Part shown: piece by piece, positions 1 to 36,835 of the stretch | How positions within the stretch are numbered: position 1 is the first letter of the stretch | Layout of the letters: each line of letters starts with the position of its first letter | NCBI GenBank assembly: GCA_018818265.1 | Contig: JAHISN010000057.1 | Location: 1-36,835, forward strand | Length of the DNA: 36,835 nucleotides | From: Patescibacteria group bacterium | GTDB taxonomy: Bacteria > Patescibacteriota > 4484-211 | Direction of reading: 5' to 3' | The notes under the pieces: generated by a model | Databases searched by the model: none | Told to the model about the DNA's origin: nothing | Seen by the model: the letters and a program-made list of their open reading frames with translations, nothing else | Translations under genes and position numbers: made by a program

Positions 1-4
1 ACAG

Positions 5-64
5 TGAAGAACCCCGCGCTGCGACAGCCATGCGGCATCGCGTGGAGAGCGCGGGGCTTCTTCC
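5..64. repeat. ~60-bp structured palindromic element, family A copy 1
   Basis: GAAGAACCCCGCGCT...AGCGCGGGGCTTCTTC stem around core GCGACAGCCATGCGGCATCGCGTGGAG; near-identical inverted copy at 4579-4643. Confidence 0.85.
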
Positions 65-97
65 TAAGGAAAAACCAGAACATTCACAGCGTTGTTT

Positions 98-198
98 GAA
101 GAACACCATTCATCACCACTCTACGACAGCCATTCGGCATCGCGCGGAAAGGGTGGTGGCACCATTCCAAAAGAATGGTGTGCCTGGTTTTTCCACGT
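98..198. repeat. Variant copy of family A element with different stem arms
   Basis: Core CGACAGCCATTCGGCATCGCGCGGAA enclosed by CACCACTCT/AGGGTGGTG; begins TGAAGAAC and ends TTTTTCCACGT like the 4579-4643 copy. Confidence 0.7.
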
Positions 199-227
199 GA
201 AACCGTAAAGCTGGTAACTGATTAACC

Positions 228-701
228 ATGAAAACTTCTAACGATCCCAGACACGTTGCCCGTCGATTAGCGTTACAAGTCCTTTTTGCATGGGAAGGCA
301 ATCGCAGACTGGCGCGGTGGCTACCGGGACAAACAGAAGCGAGGTATAAATGCGCGCGGCAGTTGTACCGTGAATGGACACATCGTAAATATACTGCCGA
401 AGAATATTTTGATTACCAACTGCTGCAATTGCTAGTTAAGAGAATAGTTAGGAAAGCCGAAAGGTTTGATGAATTGATCGCGGATTCGGCACCGGAATGG
501 CCACTTGACCAAATTGCGCCTATCGACCTGATAATCCTTCGCATTGCTGTGGCTGAACTAACACAAAAAGGTGATTTGCCTTACAAAGTAGTTATCGACG
601 AGGCAGTTGAATTAGCTAAAGAATTTGGCGGAGATAACAGCAGCAAATTTATTAACGGCGTGCTAGGGACAATAGTAGAAAAATTAGGGAAAGTGAAATA
701 A
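228..701 (+). CDS. nusB: Transcription antitermination factor NusB
   Basis: RHVARRLALQVLF; APEWPLDQIAPIDLIILRIAVAEL; VVIDEAVELAKEFG..SSKFINGVLG. Confidence 0.95.
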   Translation: MKTSNDPRHVARRLALQVLFAWEGNRRLARWLPGQTEARYKCARQLYREWTHRKYTAEEYFDYQLLQLLVKRIVRKAERFDELIADSAPEWPLDQIAPIDLIILRIAVAELTQKGDLPYKVVIDEAVELAKEFGGDNSSKFINGVLGTIVEKLGKVK

Positions 702-705
702 GTTT

Positions 706-774
706 GTAGGAAGTAAGTTGTCGGTTGTAGGTTTATCATGTTCCTTTACCTACTACCTACTATCCACCACCTAC
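706..774. repeat. Inverted pair of degenerate heptamer arrays
   Basis: GTAGGAA-GTAAGTT-GTCGGTT-GTAGGTT facing TACCTAC-TACCTAC-TATCCAC-CACCTAC. Confidence 0.75.
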
Positions 775-783
775 CACCAAGTC

Positions 784-1476
784 ATGGATTTTACTAATCT
801 CGAAAAAAAAATAAATCTTGAATTTAAAAACACCGAGCTACTGCTTCATGCTTTTGTTCACCGCTCATACCTTAATGAGCACCGCAACTTCAAGCTGGAT
901 TCTAACGAACGGCTAGAGTTTTTAGGCGATGCCTGTCTAGAGTTAGTCGTTTCGGACTATCTCTACAAAAAATACCCTGGAGAAGACGAAGGCATCCTTA
1001 CCAACTACCGTTCGGCTCTTGTCAATACCGCATCATTAGGTGAAACTGCGCGCGAGTTAGGACTGGGAGAATACTTATTGCTCTCCCGCGGCGAAGAGGA
1101 TGGTGGCGGACGTGATTCGGAACACTTGCTGGCGAATACATTCGAAGCCATGTTGGGTGCCTGTTATCTAGAGGCAGGACTGGAAGCGAGTCAAAGAGTT
1201 GTAGAAAAACTACTCTTGCCCAAATTGGAACATATAATTGAGAAGAAACTCTACCATGATGCGAAATCCCACCTACAAGAGCTAACTCAGGAATTGGTTT
1301 CTATCACGCCGATTTATAAAATTCTTTCCGAGTGGGGACCAGATCATTCTAAGGAATTCAAAGCAGGCGTATATTTAGAAAATAAATTGATTGGAGAGGG
1401 AGAAGGCAACAGTAAGCAAAGGGCAGAGATCGACGCCGCAGAAAATGCCCTTGAAAAGTTGGACGAAAACATGTAG
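784..1476 (+). CDS. rnc: Ribonuclease III
   Basis: NERLEFLGDA signature and C-terminal dsRBD; start moved to ATG 784 (MDFTNLE) because the upstream extension is repeat-derived. Confidence 0.96.
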   Translation: MDFTNLEKKINLEFKNTELLLHAFVHRSYLNEHRNFKLDSNERLEFLGDACLELVVSDYLYKKYPGEDEGILTNYRSALVNTASLGETARELGLGEYLLLSRGEEDGGGRDSEHLLANTFEAMLGACYLEAGLEASQRVVEKLLLPKLEHIIEKKLYHDAKSHLQELTQELVSITPIYKILSEWGPDHSKEFKAGVYLENKLIGEGEGNSKQRAEIDAAENALEKLDENM

Positions 1477-1479
1477 AAT
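1451..1479 (+). promoter_or_regulatory. Putative sigma70 promoter for rpsP
   Basis: TTGAAA-17 bp-TAGAAT. Confidence 0.5.
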
Positions 1480-1486
1480 AGCATCT

Positions 1487-1590
1487 CAGCAATATAGCTA
1501 AGCAGCTACACAGTTACACATTAATATAAAGACGCAGTCTTTCAAGCGTTTGGCTATGAAGCTGAGTAGTTGCGAAGCTGACTAGCTAAT
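1487..1590. repeat. Degenerate octamer arrays (AGCT core)
   Basis: CAGCAATA TAGCTAAG CAGCTACA CAGTTACA ... TGGCTATG AAGCTGAG TAGTTGCG AAGCTGAC TAGCTAAT. Confidence 0.65.
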
Positions 1591-1595
1591 ATACC

Positions 1596-1820
1596 ATGCT
1601 CAAAATCAGACTTTCCCGAACGGGGCGCAAAAACTATCCATCATATCGTATTGTAGTAACCGAAGCGAGTCGAAAGCGCGATGGCAAGGTTACTGAGACT
1701 ATCGGTCACTACAACCTACAAACTGATCCCCCGCAGATTAAGATAAAGAAAGAGCGGTTAGAATATTGGATAGCGAAGGGTGCCCAAATGACGGACGCGG
1801 TAAGGAAACTTTCAAGCTGA
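1596..1820 (+). CDS. rpsP: 30S ribosomal protein S16
   Basis: MLKIRLSRTGRKNYPSYRIVV...RDGK..E.IGHYN...YWIAKGAQMTDAV. Confidence 0.97.
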   Translation: MLKIRLSRTGRKNYPSYRIVVTEASRKRDGKVTETIGHYNLQTDPPQIKIKKERLEYWIAKGAQMTDAVRKLSS

Positions 1821-1823
1821 TAA

Positions 1824-1846
1824 CCCCAGCACCATACGGTGCGGGG
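1824..1846. repeat. Short palindrome CCCC(A)GCACC-ATAC-GGTGCGGGG
   Basis: Hairpin visible in the sequence; related GCACCAT..ATGGTG hairpin at ~159-182. Confidence 0.55.
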
Positions 1847-1863
1847 CAGGCTGGAAACTGATT

Positions 1864-2121
1864 ATGCAAGATTTAATTGAATTTATACTCAAACAAATAA
1901 CTAACCACCCAGACGAAATCGAGGTTTCTGTTGAGAAGGAAACTGATATTAATCAAGTAAGGTTTAATGTCCTTTTAAATCCTGAGGATATGGGTATTGT
2001 TATCGGCAAGGATGGGCGCACGATTAAATCTATCCGCAATCTGGTTAATATCATCGCCTTGCCAAAGGGTATAAATATTTATTTGGATGTCAAAGAGAAG
2101 GGGAAAATTGCCGCGCTGTAG
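1864..2121 (+). CDS. khpA: KH-domain RNA-binding protein (KhpA/YlqC family)
   Basis: DMGIVIGKDGRTIKSIR (GxxG loop); canonical position after rpsP. Confidence 0.88.
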   Translation: MQDLIEFILKQITNHPDEIEVSVEKETDINQVRFNVLLNPEDMGIVIGKDGRTIKSIRNLVNIIALPKGINIYLDVKEKGKIAAL

Positions 2122-2143
2122 CCCTGCCTCGCCGGCAGGCGGG
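2112..2143. repeat. Palindromic element CGCGCTGwAGCCCTGCC-nnn-CCGGCAGGCGGG, copy 1
   Basis: Second copy at 13347-13378. Confidence 0.75.
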
Positions 2144-2173
2144 TTTAGCATAAACGGGCTAGCGAGGCTGAAT

Positions 2174-2884
2174 TTAGAACGGATCCTCTTTCCCGCTGCC
2201 AATTTCACTTTCCCCTACTTCACCTATTGTCGATTGTATAAAAGTGCCGTAAGAATTTAACTTGGATACCTGAGCTAATATTTCCTCATCGGCCGTACCC
2301 AATCCGATTAACGCCTCTTCCACCGCTCCAAAGCTTTTTGGTAACGGAAGATATGGAAACAGAACATCAGCTGACACATGTAATTTATCCTCATCACTTT
2401 CAATTTCCAAATTATTTAACGAGAGGACACGTTTGGCCCGCTCGGTGTTTTTAAGAAAAGCAACAATTTGCGAAGCATCACCGTCAACAATAACAGGGAC
2501 TTGTAATACCGCTCCACCACCTTGATTTCCTAAACCTTCGGCGCTACTAACAGCCACACTCAGCGTCCCCAGTTCAACTTGCGAATTTCGCGCCAGACTC
2601 TCCAATGCGGCAAATGCAGTCCATTCATGAGCAAAAGAAGGCAAAGCCTCTTCTAAAATGAGAATACTGGTATCCAATACTGCTTCACTTAATGTGCCTA
2701 AAAGTTCAGCCTTTGGCATTAATTTCCGTTCCAAAAGGATTTCTTTCTCTACAATCTCGGCTTTCATTTGATAACTTTCCCTGACCCATGGGTAAATAGC
2801 AAACATCACCACCCCAAACGAAACAATAGTACAAACAACAGGAAACAAAATAGATGGTTGTTTAAAACTAAAAAATGTTTTCAT
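2174..2884 (-). CDS. pilO: Type IV pilus assembly protein, PilO-like
   Basis: N-terminal TM, coiled coil, then a periplasmic domain (FLKNTERAKRVLSLNNLEI); third gene of a pilM-led cluster. Confidence 0.7.
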   Translation of the reverse strand: MKTFFSFKQPSILFPVVCTIVSFGVVMFAIYPWVRESYQMKAEIVEKEILLERKLMPKAELLGTLSEAVLDTSILILEEALPSFAHEWTAFAALESLARNSQVELGTLSVAVSSAEGLGNQGGGAVLQVPVIVDGDASQIVAFLKNTERAKRVLSLNNLEIESDEDKLHVSADVLFPYLPLPKSFGAVEEALIGLGTADEEILAQVSKLNSYGTFIQSTIGEVGESEIGSGKEDPF

Positions 2885-3429
2885 ATACTTCTCTCCAATG
2901 TTAATACAAAGACAATCTCATTTTTATCCAGTCTAAAGTCGCACAACTTAACAGTAGTACTCCGTATTTCCTCCCAATCATCAAGTACTGTTACCAAATT
3001 ATCTACCTGTTCAAGGGAATCTGTTTGGGCGACAAGTTCGAAAGTTAATGGAGTATTAACCTGATTTAAAGATAGCATACGCACGCCCGGAGGAAGTTTA
3101 CCATTAATACCGTCAACAAAATCTGCAAAGATTCCGCGCTCAACAAAATGTGTGCTCAGAAATTCAACTTTATCCTTTACAGTTAGTAACTTGCCCTCTA
3201 GTCGACGATTGTCTTCATTGTTTATAAATAAATTCTGTTCGATAATCTGAACCTGAAGACCATTCAAACGCTCACGCACCTGGCTATGATAAGTAAAAAC
3301 AACCAACACAGCACCAGCTAGTAGAAGAAGTTCACCAACGCAAATAAGATATATCCTTAGTAAGTGAGCTTTTTTACGATCACTTGCTTGATACTCTGTA
3401 GGAAGAAGATTAACACCTGAAGGGTTCAT
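2881..3429 (-). CDS. pilN: Type IV pilus assembly protein, PilN-like
   Basis: N-terminal VNLLP PilM-binding motif, TM, coiled coil, LPPGVRMLSL. Confidence 0.8.
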   Translation of the reverse strand: MNPSGVNLLPTEYQASDRKKAHLLRIYLICVGELLLLAGAVLVVFTYHSQVRERLNGLQVQIIEQNLFINNEDNRRLEGKLLTVKDKVEFLSTHFVERGIFADFVDGINGKLPPGVRMLSLNQVNTPLTFELVAQTDSLEQVDNLVTVLDDWEEIRSTTVKLCDFRLDKNEIVFVLTLERSI

Positions 3430-4484
3430 ATTCGTTTCAATCCTAAGCCTACCGCCACAGCAAAATGCGTTTGATTTTCGAGACGGTGAACATCTTCCTC
3501 AAACTGCGGTGGCACTTTGACATCAATCCATGGATCAGCAATCTGAACTTCAACTCCCAGGCTTTCCGCAAGATAGACAACCACACCCGGCAAACGTGCC
3601 GTTCCTCCAGTTAAAACCACTCGCTTAACAGGGTGCATAGGTTTCTGAGCCTGATATGATAAAATCGCTTTTTCTATCTCGTTCACAATAATATCAAATA
3701 CCGGCTTAATAACACTAACAACCTTGCCCCCTAATTTGTCTTCTAAAAGCCCATAAGCCCTCTTGTACTCTTCAGCCTGATCCTGCTCAAACCCAAGCTC
3801 ACGAGAAATTACCTTGGCAAGATCACTACCGCTGGTACCAATACTACGAGTGAACTGAATAATACCTTGGTCAACAATACATAAATCTGTAGCTGAAGCT
3901 CCTAAAGAAATAATAAGGGTCACTGGGCAATCTGATCCCTGAGGAGACAATGAACGCGCCATCCCAATAATCTCCGACTCAAAAGCTAATGGTTCCAATC
4001 CGGCCATCCCCAAAATGGTTATGTATCGATCTACAAGAGTTAAAGGGGCAGCAACAAGCAAAATTTTCATCCGCTTGCCTTTACCCCCATCCTGAGTGCC
4101 TGGGACGGTTCCATCTTCTAAAACCATCCAACTAGTCTTGACTTCATCTTTGGGAAGAGGAATAAAACGTTCGACCTCCCATTCCAGAGCGTTATGTAGA
4201 TCCTGCCCCTTAAGCGGGGGAAACTCAATTACACGAGTAAATATTTTAGCTTCGGGAAAAGCAGTAACTACCTTACGCGAGCGTACTTTTGCTTCTTTTA
4301 AAAGCATTTTAATTATTTTAGCAACCTTTTCCTGATCATCCTCTGCTTCTGATTGTAATACATTGAGAGGAGTATCCACGCTACCAAAAGCAACTAATTC
4401 AGGCTTTCCCTCACGGGGATGTAATATTTCCACGACTTTAAAACTGTAGGAACCAATATCTAAACCTAAAATTTGTTGTGTCAC
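3426..4484 (-). CDS. pilM: Type IV pilus assembly protein PilM (actin-like ATPase fold)
   Basis: LGLDIGSYSFKVVE; VVLTGGTARLPG; FAVAVGLGLK. Confidence 0.93.
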   Translation of the reverse strand: MTQQILGLDIGSYSFKVVEILHPREGKPELVAFGSVDTPLNVLQSEAEDDQEKVAKIIKMLLKEAKVRSRKVVTAFPEAKIFTRVIEFPPLKGQDLHNALEWEVERFIPLPKDEVKTSWMVLEDGTVPGTQDGGKGKRMKILLVAAPLTLVDRYITILGMAGLEPLAFESEIIGMARSLSPQGSDCPVTLIISLGASATDLCIVDQGIIQFTRSIGTSGSDLAKVISRELGFEQDQAEEYKRAYGLLEDKLGGKVVSVIKPVFDIIVNEIEKAILSYQAQKPMHPVKRVVLTGGTARLPGVVVYLAESLGVEVQIADPWIDVKVPPQFEEDVHRLENQTHFAVAVGLGLKRI

Positions 4485-4578
4485 GACCTAATCCTACCTT
4501 CAAATGACAATCACTGTCAATAGCAAGTTGTCCTGTGTGAATAGTAAAAGCAATCCCGCATGAATGCTGTTCTTATTA

Positions 4579-4643
4579 CGTGGAAAAAGCCCCGCGCTCT
4601 CCACGCGATGCCGCATGGCTGTCTCAGCACGGGGTTCTTCACA
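4579..4643. repeat. Family A element, inverted copy
   Basis: Reverse complement matches 5-64 with about 3 mismatches. Confidence 0.85.
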
Positions 4644-4662
4644 ATGTGCTAAAATAGAAACA

Positions 4663-5184
4663 ATGCCGCGCGAAAAATCCGGGACTATCCGTGTAAGTTA
4701 CAATAAGCCATTACTAATCGGCCTGATAACAGGAGCAGTTTTAATCATAATAGCAGGGGCTTGCTTCCTGTTAATTCTCAGTCGACCAATAGGCGAATCT
4801 ACGCAATATGGACCAACTGAACAGGTAACCCATCGCATACTAATGGCTTTTAACAAAATGGGAGAATTTTTAAATATAAGAAAAATAGCAACGCCTTCTC
4901 CGACACCACCAGTTGAGCCAACTCTTTCACCGCCGTTTCCTGGTATAACACCAAAGACACTGCAAACTAACAATCCGCTTTTCGCTTCGCAGGAACTATC
5001 ACACGTCATTCTGGAGTTGAAACAAAAAGGGCTAACAGTACTAACAGTGGAAAGACTCTACTTTCAGGGTAAAAACGAGCTGGAAAATGGCAACCAAGAA
5101 GCTGCGCTGCGCTCCTTTCGCACCGGTTATGATTTAGCTCAGGAAATCCTAGTCGCCGCGGATTACTATCTTGGAACTCTTTAG
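4663..5184 (+). CDS. Hypothetical single-TM membrane protein with Pro/Thr linker
   Basis: TM LLIGLITGAVLIIIAGACFLLIL, TPSPTPP linker, helical C-terminus; ATG 4663 follows TGcTAAAAT by 7 nt; the longer ORF start runs through a repeat. Confidence 0.75.
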   Translation: MPREKSGTIRVSYNKPLLIGLITGAVLIIIAGACFLLILSRPIGESTQYGPTEQVTHRILMAFNKMGEFLNIRKIATPSPTPPVEPTLSPPFPGITPKTLQTNNPLFASQELSHVILELKQKGLTVLTVERLYFQGKNELENGNQEAALRSFRTGYDLAQEILVAADYYLGTL

Positions 5185-5185
5185 C

Positions 5186-7402
5186 CTATCTTCTGGCCTT
5201 TACTCCCAGCTTTGTCTCCAGCATTTTTACAGTTCTTTCGACTAATTTACTCACCTCCTTATGTGATAAAGAGCTTAGGGACGATTGAAAAGTGAGGTGC
5301 AAGGAAACGGATTTTTTGTCAACACCCAAATTATAGTCATCTGTGAAAATATCAAAAATCTTTACTTCCTGCAAAAACTTTCCGCCTTCTTCCTTAATCG
5401 CACGGAGTAAGTTACCTAAGTTATCATTTTTATTAACAATTACTGAAATGTCCTGCTTAATCTCTGGATGCGGAGAAACTGGCAAATACTCACTTCGAGA
5501 TTCACATAGTTTAATAATTTCCTCAAAATTAAGCACGGCGACAGATACTTGCGTATCAACAATCCCGAAATTTTGCAGTACTTTGTCACTGACAAGCCCG
5601 ATCTGTCCGATTTTGCTGTTTTTTGCAGTAATAGCGGCTTGGATATTTTCTGTTAGATAGGGAATCTTATCCGTCAACTCAAAAAGAATACTTTCTACAC
5701 CCAATTTTCTTAACAAATATTCTACTGCGCCCTTAAGCTCGATATATCGTTCCTGAAATCCAGCGTTTCTGGCAATCAAGAGCCCCAAATGTTCTGGTTC
5801 GTCGGGCAGTTCTCCTCTGGCCTTCGGTATTATATGACGGCCGCACTCGAAAAGTTTAAACTCGTTAATACGCTTAAGATTCTCTTGAGCTTTTTCTAGC
5901 AATCCGGGGATTAACGATTGACGCAAGAGCACATGTTCCGAAGACAAGGGGTTTTTAAGTCTTAAGTAATTTGACGCGTCCAGTTCGGCCTTTTGTGCAA
6001 TCACTTCATTAGTAAAACTGTAACTGTAAACCTCGTCGAACCCCAAAGCTGTGAGAACCGATTTAGCTTGACGCCTTACTATGACCCGCTGATTTAGACG
6101 CGGCGTGGTTAAATCCCGCACCGGCAGTGTGCCTATAATTCTATTATAGCCATATAAACGGGCAATTTCCTCCAGTAAGTCTTCTTCAATATTTAAATCG
6201 GCACGGAAAGTGGGAATCGTCACCTCCCAGTTGAACGCTTTACCTTGCTTGTAGTGGCGAACTTTAGTTCGCGTCTCATCGTGAGTGTGAGTAGTCTCAG
6301 TTGAGGTTTCCACCTTTAACCCTAGTGACTCTAGATATTCTTTGCCCCTCGCATCGGGCAAATTAATCCCCAGAAAAGTCCCAACTCGTTCGGGATTCAA
6401 AACAATAGCTTTTTCTTCTCGCGGCTGAGGGTAAACATCAACAACTTCAGATGTCAGTTTAGCGCCGGCATATTCCTGCAATAGTTTAACGCTTTCATTA
6501 AAACCCACTACCGCTAAATTGGGATCCTGATTCTTTTCAAAACGTGTAGAAGCATCGGTGCGTAAACCAAGTTTGCTTGATGTTTTACGGATCGAATACA
6601 TCTCAAAGTTAGCTGATTCCAAGACAATCAACTCTGTTATGTCATTAACCTCTGTTTCTTTACCCCCCATAATACCAGCAATAGCGACGGGTTTCTCGGC
6701 ATCCGCGATCACCATCGTGGTAGGGTTAAGCTGTCTATTCTTGCCATCGATAGTAATAATTTCTTCGCCTTCTCGCGCCTGCCTAACGATAACATTAACA
6801 TTTGACCATTGACCATTGACCATTGACTCAATATCTTTTTTTGCTAAAGGTTCGGATAGGGTTTTTATTTTTAACTTTTCATTTTTTCCGCCAGAGGCGG
6901 ACCAGCCTTTGGCTGGAACTTTTAACTTGCACGCGTTAAATGCGTGCAGCGGTTGCCCAAATTTCAGCATTACATAATTAGTGATGTCAACAACATTATT
7001 AATCGGACGAAGACCCATAGATTTGAGAAACAGCTGCAGCCAGTCAGGCGAATCTGTTACATTTACCTCAAGAATACCGCCGGTATAGCGGAAGCAACTG
7101 GAAGTTTGAATCTCAATGTCTAAAATAGGGGTCACCCCTAAAATAGGGGCGACCCCTAAAATGGGGGCGGCCCCTATTCCTAGACTGTAATACGCTGCAA
7201 CTTCTCGGGCGATTCCCCAGTGACTAAAACAGTCCGGGCGATGTGTTAGAGCTTTATTCTCAATCTCCAGAATGTAATCATCTCCAAACTTTTTAACCGA
7301 TTCTGTCTCGGCCAGTTTTATACTTAACTCGGCGGCAACTTCTTCGGGTGTCTTGCTCAGTTTTGGTAAAAACTCTTTGATGAGGTTATATGATATTTTC
7401 AT
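5186..7402 (-). CDS. pheT: Phenylalanine--tRNA ligase beta subunit (no B2 OB-fold; repeat-derived inserts)
   Basis: THRPDCFSHWGIAREVAA; INNVVDITNYVM..GQPLHAF; DLNIEEDLLEEIARLYGY; C-terminal FDX-ACB domain. Confidence 0.96.
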   Translation of the reverse strand: MKISYNLIKEFLPKLSKTPEEVAAELSIKLAETESVKKFGDDYILEIENKALTHRPDCFSHWGIAREVAAYYSLGIGAAPILGVAPILGVTPILDIEIQTSSCFRYTGGILEVNVTDSPDWLQLFLKSMGLRPINNVVDITNYVMLKFGQPLHAFNACKLKVPAKGWSASGGKNEKLKIKTLSEPLAKKDIESMVNGQWSNVNVIVRQAREGEEIITIDGKNRQLNPTTMVIADAEKPVAIAGIMGGKETEVNDITELIVLESANFEMYSIRKTSSKLGLRTDASTRFEKNQDPNLAVVGFNESVKLLQEYAGAKLTSEVVDVYPQPREEKAIVLNPERVGTFLGINLPDARGKEYLESLGLKVETSTETTHTHDETRTKVRHYKQGKAFNWEVTIPTFRADLNIEEDLLEEIARLYGYNRIIGTLPVRDLTTPRLNQRVIVRRQAKSVLTALGFDEVYSYSFTNEVIAQKAELDASNYLRLKNPLSSEHVLLRQSLIPGLLEKAQENLKRINEFKLFECGRHIIPKARGELPDEPEHLGLLIARNAGFQERYIELKGAVEYLLRKLGVESILFELTDKIPYLTENIQAAITAKNSKIGQIGLVSDKVLQNFGIVDTQVSVAVLNFEEIIKLCESRSEYLPVSPHPEIKQDISVIVNKNDNLGNLLRAIKEEGGKFLQEVKIFDIFTDDYNLGVDKKSVSLHLTFQSSLSSLSHKEVSKLVERTVKMLETKLGVKARR
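6251..6272. repeat. GTAG-initiated REP-like palindrome inside pheT
   Basis: GTAGTG-GCGAACT-TT-AGTTCGC. Confidence 0.65.
6802..6916. repeat. Heptamer arrays plus double hairpin inside pheT
   Basis: (TTGACCA)x3 at 6802-6827; TCCGCCAGAGGCGGA and CCAGCCTTTGGCTGG at 6887-6916. Confidence 0.75.
7121..7176. repeat. 3x 18-bp palindromic tandem repeat inside pheT
   Basis: TAAAATAGGGGTCACCCC / TAAAATAGGGGCGACCCC / TAAAATGGGGGCGGCCCC, encoding GAAPIL-GVAPIL-GVTPIL. Confidence 0.9.
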
Positions 7403-7500
7403 GTTTCAGTTTTCAGTAATCAGTTAAATGTAGTCGTAAAGCTCAAAACGCAAAACTCAAAGTTACAATGCAAAGCTAAAAGCTATCAGCTAACAGCTAT
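7403..7500. repeat. Intergenic degenerate heptamer arrays
   Basis: TTCAGTT TTCAGTA ATCAGTT; AAAGCTC AAAACGC AAAACTC; AAAGCTA TCAGCTA ACAGCTA. Confidence 0.65.
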
Positions 7501-8553
7501 CTAAAATTGCCTTATAAACCTTAAATCCCCACTATAGAAATGCCTAATGTTTTCAATCCCATATTTAACCATCACCAGCCTGTCCAGACCGAAACCCCAA
7601 GCAAATCCGGAATATTTTTGTGGATCTAGCCCTGCTTCAGCCAATACGCTGGGGTGAACCATACCGGCACCAGCCAGTTCCAGCCAGCCACTGCCACCAC
7701 AAGTAGAGCATCTTTCGCCTTCAACTTCGCCTGTACCGAAGCAAATAGCACAATCGAGCAAAAATTCAATACCTGGCTCTACAAAAGGGAAGTGGCTCGG
7801 CTGAATCTTCATTTTAATATCTCTTTGAGAAAACTCGTCTAAAAATTTCTTGAAAGTACCGATCAAGTCTGGCAACTTAATACCCTTATCAACATAAAGA
7901 CCTTCTATTTGATTTAAAGTATGCTCATGGCTGGCATCGGTAGCCTCATGCCGAAAACAGCGGCCAACAATAATTGCTCTAATCGGCGGCTTTTGCCCCA
8001 ACAAAATACGGTGCTGCATGCTGGAAGTATGAGTAATCAAAACTAATTCGTCTTCAGTCCAAAAAGTATCCCACAAGTCACGTGCAGGGTGTTGCGGCGG
8101 CATATTCAAAGACTCGAAGTTATGGTAATCATCATCCACTTCTCTCGCTTCAAACACTTCAAATCCCATGCGGACAAAAATGTCCTCGGCATACTGGCGC
8201 ATTTGAGTAATGGGATGCAAATGTCCTAACTGAAAGTCAGCGCCCGGGGCAGTAAGATCGAAGAACGTCGAGAGCTGAGAGCGAGAGACGGGACTAGGGG
8301 GTAATTCATGAAACTGCTTTTCTCGTTCCTGTAAGGCTTTGGCCAAAGCCTGTTTCAACTCGTTAACAGCTTTCCCCGCCGATGCCCGCTCCTTAGCAGG
8401 TAACTGTGCAATTTGTCGTGTAAGTTTGGTAAATTTTCCTACCTTGCCTAAATACTCTTTTCGCCAAAAAGCGAGCGTGTTGATATCTCTTGTTTTTGCT
8501 AATTCATTAAGCGCCGATTTTTTTATTTGGGTTGCCGTTTTAGTAAAAGTCAT
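7501..8553 (-). CDS. pheS: Phenylalanine--tRNA ligase alpha subunit
   Basis: GHLHPITQ, HPARDLWDTF, THTSSMQ, FPFVEPG, GAGMVHP, GFAWGFGLDRLVM; start set at ATG 8553. Confidence 0.97.
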   Translation of the reverse strand: MTFTKTATQIKKSALNELAKTRDINTLAFWRKEYLGKVGKFTKLTRQIAQLPAKERASAGKAVNELKQALAKALQEREKQFHELPPSPVSRSQLSTFFDLTAPGADFQLGHLHPITQMRQYAEDIFVRMGFEVFEAREVDDDYHNFESLNMPPQHPARDLWDTFWTEDELVLITHTSSMQHRILLGQKPPIRAIIVGRCFRHEATDASHEHTLNQIEGLYVDKGIKLPDLIGTFKKFLDEFSQRDIKMKIQPSHFPFVEPGIEFLLDCAICFGTGEVEGERCSTCGGSGWLELAGAGMVHPSVLAEAGLDPQKYSGFAWGFGLDRLVMVKYGIENIRHFYSGDLRFIRQF

Positions 8554-8646
8554 TGTTGCCCGAAAACATATCCGCAACAAACTAAAGCCTGTCAATACAG
8601 TGAGACTGACAACTAACTACCGAAAACCGTTCACTGATTAACTGAT

Positions 8647-8868
8647 CTACACATCAGAGAACCACCCCCAGAAAATACTCAAGAAGGGTATTACGAAACG
8701 AACAAGAAGATAATAGCAAGCACAAATGCTAACGGTGGATACCAGATATTTAGGTTGAAAGAGTTTAGCGGCAATAACAAGCATATCCGGCTCGTTTTTG
8801 TATTCATAATAACCGAAAAATGTCTGAATAACCGCGAAAAGGATGAGGGTTTGCTGAAATAAAGTCAT
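8647..8868 (-). CDS. Small hypothetical membrane protein
   Basis: 73-aa hydrophobic ORF filling the rplT-pheS gap in operon orientation. Confidence 0.55.
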   Translation of the reverse strand: MTLFQQTLILFAVIQTFFGYYEYKNEPDMLVIAAKLFQPKYLVSTVSICACYYLLVRFVIPFLSIFWGWFSDV

Positions 8869-8948
8869 GTCGATAATTAATTCGGCTTCTTAACTCTGTT
8901 ACTGCAACAAGGATATGAAACGTTGTGCTGCTGTTAAGCTTCAGAAAA

Positions 8949-9296
8949 CTACTCACGCACTTTATCCACTATTTTTCCAAACACACCACTATCGTGCACC
9001 GCAATCTTACTTAGTACTTTTCTGTCAAGTTCTATATTATTCTTCATTAACATATTAATAAACCTGGAGTAAGTCATACCGTGCTGACGGAGCGCCGCGT
9101 TCAGGCGGATAATCCACAATTTTCTGCAATTGCGTTTTCTTGTCCGACGATCCCGATAAGCATGGGACAAAGCATGCATAAGTCCTTCTTTGGCGCCTTT
9201 AATAGTATGACCACGATGCAAACGAAACCCTTTTGCCATCTCCATTATTTTTTTGTGTTTTCGACGGCGCTTAACACCGGTTTTTGTCCGTGGCAC
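8949..9296 (-). CDS. rplT: 50S ribosomal protein L20
   Basis: RRRKHKKIMEMAKGFR; AYRDRRTRKR..RKLWIIRLNAA; YSRFI..L...IELDRKVLS. Confidence 0.97.
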   Translation of the reverse strand: MPRTKTGVKRRRKHKKIMEMAKGFRLHRGHTIKGAKEGLMHALSHAYRDRRTRKRNCRKLWIIRLNAALRQHGMTYSRFINMLMKNNIELDRKVLSKIAVHDSGVFGKIVDKVRE

Positions 9297-9300
9297 GTTT

Positions 9301-9411
9301 CAAATTAAAAGTTAAAAGTCCAAAATTAAAAGTCAAATACCAAAATTTAGAACCGATAACTTTATTCGTTTTTAATTCTTTAATCTCAACTTTTTTAAGT
9401 TTTAACTTTTG
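9301..9411. repeat. Inverted AT-rich heptamer arrays between rpmI and rplT
   Basis: AATTAAA AGTTAAA AGTCCAA AATTAAA AGTCAAA facing TTTTAAT..TTTTAAG TTTTAAC TTTTGAC. Confidence 0.7.
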
Positions 9412-9419
9412 ACAGCTCT

Positions 9420-9620
9420 TCACCCATACGGCAATAACACTTTCAATCTCTTGGCATCTGGCTTACTCATATCTGTTAATCCTTTTTTACGCCTCTTTTT
9501 CTTGGCGCTTTGTTTAGTTTTGAGATGGGAAGTGTTAATATGCCCCATGCGAAGCTTTCCTTTCCCTCCCTTGCTGATTTTTATTCTCTTGGATAATCCC
9601 TTATGTGTTTTAAGTTTCAT
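9420..9620 (-). CDS. rpmI: 50S ribosomal protein L35
   Basis: KLKTHKGLSKRIKIS..GK; HLKTKQSAKKKRR; LLPY; infC-rpmI-rplT synteny. Confidence 0.95.
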   Translation of the reverse strand: MKLKTHKGLSKRIKISKGGKGKLRMGHINTSHLKTKQSAKKKRRKKGLTDMSKPDAKRLKVLLPYG

Positions 9621-9679
9621 AATTTCAGAAGACAGTTAACGCCTAAAAAGCTAACGAAGCTATTAGCTAAAAACTGCCC

Positions 9680-10219
9680 TCATCTCGGTCTAAGAACAAC
9701 AATCAATCGTTTCCCCTCAAACCACGGCGCTTTTTCCGGCTCAGCGACACCCTCTAAGGCTTTTAGCACGCCGGCAAGCTTTTCCTGCCCCAGAGACTTA
9801 TGAACAATTTCTCTCCCAATATAATGCACCACAAATTTAACACTGTTCCCTTCTTCAAGAAAGGCTTGCGCCTGATCAATTCTCATTTTTAGATCATGCT
9901 CAGCAATATTCGGCTTGAGTCTTAATTGCTTTAGCCCACCCTTCTTACTTTGGCGACCTCCGCGTTCCTTTTTTGTTTCTTCGTATAAAAACTTTTTAAA
10001 ATCCAAAACCTTTGCTATCGGCGGATCATTTTTTTGGTTAACCACCACCAAATCTAAGCCTTGGCCTTGTGCAATTTTAATAGCCTCATCCCGCGTCATT
10101 TTACCTAATCCCTTCCCCTCATCAGAAACAACAAACACCTCAGCCGCCTCTATATTAAAATTCGCGGGAAAAAACAATTTCTTCTTTCTTTTCGGTTTCT
10201 GTTTTCTTCTTCTTCCGAT
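9680..10219 (-). CDS. infC: Translation initiation factor IF-3 (probable non-canonical ATC start)
   Basis: NFNIEAAEVFVV; GLDLVVVN....PPIAKVLDFKKFLYE; PNIAEHDL; FLEEGNSVK; start inferred from promoter position. Confidence 0.93.
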   Translation of the reverse strand: MGRRRKQKPKRKKKLFFPANFNIEAAEVFVVSDEGKGLGKMTRDEAIKIAQGQGLDLVVVNQKNDPPIAKVLDFKKFLYEETKKERGGRQSKKGGLKQLRLKPNIAEHDLKMRIDQAQAFLEEGNSVKFVVHYIGREIVHKSLGQEKLAGVLKALEGVAEPEKAPWFEGKRLIVVLRPR

Positions 10220-10225
10220 TAGTGG

Positions 10226-10254
10226 ATTGTAACAGATGTTCGGCGGAGAGGCAA
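10226..10254 (-). promoter_or_regulatory. Sigma70 promoter for infC-rpmI-rplT
   Basis: TTGCCT-17 bp-TACAAT with an extended TG. Confidence 0.65.
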
Positions 10255-10325
10255 GGGTAGACACCAAACAGCCTCATTTGGGCCTCGACAGCAATCGCAA
10301 GGGTGGTGCGCTAGCAGACTAGTAC

Positions 10326-10359
10326 GGGTGCTGGCCTAAAGCTGGCACCCATTTTTTTT
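10326..10359 (+). terminator. Hairpin plus T-tract on the strand opposite the flanking genes
   Basis: GGGTGCTGGC-CTAAA-GCTGGCACCC-A-T8. Confidence 0.6.
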
Positions 10360-10401
10360 ACAGTAATTTCGGCTCCAGCGTCGTTTAGCAAATACGTTAC
10401 T

Positions 10402-12369
10402 CTACAAATCAAGGCTTTTGGCTTCAATTGTAGATTTTATTCTTTCCAGAAATTTATTCACGGTGATTTCACCAACCTTTTTCTCAGTTCTCAGACGGAC
10501 ATTAACTGTTCCACTTTCCTGCTCCTTCTTACCAACCACCAGCATATATGGGACCTTTTGGTTTTGTGCGTCGCGGATTTTGGCCTGCATCGTTTCGTTG
10601 CGACTATTAATTTCTACGCGAATATCCTCATCTTGAAGTTTATTCTTAATCTCTCGAGCATAATCATTTTGTTCTTCTGAAATAGGAATTATTTTAACCT
10701 GAAGAGGCGACAGCCAGACGGGAAAATTGCCTGCGTAAAACTCAATAAGGAAAGCAAAAAACCGTTCAAAAGAACCAATCAGGGCGCGATGAATAACAAA
10801 AGGTTGCTGCTTTTCTCCGTGGTCATCAATATAGGTCATACCAAACTTTCCCGGAAGATTAAAATCAATTTGAATTGTAGAGACACTTTCCTCTCGACCT
10901 AGGGGGTCAAGAGCTTGAACGTCCAGTTTTGGCCCATAAAAGGCAGCCTCCCCCATTTCTTCGTAATACTCAACTCCCGCCTGATCTAAAGCTTTCTTTA
11001 TAGTACTCTCGGCATGCTGCCAGTCTTTACTGGTACCGCAGAATTTGAATTTTTCCTTTTTCGGATCCCCTAGACCTAGCCGATATGTATAATTAGCAAA
11101 CCCAAGATCTTGGTAGAATTTTTGTAACATCTCAAAAACTTCTAAGAACTGGTCCATAAGCTGATCCGGTGTGCAAATAATATGGGCATCATTCTGAGTA
11201 AAGCCTCTTACACGAGCCAGGCCGCTCAGTACACCCGATTTTTCATATCGATAGACAGTGCCAAACTCTCCCAGTTTAAGTGGTAACTCACGGTAACTGT
11301 GCGGCTGGCTGTTATAGACGATTATACCCATGGGACAGTTCATTGGTTTTAAGTAATAAACTTCATCATCTATTTCCACTGGCGCGTACATCGAGTCTTT
11401 ATAAAAATCCAGGTGCCCGGAAGTGGCAAACAGAGTATCTTTTCCAATATGTGGGGTTAGTATATGCTCGTATCCATAGCTTCGCTCCAGCTTGAGCATA
11501 TAGTCTTCCAGCGTGCGGCGGATACGGTAACCATTGGGCAACCATACGGGCAAACCCGCTCCAATCTCAGGGTAAATACCATACAGACCTAACTGCTTAC
11601 CCAGAACACGGTGGTCACGCTTTTTGGCCTCCTCCTGCAACTTGAGATATTCAGCCAATTCTTTTTGAGAGGGAAAAGCGGTACCGTAGATGCGGGTGAG
11701 CATTTTGTTCTTTTCATCGCCCCGCCAGTAGGCGCCAGCTACGGAAAGTAGTTTGAAGGCTTTTATTTCACCAGTAGAGTTAACATGCGGGCCAGTACAG
11801 AGGTCTACAAATGGTTCGACGGGTTCACCACAAATGCCTTCAACAGGCTCAGGACAGGTCCCTTCGACCCCTTCGGCAAGCTCAGGGCAGGCGGGTTCGA
11901 TGGGTTGGACAGGCTCACCACGGGCAGGCTCACCGCAGGCAGGCTCGGGCCGGGCCGGGCAAGAAAAGGGACAGGTAGAACAGGTTTGGGTTTGAGAAAT
12001 TTTGCCCGCTTGCGGTGAGCTTGCCGAACCCGTCCAGTATACTGTTGGCTCGTCTCCCTTTTGGCGTATTTCATCTAACCATTCCTGCTTGTAGGGGTTA
12101 TTTTCGAAAAGTTCGCGGGCTTTGTCGAACGAGATTTCTTCGCGGGTAAAAGACAGATCAGCATCAATAATTTTTTGCATCTCCGCTTCTATTTTAGGAA
12201 AGTCCTCCTCGGAGACCTTATGGCTACCGGGGTCAAAATCAAAATAGAATCCATTTTCAATCGCCGGCCCCATAGCCATTTTAATCCCGGGAAAAAGCCT
12301 TAGCATAGCTTGAGTGAGGATATGTTCTGCTGAGTGACGGAGACTTTGGAGCTTATCTTCTTTCGGCAT
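10402..12369 (-). CDS. thrS: Threonine--tRNA ligase (no TGS domain; 72-aa insert)
   Basis: RHSAEH; FVDLCTGPHV; AYWRGD; KRDHR; LKPMNCP; RVRGFTQNDAH; AAFYGPKLD; IHRALIGSFERF. Confidence 0.97.
   Translation of the reverse strand: MPKEDKLQSLRHSAEHILTQAMLRLFPGIKMAMGPAIENGFYFDFDPGSHKVSEEDFPKIEAEMQKIIDADLSFTREEISFDKARELFENNPYKQEWLDEIRQKGDEPTVYWTGSASSPQAGKISQTQTCSTCPFSCPARPEPACGEPARGEPVQPIEPACPELAEGVEGTCPEPVEGICGEPVEPFVDLCTGPHVNSTGEIKAFKLLSVAGAYWRGDEKNKMLTRIYGTAFPSQKELAEYLKLQEEAKKRDHRVLGKQLGLYGIYPEIGAGLPVWLPNGYRIRRTLEDYMLKLERSYGYEHILTPHIGKDTLFATSGHLDFYKDSMYAPVEIDDEVYYLKPMNCPMGIIVYNSQPHSYRELPLKLGEFGTVYRYEKSGVLSGLARVRGFTQNDAHIICTPDQLMDQFLEVFEMLQKFYQDLGFANYTYRLGLGDPKKEKFKFCGTSKDWQHAESTIKKALDQAGVEYYEEMGEAAFYGPKLDVQALDPLGREESVSTIQIDFNLPGKFGMTYIDDHGEKQQPFVIHRALIGSFERFFAFLIEFYAGNFPVWLSPLQVKIIPISEEQNDYAREIKNKLQDEDIRVEINSRNETMQAKIRDAQNQKVPYMLVVGKKEQESGTVNVRLRTEKKVGEITVNKFLERIKSTIEAKSLDL
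11812..12027. repeat. Nested palindromic repeat cluster (TTCGrCArGCTCA family) in frame within thrS
   Basis: GGTTCGACGGGTTCACCAC, CCTTCAACAGGCTCAGG, CCCTTCGGCAAGCTCAGGG, CAGGCTCACC x2, and inverted GGTGAGCTTGCCGAACC. Confidence 0.85.
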
Positions 12370-12458
12370 AAGTAGTTAATCCGATTATGCCTTGATTATA
12401 CAAAAAACAGTCAAGCATGTCAGGTTTAGTTGTACTTTCGCGCCCGGAAGACGTCGGT

Positions 12459-13217
12459 TCACCCTTTTATGCGCGTAGTGATTTGCGGCTCACGGCGGCC
12501 AACAATAACGGTCTCCTCAAACATAGCGGAAAGACTGCCATCAGTTGTTATTGCAGTCCAACCATCTTCAAGAATTTTAACATCCGAACTCCCCTTGGTA
12601 TACATTACTTCTACAGCCAAACCCATACCTTCTTTTAGTTCGGGACCGGTATGCGGCGGACCCCAGCATGGAATCTCCGGAGGCTGGTGTAAATTGCGGC
12701 CCACTCCGTGACCAGTAAACATCCGCACAACACTGTAGCCGGCATCTTCCACCGTTGTTTGGATAACATGAGAAATATCACCAACATATTTGCCTTCAAT
12801 GCATTGACTAATGGCTTTGTTAAGCGCCATTTGGCCCGCCTCTAAAAATCTCTTTTCTTTTTGAGGTTCGTTGATAACAAAAGTGAGAGCAGTATCCGAA
12901 TAGAATCCCTCCGCAATACCCCCTAAATCAATAGTCAACAAGTCACCGGTTTTAAGACTCCGCGATCCGGGCATGGCATGAACTACTTCTTCATTAACAC
13001 AGGTTACCAATGTAAACGGATATCCTTGAAACCCCTTAAAAGCCGGCTTAGCACCATTTTCCAAAATAAAATTTTCTGCAAATTGATCCAATTCCCGAGT
13101 AGTTATTCCCAGCTGAGATTTTTGCGTAAGCAAAGTTTTTAACTCCGCAGCAATAGCCCCCGCGCGCATCATTTTAATTATTTCTTCTTGATTTAAGATA
13201 GGAATTTCTTCTTTCAT
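12459..13217 (-). CDS. map: Type I methionine aminopeptidase
   Basis: VNEEVVH, IDLG, SDTA, GHGVG..LHQ, AVEVM, FEET metal ligands; start at ATG 13217, 9 nt after TATAAT. Confidence 0.95.
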   Translation of the reverse strand: MKEEIPILNQEEIIKMMRAGAIAAELKTLLTQKSQLGITTRELDQFAENFILENGAKPAFKGFQGYPFTLVTCVNEEVVHAMPGSRSLKTGDLLTIDLGGIAEGFYSDTALTFVINEPQKEKRFLEAGQMALNKAISQCIEGKYVGDISHVIQTTVEDAGYSVVRMFTGHGVGRNLHQPPEIPCWGPPHTGPELKEGMGLAVEVMYTKGSSDVKILEDGWTAITTDGSLSAMFEETVIVGRREPQITTRIKG

Positions 13218-13334
13218 CGCAGAAACATTATACATCCCCTCAAAGACTACAGATGTTCACTTTAAAAAATGACGACCGCACTGACCCTGTCAGACGGAGT
13301 TACACTCACTGTACTGACAACATTTATGTTGTTA

Positions 13335-14552
13335 CTATCTTGATAACGCGCTGAAGCCCTGCCCGTCCGGCAGGCGGGGCGTCACTTCAGGACGTAGATA
13401 TTTATAGTCCGTGCGTGACCATCTCACCACATATTTCTTCAGCATCCCGCATGGTTGAAGATGATTTTTGAACCGGCGCAAACCGGGAAAACCAAGATCC
13501 TGTTCAAAGTTAATAAATTTGACTTTACCCTCCTTCGCAGAAAGCCCCGTCCGTAAGGGCGGGGATGAATGCGATGAGGGTAACCCTTCGTAGCTCGAAG
13601 AGCGTAGTAGGGTACGCTTCGGAGGGTTCCGCCCGACGAAGCATGTGGAGGAGCCACGGCTGTAAGGCCGTGGGGCTCCACTTGTAAACGAATCCGCGAG
13701 ACACCAAAACAAATATTCGGAAATCCCAGCAAACTTGGTATCCGTAGTAAAGTGATGAATCAAAAGAGTTTGTTGAGGAATTAATTCGACTACGGCAAAT
13801 GCTCGAATCTGTCCCTCCATTTCTACAGTACATAAAATCAATTCTAACTTATCCCAAAACAGAAAGAGTTTCTCCAGACCGGCATTATCCCTCTGCCAAC
13901 TTAGCACCATTTCATTTGAATCGAAGATCTTTTCGGCAGTAATTTGTTGCTGCAAATCCCAGCATTTTTCTATTAACGATTTTTCCTGGGGCGGCCTGCG
14001 GCCGCCCCCATAATTCCTATGAGGGCGACCCCCTTCGGGGGTCGCCCCCAAAAAGCACGTAATACCAGGTTTATACTTTCTACGACACAAATTAACTTTT
14101 CGCCGCACCGCGGCATACTTCCGACCCTTCAAATCAATAATCTCAGCCGCATCATAAAGATAATCGCTATTTGCTTCATCAGTGCTAATCTCGAATTGAC
14201 CTCTGTCTGCCAGCCGTTTCACCGTGATTCTGGGCAGAAACGATAGACAGTCCGTGCTCAGTTCCTCCTTAACATAAAGGAGCAGTTCTCTTGTTGATTT
14301 GTCAACCTGATTGACTCCTAGAAAACTAGCCAAATTCACCCCACTCACCGAATCTTGCATAACAACTACCATATTGCCATTGAGATTTGATACTTTAATC
14401 GTGTTGTTATCGTCCAGCCCAAATAAGCTGCTAAATTGAAAATCCGAATAGCTACTATTTAGCTGCGAATTAAATTCGTTGATAATTGCTCGGTGTTTTA
14501 GACCAAGCGGTTCAAAATTGGGAAATGGGGAAAGGAGTAGAGTAGAGGACAT
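13335..14552 (-). CDS. DUF2156 (LPG synthase C-terminal/GNAT-like) protein with repeat inserts
   Basis: YSDFQFSSLF; DYLYDAAEIIDLKGRKYAAVRRKVN; FINFEQDLGFPGLRRFK..LQP..MLKKY. Confidence 0.78.
   Translation of the reverse strand: MSSTLLLSPFPNFEPLGLKHRAIINEFNSQLNSSYSDFQFSSLFGLDDNNTIKVSNLNGNMVVVMQDSVSGVNLASFLGVNQVDKSTRELLLYVKEELSTDCLSFLPRITVKRLADRGQFEISTDEANSDYLYDAAEIIDLKGRKYAAVRRKVNLCRRKYKPGITCFLGATPEGGRPHRNYGGGRRPPQEKSLIEKCWDLQQQITAEKIFDSNEMVLSWQRDNAGLEKLFLFWDKLELILCTVEMEGQIRAFAVVELIPQQTLLIHHFTTDTKFAGISEYLFWCLADSFTSGAPRPYSRGSSTCFVGRNPPKRTLLRSSSYEGLPSSHSSPPLRTGLSAKEGKVKFINFEQDLGFPGLRRFKNHLQPCGMLKKYVVRWSRTDYKYLRPEVTPRLPDGQGFSALSR
13347..13378. repeat. Palindromic element CGCGCTGwAGCCCTGCC...CCGGCAGGCGGG, copy 2
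   Basis: Matches 2112-2143. Confidence 0.75.
13529..13680. mobile_element. ~150-bp non-autonomous double-hairpin element (IS200/IS605-end-like), inserted in frame
   Basis: Subterminal hairpins GCCCCGTCC-GTAA-GGGCGGGG and CCACGGC-TGTAAG-GCCGTGG; interrupts the DUF2156 domain just before the INxEQDLG motif. Confidence 0.55.
13988..14047. repeat. Two GC-rich palindromes in frame in the DUF2156 gene
   Basis: GGGGCGGCCTGCGGCCGCCCC and GGGCGACCCCC-TTC-GGGGGTCGCCC. Confidence 0.8.
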
Positions 14553-14635
14553 ATGTTTTGAATTTCAGTTCTCAGTTGACAGTTGTCAGCAAACATTATT
14601 TTTCTTCAAAATGGTAAATTGTCCAAACAGATTAA

Positions 14636-14656
14636 GGGGCGGCCTACGGCCGCCCC
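14636..14656. repeat. Intergenic copy GGGGCGGCCTACGGCCGCCCC (possible terminator)
   Basis: One mismatch to 13988-14008; lies downstream of a small minus-strand operon. Confidence 0.75.
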
Positions 14657-14686
14657 ATTTGGTTTCCCGTTTGTGTTTACCTTTCC

Positions 14687-14800
14687 TCATTCCTCGGACT
14701 CCGGATAGTTTCGGGCTACACGCTTAAGCCATTTTCCTATCAGCACGCATAGGACGAAATCCAATAAAAACAGGCCTATTACACACAAAATCACCAGCAT
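14687..14800 (-). CDS. 37-aa single-TM small protein (absent from ORF track)
   Basis: GAGGAG RBS, then MLVILCVIGLFLLDFVLCVLIGKWLKRVARNYPESEE*. Confidence 0.6.
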   Translation of the reverse strand: MLVILCVIGLFLLDFVLCVLIGKWLKRVARNYPESEE

Positions 14801-14827
14801 TTTACTCCTCTTTGATTTTCGAGGGAT

Positions 14828-15169
14828 TCACGACCCGAGGAGGTCAATAATCCTAAAGTGTTGAAGAAGTGAAAGTGCCATAGGAACCAGCCCCAGAAAA
14901 TAGCCGATCATTATCAAGACTCCGCCCAAAACGGCGAAAAGAACTACTTTGACGCTCACCGCCATCGCAAGTTTGGCAAAGCCCAACATGACTATAACAC
15001 CGCCAGTTAAGAACGCAAACCCAGAAATGAGCGTTAGTGCCAGTACCCAATTGGTCAACCCATTCGGCGAAATCGATGGGTAGATATGTGGGAAAACAAC
15101 ATAGCTCCCGCCGATCGAAAATGCAATCAGGCCTAACCCTGCAAAAAACCCTCTCACTTTGCGTTTCAC
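14828..15169 (-). CDS. Hypothetical 3-TM membrane protein
   Basis: GGAGGT RBS before GTG; three hydrophobic segments. Confidence 0.75.
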   Translation of the reverse strand: MKRKVRGFFAGLGLIAFSIGGSYVVFPHIYPSISPNGLTNWVLALTLISGFAFLTGGVIVMLGFAKLAMAVSVKVVLFAVLGGVLIMIGYFLGLVPMALSLLQHFRIIDLLGS

Positions 15170-15362
15170 TTTCCGTACCTCCCTAAACTAGTAATTTGAA
15201 CACATTTTCCCTGATTCTACAGCAGGTAAAGTGAAAAAGCAAATTTTCCAATCCGGAGCATCAATATCACGTCTCACAATATGATAAAATTCTAATCGGA
15301 TTGATATAAGTATCTTCCTTCTATTGCCGAAGTTGAGTTACAGCATTTAGTTTCCATAAAAT

Positions 15363-15626
15363 ATGTCTGTTGGCGGACGCTACCCCAAACCCGGAGAAGA
15401 AGTAAGAATTCTTCAGAAAACTGATTACCAATCTGGCAACCTGACTATTGGTATAGTTAAAGATGTTTTAACCAAAAAACGCACTCACTCACGTGGGCAT
15501 AAAGTGAGACTAACAAGCGGCATCATCGGCCGTGTCCAGAGTTTTTCGGACGATACCGACTCATCGCCTGAACCTCCAAAACCCGACCCTACCCCTGAGC
15601 CGCTTGATGAGTATGACTTGATTTAA
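15363..15626 (+). CDS. YwbE/DUF2196 family protein
   Basis: V.ILQKTDY.SGNLT.GIVKDVLT....HSRGHKVRLTSG.IGRVQ. Confidence 0.85.
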   Translation: MSVGGRYPKPGEEVRILQKTDYQSGNLTIGIVKDVLTKKRTHSRGHKVRLTSGIIGRVQSFSDDTDSSPEPPKPDPTPEPLDEYDLI

Positions 15627-15700
15627 TGAAACCTGTGATATAATCGCGGCTACGGTCCAAAATCGACCAAAAAATACTAAACCCTCGGAGGGAAAATCAA

Positions 15701-15850
15701 GTGAGGTGCGATGGTTGTGGAGCGAAGAAAAATGGGGCTCGTGTTCGTCCGATGTGGCTAAACATCAGCCAAGCCAAAGCTCTTAATCTGAAACCCAACA
15801 TGCGGCACCTTTTGTGCACGTTGTGCCGTAAAAGGGCAAAGAGTGTTTAA
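15701..15850 (+). CDS. 49-aa basic CxxC...CxxC zinc-finger small protein (absent from ORF track)
   Basis: TGaTATAAT at 15636-15644, GGAGG RBS, MRCDGCGAKKNGARVRPMWLNISQAKALNLKPNMRHLLCTLCRKRAKSV*, followed by a terminator. Confidence 0.7.
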   Translation: MRCDGCGAKKNGARVRPMWLNISQAKALNLKPNMRHLLCTLCRKRAKSV

Positions 15851-15876
15851 TAGGAACAACTATTCTTAACAAATCC

Positions 15877-15916
15877 GGTGCGCGCCGCGAACGCGGCGCG
15901 CACCCTTCTCTTTCTT
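15877..15916 (+). terminator. Intrinsic terminator
   Basis: GGTGCGCGCCGCG-AA-CGCGGCGCGCACC followed by CTTCTCTTTCTT. Confidence 0.65.
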
Positions 15917-15935
15917 GCCACAGTAAATCGCAAAT

Positions 15936-16137
15936 TTGACAATAGTCATGCTTTAGGCTATAAACACTAACAATGAATAATAACTTGAAACCAATTACAC
16001 CTTCTATCCTTTCCTGCTTTGTGCAGGGTAGTGCCGTGACAGAGGCAATTCCTTTCATGGAGGCTATCTCCATTTCTTCTACATAGCAATTTCTCATTTG
16101 TTTTTCCAGGTAAGCCTCCGACCTCGGAGGCTTTTTT
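15936..16137 (+). promoter_or_regulatory. Promoter, uORF and attenuator upstream of the MFS gene
   Basis: TTGACA-17-TATAAA; uORF 15973-16086; terminator AAGCCTCCGA-CC-TCGGAGGCTTTTTT at 16112-16137; GGAGGCT at 16059-16065 is complementary to the terminator 5' arm. Confidence 0.65.
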
Positions 16138-16258
16138 AGTTTTCCAAATTTCGGTTCTCCTACGGCGGTTTTCCTGGCACAACACAATACTGCGATTGTC
16201 ATTGGTTAGGTTGAGCCACGCACTTTAACATAATCTGAAAGATAAAAGGAGATATGTC

Positions 16259-17437
16259 ATGGAAAAGAAAATAGTCCAAACCTATACCGCAATCGCACTC
16301 CTGCAAAGGTCTGCCGCCGGCTGGTTCTTCGCCACCTACGTCATATTTCTGAGGAATCAAGGAATATCGCAGTGGCAAGTCCATCTTCTAAATGTTGGCT
16401 TCATGACCACAAATTTCCTGCTTGATCCCTTTACTAGTCGACTGGGCGACAAACTCGGACAGAAAAATATCTTTGTTTGGGGTCAAATATTCTGGGGGCT
16501 GGGCATGATCGTCTATGGCTTCGGCAAAACCTTTCCCGCATTCCTACTGGCTGAAATAATTTCGGGAATAGGGTCAGCCCTCATGTCCGATGCGCTGGAG
16601 TGTTGGCTAAGGAACACGACCAATAGAGATATTTCACATCAGGCGATTACCAGGACCACCGGGGTTGTTTCTATTGCGACTATTCCTGCGGCTGTAGGCG
16701 GCAGTATCATCGCCGAAATTTTCGGCCTGCACTTGCCCTGGATCTGCGGAGGAATTTGTTCATTCACCGCCGCGATCCTTGCATTTCTCCTTTTTCGATC
16801 ACTACCTGATGACGGCAAAAGACAAGCACCAACCCACACGCTACCGCCTATTCTGTCTATCTTTAACCAGGCGTGGTCTACGCCGCCACTGCGTTTCATT
16901 ATCGTTACTACAATGGTTTCCTCTGCCGCTTTCGCCCCGATCAATATGCTCTGGGCGCCGATACTCCAGGAGACAAGTGGAAGCGTTTGGTGGTTGGGAC
17001 TAGTCTGGGTAGGTGTGGCTTTGATGATGTCTTTTGGCAGTTTCCTGGCAAACAGAGGGATTCTTAAAGTCAGCCCGACAGGTATCGCCCTAACACTCCT
17101 GGGCATCGGAATCCCTTTCTGCATCGCCAGTATGCAGGATAATACGATTGTCATAACCCTATTGTTTCTAAGCCATGAAATAGGGCGCGGCGCTATTCGG
17201 CCCATTCTATTCACATCAGCCAACGACCACATCACCGACACGACCCGCTCATCGTTCAATGGTGTGACAAGTACTGCCAGATGGTTAGGATATGGTATCG
17301 GCTTGGCCATTTCGGGCCTGCTTACCTTGATGCTAACCCCTTTAACAATCTGGGGCCTAACCGGCATTACATTGGTCCTTCTTGCTACTTACTGCTGGAA
17401 CAAAAGTAAATGTGACTGGAGCAAATACCAAAGATAG
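16259..17437 (+). CDS. MFS transporter
   Basis: About 12 TM segments; motif A-like SRLGDKLGQKN; AAGGAG RBS. Confidence 0.9.
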   Translation: MEKKIVQTYTAIALLQRSAAGWFFATYVIFLRNQGISQWQVHLLNVGFMTTNFLLDPFTSRLGDKLGQKNIFVWGQIFWGLGMIVYGFGKTFPAFLLAEIISGIGSALMSDALECWLRNTTNRDISHQAITRTTGVVSIATIPAAVGGSIIAEIFGLHLPWICGGICSFTAAILAFLLFRSLPDDGKRQAPTHTLPPILSIFNQAWSTPPLRFIIVTTMVSSAAFAPINMLWAPILQETSGSVWWLGLVWVGVALMMSFGSFLANRGILKVSPTGIALTLLGIGIPFCIASMQDNTIVITLLFLSHEIGRGAIRPILFTSANDHITDTTRSSFNGVTSTARWLGYGIGLAISGLLTLMLTPLTIWGLTGITLVLLATYCWNKSKCDWSKYQR

Positions 17438-17446
17438 TAGCAAAAA

Positions 17447-17482
17447 GAGAGAGGGTGGATGACCCAGCATCCACTCTCTCTC
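17447..17482. terminator. Strong hairpin after the MFS gene
   Basis: GAGAGAGGGTGGATG-ACCCAG-CATCCACTCTCTCTC preceded by an A-run. Confidence 0.6.
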
Positions 17483-17626
17483 ACCTCATAAACATCCTGT
17501 TATAACAAGAATATCAATGTACTAACATCCCCACAATATCAAATATTTACCAAATCTAAATTCATGGTATTATCACGTTGCGACGTTAGGGAAAATGTAA
17601 ATAACCAAAAATGGAGGTACAAAGAA

Positions 17627-17800
17627 ATGGCAAGTTTGCAAGAAACGAGAGATTGGTGGAATTCCTATCACACACTACCGGGAGATAAACGTATACTTTG
17701 CACAATAGCCGGCGTAAGCCACGTTTATGCCTCGCATGTGTGGACTGATCTGCCACATGACGTAAAGGCAAAATTAGCGGCCGCAAAGTCGGCACTATAA
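17627..17800 (+). CDS. 57-aa hypothetical protein
   Basis: GGAGG RBS before ATG 17627; TGgTATTAT upstream; hairpin downstream. Confidence 0.65.
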   Translation: MASLQETRDWWNSYHTLPGDKRILCTIAGVSHVYASHVWTDLPHDVKAKLAAAKSAL

Positions 17801-17806
17801 AGAAAT

Positions 17807-17832
17807 AGGCCGGGGCATTAAACGCCCCGGCC
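17807..17832. terminator. Hairpin between convergent genes
   Basis: GGCCGGGGC-ATTAAAC-GCCCCGGCC. Confidence 0.65.
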
Positions 17833-19236
17833 CTACCCCAACCCCTTCGGGCACTTTCCTGATTCAATTTTTCCGGACGTTTTCGACTTAACATTCTCAT
17901 ACCACTCTTTTGTCTTAGCTTCCTGACCCTGCAGAGTAGGGGAGTAGTAACGGTGAGTTTTGACTTTGTCCGGTAAGTACTGCTCACCCTGTACATAGTG
18001 ATCTTCAAAATTATGCGCATATTTATAATCTTTTCCATAACCGAGATTTTTCATTAACTTAGTAAAGGCGTTGCGCAGATGTAAAGGGATGGGAAGGTTG
18101 CCATGTTGCTCAACATCAGCTCTGGCTTTGGTCAAACCAATAGTCGTCGAATTGGACTTGGCGCTAGTAGCTAGATAAACCACGCCGTGGGCTAAATTGA
18201 GCGCGCATTCGGGATAGCCTATCGTCTCGCAAGCCCTAAAGACCTGATTGGCTAACAATAAAGCATTTGAGTTGGCCATGCCGATATCTTCGGAGGCGAG
18301 AATGACCAGGCGTCGGGCGATAAATATGGGATCTTCACCAGCCTCAATCATCCGCGCCAGATAATATAGGGCGGCATCAGGGTCCGAACCCCTAATTGAC
18401 TTAATAAATGCAGAGATAGTGTTATAGTGCTCCTCTCCACCCTTATCATATTTCAAAGCCTGTTTTTGCAATATATCTTCGACCAATTTCAAACTAATGT
18501 TGCTTGACGGCTCCACATCGGCCGCCGCCTCCAATGTGTTTAATACGATGCGGGCATCGCCATTAGCAAAATTGCAAAGAAAATCAATCGCTTTAGAAGC
18601 AAATTTTAGTTTTGTATTTCCCAAGCCGCGCTTTTTATCCCGCAGAACTTTACGGGCAATCTTTTTAAGCTCTTCGGAAGTAAGACGCTCAAGCGTATAA
18701 ACCTGACTGCGAGAGAGTAGGGGACCGATAACTTCAAACGAAGGATTTTCCGTAGTCGCACCGATTAACACAATCTCCCCCTTCTCTACATGAGGCAAAA
18801 AGGCATCCTGCTGAGCTTTGTTAAAACGATGTATTTCATCAATAAACAGAACAGTTTTCTGGCCATTTATCTGACGACGCTTTTTTGCCGCTATCACCAC
18901 TCGCCGAACATCTGCCAGTTTACCGGAAACAGCCGACAACTCTTCAAAGTGCGCTCCGGTTTCCCTTGCTAGTATTCTCGCCAATGTTGTTTTGCCACAC
19001 CCAGGCGGTCCCCAAAGAATAATTGAATATAACTTATTTTTGGTCGCCGCCAAACGCAAGGGCATCCCCTTGCCCACCAAATGCTCCTGCCCCACAAATT
19101 CAGCAAAACATTGCGGCCGCATCCTATCCGCCAGAGGGCGAGATAAATCCGCCAAGGGACGGCCAGGTTCCGTCTGAGTACGGTCAGCTCCCGCAAACTT
19201 AGACTTTTGTGAAAAGAGGTCTTGATTTAAATCCAC
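17833..19236 (-). CDS. rarA: Replication-associated recombination protein A (RarA/MgsA)
   Basis: PLADRMRP; GPPGCGKTT; FIDEIHRFNKAQQD; GATTENP; ISAFIKSIRGSDPDAA; ASEDIG. Confidence 0.96.
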   Translation of the reverse strand: MDLNQDLFSQKSKFAGADRTQTEPGRPLADLSRPLADRMRPQCFAEFVGQEHLVGKGMPLRLAATKNKLYSIILWGPPGCGKTTLARILARETGAHFEELSAVSGKLADVRRVVIAAKKRRQINGQKTVLFIDEIHRFNKAQQDAFLPHVEKGEIVLIGATTENPSFEVIGPLLSRSQVYTLERLTSEELKKIARKVLRDKKRGLGNTKLKFASKAIDFLCNFANGDARIVLNTLEAAADVEPSSNISLKLVEDILQKQALKYDKGGEEHYNTISAFIKSIRGSDPDAALYYLARMIEAGEDPIFIARRLVILASEDIGMANSNALLLANQVFRACETIGYPECALNLAHGVVYLATSAKSNSTTIGLTKARADVEQHGNLPIPLHLRNAFTKLMKNLGYGKDYKYAHNFEDHYVQGEQYLPDKVKTHRYYSPTLQGQEAKTKEWYENVKSKTSGKIESGKCPKGLG

Positions 19237-19422
19237 AGCTTTAAATTATTTTACAACCACAAAAGCAAAAACACAAACCAAGCAATCAAATCTTGCACGA
19301 ACCTGCATAATGAACACACCACCCTTCTTGGGTTATAAGTGAGGTGAACATTCTTATTTATTCTTCGCACCATGTGCACATAGCGCCTTATATTTCAATG
19401 TGATATATTTAATATTGAGAAA

Positions 19423-22400
19423 ATGAAAGATAAAAACCTGCCCGAAATAAATTATACTTCAGCCACCGTTCTCATTGCTGGAGCGGCTAACTTTGTCGGT
19501 TATCATCTAGCAGAATCTTTACTCATCTCCGATATTGCTGTTATTGGCATTGATAGTCTTATCACCGGATCAGAAGACATCATCACCAAGCTTTACAAAT
19601 ATCCACGCTTCAGCTTTTTTAAAGCCAATATCAACCAGCCCTTACCGGCCGCTCTTTATAAAGAGGATATTTCCCACATCGTTCATTTAGCTAATATCGA
19701 AGCGTGTGCCGAGCGTGGGATTTTACAACTCAACGAACTTCTAACCAATTCATTCGGTGTTAAAAATCTGCTTGACTTAAGCTTGGACAAAAAATCTGCC
19801 TTTATCTTTGCTTCAACAATTAATATTTACCAAGGGTTGGCCTCAACCACCAGTCTAACCCATTATTTTAACGGCGGAGATCTGGAGGACCGCCTCACCT
19901 ACGCCGAAGCCAAACGCTATGCCGAAAATCTCTGCCATGAATATGCCCAACTCTACAACACCGACATTCGCATTGCCCGTTTGTCGGAAATTTATGGCCC
20001 CCACATGAGCCTGAATCGGGGTACACCCTTTGCTCAACTTCTAGCCCAATTTTTAGCAGGGCAAAACTTGACTGTTTATGGCGATGGTTCTGATCATCTC
20101 TATCTAACTTATATTAGCGATACTATTTATGGTTTGGTAAAACTAATCTTCGCCCCTCCAGAAGTTGTCAGCCAAGGCATTTTCTACTTTGTTCAGCCAC
20201 AACAAGTAACTTTACTAGAAACCGCCCATGCTTTAGCTCATATTGACACACCACCACGCCAAATTGATCACGAATCCGCCCCTAAAATCAGCGCCGCCCT
20301 TAAGCCGCCGCAAATCGACCTTTCGCGCAGTAAGAAGGACCTTTACTGGGAAGCCAAAATCACTCTAGAAGATGGTTTCAAGCGCACCTGCGACTATTTC
20401 AACGCTCTCCCATCAATAGTCCCACCCGCCGAGCCTCAGGAAAAACCATCTGGAGAGGAAACGCCTGTCTCCCCTTCCACAGGGAGCCCTACACAAAAAG
20501 AAAGGAATTTTTCACAATACCGAGCAACTTTGCAGAAAACTACCGAAAGACTGGTCCAACCAGAATTGGAAACAACCCCACCCCAGCCCTCACTGCCTCA
20601 ACCATCTCTGGGAACTCGGCTAAAGGAGGTTCTTAAAACTCCTAGGCCACCCCACAAAACCGATCCTACAACAGAAACACACGGATGGCTAGATTTAAAA
20701 AAACAAGAGCAAGGTAAAGCCACTACAGCCCCTCATGATTCTAGGCAGAACTCAGCGACGCTTAGCCCCGCGCAAAAAACAGTTCCTGCTACTTCAACAC
20801 AAAAACACACACCCGAAGAGGCAGCTGAAATGGGCTATCTCGAAAGCCTTAAGCGTCCTTCATTATGGCAACGCTGGCGAAAAAGCATCTTTGTTTTTCT
20901 TACGATCGTGTGTTTCTTTCTGGCGCCCATAGCCCGGCCTCTTTACTTATCGTTCAATAGCTGGCAAACTGCTAAATCTGCCTGGGCGGCTCTCAAAATC
21001 GGTGATACACAAACAGCATCAGTCGAACTTTTAAAATTACAAGAATCCACCGCCGCACTCAAAACAAATTTAGATTCCTTACGGTGGCTAACATACTTTT
21101 TGGGTCAGAAAGAGCGCTATCAAGTCACACAGCAACTACTTTCGGCCAGCTCTTTTGCCATTGAAGGAGTATATCTATCTGTAGAAGCCCTTCAATCGGC
21201 CGAGGAACTACTTAGCACTGTGCAATCCGCATCTCCACCACTAGGAGGCGAAGAAGACAAAGAGATTAAGGAAACCGTCGAAATACTTATCAATAACATT
21301 ATTCTTAATTTTGATTCTGCCACTCAAAGATTTACTCTTGCCGAAACGGAGATAGACGGAACGGATCTGTCGATTTTTCCGGAATCACTAAAGCATATGG
21401 CAGAAGAAGGGAAATCTTTCTTAACCAATCTTAACCAAAATCTACCCAATGCCCAAGTTCTGTTAAAACAAACCCCCATTCTTCTTGGCCTAGATGAGCC
21501 GCATACCTTCTTAATTTTACTTCAGAATAATAGCGAACTCCGCGCCACCGGAGGTTTTATTGGCAGTTACGCCGTCGCAGACATGGTCCGGGGAAAACTA
21601 ACCCGCTTAAAAGTTGACGACATTTACAATCCTGACGGTCTGTTGGAAAACACAGAACCCGCGCCACAGCCTTTACAAGATAACTTGGGTGTTGATGAAT
21701 TAGGTATTCGCGATGCTAACTGGTGGCCGGATTTTGCGACCAGTGCCTCAAAGATCATTTCACTCTACGAGCAAGCTACTAAGGAAAAAGTGAAAAGTGT
21801 CATCGGTATTAATCTTTCAACTTTACAGAACCTATTAGCACAAATGGGACCGGTCTCCATACCTGACTATCAAGAAAGAATCTCTGCCGACAACCTGTTT
21901 GAAAGGGCTGAATTTCATAGCGAAGTTGGGTTTACACCCGGTTCGGACCAGAAAAAACGATTCTTAACCGCTTTAACACAAGAAATTTTAGCCAATTTAC
22001 TTAGCGCATCAACCGATACTAATTTAGGACTTAATAAATCAGCCTGGCAAGCAGTTGTCACAACTTTCGGAGAAGGTCTGAGCGGAAACGACATCTATTT
22101 ATTCTCTTCCTCAAGCGAGCTTGCCGACGCCTATAGTCAATTAGGATGGAATGGGAACCTAAAGCCTTTGCCTGTAGAAAAAGACTTTATCGCGGTCGTT
22201 GACTCAAATATCGGCGGCAACAAAGCTAACTTTTGGGTCAACAGAAAAACAAACTATCGTCTGGATATTGACAGAGAGGGGAATTTAAGTGGGGTTTTAA
22301 CTGTTAAATGGACTCACACCGGCACATCCGGCACTTGGCCCGGTGGCGACTACAAAAACTTTGTGCGTATTTATGTTCCCAAATATGCCAAACTACAAGA

Positions 22401-22749
22401 GGCCGAGGGATTTGTTTCCCAGCTTGAACCTTACACCGAATTTGAATACAAAGTCTTTTCTGGGATTGTTGAGGTTCCCGTCAATTCATCTCATCAAATA
22501 ACTTTAAAATACAACCTGCCGCCGGAAGTCGGCTTTAAAGATAAGAACACCTATGAGTTAACCGTGCGCCGACAAGCGGGTTTAGTAGGAGAAAGCTTTG
22601 TCTTAACCGCAGATCTACCAGCATTTCTACCAGCCCAAACACTTTCATCAGGAGAAATTGACAATAACTTAAATAAAATTTTGTGGGAAACTATACTAAA
22701 CACGAACAAGAGCACCGCTTTACTTGTAGCCGATCAAAAAGTAAAGTAG
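19423..22749 (+). CDS. Fusion: NAD-dependent epimerase/dehydratase-like domain, low-complexity linker, TM, DUF4012 domain
   Basis: IAGAANFVGYHL and YAEAKRYAE; Pro/Thr/Gln linker; TM; LLQNNSELRATGGFIGS, IRDANWWPDF, DSNIGGNKAN. Confidence 0.85.
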   Translation: MKDKNLPEINYTSATVLIAGAANFVGYHLAESLLISDIAVIGIDSLITGSEDIITKLYKYPRFSFFKANINQPLPAALYKEDISHIVHLANIEACAERGILQLNELLTNSFGVKNLLDLSLDKKSAFIFASTINIYQGLASTTSLTHYFNGGDLEDRLTYAEAKRYAENLCHEYAQLYNTDIRIARLSEIYGPHMSLNRGTPFAQLLAQFLAGQNLTVYGDGSDHLYLTYISDTIYGLVKLIFAPPEVVSQGIFYFVQPQQVTLLETAHALAHIDTPPRQIDHESAPKISAALKPPQIDLSRSKKDLYWEAKITLEDGFKRTCDYFNALPSIVPPAEPQEKPSGEETPVSPSTGSPTQKERNFSQYRATLQKTTERLVQPELETTPPQPSLPQPSLGTRLKEVLKTPRPPHKTDPTTETHGWLDLKKQEQGKATTAPHDSRQNSATLSPAQKTVPATSTQKHTPEEAAEMGYLESLKRPSLWQRWRKSIFVFLTIVCFFLAPIARPLYLSFNSWQTAKSAWAALKIGDTQTASVELLKLQESTAALKTNLDSLRWLTYFLGQKERYQVTQQLLSASSFAIEGVYLSVEALQSAEELLSTVQSASPPLGGEEDKEIKETVEILINNIILNFDSATQRFTLAETEIDGTDLSIFPESLKHMAEEGKSFLTNLNQNLPNAQVLLKQTPILLGLDEPHTFLILLQNNSELRATGGFIGSYAVADMVRGKLTRLKVDDIYNPDGLLENTEPAPQPLQDNLGVDELGIRDANWWPDFATSASKIISLYEQATKEKVKSVIGINLSTLQNLLAQMGPVSIPDYQERISADNLFERAEFHSEVGFTPGSDQKKRFLTALTQEILANLLSASTDTNLGLNKSAWQAVVTTFGEGLSGNDIYLFSSSSELADAYSQLGWNGNLKPLPVEKDFIAVVDSNIGGNKANFWVNRKTNYRLDIDREGNLSGVLTVKWTHTGTSGTWPGGDYKNFVRIYVPKYAKLQEAEGFVSQLEPYTEFEYKVFSGIVEVPVNSSHQITLKYNLPPEVGFKDKNTYELTVRRQAGLVGESFVLTADLPAFLPAQTLSSGEIDNNLNKILWETILNTNKSTALLVADQKVK

Positions 22750-23132
22750 TAATCCAATCCTGGAATAATTTGAACCAAAATTCTCATAATAAGGTGTATA
22801 GATGCAGAAAGAGCAATACCGGCAAGAGCATAAATTATCGTTGACCGCGCCAATTCCGCCTGTTTCACATCATCACCCGCAGTAGTGTATTTGAATCCGC
22901 CGATAATAAGAAAAATTATTCCCGCCAGAACGGCAAAATATGGCATCCAACTAATAATTCTTACGACTAATTTAACCGCCTCGTCGAGCGCCGTAGCAGG
23001 ATCACACAGAGGGTTTCCTTCACACAACTGGGCGCTCACCGCGCTAGGAGAAAAGAGAAAAATAAACACCGTAAGCGAAAAAACAAATATTCTGAAGATA
23101 GACTTGGAAAGTAAACTAGGCTTTAAAAACAT
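22734..23132 (-). CDS. CPR-type pilin-like membrane protein (TrbC/VirB2-like)
   Basis: Signal peptide ending AVSAQ; IIFLIIGGFKYTTAGDD...AELARSTIIYALAGI. Confidence 0.8.
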   Translation of the reverse strand: MFLKPSLLSKSIFRIFVFSLTVFIFLFSPSAVSAQLCEGNPLCDPATALDEAVKLVVRIISWMPYFAVLAGIIFLIIGGFKYTTAGDDVKQAELARSTIIYALAGIALSASIHLIMRILVQIIPGLDYYFTF

Positions 23133-23137
23133 AAACT

Positions 23138-23809
23138 TCACTCCTCCCACACTTTCTGCGGGGCGGTAGGGGCAAATAGCTTAACTAATCCAGAAAGAGC
23201 TAGGGCAACAAGAGCAGAAAAACCCATGGCTATAAGGGTAGTAAAATCTAAAATATGAGCCCCCCGACCGGCGTTTTGGACGATACCGGCAAAAGGCTTT
23301 ACAAATACATCCGAAACTTCAAAAATCCAAAGGACTATTTCGCTGGAAGTAGCGGCCGTGAGCAATTTAAAGAGAAGTCTTAAAGCAAGAAACCCTTCCA
23401 GCAAACCCAAACAGTAAAGGATTATCTGATGGGACTTTTTAATAAACTTTTGTCTCTTGAACTCAGAAATTTTAACAGTACCAGGCACCGATTCGAAACC
23501 AGACTGGGGGAATGGCTGTGGAACAACTTGTGATGAAAGGATAGGAACTTGCGGTTGTGTCGAGGCTACCGGTTGGTTAAGCGGATACTGCAGGGGGGGC
23601 GCCTCAAAGGATGATTGTGACTGAAACGGAACTTCTGGCGACACTGCCGATTGCGCTGGCTCTTGAATTCGAGACAACTCCGAGTCGGGCGCATTTCCAG
23701 CGACGCTGCCAACTTGCGGCGGAGTCACCATGCCACTACCTGTTATGCTAGGCGTTGCGGAAAAACCGGGCATGTTTGAATTATCAGTCCCTTCATTTTT
23801 ATCGTCCAT
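23138..23809 (-). CDS. YggT-like membrane protein with long disordered N-terminus
   Basis: LEGFLALRLLFKLL; FEVSDVFVKPFAGIV; DFTTLIAM; promoter TTGACA-18-TACTAT at 23821-23850. Confidence 0.75.
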   Translation of the reverse strand: MDDKNEGTDNSNMPGFSATPSITGSGMVTPPQVGSVAGNAPDSELSRIQEPAQSAVSPEVPFQSQSSFEAPPLQYPLNQPVASTQPQVPILSSQVVPQPFPQSGFESVPGTVKISEFKRQKFIKKSHQIILYCLGLLEGFLALRLLFKLLTAATSSEIVLWIFEVSDVFVKPFAGIVQNAGRGAHILDFTTLIAMGFSALVALALSGLVKLFAPTAPQKVWEE

Positions 23810-23866
23810 TTATACTTTTGATAGTACAATATGCCCAACAGTACTGTCAACAGCCTGAACTGATAG

Positions 23867-23920
23867 AGGGTTTAACCCTGTCACTATAATAAAATAAAAA
23901 AGTTGACAGGGTTAAACCCT
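23867..23920. repeat. REP-doublet-like inverted repeat
   Basis: Perfect 17-bp inverted repeat AGGGTTTAACCCTGTCA / TGACAGGGTTAAACCCT; each arm is itself near-palindromic. Confidence 0.85.
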
Positions 23921-23980
23921 ATTTCAAGCACAAGAAACTCCCTCTTGTTTAGACTCGTCTCAATATGTTAGCATTTTTCC

Positions 23981-24247
23981 ATGCTAAAACTCCTGGACTT
24001 CTCCGCCACTTGGTGTCCGCCCTGCCAGCTAATGATTCCTGTTGTTGAAACAATAAAAGAGGAATTTAAAGGCAAGCTGGAGGTGGAAGAAATAAATATC
24101 GAGGAAAATCAGGCCAAGGCGCAAGAATTTTCCGTTATGAGTATCCCCACTTTTGTGATTCTGAAAGAAGGGAAAGAAGTTGATAGAAAAATGGGAGCAA
24201 TTGGGGAAAGTGCATTTAGAGAGTGGATCGCTAAATTTTTGAACTAG
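23981..24247 (+). CDS. trxA: Thioredoxin
   Basis: DFSATWCPPCQ; VMSIPTFV cis-Pro loop. Confidence 0.9.
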   Translation: MLKLLDFSATWCPPCQLMIPVVETIKEEFKGKLEVEEINIEENQAKAQEFSVMSIPTFVILKEGKEVDRKMGAIGESAFREWIAKFLN

Positions 24248-24253
24248 ACACTC

Positions 24254-25330
24254 ATGAAAATCGCAATCAACGGTTTTGGTCGTATTGGCCGGACCACCCT
24301 CAAAACCATAATCTCACCCCACGACTGGGGGCGTATTCGTTTAAACAAGAAGTTCAAACGTGACGCAATTGAAGTTGTCGCCATTAACAACTTAGGCGGT
24401 CTTGACGAAACCTCTGCTTATTTGTTCAAACACGACTCAGTTTACGGGACTTATCCGGATCAAGTCCAACTAGTCAAAAACGGCACTCACCTTCGTGTAG
24501 GGAGCAGAGAAATTCCTTTCTATGCTGAGGCTGACCCGTCCAATTTACCATGGGGCGAGCTTGACATAGACATTGTTCTGGAATGTACCGGCGCTTTTAC
24601 CGAGTTTAGTAAAGCAGAAGCCCACATTAAAGCTGGGGCAAAAAGAGTAATCATATCCGCCAATGGCAAGGGTGCTGGAACCAGCATTGTTATCGGTACC
24701 GATTCCTATAAAGATTGGAAAGAACAAAAAGAAAAGCCCCAGGTAATAGCTAACTGTTCCTGCACCACTAACTGCGCTGGCCCGCTAATGCAGTTACTGC
24801 ACAGCCATTATCAAATATTAAAGGCCCAACTAATCACTGTACACGCAATCACCTCTACCCAAAGTTTGCTAGATAACAAAATGAAAGACCTAAGAGGCTC
24901 TCGTTCTGCATTTGCTTCTATTATCCCCCAATCCACAGGAGCGGCCAAAGCAGTGGAACGCATCATTCCGGACCTAAAAGGTAAAGTGAGTGGGTCTGCT
25001 TTTAGAGTGCCCGTAATTAACGGCTCAGTTTTAGAAGTAGTCGCACAAGTGTCCAAAGAAACGACTGCCGAGGAAATTAATAATATGCTTATTAACGAAT
25101 CCGAAAATGAATATTTAGGAATAATAGAGTGCTATCCGGACGGCCTTGTATCAAGTGACATCATTGGACTACCAATCTCAACCATTATTGATCTTCCTTT
25201 AACCGAAGTTCTGGACCTCCCGAATGTTAAAGATGAAAACTTAGTTAAAGTCGTTGCGTGGTACGACAATGAATACGCCTACACCTGCAGATTAGTCGAA
25301 CTCGCGCAAAAAGTAGGAGAAACTTTTTAA
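24254..25330 (+). CDS. gap: Type I glyceraldehyde-3-phosphate dehydrogenase
   Basis: INGFGRIGR; SCTTNC; STGAAKAV; RVPV; WYDNE. Confidence 0.95.
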   Translation: MKIAINGFGRIGRTTLKTIISPHDWGRIRLNKKFKRDAIEVVAINNLGGLDETSAYLFKHDSVYGTYPDQVQLVKNGTHLRVGSREIPFYAEADPSNLPWGELDIDIVLECTGAFTEFSKAEAHIKAGAKRVIISANGKGAGTSIVIGTDSYKDWKEQKEKPQVIANCSCTTNCAGPLMQLLHSHYQILKAQLITVHAITSTQSLLDNKMKDLRGSRSAFASIIPQSTGAAKAVERIIPDLKGKVSGSAFRVPVINGSVLEVVAQVSKETTAEEINNMLINESENEYLGIIECYPDGLVSSDIIGLPISTIIDLPLTEVLDLPNVKDENLVKVVAWYDNEYAYTCRLVELAQKVGETF

Positions 25331-25363
25331 AAAGATAGCCGCCGAATCAACCCCAATTCACTC

Positions 25364-25467
25364 TTAGTATGATACACTAGTGTATCATACTAAAACTATC
25401 CCTAGTAAAAACACATCCCCCCCCACAAAAAGTCAGCTAGTTGGTATGATAAACTAGTCTATCATAC
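25364..25467. repeat. Pair of long palindromes GTATGATAnACTAGTnTATCATAC
   Basis: Perfect 30-bp palindrome at 25364-25393; 24-bp copy with one mismatched pair at 25444-25467. Confidence 0.9.
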
Positions 25468-25548
25468 TAGATAAGCACATGGTACGTTCTCAAGTTCCAA
25501 CTCCGATTGCAACACCTCCCAGAGAAGCTAATGTGCTAAAATCGGATT

Positions 25549-27138
25549 ATGGTCATCAACTACAGCCACATCCGGTCTCTGGCGCTAATTTGTCTTGTTA
25601 TTCTCACTCTCCATCTTTCTTTCATGGCGCAAAATTTAAAAGAAAACCAAATTCTGTATGACTTCCAACCGCCCATAGCTTCCACCCCAAACCCGACATC
25701 AACACTGACGCTGACGCTGACGCTGACCCCGACTCCCAATCCCACGCCTAACGCCAACTACACCAAGCGCTTGACTGATCCTTGCTACAAAAATTGGCGT
25801 GCCAAGATTCCACAGGAATTGGCTCTAACCGAATATCTTTCCGTTATTAGTATTCCCGAACAAAAACACTACTTATTTAAAGACAAAGAACTGATTAAAA
25901 CCTACACCATTTCCACCGGCGCTGGAGAAAATGAAATGCCCGAAGGAATTTGGAGAGTAGGGGAGATTAGAGACTCTGGGTTAGGCGGCATTTACGGCCC
26001 ACGACTATTGTTTCTGGAGGTTTGGGACAAGAACCAATTTATTGAAACTACGCGGGCATTTCACGGGACGAACGAGCCAGAGAAAATCGGCACCAACTTC
26101 GGTCTCGGATGCGTCTATCACTATAATGAAGATATTTTAGAGATCTACGATCTTCTCCCTCCGGAAACATTAGTAGTAACTACTTACGATGACGAACCCG
26201 CCAACTGGGAAATTTTAATTGGGGGTACAGTAGTATTGTCTCGCGGGGTGGATGAGCGCATCCGCAAATATCAAAATGTGAATTACCCATGGGAGAAAAT
26301 TGATCGTTTAACCCAATCGGCCGATTTAACTATCATTAATCTTAAGTCGGCTTTTGTTGAAGACTGCCCTTATGTTTCCGACAAACCCGTTTTTTGTTCT
26401 CAAACAGCCTATGTCAATGGCTTGACTATTAATAACATAGATTTAGTCAGCTTGGCAGGCAATCACCTCGGCGACTATGGCATTGATGGTATTGAGTACA
26501 CACTGGACGTACTTAACAAGAATAATATTCTTTTCACTGGCGCAGGGAAAGATTCTGCTGAAGCTTACCAGCCACAGATTATCGAACTTGTTAACAGAGT
26601 ACCATGCGCCGCTCCTACAGAGCTATGCAGAGCAACAGAGGAGACTCTAAAGGTTGGTTTCTTCTCCTTTAATACCGTAGCCGGCACATCTCCCGCCGCA
26701 AAAGAAGACTCCACCGGTGTCGCCTGGTGGAATGAACAGAAGGTTAGTGAAATTATCAAGTCACTAACCCCCCACACCGACATCATCATCGCCATGCCTA
26801 ACTGGGGGCCAGAATACACTCACCAGCCCACTGACGACCAAGTTAGCATGGGACACCTGCTTGTCGACTGGGGTGTAGACATTGTTGCCGGAGATCAAGC
26901 CCATTGGATACAAAAATATGAAGATTATCAGGACGGCGTTATCTTTTATGGACTAGGAAATTTAATTTTTGACCAGATGTGGTCGGAAAAGACAAGACAA
27001 GGCATTTTAGTCAAAATAGTAGTTGATAAGGATAAGAACTTCAGCTACGAAAGTATACCGACAATAATAGAAGATTATGCCCAGCCGAGATTGGCAAATT
27101 CGGAAGAGTCGAAAACTATCCTACGACAAATTGAGTAA
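25549..27138 (+). CDS. Membrane-anchored L,D-transpeptidase (YkuD) and CapA/PGA_cap fusion
   Basis: N-terminal TM, PT linker, ISTG..PEG.W, FHGT..GCV; SLAGNHLGDYG, WGPEY, FYGLGNLIFDQ. Confidence 0.85.
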   Translation: MVINYSHIRSLALICLVILTLHLSFMAQNLKENQILYDFQPPIASTPNPTSTLTLTLTLTPTPNPTPNANYTKRLTDPCYKNWRAKIPQELALTEYLSVISIPEQKHYLFKDKELIKTYTISTGAGENEMPEGIWRVGEIRDSGLGGIYGPRLLFLEVWDKNQFIETTRAFHGTNEPEKIGTNFGLGCVYHYNEDILEIYDLLPPETLVVTTYDDEPANWEILIGGTVVLSRGVDERIRKYQNVNYPWEKIDRLTQSADLTIINLKSAFVEDCPYVSDKPVFCSQTAYVNGLTINNIDLVSLAGNHLGDYGIDGIEYTLDVLNKNNILFTGAGKDSAEAYQPQIIELVNRVPCAAPTELCRATEETLKVGFFSFNTVAGTSPAAKEDSTGVAWWNEQKVSEIIKSLTPHTDIIIAMPNWGPEYTHQPTDDQVSMGHLLVDWGVDIVAGDQAHWIQKYEDYQDGVIFYGLGNLIFDQMWSEKTRQGILVKIVVDKDKNFSYESIPTIIEDYAQPRLANSEESKTILRQIE

Positions 27139-27159
27139 GCTACTTAAGCGCTAACAAAC

Positions 27160-27189
27160 TTGCACCCAGCAGGGAGATAATGTTATACT
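27160..27189 (+). promoter_or_regulatory. Strong promoter-like site ~230 nt upstream of pcrA
   Basis: TTGCAC-18-TATACT with an extended TG. Confidence 0.55.
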
Positions 27190-27235
27190 ATGGACTGCAC
27201 ACTGACAAATCTAAATTCAATCACCCCAGCCTACA

Positions 27236-27353
27236 TAAACGTTCATCGTTTAACAACGTCGCTACCAGGGCCAATAGGGCAATGCTCAATCAGAATTTAT
27301 AATCCTCCAAGACTTTACGCCTTAACAAAAGCCATCTAAACGTCCATCGTTTA
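27236..27353. repeat. Two copies of palindrome TAAACG-TyCAT-CGTTTA
   Basis: 27236-27252 and 27337-27353. Confidence 0.8.
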
Positions 27354-27423
27354 AGAAAGGCTCAATCATAGGGAGTGGAAACAAATATATAGGCCAATAT
27401 CAAACTATGATAAAATTCTATGC

Positions 27424-29328
27424 GTGTCCGATGCAATTCTTTCTTCTCTTAATTCCCAGCAGCAGGCGGCAGTAAAACATATGGATGGACCGAGCTTGGT
27501 TCTGGCCGGGGCCGGAAGCGGTAAGACCCGCGTATTAACCCACCGCACCGCCTATCTTATTGATCAAGGTATAGACCCACAAAATATTCTGCTAGTAACT
27601 TTTACTAATAAAGCCGCCGGGGAAATGAAGGAGCGAGTCCATAAACTTCTGGGCGCCTTTCCCGCTACTCCTGCGACCTATCCGGCTACTCACCCTCACA
27701 TCGGCACTTTTCATGCTACTTGCGCCCAAATTCTACGTCTTAACGGCGAACACATCGGCTTGTCATCACGCTATCTTATTTACGACACTGCAGACCAACT
27801 TTCACTCATCAGACAGGTTATTGAAAAACTAAAGCTGTCTAAAAGTCTCAAGCCTGCTGCCATTAAGAGCTTTATCTCTTCAGCCAAATGCGAACTCATC
27901 GGCCCTAAGAAATACGCTCAATACGCACGCGGCTATTATCAGGAGCTAGCAGCTGAAATCTATCCTGTTTACCAGAAAATGCTTAGGGAAAATGAGGCTC
28001 TGGATTTTGGCGATTTAATTATGGAAACTGTAAAGTTATTTAGAGAATTTCCCGAGGTTTTGAGCCAGCACCAAAACAAATTCCGCTACTTGATGGTGGA
28101 TGAATATCAGGACACTAACTTAGCCCAGTACACTTTGACTAAACTATTGACCGGAATAGGGGACACCCAAAATCTCTGCGTCGTTGGCGACTGTAGTCAA
28201 AGCATTTATGCCTTCCGTGGCGCCAACTTAGGCAATGTCCTTAAATTCAAGGGCGATTTTCCTCAAACCAAAATCTTTCATCTGGAAAGGAATTATCGTT
28301 CTACCAAGACGATATTGTCTGCGGCCACGCAAGTTATCAAAACTAACCGTCACGCCCATCCTGTCCTGGATCTTTGGACAGATAATGAACAAGGCCAGCC
28401 TATCGTAATTTATTATGCAATTGACCATGTAGATGAAGCCCAATTCGTAATCCATCAAATCCAGAAACTGCGCAACTATGATTTGAACGACTTTGCCGTT
28501 TTATACCGCACCAACGCTCAGTCACGGGCGCTGGAAGAAGTTTTTCTGCACTCACACCTGCCCTATCGTTTAGTCGGCGGCGTTCACTTCTACGAGCGCA
28601 AGGAAATTAAAGACATTCTGGCTTATCTCAGACTAATTGCTAACCCTAAAGATGGTGTTAGTTTTAAGCGGGCCGTTAACACCCCTCCGCGAGGTATAGG
28701 CCCAGTTACTCTAAAGCAAGGCGGCCCTAAACTGGAACATTTTCAAGCGCTCATTGAATCCTATCGGCATAAAAGCAAGCGTGTAAACATTGTAGATTTG
28801 ATTGATAACTTGCTAGAACGTATTAATTTTAAAGAGTATCTTGATGACGGTACTGAGAGCGGGATAACACGATGGGAAAATGTGTTGGAGCTTAAGTCTG
28901 TAGCTCAATCTTTTGCAAAACTTTCACCGGAAGAATCCATATTCGCCTTTTTAGAAAATGTCTCATTAATGGAAAGAACGGAAATATCAACCCGAAAGAA
29001 TGAGTCCCTGTTGACCAATCGTGAAGAAAGCGCGGTTAACTTAATGACCCTGCACGCAGTTAAAGGACTGGAATTCCCAGTAATTTTTATTATTGGTATG
29101 GAAGAAGGTCTCTTGCCGCACTCCCGCTCCTTAATGGAACGCACGGCGCTAGAAGAGGAAAGAAGACTCGCCTATGTAGGTATCACCCGTGCACGCGAAA
29201 GACTATTTTTAACCCACACCCAAAGTAGATTATATTTCGGCCAACAGAGAATATTCCCACCCTCAAGATTCTTGAAAGATCTTCCGGAAGAATTAGTGGT
29301 CCGCAAGAGGGGATTGTTAATGAGTTAA
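27424..29328 (+). CDS. pcrA: UvrD/PcrA family ATP-dependent DNA helicase
   Basis: AGAGSGKT; TFTNKAA; VDEYQDTN; NYRST; LYRTNAQSR; MTLHAVKGLEF; EEERRLAYVGITRA. Confidence 0.95.
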   Translation: MSDAILSSLNSQQQAAVKHMDGPSLVLAGAGSGKTRVLTHRTAYLIDQGIDPQNILLVTFTNKAAGEMKERVHKLLGAFPATPATYPATHPHIGTFHATCAQILRLNGEHIGLSSRYLIYDTADQLSLIRQVIEKLKLSKSLKPAAIKSFISSAKCELIGPKKYAQYARGYYQELAAEIYPVYQKMLRENEALDFGDLIMETVKLFREFPEVLSQHQNKFRYLMVDEYQDTNLAQYTLTKLLTGIGDTQNLCVVGDCSQSIYAFRGANLGNVLKFKGDFPQTKIFHLERNYRSTKTILSAATQVIKTNRHAHPVLDLWTDNEQGQPIVIYYAIDHVDEAQFVIHQIQKLRNYDLNDFAVLYRTNAQSRALEEVFLHSHLPYRLVGGVHFYERKEIKDILAYLRLIANPKDGVSFKRAVNTPPRGIGPVTLKQGGPKLEHFQALIESYRHKSKRVNIVDLIDNLLERINFKEYLDDGTESGITRWENVLELKSVAQSFAKLSPEESIFAFLENVSLMERTEISTRKNESLLTNREESAVNLMTLHAVKGLEFPVIFIIGMEEGLLPHSRSLMERTALEEERRLAYVGITRARERLFLTHTQSRLYFGQQRIFPPSRFLKDLPEELVVRKRGLLMS

Positions 29329-29505
29329 TGGGTTAATGGGTTAATGGGTTAATGGGTTAATGATGTTAATGATGGCCATTTGACGATTAGTCAACAACTC
29401 ATTAACTACTTCATTAACTACTTCATTAACTATTCATTAACTGACCACTAACAACTAGAAACTGAAACCTAAAAAGCTAGTGAAGCTAAAAAGCTAACCA
29501 CCTGA
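29317..29505. repeat. Inverted octamer/12-mer arrays between convergent pcrA and pnp
   Basis: (TTAATGGG)x4 facing CATTAACTACTT repeats; also AAGCTAGTG-AAGCTAAA-AAGCTAAC. Confidence 0.85.
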
Positions 29506-31581
29506 TCACTTCGCCTGCTTTATCGACAAATTAATACGATCGCGGTCATCAATATTAATCACTTTAACTCTCACCTTGTCACCTTCTTTGATATGATCGT
29601 GAATCTTATCAATAAACTGATCGGTAATTTCGGAAATGTGCACCATTCCCTCTTTACGCGGGAGGATCTCTACAAAAGCACCAAAATCAAGAACCCGCGT
29701 TACCTTGCCATCATAAATTTCCCCAATTTTGGCCTCCTGATCAAAACTAGCTACCCATTTCTGCGCTTGCTCCACTTTATCAAGATCTCTCCCCGAAATC
29801 ATTACCCGCCCATCATCTCTAACATCAATTTCTGTTTCTGTTTCTTCCTGGATAGCGCGAATTGTTCCGCCGCCCGGGCCGATAATTTTACCAATCTTAC
29901 TTGGATTGACTTTAACAGTTATAATGTGCGGCGCATACTCGGAAAGTTTTTCCCTAGAAGAAGAAATCACCTTACTCATCTCCTGCAATATATGCAAACG
30001 TCCGGTACGTGCTTGTTTTAGTGCCTTGGTAAGCAAATCCATATTCATACAGCCTGTTTTTACATCCATCTGCATCGCTGTAATGCCACTTTCCGTTCCC
30101 GCAACTTTCAGATCCATGTCGCCATAAAAATCCTCTAAGCCCGCAATATCGGTAAGAATAAGATTTTTATCCCCTTCGCTTATTAAGCCCATGGCTACGC
30201 CTGCAACAGCGGCTTTAATCGGCACACCGGCATCCATGAGAGATAACGATGAGCCACAAACAGAAGCTTGCGATGTTGAACCAGCCGAGGATAAAACTTC
30301 GGAAACTACACGAACAGTATAAGGAAACTCCTTTTCGGAAGGTATCACTGGGAGTAAAGCAGTCTCCGCCAGCGCCCCATGACCAATCTCCCTGCGACGG
30401 GGATAGCCTAAACGCCCACACTCCCCGGTACTAAAGGGCAAAAACTCATAATGGTGAATGTATCTCTGGGTAGTTTCACCGGTCATTGTCTCAATTAACT
30501 GCTCTAAGGATGTTGACGCTAATGTAACCACCGAGAGGACTTGAGTCTGTCCACGCTTGAATAAAGCAGAACCGTGAACACGCGGAAGTAGACCGATTTC
30601 AATTTCTAAAGGTCGAACCTCATCCAAAGCACGTCCATCAAAACGCTTATTTGATTCCAAAACGCGCCGGCGCATCGTTAGCTTTAGCTGATCATCAAAC
30701 AACTCATTCATCTGACTCTTTCCAATCTTGCCCTCAAACTTCTCAAAAAGAAGTCCTCGAAATTCTTCCTGCGCATCATCACGCACAGAGTGGTCTTGGT
30801 GCAGTCCGTCTTCAGGAAAATTATCCTGCACAAAACTAATGACTTGCGCTTTGACTTTTAGGTCAATCTCCGGCGGCTTATAATCAACAACCGGTGTGTC
30901 CACTTTAGAGGTAAAATCCTCAATAAAGTCTAGCATTGTCTCTAAATGCGGCTGGGCAAACTGCACTGCTCCGATAACCTTCTCTTCCGAAGACTGTTCG
31001 GCTTTAACTTCGAGCATCAGCATACTTTCCCTGGAAACTACCAATAGTAAATCTAAGTCAGAAAACTCGCATTCCGCTCCTCGTGGATTAAGAAGATAGT
31101 TGCCGTCGTTGAGACCAATCTTTACTGCCGCTACTGGCCCCTTCCAAGGGAGACCAGAAATTTTTAGCGCAGCAGAAACTGCGGTTAGAGCCAAAAAGGT
31201 TAAGTCGTGTCCTGGCTCAAACGACAAGATGGTAACGATTATCTGAATTTCACTACGAAGATCTTTAGGGAAAAGAGGACGAATGGAGCGATCAATTGCG
31301 CGCGCTTTCAAAATTGCCAGCTCTGAAGGGCGACCCTCACGTTTAACAAAACGAGAACCTTTAATTCTACCGCCAGCATAGAACTTCTCCTCATAATCAA
31401 CTATTAAAGGCAAATAACCCCGATCTTCTCCACTATCGGAAAAAACCACAGTAGCTAGAAGAGTAGAATCGCCGTGACTGGCTAAAACTGCCCCATTCGC
31501 TTGCTCGGCCAGTTTGCCAGTTTGCAGAGTAAGTTCCTGGTTTGAAATATTGATACTATTTTCGATAACTTTTGAATTCAT
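29506..31581 (-). CDS. pnp: Polyribonucleotide nucleotidyltransferase (PNPase)
   Basis: RAIDRSIRPLFP; RFDGR; HGSALFKRGQTQ; RREIGHG; GDMDLKVAGT; KH and S1 domains. Confidence 0.97.
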   Translation of the reverse strand: MNSKVIENSINISNQELTLQTGKLAEQANGAVLASHGDSTLLATVVFSDSGEDRGYLPLIVDYEEKFYAGGRIKGSRFVKREGRPSELAILKARAIDRSIRPLFPKDLRSEIQIIVTILSFEPGHDLTFLALTAVSAALKISGLPWKGPVAAVKIGLNDGNYLLNPRGAECEFSDLDLLLVVSRESMLMLEVKAEQSSEEKVIGAVQFAQPHLETMLDFIEDFTSKVDTPVVDYKPPEIDLKVKAQVISFVQDNFPEDGLHQDHSVRDDAQEEFRGLLFEKFEGKIGKSQMNELFDDQLKLTMRRRVLESNKRFDGRALDEVRPLEIEIGLLPRVHGSALFKRGQTQVLSVVTLASTSLEQLIETMTGETTQRYIHHYEFLPFSTGECGRLGYPRRREIGHGALAETALLPVIPSEKEFPYTVRVVSEVLSSAGSTSQASVCGSSLSLMDAGVPIKAAVAGVAMGLISEGDKNLILTDIAGLEDFYGDMDLKVAGTESGITAMQMDVKTGCMNMDLLTKALKQARTGRLHILQEMSKVISSSREKLSEYAPHIITVKVNPSKIGKIIGPGGGTIRAIQEETETEIDVRDDGRVMISGRDLDKVEQAQKWVASFDQEAKIGEIYDGKVTRVLDFGAFVEILPRKEGMVHISEITDQFIDKIHDHIKEGDKVRVKVINIDDRDRINLSIKQAK

Positions 31582-31627
31582 AAGATTGGAGAATTATATC
31601 ACAAGCCCCCAAACAACTTAACAAAAC

Positions 31628-31680
31628 AGTTAATTGGTTAATTGGTTAATTAACCAGTTAACTAGTTAACAAATTAACTT
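31628..31680. repeat. Self-complementary octamer array
   Basis: GTTAATTG GTTAATTG GTTAATTAAC CAGTTAAC TAGTTAAC AAATTAAC. Confidence 0.75.
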
Positions 31681-31753
31681 CGTGGGGATACAGCAGATAT
31701 TTTCCAGCAAACACCGACCGAAAAACCCGAAAGATGATTCCCAACCCAACCGG

Positions 31754-32026
31754 TCAACTCTTCTTTAACTTTAGCTTTTCCATCACCATTTTGTACCTTT
31801 CTAGACTTTTCCTCCTGAGATATTTAAGAAGCCGCTGGCGCCTGCCAACCATTCGCAGTAATCCGCGGCGCGAGTGATTATCGTGCCGGTGCTCCTTAAG
31901 GTGCTCGGTAAGTGAACCAATTCTACTTGTCAATAGGGCAATCTGTACCTCCGGCGACCCGGTATCGTCCGAATGTACTTTAAAATCTGTTATTATTTTG
32001 GTCTTATTGTCTTTGTTTAGAGACAT
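31754..32026 (-). CDS. rpsO: 30S ribosomal protein S15
   Basis: [44 protein letters not shown]; start at ATG 32026. Confidence 0.97.
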
Positions 32027-32036
32027 GGCGGAAAAC

Positions 32037-32070
32037 AGCTTTGTAGCTTCATTAGCTTCATTAGCTTTTT
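32037..32070 (-). repeat. 9-mer AAGCTAATG array in the rpsO leader
   Basis: AAGCTAATG AAGCTAATG AAGCTACA AAGCTG. Confidence 0.75.
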
Positions 32071-32304
32071 GGGTTTCAGTTTTTGCGAACCCATTCATTA
32101 TACACTCGTTTAACAATGATACCACACTTACAACCCAGCATACTACCCATAACTAACCAAAATGTCAAACCTGTAAGATAACTCTAAACCCGCACCCTAA
32201 GCCTACAAGGAGTAGGGTAGAGTGTCAAGCAGAAAAATCAAAGCGCAGGTAACCAATTAACCTGCTTCGGAAAAGTAGAAAACAACTCGACCGTAATCAA
32301 TTCG

Positions 32305-32847
32305 TTATGCTTCCTCAGTAATCAGTACATATCCATACACAAACCACCAGTAAAAAAGCAACCAGACAATAAAAACAAAAGCGGCAAAATAGTCGTGGAA
32401 AATAATAGCAAAAAGCTGACTGCTATAAATAGCAAGTAGAACTGTAATCGCCATACGAACCAAGTTAACCACGAAAGTTCCTAAAATGCCAATAATAATC
32501 GCCTCTACCTTGGACCAGCGCGTAAAATTGCCCTGCAAACCACCAATGAAAGTAACAAGCAACAGCAACATCCCCTGCCAGCCGATACAGTTCCAGGAAA
32601 GATGCACATAAATATCGTTTATAATCATCCCATCGGGCACGGCAACAAAATCCAGATTAAAGGGAAGAAGCAAAACTCCAATAAGTTTAACCTCTCCGGG
32701 CACGATTATTTTCTCAATAATCTGATACAGCCTAGTACTTTCCACGATGCGGGTCATCAGTTCGTTAAGAGTGGTCACAAAAGGCAGTATTGCCAAAATT
32801 ACCGCGGCGAGGATGAAAATTGTGAGAAAAGTTTGTTTTTTATGCAT
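32305..32847 (-). CDS. Exosortase/archaeosortase family protein
   Basis: Multi-TM protein with the Cys-Arg-His triad context: SWNCIGWQG, VNLVRMA, IFHDYF. Confidence 0.85.
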   Translation of the reverse strand: MHKKQTFLTIFILAAVILAILPFVTTLNELMTRIVESTRLYQIIEKIIVPGEVKLIGVLLLPFNLDFVAVPDGMIINDIYVHLSWNCIGWQGMLLLLVTFIGGLQGNFTRWSKVEAIIIGILGTFVVNLVRMAITVLLAIYSSQLFAIIFHDYFAAFVFIVWLLFYWWFVYGYVLITEEA

Positions 32848-32850
32848 AAG

Positions 32851-32885
32851 GCGTAAGTTACTTAAGATACTTAGGTTTCTTACGA
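32851..32885. repeat. 9-mer (TAAGwTACT) array, copy 1
   Basis: GCGTAAGTTACTTAAGATACTTAGGTTTCTTACGA; 32/35 identical to 33084-33118. Confidence 0.85.
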
Positions 32886-33443
32886 AACACGCCTCGCGCG
32901 CAAGCGGCGATGGTAGAGGTTCTCGGCATAACCACCTTCAGTTTCGTGTTTTTTCTCCAACGATTTTACTTGCCTATACAATAAGTAAGTGGCCTGGTGG
33001 CATAGAGTTAACAGTAGGTTAGTCGCTTCTTCAGGGTCCTTGGGCAGCTTTAGCCGGGCCAAAAGCGCTTGCGCTTTTGGCTCGCGTAAGTCTCTTAAGA
33101 TACTTAAGTTTCTTACGATTCGCGCGCTCCGCGCGCGAAACACTCGCACACGCGGATCGTCTTTAGACCACTGCGAAAGTTTCCGCTGTCTCAGAAAATC
33201 CTCCAAGTTTCCCAGAAGCTCCTCAATACTAGCCTTGGCCACATTAGTCAGCTTAATGCCTGTCTTTAGACTGGTAGCCATCCCCTCTGAGCCCTCAACA
33301 ATGTTTTGTTTGCCGCTACGGGCGGCGCCATTCATCTGCTCCTTTAATTTCCAACTCCTGACCCAACGCTCACAAAACTCGACCGTTAGGTCGTAAATAA
33401 TCAGCGCGAACCAATATGTAAAGAGTTTTTTGTAGGGTTGCAT
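32880..33443 (-). CDS. Four-helix-bundle protein (23S-IVP/Avd-like family) with suffix domain
   Basis: YKKLFTY...IYDLTVEFC; EQMNGAARSGKQNIVEG; KLTNVAKASIEELL...EDFLRQR; NLLLTLCHQATYLL.RQ..LE.....EGGY.E.L. Confidence 0.88.
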   Translation of the reverse strand: MQPYKKLFTYWFALIIYDLTVEFCERWVRSWKLKEQMNGAARSGKQNIVEGSEGMATSLKTGIKLTNVAKASIEELLGNLEDFLRQRKLSQWSKDDPRVRVFRARSARIVRNLSILRDLREPKAQALLARLKLPKDPEEATNLLLTLCHQATYLLYRQVKSLEKKHETEGGYAENLYHRRLRARRVS

Positions 33444-33508
33444 CGTAAGTCCTGCCCTGAACCGAGCTTGCTCTGGTTCGGGGCTCCTAAGATACTTAAG
33501 TTACTTAA
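33444..33508. repeat. 9-mer array copy 3, interrupted by a hairpin insert
   Basis: CGTAAGTC[CTGCCCTGAACCGAGCTTGCTCTGGTTCGGGGC]TCCTAAGATACTTAAGTTACTTAA. Confidence 0.75.
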
Positions 33509-36500
33509 CCATCTTATGCTTTTTTCTTTTCTTGCGCAAAGCTCCGGGTACAAAAAATACCACGCTCATCAACAACCATAACCTTTCTGGAATAACCACC
33601 AAGGTCTGATCAGTACTAGCCACATTGGCAAGATACTGCAGAATCAGCATATCGGTTCTAATTAAATTCTCTACCGGACTGGTGGTGTAGGTTCCTGATG
33701 AAGCATTAAGCGAGGCTCTGATGTAATAAAGGTCGGTCGAACCATTGACTGAGTATTTGCGCCAGTTAGTCGGATTGGCGGTCCAATAAACCGCGCCGTC
33801 TTGAGTGAGGTTGCTGGTACCATCAGTAAAGCCGGTGATTGATTCAAGACTGGCCCAGGCAGTACCGTTCCAATATTCCCAATCTAGATTTAAAGTTCCA
33901 CCGGTAGCACCAGCAGTTTCAAGGTCAACATTCACTCCCGAAAACATAGAGTCGGCGCTAAAGAAAACATATTCCCCCCTATTTGAGGCATCAACCGGCA
34001 CAAAGTCCAAAGTATAATCTTGGGCTTCGGAGAAAAGGTATTCGGAAGAATCGGCTGTATTGCCGCCTTGGGCTAAGGTAGTTGGCTCATCATCGCTGCC
34101 GCCAAAGATCATGATTTCGTCATAAATTCCATCTGCATGGTCACTAATATTAGTGTTGTCAAAATATATTGTTCCATTATCAATATCAAAAGTATTTTTA
34201 AAATCGTCATTATGGGAATGGGTTGGCTCTTGGCCGTTAATAAATATTCTTAGTGTCTCGCCTGATGAAGCTCCTGAATCCCAAGTAACCCTAAGATGTA
34301 CCCACTCTCCAGCAGTAAAGGAATAATCGGTGGGAGCAATCAAAGTATGGAAATAGTCGGCGGCGCCTTGCTCTCCATAGACAAATAAATCATTGCCATC
34401 AACCGCATTTTCTTTAGATAAAACCAAGTAATCGCCTGTTACCGCATCTCTAGCTCTAAATAAGTGATGGAGTAATCCATCAGTATGGCTCCAATTGGGT
34501 TTAAACCAAAATTCTATTGAGCCATTGATTTGGTCAAAATTAGAACTAATATCAGTAATTTCGATTTCGTCATCTGAAGCATTCACCCGGAATCCGTTCC
34601 CGTATTTACCGGGCACAATATCATCTGATTCTATGGTAGCTGTGCTGTAAGTAGTGCCCACGTCCGGAGTAGATATGGCTGAAATGCTTTCACAGCTTGA
34701 GTACCATAATAGCTCGTCGGCAAAATAAGCGTCGGAAATAGGCACATAGTCCACATTATAATCCGTCCCTTCGGTCAGACCTGAACCCTCCATAGTGACT
34801 GAAGAAGGCTTGTCATTCAATTGATACTTTCTAATCTTGTACATCGGTTTATGGCGGTTCATTGAAGAAACCACCGTTCCAATGGCATGGCCGATAACAG
34901 AAAGTTCTCCGCTGGCAGGGATACCAGTAAAGGTAGTCGCCGTTGTGCCCGTATAGGAAAACTTGTCGCCGTCAATATAGGCCACGCTGGGAGCGGTAGG
35001 AAAACCGGTAGTTGAACCAACCGTAATCGAGGTAACACCGGCAACTACCGCCGTGGTGGCAACAGCCGTCGAAGCATTTGCTCCCCCATCAATATCCAAA
35101 TTCACTTGCGAGCCCGAAGCCTCAACCGTATAAACTCCTTCGGCTTCGTTGTAGTGGTCAGGGATGAAGCCGGTGGTCCAGGTGGGTGTACCATACAAGG
35201 TACAATCATTATTGTTGCTTGTTTCATCATAATGAGTAGTACCCGTATTTTCGTCTACTTTCCAATATCCCACCAAATTAGACTCGTTGCCGGTTAACTC
35301 CTTATACATATTTTGTTGAAGATCACTAGCTGACCTCACCGTACTCCACATTCTCCCCTCATCCAGAACCCCGTAAAAGTTAGCCCCAAACCGAAGATTA
35401 CTAAGCGCATCACTCCCAGGTGAACCAACTCCTGCCCCGGAAGTCGCCACATTTACTCCATTCTGAAAAAGTCTAACAATATTATCTGCAGTACTCCAAG
35501 TCATGGTCACATGAACCCATTGCTTGGTCGGAATAGCAGTCGTAGTAACAGCCTCGGCATCCGTATCAGTATAATCAATGAATCCGCTTAAATACCCAGT
35601 AGTAGCATTAACTCTAAGCCGTTTGGTGGCTAAATTCTTATAAAAGATTGAACGATTAGTAGCGTCAATAGCTTCAACATATATCCAAGCTTCCCAAGTC
35701 AAGGCGGTTAAATCATTAATTGAAGAATCCAGCCCACATTCAGTGTAATAACCCAAAGTAGAAGGAAACTTCAACCCCGGGGAGGCAGGCGCATCATTCC
35801 ACTCACTCCCAGTAGTAAAATCCAAAATATCCGGGTTTCTGAAGTCATTGATATAGCCTTCCCGCTCGGCTTCAGTATCCAGATCGTCTTCGGCAAGCAT
35901 CAGGAAAAACCACTTGGCATAGTGTTTACCAATGGTTAGATGATCTTGTTCCCGGGTAGTAATCAAATCTTGGGTTGTTCCTCCGGAAATAACATTGTTT
36001 TCATCCCAAGCCCAAGTATCAGAACCACCGGTATCATCGTACCAACCAGCTCGCATTACACCAACAAAGGCATCCTGGTAGGTATCTGAGCCGGTACCGG
36101 GAAGGACCACATATTTATTGGAATCTTCAAACACTGCCCCGTCAGTGCTTGTATTGCTTTCTGTGCTTCCATCTCCGTAAAGAATAGTAGGGGTAGCAGT
36201 ATCGTCAAAAGCAGCATCAGTTACGTCAGCATATACTCCCAGCCAGTCGTATCCATTTAAACCAACAGCGGTATCTAGGGTTATTCCCGTACTTCGGAAG
36301 TCAGTCATTGTTTCCACAAACATGCCTTCCGTAGTAAACGTGTAATCCTCAACAACTGTAATTTTATCCGTTCCATCGGTTAAGCAAGCTCCTCCGGCAG
36401 CAGTATCAAAACAACCCTCAACTCTTATTTTTACACGGACACTGCTCGATTCTAAAATAGTAGTTGTCCTAGAGGCATCCCACCGCAACAAATACCTTAC

Positions 36501-36833
36501 AGTCGCCTCTACTATATGGGGGCCAACTATTTCATGAGTAGGATTGGGACTGCTATCACTCTGAGCTCGGTCATAGAACAATATATAATCTTGAGTGTCC
36601 CCCGTCTCCATAATCGCCCGGTAGCGATTGGGAACATCGATTTGGATAGAACCTTCGGAAAGACGGATTGCCTCTGAAGTAATCACAAAAGTCTGGTCAT
36701 TGGTAGAAATGTCACCCAGGTATTGGAAAAGGAGAATGTCGGTCCATGCTCTTTTGATCACCGGCGCAGTAGTATAGGCCCCTGAAGAAGTACCTCTCAC
36801 CCAATAAAGAGTTCTCTCGCCGGTGGAATCACC
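33501..36833 (-). CDS. Large acidic Thr/Asp-rich surface protein (5'-truncated by the window edge) with two LamG-like domains and a C-terminal sorting signal
   Basis: Frame stays open to the window edge (GDSTGERTLYWVRG...); LamG motifs TWEAWIY..WVHVTMTW..LDEGRMW and SIEFWFKP..WVHLRVTW..YDEIMIF; ends IPE-hydrophobic-RKKRKKHK. Confidence 0.88.
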   Translation of the reverse strand, partial: GDSTGERTLYWVRGTSSGAYTTAPVIKRAWTDILLFQYLGDISTNDQTFVITSEAIRLSEGSIQIDVPNRYRAIMETGDTQDYILFYDRAQSDSSPNPTHEIVGPHIVEATVRYLLRWDASRTTTILESSSVRVKIRVEGCFDTAAGGACLTDGTDKITVVEDYTFTTEGMFVETMTDFRSTGITLDTAVGLNGYDWLGVYADVTDAAFDDTATPTILYGDGSTESNTSTDGAVFEDSNKYVVLPGTGSDTYQDAFVGVMRAGWYDDTGGSDTWAWDENNVISGGTTQDLITTREQDHLTIGKHYAKWFFLMLAEDDLDTEAEREGYINDFRNPDILDFTTGSEWNDAPASPGLKFPSTLGYYTECGLDSSINDLTALTWEAWIYVEAIDATNRSIFYKNLATKRLRVNATTGYLSGFIDYTDTDAEAVTTTAIPTKQWVHVTMTWSTADNIVRLFQNGVNVATSGAGVGSPGSDALSNLRFGANFYGVLDEGRMWSTVRSASDLQQNMYKELTGNESNLVGYWKVDENTGTTHYDETSNNNDCTLYGTPTWTTGFIPDHYNEAEGVYTVEASGSQVNLDIDGGANASTAVATTAVVAGVTSITVGSTTGFPTAPSVAYIDGDKFSYTGTTATTFTGIPASGELSVIGHAIGTVVSSMNRHKPMYKIRKYQLNDKPSSVTMEGSGLTEGTDYNVDYVPISDAYFADELLWYSSCESISAISTPDVGTTYSTATIESDDIVPGKYGNGFRVNASDDEIEITDISSNFDQINGSIEFWFKPNWSHTDGLLHHLFRARDAVTGDYLVLSKENAVDGNDLFVYGEQGAADYFHTLIAPTDYSFTAGEWVHLRVTWDSGASSGETLRIFINGQEPTHSHNDDFKNTFDIDNGTIYFDNTNISDHADGIYDEIMIFGGSDDEPTTLAQGGNTADSSEYLFSEAQDYTLDFVPVDASNRGEYVFFSADSMFSGVNVDLETAGATGGTLNLDWEYWNGTAWASLESITGFTDGTSNLTQDGAVYWTANPTNWRKYSVNGSTDLYYIRASLNASSGTYTTSPVENLIRTDMLILQYLANVASTDQTLVVIPERLWLLMSVVFFVPGALRKKRKKHKMVK

Positions 36834-36835
36834 CA

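Follow-up and report, generated by a model that had tools for sequence, protein, structure and literature searches.

Several families of small hairpin repeats, mostly intergenic, as the probable source of in-frame inserts in genes of a 1.2-Mb Patescibacteria-like genome

The inserts found in protein-coding genes of this window (the whole stretch of DNA that was analysed, 36,835 nucleotides) are probably copies of several distinct small hairpin-repeat families that multiply in the host genome, mostly between genes, with a minority tolerated in proteins. Such copies may have landed in tolerant loops and linkers, where they would persist and be read through as extra peptide. The genome, 1.19 Mb in size, is that of a tiny, Patescibacteria-like groundwater bacterium. 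Short repeats make up about 5% of it (766 repeated regions, 61 kb in total) and are about nine times denser outside ORFs of at least 100 aa than inside them (18.4% vs. 2.05%), with genes called genome-wide by a longest-ORF heuristic. Stems of at least 7 bp were observed 888 times, against 417 in shuffled sequence. The head motif of one family, family A, gave 201 matches (27 to 48 in shuffles), 145 of them intergenic, and the motif of another, family B, gave 84 (11 in shuffles), 32 of them deep in ORFs; two further motifs also occurred beyond chance (39 vs. 0 and 37 vs. 0). Deep intragenic copies with intergenic relatives numbered 55, in 41 ORFs that are mostly housekeeping genes. Outside the window, 37 of the 39 hosts have Pfam domains, including aminoacyl-tRNA synthetases, UvrABC, RecR, TopA and LepA, and a DNA ligase and a 5'-3' exonuclease are further hosts of intragenic repeats.

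The pheT gene (5186-7402, minus strand) has three lineage-specific, hairpin-rich insert sites, as follows.

7117 to 7180, minus strand: site 1, three tandem 18-nt hairpin units of the family B type, AGGG-N5-CCCT with an A/T spacer.
6887 to 6916, minus strand: site 2a, a double hairpin of 30 nt (family C), which makes up exactly ten codons.
6794 to 6868, minus strand: site 2b, an insert of 75 nt (25 residues), part of which is a short tandem array of words.
6227 to 6307, minus strand: site 3, an insert in the B5 domain with a GTAG-headed REP hairpin (6250-6278, family A).

Site 1 corresponds to about 3 x 6 residues of a variable linker, and its units belong to a GC-rich subtype that differs from the exact unit flanking a RAYT gene on contig C10 (see below). 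At the corresponding position, pheT of the sister genus G001 holds three 18-nt units of its own, and all 14 dimers of G001, including those in its pheT, have the G001-type stem. Sites 2 and 3 are missing from 16 aligned orthologs, except that the site 3 hairpin also occurs in G001, as a REP of the same type. The preliminary description had proposed to compare empty and filled sites in sister genomes, and an exact case was found at site 2a, where the 30-nt element is filled here and empty in both G001 and a second sister genus, G002; the 75-nt insert of site 2b is missing from both as well. In the predicted model of the pheT product, which is confident overall, the inserts fall on low-confidence coil segments (pLDDT <50), with a mean pLDDT of 64 in the 81-90 block (site 1) and values below 50 at residues 165-186 (site 2) and 369-388 (site 3), all of these being low partly because the alignment columns of the inserts are empty. 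The earlier suggestion that the inserts lie in surface loops agrees with the model.

We considered whether the inserts are instead selected, functional, lineage-specific protein loops and not tolerated selfish DNA, as might be suggested by the retention of hairpin stems and by inserts that persist, in two or three genera, at shared positions of pheT and thrS. This is improbable, given that the same units are far commoner between genes, that the reading frame and orientation of one unit vary with the host gene, that the peptides at orthologous pheT sites vary between genera, and that the structure model assigns low confidence to the insert segments. An assembly artefact, in which repeats of a metagenome bin were collapsed or mis-joined into genes, would fit the observations that the 30-nt element is not spanned by any one contig of run X1 and that summed depth at this element is about 2530, vs. 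25-32 on its flanks; X2 and X3 contigs cover the stretch in part and do not bridge it. However, two X1 contigs, both free of mismatches, run from the element into pheT, one across each junction (support that is not independent, because X1 may be the source sample), both flanks continue one ortholog-aligned ORF, and separately assembled sister genomes have related inserts at the same sites, so that we find an artefact very hard to credit. It is also extremely doubtful that the inserts are removed from RNA or protein like introns or inteins and never appear in the mature protein. The units, 18-75 nt long, have no intein or intron signature, and an Rfam scan of the whole window gave no family at the gathering score; the four weak matches within 6780-7200 (E 0.12-0.34) were taken as chance. 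The frames stay open, which would be needless if the inserts were removed, and nothing that truly favors removal was found, the nearest being one of 84 copies in other genomes whose in-silico removal restores a predicted tRNA.

Beside pheT, inserts in thrS and the DUF2156 gene and hairpins between genes were located in the window at the following positions.

About 11818 to 12021, minus strand: thrS insert, 66-69 aa, GC-rich, with internal inverted repeats (fold z -3.13).
13983 to 14051, minus strand: DUF2156 insert 1, 23 aa, two GC-rich hairpins with 9-bp and 11-bp stems (fold z -4.80).
13533 to 13685, minus strand: DUF2156 insert 2, a mosaic of small hairpins some 51 residues long (fold z -5.46).
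13338 to 13415, minus strand: DUF2156 C-terminal extension, about 25 residues, crossing a family D hairpin (13347-13378).
14636 to 14656, unstranded: intergenic 21-nt GC hairpin, twin of a hairpin in DUF2156 insert 1.
2112 to 2143, unstranded: intergenic hairpin of family D, present genome-wide in about 10 near-identical copies, with a related copy in the DUF2156 tail.
23861 to 23926, unstranded: intergenic inverted pair of family B units, the unit being identical to that flanking the C10 RAYT gene.

The intergenic twins of intragenic units noted earlier were confirmed, 14636-14656 matching 13988-14008 at 95% and 2112-2143 matching 13347-13378 at 88%. For two hairpins of DUF2156 insert 2, intergenic twins lie on other contigs (100% over 30 nt and 97.6% over 41 nt). 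None of 10 orthologs has the DUF2156 inserts or the C-terminal extension; the fold z of the latter, -1.30, is not significant. The thrS insert is missing in 10 of 11 orthologs, and G001 has a shorter version at the same site. Its type was found in one ORF only in this genome, and we rejected it as a member of a genome-wide family because it is single-copy here. The CapA/YkuD fusion had been named as another probable host; no hairpin, repeat match or domain-splitting insert was found in it, and it was rejected as well. Hairpins are thus present in pheT, thrS and the DUF2156 gene as first described, and these three ORFs are uninterrupted and free of frameshifts.

The preliminary description had seen no transposase in the window and had placed a trans-acting system elsewhere in the genome. 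Indeed, no transposase family was found among the 35 window ORFs scanned. In the whole genome, PF01797 scored above its cut-off at two places, and two intact RAYT genes are present, on contigs C21 and C10, both outside the window. Against NCBIfam REP_Tyr_transpos, the C21 ORF scored 91.8 bits (cut-off 80) and the C10 ORF 47 bits, below that cut-off, with an E of 2.4e-12; HUH and Y-x3-NP motifs are present in both. A PDB sequence search with the C10 RAYT returned 0 matches. Within 250 nt, the C21 gene is flanked by 1+5 family A heads, seen at 5.8% of random places, and the C10 gene by 3+3 family B units, seen at 2.1%. Inside the C21 gene, between the HUH (aa 63-67) and the Y (aa 250), lie two REPs with a GTAG head, near aa 151 and aa 207. 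Orthologs of the C10 RAYT in G001 (52% identity) and G002 (43%) each have 2+2 flanking units with genome-specific stems. Family A has the described features of REPs, a GTAG-type tetranucleotide with an imperfect palindrome, high copy number and a mainly extragenic location; family B has no GTAG head and shares only the hairpin, the copy number and the flanking position. Among 41 relatives, RAYT-like matches were found in 6 of the 7 with the double hairpin and in 16 of the 34 without it, which says little either way.

Outside the window there are also 13 small GIY-YIG ORFs (81-151 aa) that score above the Pfam GIY-YIG cut-off. A search of NCBIfam gave no specific family or informative name for these 13 proteins, and the nearest solved chains are UPF0213 proteins. 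Family D lies near five of the genes (1.8% at random), family E near three (0.7%) and family C near one, each well above random but always on one side, as flanking on both sides was seen in 0 of 13; eight of the genes are within 600 nt of a tRNA gene. The RAYT and GIY-YIG genes bordered by repeats that had been anticipated do occur, with repeats on both sides of the RAYTs and on one side of the GIY-YIG genes, and what had been pictured as one trans-acting system appears as several candidate enzyme/repeat pairs.

The core of the 30-nt double hairpin occurs in many phyla with unrelated flanks, with 22 copies in G000 and none in its three family-level relatives. In other genomes, a small GIY-YIG ORF was found at 11 of 80 double-hairpin loci vs. 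1 of 55 control loci. For nine double-hairpin copies, a predicted tRNA is located no more than 60 nt away. An impression by eye that these elements commonly split tRNA D-loops was not supported as stated, because removal of the core in silico followed by ARAGORN gave a spanning tRNA for 1 of 84 copies, all in other genomes. A literature search with the core DNA words and insert peptides returned nothing relevant, and no published description of the 30-nt element was found.

We propose at least three pairings of enzyme and repeat. The RAYT (HUH/Y1 transposase) on C21 would act on the GTAG-headed REPs of family A, seen at pheT site 3; the RAYT on C10 would act on the 18-nt AGGG-N5-CCCT hairpin arrays of family B, seen at pheT site 1; and small stand-alone GIY-YIG nucleases would act on families C, D and E, whose members in the window include the double hairpin (30 nt) at pheT site 2 and the one crossed by the DUF2156 tail. 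By analogy with E. coli TnpA-REP and the Ssn nucleases, these candidate enzymes may copy the repeats by cutting hairpins in single-stranded DNA. We infer that the inserts are translated, that the repeats are mobile and currently active, and that the enzymes are linked to their repeats. Genes broken by inserts would have been purged, and frame would have been kept by the 18- and 30-nt unit lengths or by loss of other lengths. With lengths of 18 and 30 nt, two of the main units cannot shift frame, and the pattern of inserts that are always in frame is therefore partly built in and partly survivorship. The frames are intact, as the preliminary description held, but its claim that selection keeps only frame-preserving inserts does not extend to units that keep the frame automatically.

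Spread could also have proceeded with no dedicated nuclease, through short-homology recombination, gene conversion or replication slippage, the nearby nuclease genes being fellow travellers. The empty pheT site of G001 and G002 already carries the short word-like flank of other copies of the double-hairpin subfamily, slippage is able to extend tandem 18-nt arrays, and gene conversion would fit the genome-specific stems at the orthologous pheT site. We nevertheless judge this route unlikely: RAYT and flanking units covary across three genera, small GIY-YIG ORFs are enriched by the double hairpin in unrelated genomes, and a 30-nt core with unrelated flanks in many phyla is not explained by homology-driven copying.

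Beyond the repeat families themselves, a broader reading can be put forward tentatively, with somewhat less than even confidence. The 1.2-Mb Patescibacteria-like genome may host, side by side, several independent systems of nuclease and hairpin replicators (two pairs of RAYT and REP, hairpins linked to GIY-YIG genes, and arrays of words surrounding four-helix genes) that together rewrite loops of essential proteins. The 30-nt double hairpin, ten codons long and without conserved flanks, may be a mobile element that crosses phyla and is tied to small GIY-YIG cassettes at tRNA genes. Resident repeats at orthologous sites, such as pheT site 1, may be kept but rewritten to each genome's version, which would be ongoing concerted evolution in an essential gene. 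If true, ultra-small genomes of uncultured bacteria are not repeat-poor, selfish hairpin DNA is tolerated even inside aminoacyl-tRNA synthetases and repair enzymes, and a concrete route leads from non-coding DNA to peptide. The covariation of RAYT and unit in three genera and the exact 30-nt filled and empty site would then be clean natural experiments on element movement, and annotators and alignment builders should expect such inserts in marker genes of candidate phyla.

Intragenic REPs and Rickettsia palindromic elements (RPEs) are already published. As described by Di Nocera et al. (2013, PMC3733652), REPs tagged with GTAG or CGTC are mostly extragenic, with a minority inside known genes; the intragenic ones commonly form dimers or clusters that code for 20-30 residues, and replication and repair genes such as uvrA hold many of them. 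The hosts found here similarly include UvrA, UvrB, UvrC, RecR, TopA, the DNA ligase and the 5'-3' exonuclease. That survey, as described, covers Proteobacteria, Cyanobacteria, Chloroflexi, PVC and others, not Patescibacteria, and unlike its REPs, the repeats here include the untagged families B, C and D and have aminoacyl-tRNA synthetase hosts. RPEs are described as palindromic repeats in frame in unrelated housekeeping genes of a small genome, compatible with the fold and proposed as a source of new peptide (Minnick 2024, PMC10969869). The inserts here are likewise palindromic, in frame in unrelated genes and missing from orthologs, a likeness in the way of working, drawn from descriptions, and not in sequence membership; RPE-1, at about 150 bp, is longer than the units here (18-75 nt), and candidate nuclease genes flanked by repeats were found here, unlike for RPEs.

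Ssn genes are described as small single-domain GIY-YIG genes beside hairpin repeats (NTS/SRM) that have many more copies genome-wide, in a repeat-gene-repeat layout likened to an insertion sequence (Chenal et al. 2025, PMC11893778). The small GIY-YIG genes here are also near hairpin repeats, a likeness that rests on the Pfam match and the hairpin neighborhood and not on cd10448 or the SRM consensus, but their flanking is one-sided; the main text of that paper does not contain the words intragenic, tRNA or Patescibacteria.

As described, RAYT genes encode an HUH/Y1 transposase, occur in single copy and are flanked by REPs of their own, and REP and RAYT sequences covary between lineages (Nunvar 2010, PMC2817692; Bertels & Rainey 2011, PMC3116915; Quentin et al. 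2018, PMC6006769). Both RAYTs here are flanked by their own repeats, and the C10 gene and its flanks covary across three genera. REPs inside the RAYT gene are given as a hallmark of subclass 2.4 of Quentin et al. (PMC6006769), and the C21 gene has two; the motif letters of the RAYT itself deviate slightly from the published consensus. Unlike the published REP/RAYT systems as described, family B consists of 13-nt hairpins that lack a GTAG head and are repeated in tandem with a strict 18-nt period, and the host is a Patescibacteria-like genome of about 1.2 Mb with a high intragenic share, amounting for family B to 32 of 84 motif matches.

The preliminary description of this DNA had attributed hairpins lying inside intact genes to one trans-acting system encoded elsewhere. 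We found this picture to be essentially right in kind, but plural and partly trivial. Candidate nucleases are present, but instead of one system there are several independent and presumably mobile hairpin families, and each has a candidate of its own. The source genome (1.19 Mb in 89 contigs, 43% GC, about 98% complete) holds the window as one entire contig (36.8 kb), and its relatives, all of a single phylum, have genomes of 0.5-2 Mb. Among the matches listed, Patescibacteria made up the majority of named records with repeats of this genome. The genes of the window are ordinary housekeeping genes (pheS/pheT, thrS, infC, rplT, map, gap, pnp and a UvrD-type helicase), and no transposase family was found among the 35 window ORFs scanned, as had been stated earlier.

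We compared the source genome with itself, with genes set by a longest-ORF heuristic, and obtained 766 short repeated regions (61 kb in total). Repeat density was 18.4% outside and 2.05% inside ORFs of at least 100 aa, a nine-fold bias; the hairpin families are overwhelmingly extragenic. Yet this census, which the preliminary description had proposed, also gave 110 regions deep inside genes (with 90 nt or more to either end of an ORF of at least 150 aa), 55 of which, in 41 ORFs, came from families also found between genes. Thirty-nine of these hosts lie elsewhere in the genome than the window, and 37 of the 39 have Pfam domains (E 1e-5 or better). They included Leu/Val- and Ile-type tRNA synthetases, an ArgRS anticodon domain, GatB, LepA, MnmA, KsgA, TsaD, RecR, UvrA, UvrB, UvrC, topoisomerase I, a DNA ligase, a 5'-3' exonuclease, AsnB, glycosyltransferases and one RAYT (HUH/Y1 transposase) gene itself.

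Main hairpin families of the source genome, from k-mer and motif counts with shuffled-sequence controls
Family A, GTAG-headed REPs: 201 matches (shuffled 27-48); 145 intergenic; 31 deep in ORFs
Family B, AGGG-N5-CCCT hairpins in 18-nt tandem arrays: 84 matches (shuffled 11); 46 intergenic; 32 deep
Family C, 30-nt double hairpin: 39 matches, some on both strands (shuffled 0); 32 intergenic; 6 deep, in 5 genes
Family D, CCTGCC...GGCAGG hairpin: 37 matches (shuffled 0); 24 intergenic; 5 deep
Family E, 61-nt element: 10 core matches (shuffled 0); 7 intergenic; 1 deep

Family B arrays were found within pheT, MnmA, AsnB, UvrB and other genes, and the genome is also rich in tandem arrays of 7-8 nt "words". 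In the window, inverted 61-nt copies of family E (4-64 and 4582-4642, 95% complementary; also 116-156) enclose a 4.5-kb block from nusB to pilM; the copy at 4582-4642 lies at the 5' end of a 206-aa ORF that matched no Pfam family and may have been given the wrong start codon.

We analyzed the inserts within the genes of the window. PheT (738 aa; gene at 5186-7402, minus strand) was aligned with 16 orthologs. At site 1 (residues 74-95), three 18-nt hairpin units in tandem form a variable linker, with no net gain in length. Site 2 (residues 163-203) is an insertion within the B3_4 domain, and comparison of its DNA with two sister genera of the same family, G001 and G002, resolved it into an exact 30-nt insertion, the double hairpin of ten codons at 6887-6916, and a separate 75-nt insertion. 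Site 3 (about residues 369-388) is an insertion within the B5 domain and bears a GTAG-headed hairpin, which G001 carries in the same position, its stem being different yet complementary, and which the pheT of G002 lacks. Site 2 gave a contrast of filled and empty sites, being empty in both sister genera; site 3 is shared with G001.

The GC-rich thrS insert of 66-69 residues was missing from 10 of 11 aligned orthologs and was shorter in G001. The DUF2156 gene has inserts of 23 and about 51 residues plus a tail of about 25, seen in none of 10 orthologs. Pieces of its inserts have near-identical intergenic twins on other contigs and in the window, at 14636-14656 and 2112-2143, the two intergenic copies named at the outset. 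The thrS peptide type occurred in a single ORF of the genome. Single-strand folding exceeded that of shuffled sequences in three of four thrS and DUF2156 segments (z -3.1, -5.5 and -4.8), the DUF2156 tail reaching only -1.3. Repeats had been placed in pheT, thrS, the DUF2156 gene and probably CapA; the first three are hosts, but the CapA/YkuD fusion showed no comparable insert. Upstream of the CapA/YkuD gene lie two perfect or near-perfect AT-rich palindromes of 28-32 nt (25364-25395 and 25444-25471), with about 10 further copies on other contigs, nearly all intergenic; they resemble an operator or a further repeat family more than a GC hairpin.

In an AlphaFold model of PheT built on the 17-sequence alignment (mean pLDDT 84.5), the sole long stretches below 50 were residues 165-186 and 369-388, corresponding to sites 2 and 3, and the site 1 block averaged 64 between neighbours above 90. 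The model fits inserts that, presumably translated, would be loops tolerated on folded domains, low pLDDT coming partly from query-only columns. As to the earlier statement that inserts are always in frame, the ORFs are indeed intact, but the frame is kept partly trivially because two of the units have lengths in multiples of three, and intact ORFs are survivors, not a rate.

We also searched for the nucleases. As had been proposed, RAYT-type genes were found outside the window: two are intact, flanked by families A (contig C21) and B (contig C10), and a third Y1 gene is truncated by a contig end. The C21 RAYT passes the NCBI cut-off for REP-associated tyrosine transposases and has family A REPs alongside; the coding region that separates its HUH and Y motifs contains two more in frame. 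The same contig carries the locus C21:2568-3479 (L031 1402-2313). The C10 RAYT has family B units on both sides, three per side. In its best homologs, from G001 (52% identity; locus L231) and G002 (43%; L233), there are two per side at 18-nt spacing; the architecture is kept and the stems are specific to each genome. The G001 stem was present in 14 of 14 unit dimers found in that genome, including those within its pheT. Of all the evidence, this covariation of repeat and enzyme in three genera speaks most strongly for family B as the probable cognate repeat of the C10 RAYT. Of 41 sampled genomes of the phylum, 22 had RAYT-like matches.

The genome also has 13 stand-alone GIY-YIG ORFs (81-151 aa), 8 of which have a tRNA gene at most 600 nt away. 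Families A and B were near none of the 13, whereas families D, E and C were near 5, 3 and 1, respectively (random expectation 0.7-1.8%). In 0 of 13 cases did families C, D or E lie on both sides. At C10:20200-20700 (L246), a small GIY-YIG gene lies between two copies of tRNA-Pro, one intact and one partial; the D-loop region of the partial copy holds a double hairpin, and the arrangement resembles a cassette inserted into a tRNA gene.

Inverted word arrays bracket the seven four-helix (23S rRNA IVP family) genes. The window ORF at 32851-33443, a weak match (E 8e-6, below cut-off), is enclosed by two copies of a word-built repeat (35-51 nt), and the six stronger genes elsewhere likewise lie within inverted word arrays. 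Similar bracketing is seen around pnp, by arrays of 8-nt words in tandem and by an inverted pair of 31 nt whose copies are 94% complementary and stand 2.5 kb from each other (29316-29497, 31628-31670 and 32037-32082).

The exact double-hairpin pattern occurred 22 times in the source genome and 0 times in three family-level relatives; it was present in 7 of 41 sampled genomes (reversed-pattern control, 0). A one-genome-per-species scan gave at least 122 loci, the hosts among the matches listed being Patescibacteria, Omnitrophota, Ignavibacteria, Planctomycetota, Elusimicrobia, Verrucomicrobiota, Bdellovibrionota, Gammaproteobacteria, Leptospira and others. Across these genomes only the core is common and the flanks differ. 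At the seventh pair of the second hairpin the bases covary (T-A 54, C-G 28, T-G 2), with no mismatch in 84 copies. Seventeen of the 84 sit where the reading frame stays open for 60 codons or more in both directions, and 10 of these frames have Pfam domains (PilM, CCA-adding enzyme twice, TGT, TsaD, HisRS, Pol I, MiaA, Obg and a CCG-domain protein). The genic copies in the source genome share orientation in 5 of 5 cases and frame in 4 of 5. A profile of the 13 GIY-YIG proteins, searched against ORFs within 600 nt of the double hairpin, matched at 11 of 80 loci vs 1 of 55 control loci, which hold twice the DNA. In three groundwater runs, summed depth over the core was far above that of its flanks, and many contigs part ways precisely at the core boundaries. 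Run X1, possibly the source sample, has two contigs that each span one junction into pheT. A composite, in which a GTAG-headed REP hairpin carries the double hairpin in its loop, has at least 11 near-identical copies (C3, C16, C32, C53, C55, C70, C75, C86 and other contigs), suggesting that the two multiplied as one unit.

In the literature searched, we found no match to the double-hairpin core DNA words or insert peptides, and no paper on RAYT/REPIN in candidate-phyla bacteria. For Ssn GIY-YIG nucleases, hairpin repeats flank the genes according to Chenal et al. (2025, PMC11893778), the main text of which is without the words "intragenic", "tRNA" and "Patescibacteria". Di Nocera et al. (2013, PMC3733652) place GTAG and CGTC REPs within known genes, many of replication or repair, and treat Rickettsia RPE-4 and RPE-6 as CGTC REPs; in-frame RPEs are summarised by Minnick (2024, PMC10969869), and RAYT genes with in-frame REPs inside are described by Quentin et al. 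(2018, PMC6006769).

Follow-up and report, generated by a model that had tools for sequence, protein, structure and literature searches.

An in-frame array of short repeat units beside the editing site of a Patescibacteria threonyl-tRNA synthetase, probably translated as a tolerated disordered loop

The threonyl-tRNA synthetase (ThrRS) gene of a Patescibacteria group bacterium contains, immediately before its editing-site motif, 72 extra in-frame codons made up of an array of short repeat units, and we consider it probable that this segment is a repeat-derived, translated and tolerated disordered loop in an essential enzyme. The DNA analysed (the window) is a stretch of 36,835 nucleotides, contig JAHISN010000057.1, from the 1.19 Mb genome of this groundwater bacterium, which is called G000 below where genomes must be told apart. 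A preliminary description had placed 72 codons with seven cysteines between VYWTG and FVDLCTGPH, and its coordinates, content and cysteine count were all correct: the insert is 216 nt long (11812..12027, residues 115-186; like all genes and units below, on the minus strand), has the composition P14 E11 A7 G7 C7 S6, and has a GC content of 61.6% versus 43.8% in the rest of thrS and 43.4% in the genome.

The host gene, thrS (10402..12369), lies directly upstream of infC (IF3; 9680..10267; Pfam IF3_N and IF3_C) and downstream of a methionine aminopeptidase gene (12459..13235; Pfam Peptidase_M24), and encodes a 655-aa ThrRS. It is the only gene for this essential enzyme in the genome, a search having given a single ThrRS match in G000. 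Pfam finds the class II catalytic core (tRNA-synt_2b, 334-543), the HGTP anticodon-binding domain (557-646) and tRNA_SAD (187-228), with E values of 8e-41, 4e-25 and 2e-15; the insert truncates the tRNA_SAD match. With phmmer the protein matches the S. aureus (1nyq, E = 1e-173) and E. coli (1qf6, E = 5e-138) enzymes, beginning at residues 65-67 of both. The N-terminal TGS (N1) domain gave no Pfam match in this ThrRS, and the lengths of Patescibacteria homologues are similar to that of this TGS-less protein.

Across 78 Patescibacteria homologues, residues K94, D189, C191, H195, C345, H396 and H527 do not vary, and H12 and H16 hardly do; all of them align to their counterparts in 1qf6, and we take them to be the editing-site residues (HxxxH, Lys and DxCxxxH) and the ligands of the catalytic zinc. 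The DLCTGPH motif (11785..11805), whose D189, C191 and H195 correspond to E. coli D180, C182 and H186, is unchanged in all 78, and the HxxxH motif of the editing domain is HSAEH (12322..12336; H12 and H16), which occupies nearly invariant columns and aligns to the solved ThrRS structures. The insert adjoins this site, in the turn of the beta-hairpin before DxCxGPH, and stops four residues short of the aligned counterpart of E. coli C182. The AlphaFold model has a mean pLDDT of 88.2 and falls below 50 only at residues 118-180, so that the segment is predicted to be disordered while the enzyme outside it, including the editing and catalytic residues, looks intact in alignment and model.

Might this segment be missing from the mature protein, as an intron-like or intein-like intervening sequence, or be an assembly chimera? 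Its base composition differs from that of the surrounding gene and it has strong hairpin potential, which would suit such an origin, but Rfam gave no match over the window at gathering thresholds and none over 11600-12250 at E values up to 10, Pfam found no intein or other domain in residues 115-186, the frame is continuous, and a self-splicing intron of only 216 nt would be very short. A 419-nt contig from run X2, which belongs to a different study, spans 11738-12156 with 0 differences and 0 gaps, and an 18.5-kb contig from run X1 (possibly the source sample) is identical; this comparison was made on contigs (all four runs) and thus gives support at the level of contigs rather than raw reads. 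Because the contig from the independent study crosses the insert without a difference, two assemblies from two studies agreeing base for base, the insert is not the assembly artefact that the preliminary description had allowed for, and we regard an intervening sequence or chimera as very improbable.

The anatomy of the insert differs from the nested palindromes that were first described. It is an array in which a unit of about 20 nt occurs once in forward and five times in reverse orientation. In the unit a core, TTCGRCARGCTC, is flanked by short complementary clamps; the unit can be written as a conserved 11-nt loop, TCGRCARGCTC, in a 4-bp stem of three variable complementary bases and a T-A pair. 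The motif TTCGRCARGCTCA was therefore wrongly called a palindrome, being a conserved core between clamps, but its occurrence in both orientations was correctly seen: with at most one mismatch there are four matches in the window, all inside the insert, three on the plus strand and one on the minus strand, and shuffled sequences gave a mean of 0.16 and reached four in 0 of 100 cases. The forward unit, F (12011..12030; GSASSPQ), starts on the codon of the conserved Gly114, carries the exact core TTCGGCAAGCTC on the minus strand, and is the inverted partner of the reverse units (21/24 complementary with 11872-11895). It is followed by a spacer (11938..12010) in which two partial unit heads of the form ACCTGTYC (at Cys130 and Cys133) lie in an AT-richer stretch, ahead of a GC-rich CCCGGCCCGGCCCGAGCC run; the spacer belongs to a direct-repeat family, D3, with members at 11851-11859, 11968-11976 and 11977-11985. 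The five reverse units, which are spaced 33, 33, 15 and 15 nt apart, are as follows: R1 (11920..11937; CGEPAR) is truncated; R2 (11893..11919; GEPVQPIEP) has a GGT..ACC clamp and R3 (11860..11889; CPELAEGVEG) a CCC..GGG clamp, and each contains an internal 9-nt duplication of its tail; R4 (11836..11856; CPEPVEG) and R5 (11812..11832; CGEPVEP) are both shared with the ThrRS of a relative (below), and R5 is flush with the codon of Phe187 and resembles an inverted repeat of unit F (16 of 21 positions).

The best 24-nt inverted repeat of the insert is complementary at 21 of 24 positions, a value reached by 0 of 200 mononucleotide shuffles (maximum 17) and 0 of 200 Markov-1 simulations (maximum 18). 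When the insert is folded as single-stranded DNA it scores z = -3.1 (0 of 200 shuffles as good), and when it is folded as RNA the excess over shuffles is marginal (z = -1.9; 10 of 200 as good). Several features of the peptide are direct readings of this DNA. Every Cys codon in the insert is the TGY triplet that precedes a unit or a partial unit head, so the seven cysteines follow from the repeat DNA, and Pro and Gly change places in CPExxEG and CGExxEP just as the complementary clamps CCT..AGG and GGT..ACC do. The insert lacks stop codons in two of its three sense frames, so that an open frame in itself says little about coding.

Do these units belong to a dispersed family, or did a short native loop simply expand in place by slippage, with no dispersed repeats involved? 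The regular spacing of the reverse units and the tail duplications in R2 and R3 would suit a purely local origin, as tandem arrays are typical of slippage. Against it, the 18-mer of R3 occurs elsewhere in the 1.19-Mb genome, exactly at C29:396 (estimated chance about 3.5e-5) and with one mismatch at C70:7394, there are seven further exact copies of the core in G000, and slippage does not produce an inverted copy such as the one at the 5' end. In all, the 12-mer TTCGRCARGCTC is present ten times in G000, two of these in the insert, and 0 times in each of five Markov simulations; at one mismatch or fewer the count is 42 versus 10-18 in the simulations. Among the eight exact copies of the core that are not in thrS, seven are clear of any open frame of at least 150 aa. 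The family is thus low in copy number and mostly intergenic in this genome, and the genome-wide search bears out the suggestion that the units of the insert also lie between genes.

The family also extends far beyond G000, which weighs further against an origin confined to this loop. The core with its covarying clamps is found in other phyla and in 139 of 301 sampled Patescibacteria genomes, with 0 to 53 copies per genome and, by our count, about 592 matches in total versus 33 for a reversed-pattern control. At 20 sites in five other genomes, picked by a 13-mer core alone, the three nucleotides on each side are fully complementary in 13 and complementary at two of three positions in 7, with six complementary clamp types represented (chance expectation about 0.3 of 20). 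Among the matches listed from 596 Gb of sequence, the unit 18-mer occurs in at least 126 stretches in many phyla (about 35 expected by chance, an estimate that assumes uniform composition), and many of these have inverted partners or lie in tandem arrays. That so similar a core recurs in many phyla, within clamps that covary, suggests a conserved mechanism of recognition or copying. Local expansion as the sole cause is therefore disfavoured, and we think it unlikely; slippage probably did enlarge the array, as one step within the repeat-derived origin that we prefer. Membership in known RNA families was considered for 20 unit loci from other phyla and rejected, all scores being below threshold (RF02901 at most 31 bits, cut-off 97; RF03468 at most 33 bits, cut-off 70). 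Text searches of the literature turned up no description of the unit and no paper containing it as a nucleotide word, and the peptide words gave only irrelevant papers; a search for palindromic in-frame repeats in the candidate phyla radiation returned nothing relevant among the papers listed.

The traces that a mobile element might leave were sought as well. G000 has three matches to the Y1 transposase family PF01797 (C21:2667-2873, C10:25323-25550 and C32:20-160), and no exact unit copy adjoins any of them, the nearest on C32 being about 21 kb away. The GTAG/CGTC tag was absent from the flanks of 26 core-like matches in G000 and of 20 sites from other genomes. As for the features of a MITE, the two ends of the insert, 11813-11833 and 12010-12030, are complementary at 16 of 21 positions, and inspection by eye showed no target-site duplication at the junctions. 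Since no mobilising enzyme is linked to the units and no target-site duplication was seen, insertion is something that we infer.

Alignment with the closest relatives, which the preliminary description had proposed, showed that the closest homologues (69-73% identical, 571-603 aa) have only 2-8 residues at this site and lack the insert. The statement that ThrRS normally has a residue or two there holds for the solved structures, with one unaligned residue in 1qf6 and two in 1nyq, and the site is indeed a tolerant loop, widely variable in length: the distance from Y111 to D189 among the 78 Patescibacteria homologues is 6-8 in 38, 11-12 in 27, 17-49 in 12 and 77 in this protein. When residues 108-192 were compared with 5.8 billion proteins, only this ThrRS itself was returned of 54 candidates scored. 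A metagenome scan with a junction peptide (residues 160-230), in which most relatives matched only from FVDLC onward and from which records of the window's own genome may be left out, gave no unit-type insert in the 80 kept of 249 relatives.

One counterpart was found within the order, where a search with the insert peptide matched only G000 and a family relative, G001, of 13 genomes. In the ThrRS of G001, two units encoding 15 residues lie at the same right-hand boundary of the insert. The presence of the unit tracks the insert, as the core occurs in the two genomes with module-bearing ThrRS (10 copies in G000 and 4 in G001) and not at all in three whose ThrRS lacks the module (0 each in G002, G003 and G007). 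The G001 module is identical to R4+R5 at 35 of 45 nt and the conserved downstream flank at 127 of 180; a local recombination tract around the module was considered and is not supported, as the flanks of G001 resemble G000 no more closely than those of other relatives do (downstream 125-137 in five others), and such a tract may at most have covered the 45 nt alone. Synonymous sites agree between G000 and G001 at 8 of 13 positions in the insert and 109 of 282 in the rest of thrS, and the two genes are not sisters in the ThrRS tree. With counts this low, the data do not discriminate among an independent insertion, a short transferred patch, and an old, constrained ancestry. If the module is old and under selection at the protein level, "merely tolerated" would be too weak a description.

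This leads to the question of whether the loop has been exapted, its cysteine-rich segment binding a metal or forming disulfides beside the editing cysteine and so tuning or protecting the editing of Ser-tRNA(Thr). The editing cysteine of E. coli ThrRS is sensitive to oxidation, the insert ends only four residues before its counterpart and holds 7 of the 11 cysteines of the protein, including a CxxCxxxC motif, and a second lineage keeps the R4+R5 module in frame and retains PEPVE and KPVEP. However, all of these cysteine codons are the TGY triplet of the repeat DNA, a single cysteine is left in G001, where the second of the two shared positions is Ser, AlphaFold predicts no structure for residues 118-180 (metal sites being beyond what it models), and no Cys-rich loop is present at this place in the 78 homologues, 40 relatives and 80 metagenome loci. 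The metal-binding loop or effect on editing proposed in the preliminary description thus finds no support here, and we view such a function as unlikely.

The repeat-derived origin can be pictured as follows. One or two units would have entered the beta-hairpin turn just before DxCxGPH, and the array would then have grown to its present six units (five reverse, one forward) and the spacer with its partial heads, most simply, we infer, by slippage or template switching at hairpins. With a length that stayed a multiple of three and a read frame (PExxEG / GExxEP) free of stops, the segment would most likely have been translated into a 72-residue Pro/Glu/Gly/Cys-rich disordered surface loop tolerated by ThrRS, its peptide features being by-products of the unit DNA. 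The repeated insertion first suggested looks the same as one or two insertions with subsequent amplification in place. A bolder version, which we hold to be a long shot, is that the unit either is still active as a site-selective element or arises by template switching, through some very widespread copying machinery, that it struck the same ThrRS boundary independently in two non-sister lineages, and that the Cys-rich loop modulates an oxidation-sensitive editing site; the G000/G001 pair offers a concrete case in which to ask whether insertions of this kind are targeted. Inserts of this kind inflate or distort protein alignments, domain calls and trees for Patescibacteria genomes, as the interrupted tRNA_SAD match illustrates.

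The Rickettsia palindromic elements that had been named as a precedent fit the insert as an analogy (PMC10969869, PMC3733652). RPE-1 to RPE-10 (Ogata et al. 2000, as summarised in PMC10969869) are dispersed palindromes that lie in frame inside genes for functional proteins, and according to that summary these repeats of reduced genomes add peptide segments to often essential proteins without breaking the fold; a dispersed palindromic repeat in frame in a gene for a functional protein is what thrS contains. The host phylum is, however, unrelated to Rickettsia, and an RPE is a genus-specific element of about 150 bp with its own conserved peptide, whereas the unit described here is about 20 nt long with a conserved loop and 4-bp clamps, occurs across many phyla and is present as an array of six; we draw the likeness as an analogy only. 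The second comparison is with the GTAG/CGTC-tagged REP super-families (Di Nocera et al. 2013), which, as described in PMC3733652, are mostly extragenic with a minority in genes, where dimers or groups account for 20-30 residues and clusters, in Thauera and R. conorii, for 43 to 82, a range that includes the 72 residues found here. Our unit is REP-like in being short, hairpin-forming and mostly extragenic, and differs in lacking the GTAG or CGTC tag, in having a stem of only 4 bp around a conserved 11-nt loop and, unlike the REP/RAYT systems, in not adjoining the Y1-transposase matches. As we read it, the insert clearly illustrates how repeat DNA turns into protein in an essential translation enzyme of an ultra-small bacterium, within a few residues of the proofreading site, and it extends the phenomenon known from RPEs and intragenic REPs to a different type of unit and to the Patescibacteria.

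The threonyl-tRNA synthetase gene thrS (ORF 10402..12369, minus strand, 655 residues) lies between a methionine aminopeptidase gene on one side and infC on the other, and is the single ThrRS match in its genome (1.19 Mb in 89 contigs, 97.75% complete). The preliminary description reported 72 in-frame codons between VYWTG and FVDLCTGPH, and these were found as described: the insert occupies 11812-12027 (residues 115-186), contains 14 Pro, 11 Glu, 7 Ala, 7 Gly and 7 Cys, and is 61.6% GC as compared to 43.8% for the remainder of thrS. Pfam places tRNA_SAD at residues 187-228, the class II core at 334-543 and the anticodon-binding domain at 557-646; the tRNA_SAD match begins only at profile position 10, right behind the insert. 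The N-terminal TGS domain is missing by alignment to solved ThrRS structures, as it is from the Patescibacteria homologues; it is the names under which the homologues are recorded that assign the organism to Patescibacteria. The insert is not peculiar to one assembly: at the level of contigs rather than raw reads, both of its junctions are the same in one assembly from each of two studies. A 419-nt contig from a groundwater metagenome (run X2, of a study different from the likely source) spans 11738-12156 with 0 differences and 0 gaps, and an 18.5 kb contig of a possible source run (X1) is identical across the insert. Low-depth contigs from other organisms of the same groundwater study (runs X3 and X4) match parts of the unit array (11834-11946); one covers 11892-11946 with 5 differences and in another, 28 letters of different sequence connect 11834 to 11928, so similar arrays are present elsewhere in that groundwater community.

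Repeat comparison divides the insert, on the minus strand, into a forward unit F (12011-12030, GSASSPQ), a spacer (11938-12010) of two partial unit heads followed by a GC-rich run, and five reverse units: the truncated R1 (11920-11937, CGEPAR), R2 (11893-11919, GEPVQPIEP), R3 (11860-11889, CPELAEGVEG), R4 (11836-11856, CPEPVEG) and R5 (11812-11832, CGEPVEP). The core-type motif named in the preliminary description has 4 copies in the window at ≤1 mismatch, all within the insert (0.16 expected). It had been read as a palindrome present in nested copies; the core itself is not palindromic, and the units form an array with a single copy inverted. F and R3 form an inverted repeat with 21/24 positions complementary, which no shuffle approached (0/200, run twice), and the insert's ends are complementary to each other at 16/21 positions. 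Folded as single-stranded DNA the insert is better than 200/200 shuffles (z = -3.1); folded as RNA its excess is marginal (z = -1.9). Covariation of the unit flanks also shows in the peptide: units that open with Cys-Pro-Glu close with Glu-Gly, and those that open with (Cys-)Gly-Glu close with Glu-Pro or Gln-Pro, since CCT is complementary to AGG and GGT to ACC. Every one of the seven Cys codons is a TGY triplet preceding a unit or partial unit head.

The core, TTCGRCARGCTC, has 10 exact copies in the genome, 2 of them inside thrS; five Markov simulations each gave none. With ≤1 mismatch allowed there are 42 copies versus 10-18 in the simulations. The 18-mer of R3 recurs exactly at C29:396 and with one mismatch at C70:7394. 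The three bases flanking the core vary among copies yet stay complementary (CCC/GGG, GGC/GCC, GAC/GTC, TCC/GGA and GGT/ACC), and at 20 sites picked from five other genomes by the 13-mer core alone these clamps are fully complementary in 13 and complementary at two of three positions in 7, with six complementary types and a chance level for full complementarity of about 0.3/20. This covariation makes each unit a mini-hairpin whose 11-nt loop is conserved. The genome-wide search bore out the expectation of intergenic copies, as 7 of the 8 exact copies outside thrS are not in long open frames. Other GC-rich repeat words are also abundant in this genome, and the checked repeat families are depleted from long open frames, with 6-35% of their sites inside such frames versus 78% of the genome. 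The window's longest repeat pair is a 61-nt, 95% complementary inverted repeat (4-64 and 4582-4642, arms 4.5 kb apart); a tandem run of the 8-nt word GTTAATGG, a palindrome rich in A and T that consists of GTTAAT words, and a AGGGTTWAACCCT-type palindrome pair lie at 29316-29362, 31629-31677 and 23861-23926, respectively, the last type having 26 sites in the genome.

Alignment shows that the closest relatives do not carry the 72-codon insert: at 69-73% identity, the nearest proteins in a collection of 5.8 billion have 571-603 residues in all and two to eight at the insert site, and a search of that collection with residues 108-192 alone returned no protein besides this ThrRS itself. The insert-site loop is variable in this group. 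The distance equivalent to Tyr111-Asp189 is 6-8 residues in 38 of 78 homologues, 11-12 in 27 and 17-49 in 12, as compared to 77 here; the longer loops are Lys/Glu-rich and unrelated to the insert.

G001, a genome of the same family and a different genus, has a 617-residue ThrRS that reads IYWTG-SIPSDKS-CPEPVEEASGKPVEP-FVDLC. The seven-residue loops of its clade-mates G005, G007, G009 and G012 align with SIPSDKS, so its insert is 15 residues, which correspond to R4 and R5 and directly abut the same Phe codon as in the window (35/45 nt identical). G002 and G003, of the same family, have WTGDQF and WTGEEF at this site. In a ThrRS tree computed with inserts taken out, the two insert-bearing proteins are not sisters; that of the window groups with P0003, P0002, P0009, P0005, P0008 and P0004 (support 98/97) and that of G001 with G007, G012, G005 and G009 (100/99). 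G001 has 4 copies of the core, and G002, G003 and G007 have none. Synonymous sites agree at 8/13 in the insert and 109/282 elsewhere (small numbers), and no recombination tract was found in the flanks of the shared module. The shared module may reflect separate insertions at a site that is preferred or selected, short-patch transfer, or old ancestry with losses. The gene tree also conflicts with the stated taxonomy: the proteins grouping with the window's ThrRS include one named Nealsonbacteria, G001 falls among members of its order from a different family, and G003 with a genome sharing only its phylum. This conflict may reflect thrS transfer among Patescibacteria or limited resolution.

Aligned to solved structures, the insert falls between residues 174 and 176 of E. 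coli ThrRS (1qf6) and 173 and 176 of S. aureus ThrRS (1nyq), and the E. coli counterparts of D189, C191 and H195 are D180, C182 and H186, which we take to be editing-site residues. Among the 78 homologues there is little or no variation in the editing residues, the lysine and the three positions that align with the catalytic-site Cys/His/His. An AlphaFold model with these homologues as input (mean pLDDT 88.2, pTM 0.81) gives residues 118-180 a pLDDT <50 and no secondary structure, linking strands 109-113 and 187-190. The suggestion that the insert binds metal or modulates editing was not supported and counts as a less likely reading. The insert is probably a repeat-derived in-frame loop that is translated and tolerated; translation is inferred from the intact motifs, from thrS being single-copy and from the frame running through to the catalytic core. 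The open frame by itself says little, as two of the three sense frames are free of stops over the insert.

Degenerate units lie in frame in three further genes of this genome: miaA (L247, G000:C22:6400-7800), whose IPPT domain spreads 243 profile positions over residues 39-335 (~54 residues longer), a 962-residue histidine kinase (L248, G000:C34:6700-9900) and a 631-residue PMT_2-like membrane protein (L249, G000:C65:7700-9900). Two genes upstream of thrS, a 405-aa ORF (13335-14552, minus strand) looks like a further gene with repeat-derived segments: its LPG_synthase_C match covers just residues 30-160 (profile 3-131 of 298), it has GC-rich islands at 13596-13690 and 13974-14061, and a 32-nt repeat is common to 13347-13378 and 2112-2143.

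Of 301 Patescibacteria genomes sampled, 139 contain the 13-mer core, with 0 to 53 copies in a genome and ~592 matches in total versus 33 for a reversed-pattern control; the tally counts one unpublished genome (G159, one match), and the result is independent of it. The 18-mer with CCC/GGG clamps occurs in at least 126 stretches of a species-level genome collection, and the matches listed include Bacteroidota, Cyanobacteria, Actinomycetota, Chloroflexota, Acidobacteriota, Proteobacteria and several Patescibacteria groups. Chance would give ~35 in 596 Gb (uniform composition), and the argument rests not on the count but on clustering and inverted partners, many of the listed matches having an inverted GGT..ACC or GGC..GCC partner or lying in tandem arrays. 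On a Staskawiczbacteria contig (L048) a unit (151-168) starts one base past a tRNA gene (75-149). No Rfam family scored above threshold for the elements from other genomes. Five loci with two-inverted-unit elements in proteobacterial and other genomes (L043, L044, L060, L085 and L131) have sub-threshold matches on both strands to RF02901 (Aggregatibacter sRNA 41) and RF03468 (mir-2830), families that may themselves contain a copy of the thrS-insert repeat.

A text search of the available literature did not find the unit as a nucleotide word. Membership in the GTAG/CGTC-tagged REP family was ruled out, as the unit has neither the tag nor an adjoining Y1-transposase: no GTAG or CGTC was found beside the genome copies or the 20 sites from other genomes, and no units lie beside the genome's three Y1-transposase matches. 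The Rickettsia palindromic elements, offered as precedent in the preliminary description, hold up as such, and by analogy the thrS insert would be the same kind of event (PMC10969869). A further parallel is provided by the intragenic REP clusters of Thauera and R. conorii, which encode 43 to 82 residues (PMC3733652).

Follow-up and report, generated by a model that had tools for sequence, protein, structure and literature searches.

A 180-aa cysteine enzyme of the exosortase/archaeosortase superfamily probably processes the C-terminal tails of giant membrane proteins in this Patescibacteria genome, each tail being composed of a [VI]-P-E motif, a hydrophobic helix and a basic cluster; we put this explanation as a whole at about three chances in four. 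The window analysed here is the whole of contig JAHISN010000057.1 (36,835 nt; C7 below), part of an 89-contig, 1.19 Mb genome whose nearest named relatives are candidate division CPR3 and Patescibacteria, in line with the CPR origin suggested by the original prediction. The genome offers two candidate substrates, a LamG protein encoded two genes upstream of the enzyme and a protein from contig C31.

On the minus strand, the open reading frames run from the LamG cargo (33501..36833; the C-terminal 1110 aa of a protein open at its 5' end, where the contig end cuts it) through a gene for a four-helix-bundle protein of 187 aa (32880..33443) to the enzyme (32305..32847). The original prediction had placed the enzyme downstream of the cargo on the same strand and had missed the conserved gene between them. 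Its product belongs to the 23S rRNA IVP family and carries a four-helix suffix domain (TIGR04258, 58.1 bits, cut-off 40; TIGR02436, 27.5 bits, cut-off 24). A recent insertion is rejected for this family, since in G002, a genome of a sister genus, the orthologous cargo gene is immediately followed by a gene with 75% identity. Scanning positions 31500-33700 for promoters and terminators yielded no more sites than did shuffled sequences, and co-transcription of cargo, bundle gene and enzyme is neither supported nor excluded.

A compact enzyme outside the named subfamilies

The 180-aa protein matches the superfamily model TIGR04178 over residues 84-169 with 34.8 bits (cut-off 23) and is the sole match in the genome; the same model also matches all 32 homologues that we aligned. 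Across this alignment W85, N86, C87 and G89 are invariant, as are N128 and R131 of the NLVR stretch and H151, D152 and Y153, so that the Cys, Arg and His contexts read from the DNA by the original prediction were real. The codons of these residues lie at 32587..32589 (Cys87, in WNC-I-G, the proposed nucleophile), 32455..32457 (Arg131, in N128-x-x-R131) and 32395..32397 (His151, in HDY), all on the minus strand. The EpsH-family motifs, as given in the accessible part of PMC1569441, are Cys-x-Gly, Asn-x-x-Arg and His-x-x-x-Gly; the third is present here for its His alone, with Ala in place of the Gly.

An AF2 model of the enzyme (pLDDT 82.3) has five helices (residues 2-36, 39-63, 90-103, 110-141 and 144-174). 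It therefore falls outside the EpsH/XrtA type (PF09721, TIGR02602), which has at least eight transmembrane helices, and its PF09721 score of 16.5 bits lies under the gathering score of 25.7. Both the helix count, about five as against at least eight in EpsH, and the missing Gly weigh against the proposed mechanism. Among the named subfamilies tested in NCBIfam 20.0 (ArtC, XrtM, XrtX, XrtG, XrtR, XrtS, XrtY, CrtC and thaumarchaeosortase), ArtC, XrtM and XrtX stayed far below their cut-offs (20.7, 19.4 and 13.7 bits, against 100, 125 and 170, respectively). The best named-subfamily E-value among the 32 relatives was 5.3e-9, again for ArtC, in a comparison by E-value. The enzyme has no match among PDB sequences at E<=1, and a Foldseek search with the model returned none at E<=0.001; a wide VIA-align structure search retrieved generic helical bundles only (best Z 8.2). 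By sequence comparison, the protein is confirmed as a compact superfamily member outside the named Xrt and Art models, as the original prediction of a short enzyme from a possibly unnamed subfamily had proposed.

A tripartite tail that accompanies the enzyme

The LamG cargo ends in VVIPERLWLLMSVVFFVPGALRKKRKKHKMVK, in which VVIPE is followed by a hydrophobic helix with a conserved second Pro and by a Lys/Arg cluster. With its stop codon the signal spans 33501..33599; the tail recognised earlier was real, and its span of 33501-33593 was 6 nt short. Aligning 52 tails gave the motif [VI]-P-E-[NKR], with V or I in 46/52 and P and E each in 52/52, an invariance that is partly due to construction because the alignment seeds were chosen with a P[ED] pattern. 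The position after P-E is N, K or R in 37/52 tails (R in the LamG cargo), and 41/52 have a second Pro within the hydrophobic columns, after which come the K/R columns. The tripartite build of the original prediction thus stands, while its IPE(R) is one form of a broader family-wide motif.

A tail profile built solely from the tails of other genomes was run against all ORFs of 80 aa or longer in this genome, 2612 in number. Two ORFs matched, both at their C-terminus: the LamG cargo (30.2 bits, E 3.9e-8, ending 3 residues before the C-terminus) and the C31 protein of more than 1384 aa (24.3 bits, ending 9 residues before it), with the third-best ORF at 8.7 bits. The two proteins share no similarity beyond the tail. 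A strict tail pattern had matched the LamG cargo and not the C31 protein, and early regular expressions had overlooked clear tails whose helix includes a polar or charged residue; the profile was used instead of both. The genome scan that had been suggested therefore adds one further tailed protein, and the idea of a dedicated pair holds for enzyme and signal, not as a strict one-to-one relation, as two tailed cargoes (on C7 and C31) share one sortase.

No curated CTERM model of NCBIfam or Pfam catches the tail. The PEP-CTERM model TIGR02595 weakly matches 2/52 tails (best E 0.0075) and PF07589 matches one (E 0.28), in neither case that of the LamG cargo; the Firmicu-CTERM model matches 0/52. 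According to the accessible portion of a 2023 Haft preprint, a sorting signal begins with a motif of some three residues that hardly vary, continues with a hydrophobic helix and ends in a basic cluster; it occurs on several unrelated carriers per genome or, in dedicated systems, regularly next to its enzyme; and most carriers have a recognisable N-terminal signal peptide. Our tail has the C-terminal placement and the tripartite build, two otherwise unrelated carriers and the adjacency to the enzyme. As for signal peptides, a hydrophobic window occurs within the first 75 residues of 5/24 complete cargo ORFs. The cargoes are in this respect atypical for sorting signals, a point against the mechanism.

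A profile search retrieved 611 cluster representatives at E<=1e-3, and for neighbourhoods we sampled 79 related loci from 65 assemblies, counting tails of at least 12 bits. In 59/79 loci a tail lies upstream of the sortase on the same strand (no more than 250 nt away in 43, 250-1100 nt away in 11 and at a greater distance in 5), and in 0/79 does one lie downstream or on the opposite strand; a regular-expression control found none on 241 downstream or opposite-strand ORFs of at least 150 aa. The expectation that neighbours of homologous enzymes would share a C-terminal [IV]PE, membrane helix and basic motif is borne out by these counts. Among 301 sampled genomes of the phylum, 12 encode the sortase; a tail at E<=1e-3 was found in 8 of these as compared to 1/289 of the others, and in a further three sortase genomes an IIVPE tail immediately precedes the enzyme, bringing the total to 11/12. 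In the lone genome counted as having a tail and no sortase, a fragment of a sortase sits where a contig ends. Fisher's test on this table gives p = 2.9e-12, a value that is descriptive only because related genomes are not independent. One genome (G217) has three sortases, each adjoining a tail. Natural fusions occur in both orders: six proteins start with the sortase and end in a VV[PSD]E tail, and in three others an ectodomain, VPEN, a helix and a basic cluster precede a C-terminal sortase, two of the three with a GT2 domain ahead.

In sister genera, G003 has the orthologous tail 5 nt before its sortase; the tail of G002 sits on a 3587-aa protein on a contig other than the enzyme's and is thus unlinked, and no tail was found in G001 (95% complete). 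Twelve of the 79 loci have at least 2 kb of upstream DNA and no tail. These tail-less loci, G001 and the unlinked G002 also weigh against the mechanism.

Because of adjacency, co-occurrence across genomes and natural fusions, we consider enzyme and tail a cognate pair, as was originally proposed. Alternatively, the tail could be an ordinary C-terminal membrane anchor whose proximity to the sortase reflects chance or simple synteny, as the gene that separates cargo and sortase on C7 and the different contigs of cargo and enzyme in G002 might suggest. We find this very hard to believe: tails lie upstream and on the same strand in 59/79 loci and nowhere else, cargoes whose bodies differ have the tail in common, the two parts are fused in both orders, and the single tail match in 289 enzyme-less genomes comes with a sortase fragment. 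The tail and the enzyme branch are uncatalogued in the curated models of NCBIfam and Pfam, and their pairing recurs widely in the CPR group. Our literature search, with supplements outside its reach, found no paper on exosortases in Patescibacteria or archaeosortases in the candidate phyla radiation, nor any on this tail or enzyme branch.

Giant synthase cargoes and the proposed processing

The 1110-aa fragment matches PF13385 (Laminin_G_3, a concanavalin-like lectin fold) in two stretches with 75.8 bits; the best-scoring one covers fragment residues 375-505, corresponding to 35319..35711 on the minus strand as computed from the residue numbers. The surface-type protein of more than 1110 aa that was first described, ending in motif, helix and basic tail, is therefore present and is a LamG protein by Pfam. 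The fragment aligns at 58% identity with residues 2513-3578 of its orthologue in G002, a protein of 3587 aa in which Pfam finds HTH domains, GT2 at 480-865 and LamG at 3240-3397. Judged by this orthologue, it is the C-terminal third of a protein of about 3,600 aa with two HTH domains, a GT2 synthase and an ectodomain. The adhesin or lectin first envisaged accordingly has its LamG part, within a larger synthase fusion. The cargo's own N-terminus lies beyond the contig end. Ends of the N-terminal fragments (C51, C49) and the C-terminal ones (C7, C31) show no overlap of 15-300 nt, and C51 is tentatively joined with C7 by likeness to the G002 orthologue only.

Other cargoes share this architecture. 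Pfam detects GT2 in 16 of the 23 complete cargo ORFs scanned, GT2-like DNA lies just upstream of 6 of the 7 others, and HTH domains stand at the start of 13/23; one relative's cargo has REC-MshEN in their place. By these domains, the cargo is more than a lectin or adhesin, and its synthase helices would hold it in the membrane with or without the tail, which is a further point against the mechanism.

In our reading, each cargo is a single chain that runs from cytoplasmic HTH domains through a processive GT2 polysaccharide synthase, held in the membrane by several helices, and an ectodomain of very large size to the tail. The helix of the tail would bring the chain back into the membrane and place the VPE motif at its outer face. 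By analogy with ArtA/PGF-CTERM and XrtA/PEP-CTERM, we propose that the Cys87-Arg131-His151 site cleaves there, at VPE or close to it, and so removes the helix and the basic tail. The ectodomain's new C-terminus would then be freed, or handed on to a lipid, a glycan from the synthase or some other acceptor.

The small protein might instead cut nothing and be a permanent, non-proteolytic partner of the synthase that docks the cargo's last helix, in the manner of accessory subunits of other polysaccharide synthases. Fusions in both orders hold tail and enzyme domain in one chain, as a stable association would; the synthase helices would keep the cargo in the membrane anyway, and the enzyme falls well short of characterised exosortases in size. 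We nevertheless consider such docking doubtful, since the invariant residues are the three that define the family's catalytic site, and conservation in the tail centres on a short polar motif at the edge of the membrane, not on the helix, as is typical of a processing site.

If the tail is processed, the cut may simply free the far end of the ectodomain with no transfer to lipid or glycan, which we judge unlikely, yet a possibility to be taken seriously. Tail recognition supports it equally, no acceptor was identified in this analysis, and whether archaeosortases are one-step transpeptidases is still open in the accessible text of the 2023 Haft preprint. The same text, on the other hand, ties ArtA processing in Haloferax to lipid attachment, and the GT2 synthase that is constantly fused or adjacent suggests a connection with its glycan product. 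An extension of processing with transfer, to which we give small odds, is that the module makes a protein-glycan surface fibre by itself. The GT2 domain would extrude a polysaccharide, the mini-exosortase, acting as a transpeptidase, would link the new ectodomain C-terminus of the same polypeptide to the glycan or a lipid-linked precursor, and coupling of the machine to DNA or a cytoplasmic signal would fall to the HTH domains at the N-terminus, or to REC-MshEN in one relative. The acceptor long sought for exosortases would then be what the enzyme's own fused partner produces.

Exosortases are widespread, and their cut sites and attachment targets are largely inferred. This branch, with its 180-aa enzyme, offers an unusually simple test bed, with one or two substrates per genome and a sharp [VI]PE tag, and the synthase fused to the substrate points to a candidate acceptor. 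The pair adds a conserved surface-building module, with attachment to host cells as a conceivable role, to the CPR/Patescibacteria. With new models for the tail and the enzyme branch, hundreds of proteins that now carry family-member or hypothetical labels could be named.

Relation to known sorting systems

The closest known systems are XrtG and PEP-CTERM/EpsH, and the system described here is a variant of known protein sorting. Like XrtG of Firmicutes, it belongs to a host with a single-membrane cell envelope. The XrtG set of L. plantarum, in the accessible part of PMC12854382, comprises a Firmicu-CTERM protein, exosortase G and two XrtG-associated glycosyltransferases, and is thus similarly a small set of exosortase-family enzyme, tailed protein and GT2. 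Weak XrtG matches occur in 10/32 relatives of the enzyme, and the XrtG-associated glycosyltransferase model weakly matches one of six cargoes (TIGR03111, 26.2 bits, cut-off 364). In contrast, the 180-aa enzyme itself has no XrtG match at E<=1, the tails lack Firmicu-CTERM, and glycosyltransferase and tailed protein are joined in a single giant chain, preceded by HTH or receiver domains. No component model of the XrtG system scores above its cut-off.

With PEP-CTERM/EpsH (XrtA), as described in the accessible part of PMC1569441, our system shares the tripartite tail with Val/Ile before a Pro-Glu core, the Cys-x-Gly, Asn-x-x-Arg and conserved His, and the association with exopolysaccharide synthesis. 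It differs in that the tails lack the second Pro of PEP and mostly continue with N, K or R (P-E-R in the LamG cargo), in the compactness of the enzyme, in having one to three cargoes per genome as compared to a median of eight, and in that most cargoes lack an N-terminal signal peptide. Archaeosortase A of Haloferax volcanii, with its PGF-CTERM proteins, shares both enzyme superfamily and three-part tail logic with our system, and is the one branch with reported helix removal and lipid attachment in the portion of the 2023 Haft preprint available to us. There, however, the motif is PGF, and ArtA is larger, has many substrates and no synthase fusion; the best archaeosortase match of our enzyme, to ArtC, stays far below that model's cut-off.

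The locus and its exosortase-like enzyme

The window is the complete contig C7 of a genome assembled in 89 contigs (1.19 Mb; 97.75% completeness rating), the proteins of which have their nearest named relatives in candidate division CPR3 and other Patescibacteria. Three minus-strand genes, followed by rpsO and then pnp, stand out from otherwise housekeeping content: a 5'-open ORF of 1110 aa at the right end of the contig (33501-36833; hereafter the cargo), a 187-aa ORF (32880-33443) and a 180-aa ORF (32305-32847; the enzyme). A LamG-type surface protein with a tripartite C-terminal tail and a downstream exosortase-like enzyme on the same strand had been proposed here, and all of these elements are present: the cargo contains two Laminin_G_3 stretches (Pfam) and terminates in VVIPERLWLLMSVVFFVPGALRKKRKKHKMVK and a stop codon (33501-33599, minus strand). 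Since the ORFs, the tail and the LamG domains are there, we judge that observation correct, apart from tail coordinates that were six nucleotides short (33501-33593) and an unmentioned gene, the 187-aa ORF, lying between the cargo and the enzyme. Elsewhere on the contig we observed two unusual fusions, one of an NAD-dependent epimerase with DUF4012 (19423-22749, plus strand; 1108 aa) and one of a YkuD L,D-transpeptidase with a PGA_cap capsule-synthesis domain (25549-27138, plus strand; 529 aa).

The enzyme is the only protein of its genome to match the exosortase/archaeosortase signature TIGR04178 (34.8 bits, cut-off 23), and no named subfamily model reaches its cut-off (ArtC 20.7 against 100, XrtM 19.4 against 125, XrtX 13.7 against 170), in agreement with the original prediction; the Pfam Exosortase_EpsH score is also below the gathering score. 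All 32 homologues that we aligned match TIGR04178, the best E-value to a named subfamily being 5.3e-9 (ArtC), and the invariant positions include W85, N86, C87, G89, N128, R131, H151, D152 and Y153. Among the invariant positions are thus the Cys-x-Gly, Asn-x-x-Arg and His motifs, which defined the EpsH family (PMC1569441) and which form the Cys/Arg/His triad treated in a 2023 Haft preprint. In an AF2 model (pLDDT 82.3, pTM 0.75) the enzyme folds into five helices, with a small sheet of three strands immediately ahead of Cys87. A profile search over 1.84 billion cluster representatives retrieved 611 matches at E<=1e-3, of which 214 pass a threshold of 1e-10 and 88 one of 1e-30; in public records these enzymes are labelled "exosortase/archaeosortase family protein". 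At one locus (L086) the enzymes are twinned, with a second sortase-like ORF right after the cargo and a matched one 2.8 kb downstream (3155-3742 and 6001-6471).

Pairing of the enzyme with a C-terminal tail

We collected 79 loci from 65 assemblies, mostly Microgenomates-type Patescibacteria, each encoding an enzyme relative, and built a 36-position tail profile from 44 tails directly upstream of such relatives; the window's genome supplied no seed. Across 52 tails, [VI] occupies the first motif position in 46, P and E are present in all 52 (an invariance that is partly by construction, since seeds were picked by a P[ED]-hydrophobic-basic pattern), and N, K or R comes next in 37. A second Pro lies 14 positions past the first in 41 of the 52, and the basic cluster is rich in Lys. 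Some tails (L024, L025, L034 and L089) extend 20-35 residues beyond this cluster to a common RGPP/RGPG/RGPT ending, which may act as an additional signal on the cytoplasmic side. A tandem pair of tails is present in one cargo (L050:2052-2264; …FSTLPEN… and …FETVPEN…), both matching the profile (30.0 and 24.2 bits).

The window's genome has 2612 ORFs that reach 80 aa, and the profile matches only two of them, the third-ranked score being 8.7 bits. The window cargo scores 30.2 bits; the other match, at 24.3 bits, is a protein of more than 1384 aa that lies at the end of C31 and has the tail IVVPEYLLMFVLFAPLFPGLFKYAKKRW..., the one further tail-bearing protein yielded by the genome scan that had been proposed. 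Apart from the tail the two are unrelated. A shared tail in genes neighbouring homologous enzymes had likewise been expected, and 59 of the 79 loci have one upstream on the same strand (at least 12 bits; 43 no more than 250 nt away, 11 at a distance of 250-1100 nt and 5 beyond that). At the same threshold none was found downstream or on the opposite strand in the 79 loci, and in a regular-expression control 0 of 241 downstream or opposite-strand ORFs carried such a tail. Upstream DNA is shorter than 540 nt in 8 of the 20 tail-less loci and amounts to at least 2 kb in the other 12.

Among 301 genomes sampled evenly across the phylum, the enzyme (E<=1e-10) was found in 12, and the tail (E<=1e-3) in 8 of these 12 as compared to 1 of the 289 others, counts that are descriptive only because the genomes are interrelated and some contributed rows to the profile. 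In three further enzyme-bearing genomes (G105, G126 and G145) the enzyme gene comes straight after an IIVPE-helix-basic tail with a weak profile score or none, leaving the sister genome G001 (95% complete, 90 contigs) as the sole one of the 12 in which no tail was found. The only tail-only genome among the 301 has an enzyme fragment at one contig end. The informative part of this survey is the near absence of tail matches where the enzyme is absent.

Gene fusions occur in both orders. In six representatives the enzyme domain comes first, and a stretch of about 250 residues follows it, with VV[PSD]E-helix-basic at its end; in three it comes last, after an ectodomain and VPEN-helix-basic, with a polysaccharide synthase (GT2) domain ahead of the ectodomain in two. 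The tail orthologue of the sister genus G003 (…TDQTLVVVPERL…) terminates 5 nt ahead of the enzyme gene, and in the sister genus G002 the tail-bearing protein and the enzyme lie on separate contigs. The proposed cognate pair of enzyme and tail is therefore real and well supported by the upstream tails, the 301-genome co-occurrence and the fusions, with one gene between cargo and enzyme in the window. Genes seen between non-adjacent cargoes and enzymes include an IS200-type Y1 transposase (L020:1136-1789), a DUF3800 protein (L072:2038-2700) and a beta-lactamase-family protein (L037:2127-3098).

Architecture of the cargo

The target had been proposed to be a large lectin or adhesin that might mediate host attachment; it has the LamG domains and is not a plain lectin. 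The part of the cargo present in the window shares 58% identity with residues 2513-3578 of a 3587-aa protein of G002, and by this likeness the cargo is a synthase fusion. The G002 protein has two helix-turn-helix (HTH) regions (HTH_Tnp_1 and HTH_28), a GT2 domain at 480-865 flanked on either side by hydrophobic segments, and Laminin_G_3 near its end; the top named relatives of the GT2 domain are PgaC/IcaA and cellulose synthase, all under cut-offs. In the window's genome, N-terminal fragments run off the ends of contigs C51 (1053 aa, two HTH and GT2) and C49 (2589 aa, HTH and GT2), so that there are two N-terminal and two C-terminal fragments, as would be expected of two giant genes that were split in the assembly. 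The C51 head probably belongs with the C7 tail fragment; no overlap between the ends of these contigs was found.

The synthase architecture is general among the relatives. Of the 24 cargo ORFs that are complete, a Pfam scan covered 23 (all except L085, a near-copy of L078) and found GT2 in 16, 13 of which also have HTH domains; in L082 a receiver and an MshEN domain, of c-di-GMP type, take the place of HTH. For six of the seven short cargoes that have no Pfam GT2 match, GT2-like DNA lies immediately upstream in the same orientation. Of 44 loci whose upstream DNA exceeds 3.5 kb, 32 have GT2-like sequence upstream, also on the same strand. Hydrophobic N-termini are rare (5 of the 24 complete cargoes), and these proteins are therefore not classical signal-peptide proteins.

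The giant synthases begin with two transposase-type HTH domains, with weak IS481/IS3-like matches (L100:1907-2506 in G002; also L024, L041, L049 and others); to our knowledge, it is unusual for a membrane polysaccharide synthase to have a DNA-binding head. The window cargo has an internal repeat, also visible in the comparison with the G002 protein: a pre-tail module (…SG.YTT.PV…D.L.LQYL…DQT.V…) at approximately 33600-33790 (minus strand) recurs about 1050 residues away at the start of the fragment (approximately 36660-36833, minus strand), where it is followed by ITSE and not IPER. The 187-aa gene after the cargo encodes a four-helix bundle (23S rRNA IVP family), as does its counterpart in G002 (L100:12730-13305), and the two are 75% identical, above the 58% of the cargoes themselves. 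Small four-helix or GxxExxY-like genes also lie beside the enzyme at L022 and L067 (Pfam) and, judged by eye only, at L017, L040, L060, L063 and L084. The second cargo, on contig C31 (L105), has downstream of it (121-2389, minus strand) an unassigned 201-aa gene and then genes for an AbiEii-type toxin and a ComEA-like SLBB/HHH protein; G002 likewise has a ComEA-like gene, positioned after the cargo and the four-helix gene.

Predicted processing and relation to known systems

From the positive-inside rule and family precedent, the VPE motif would lie at the outer face of the membrane and the Lys/Arg cluster inside. The enzyme's triad is positioned close to helix ends, and by analogy we infer that the enzyme would cut at or near VPE, taking off the last helix. 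The cargo would stay membrane-held through its synthase helices, in which case cleavage would free or transfer the distal end of the ectodomain and not release the protein. If transfer occurs, the most interesting candidate acceptor is the enzyme's own glycan product, because the fusion to a processive GT2 is constant.

In the main texts covered by our literature search, a body that leaves out most subscription journals, no account of exosortases from CPR bacteria turned up. Among known systems, XrtG of Firmicutes comes closest; there a Firmicu-CTERM protein and exosortase G go with two associated glycosyltransferases (PMC12854382). Next comes PEP-CTERM/EpsH, linked to exopolysaccharide loci (PMC1569441). 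The system described here fails all models of both. As had been supposed, the tail falls outside the curated CTERM models, none of which matches it (PEP_CTERM is weak on 2 of 52 tails and does not match that of the window), and it lacks the second proline of PEP. A further difference is the very small size of the enzyme, with five helices in its predicted structure as compared to at least eight in EpsH. In contrast to both known systems, each genome has just one to three cargoes, and synthase and cargo form a single fused polypeptide.
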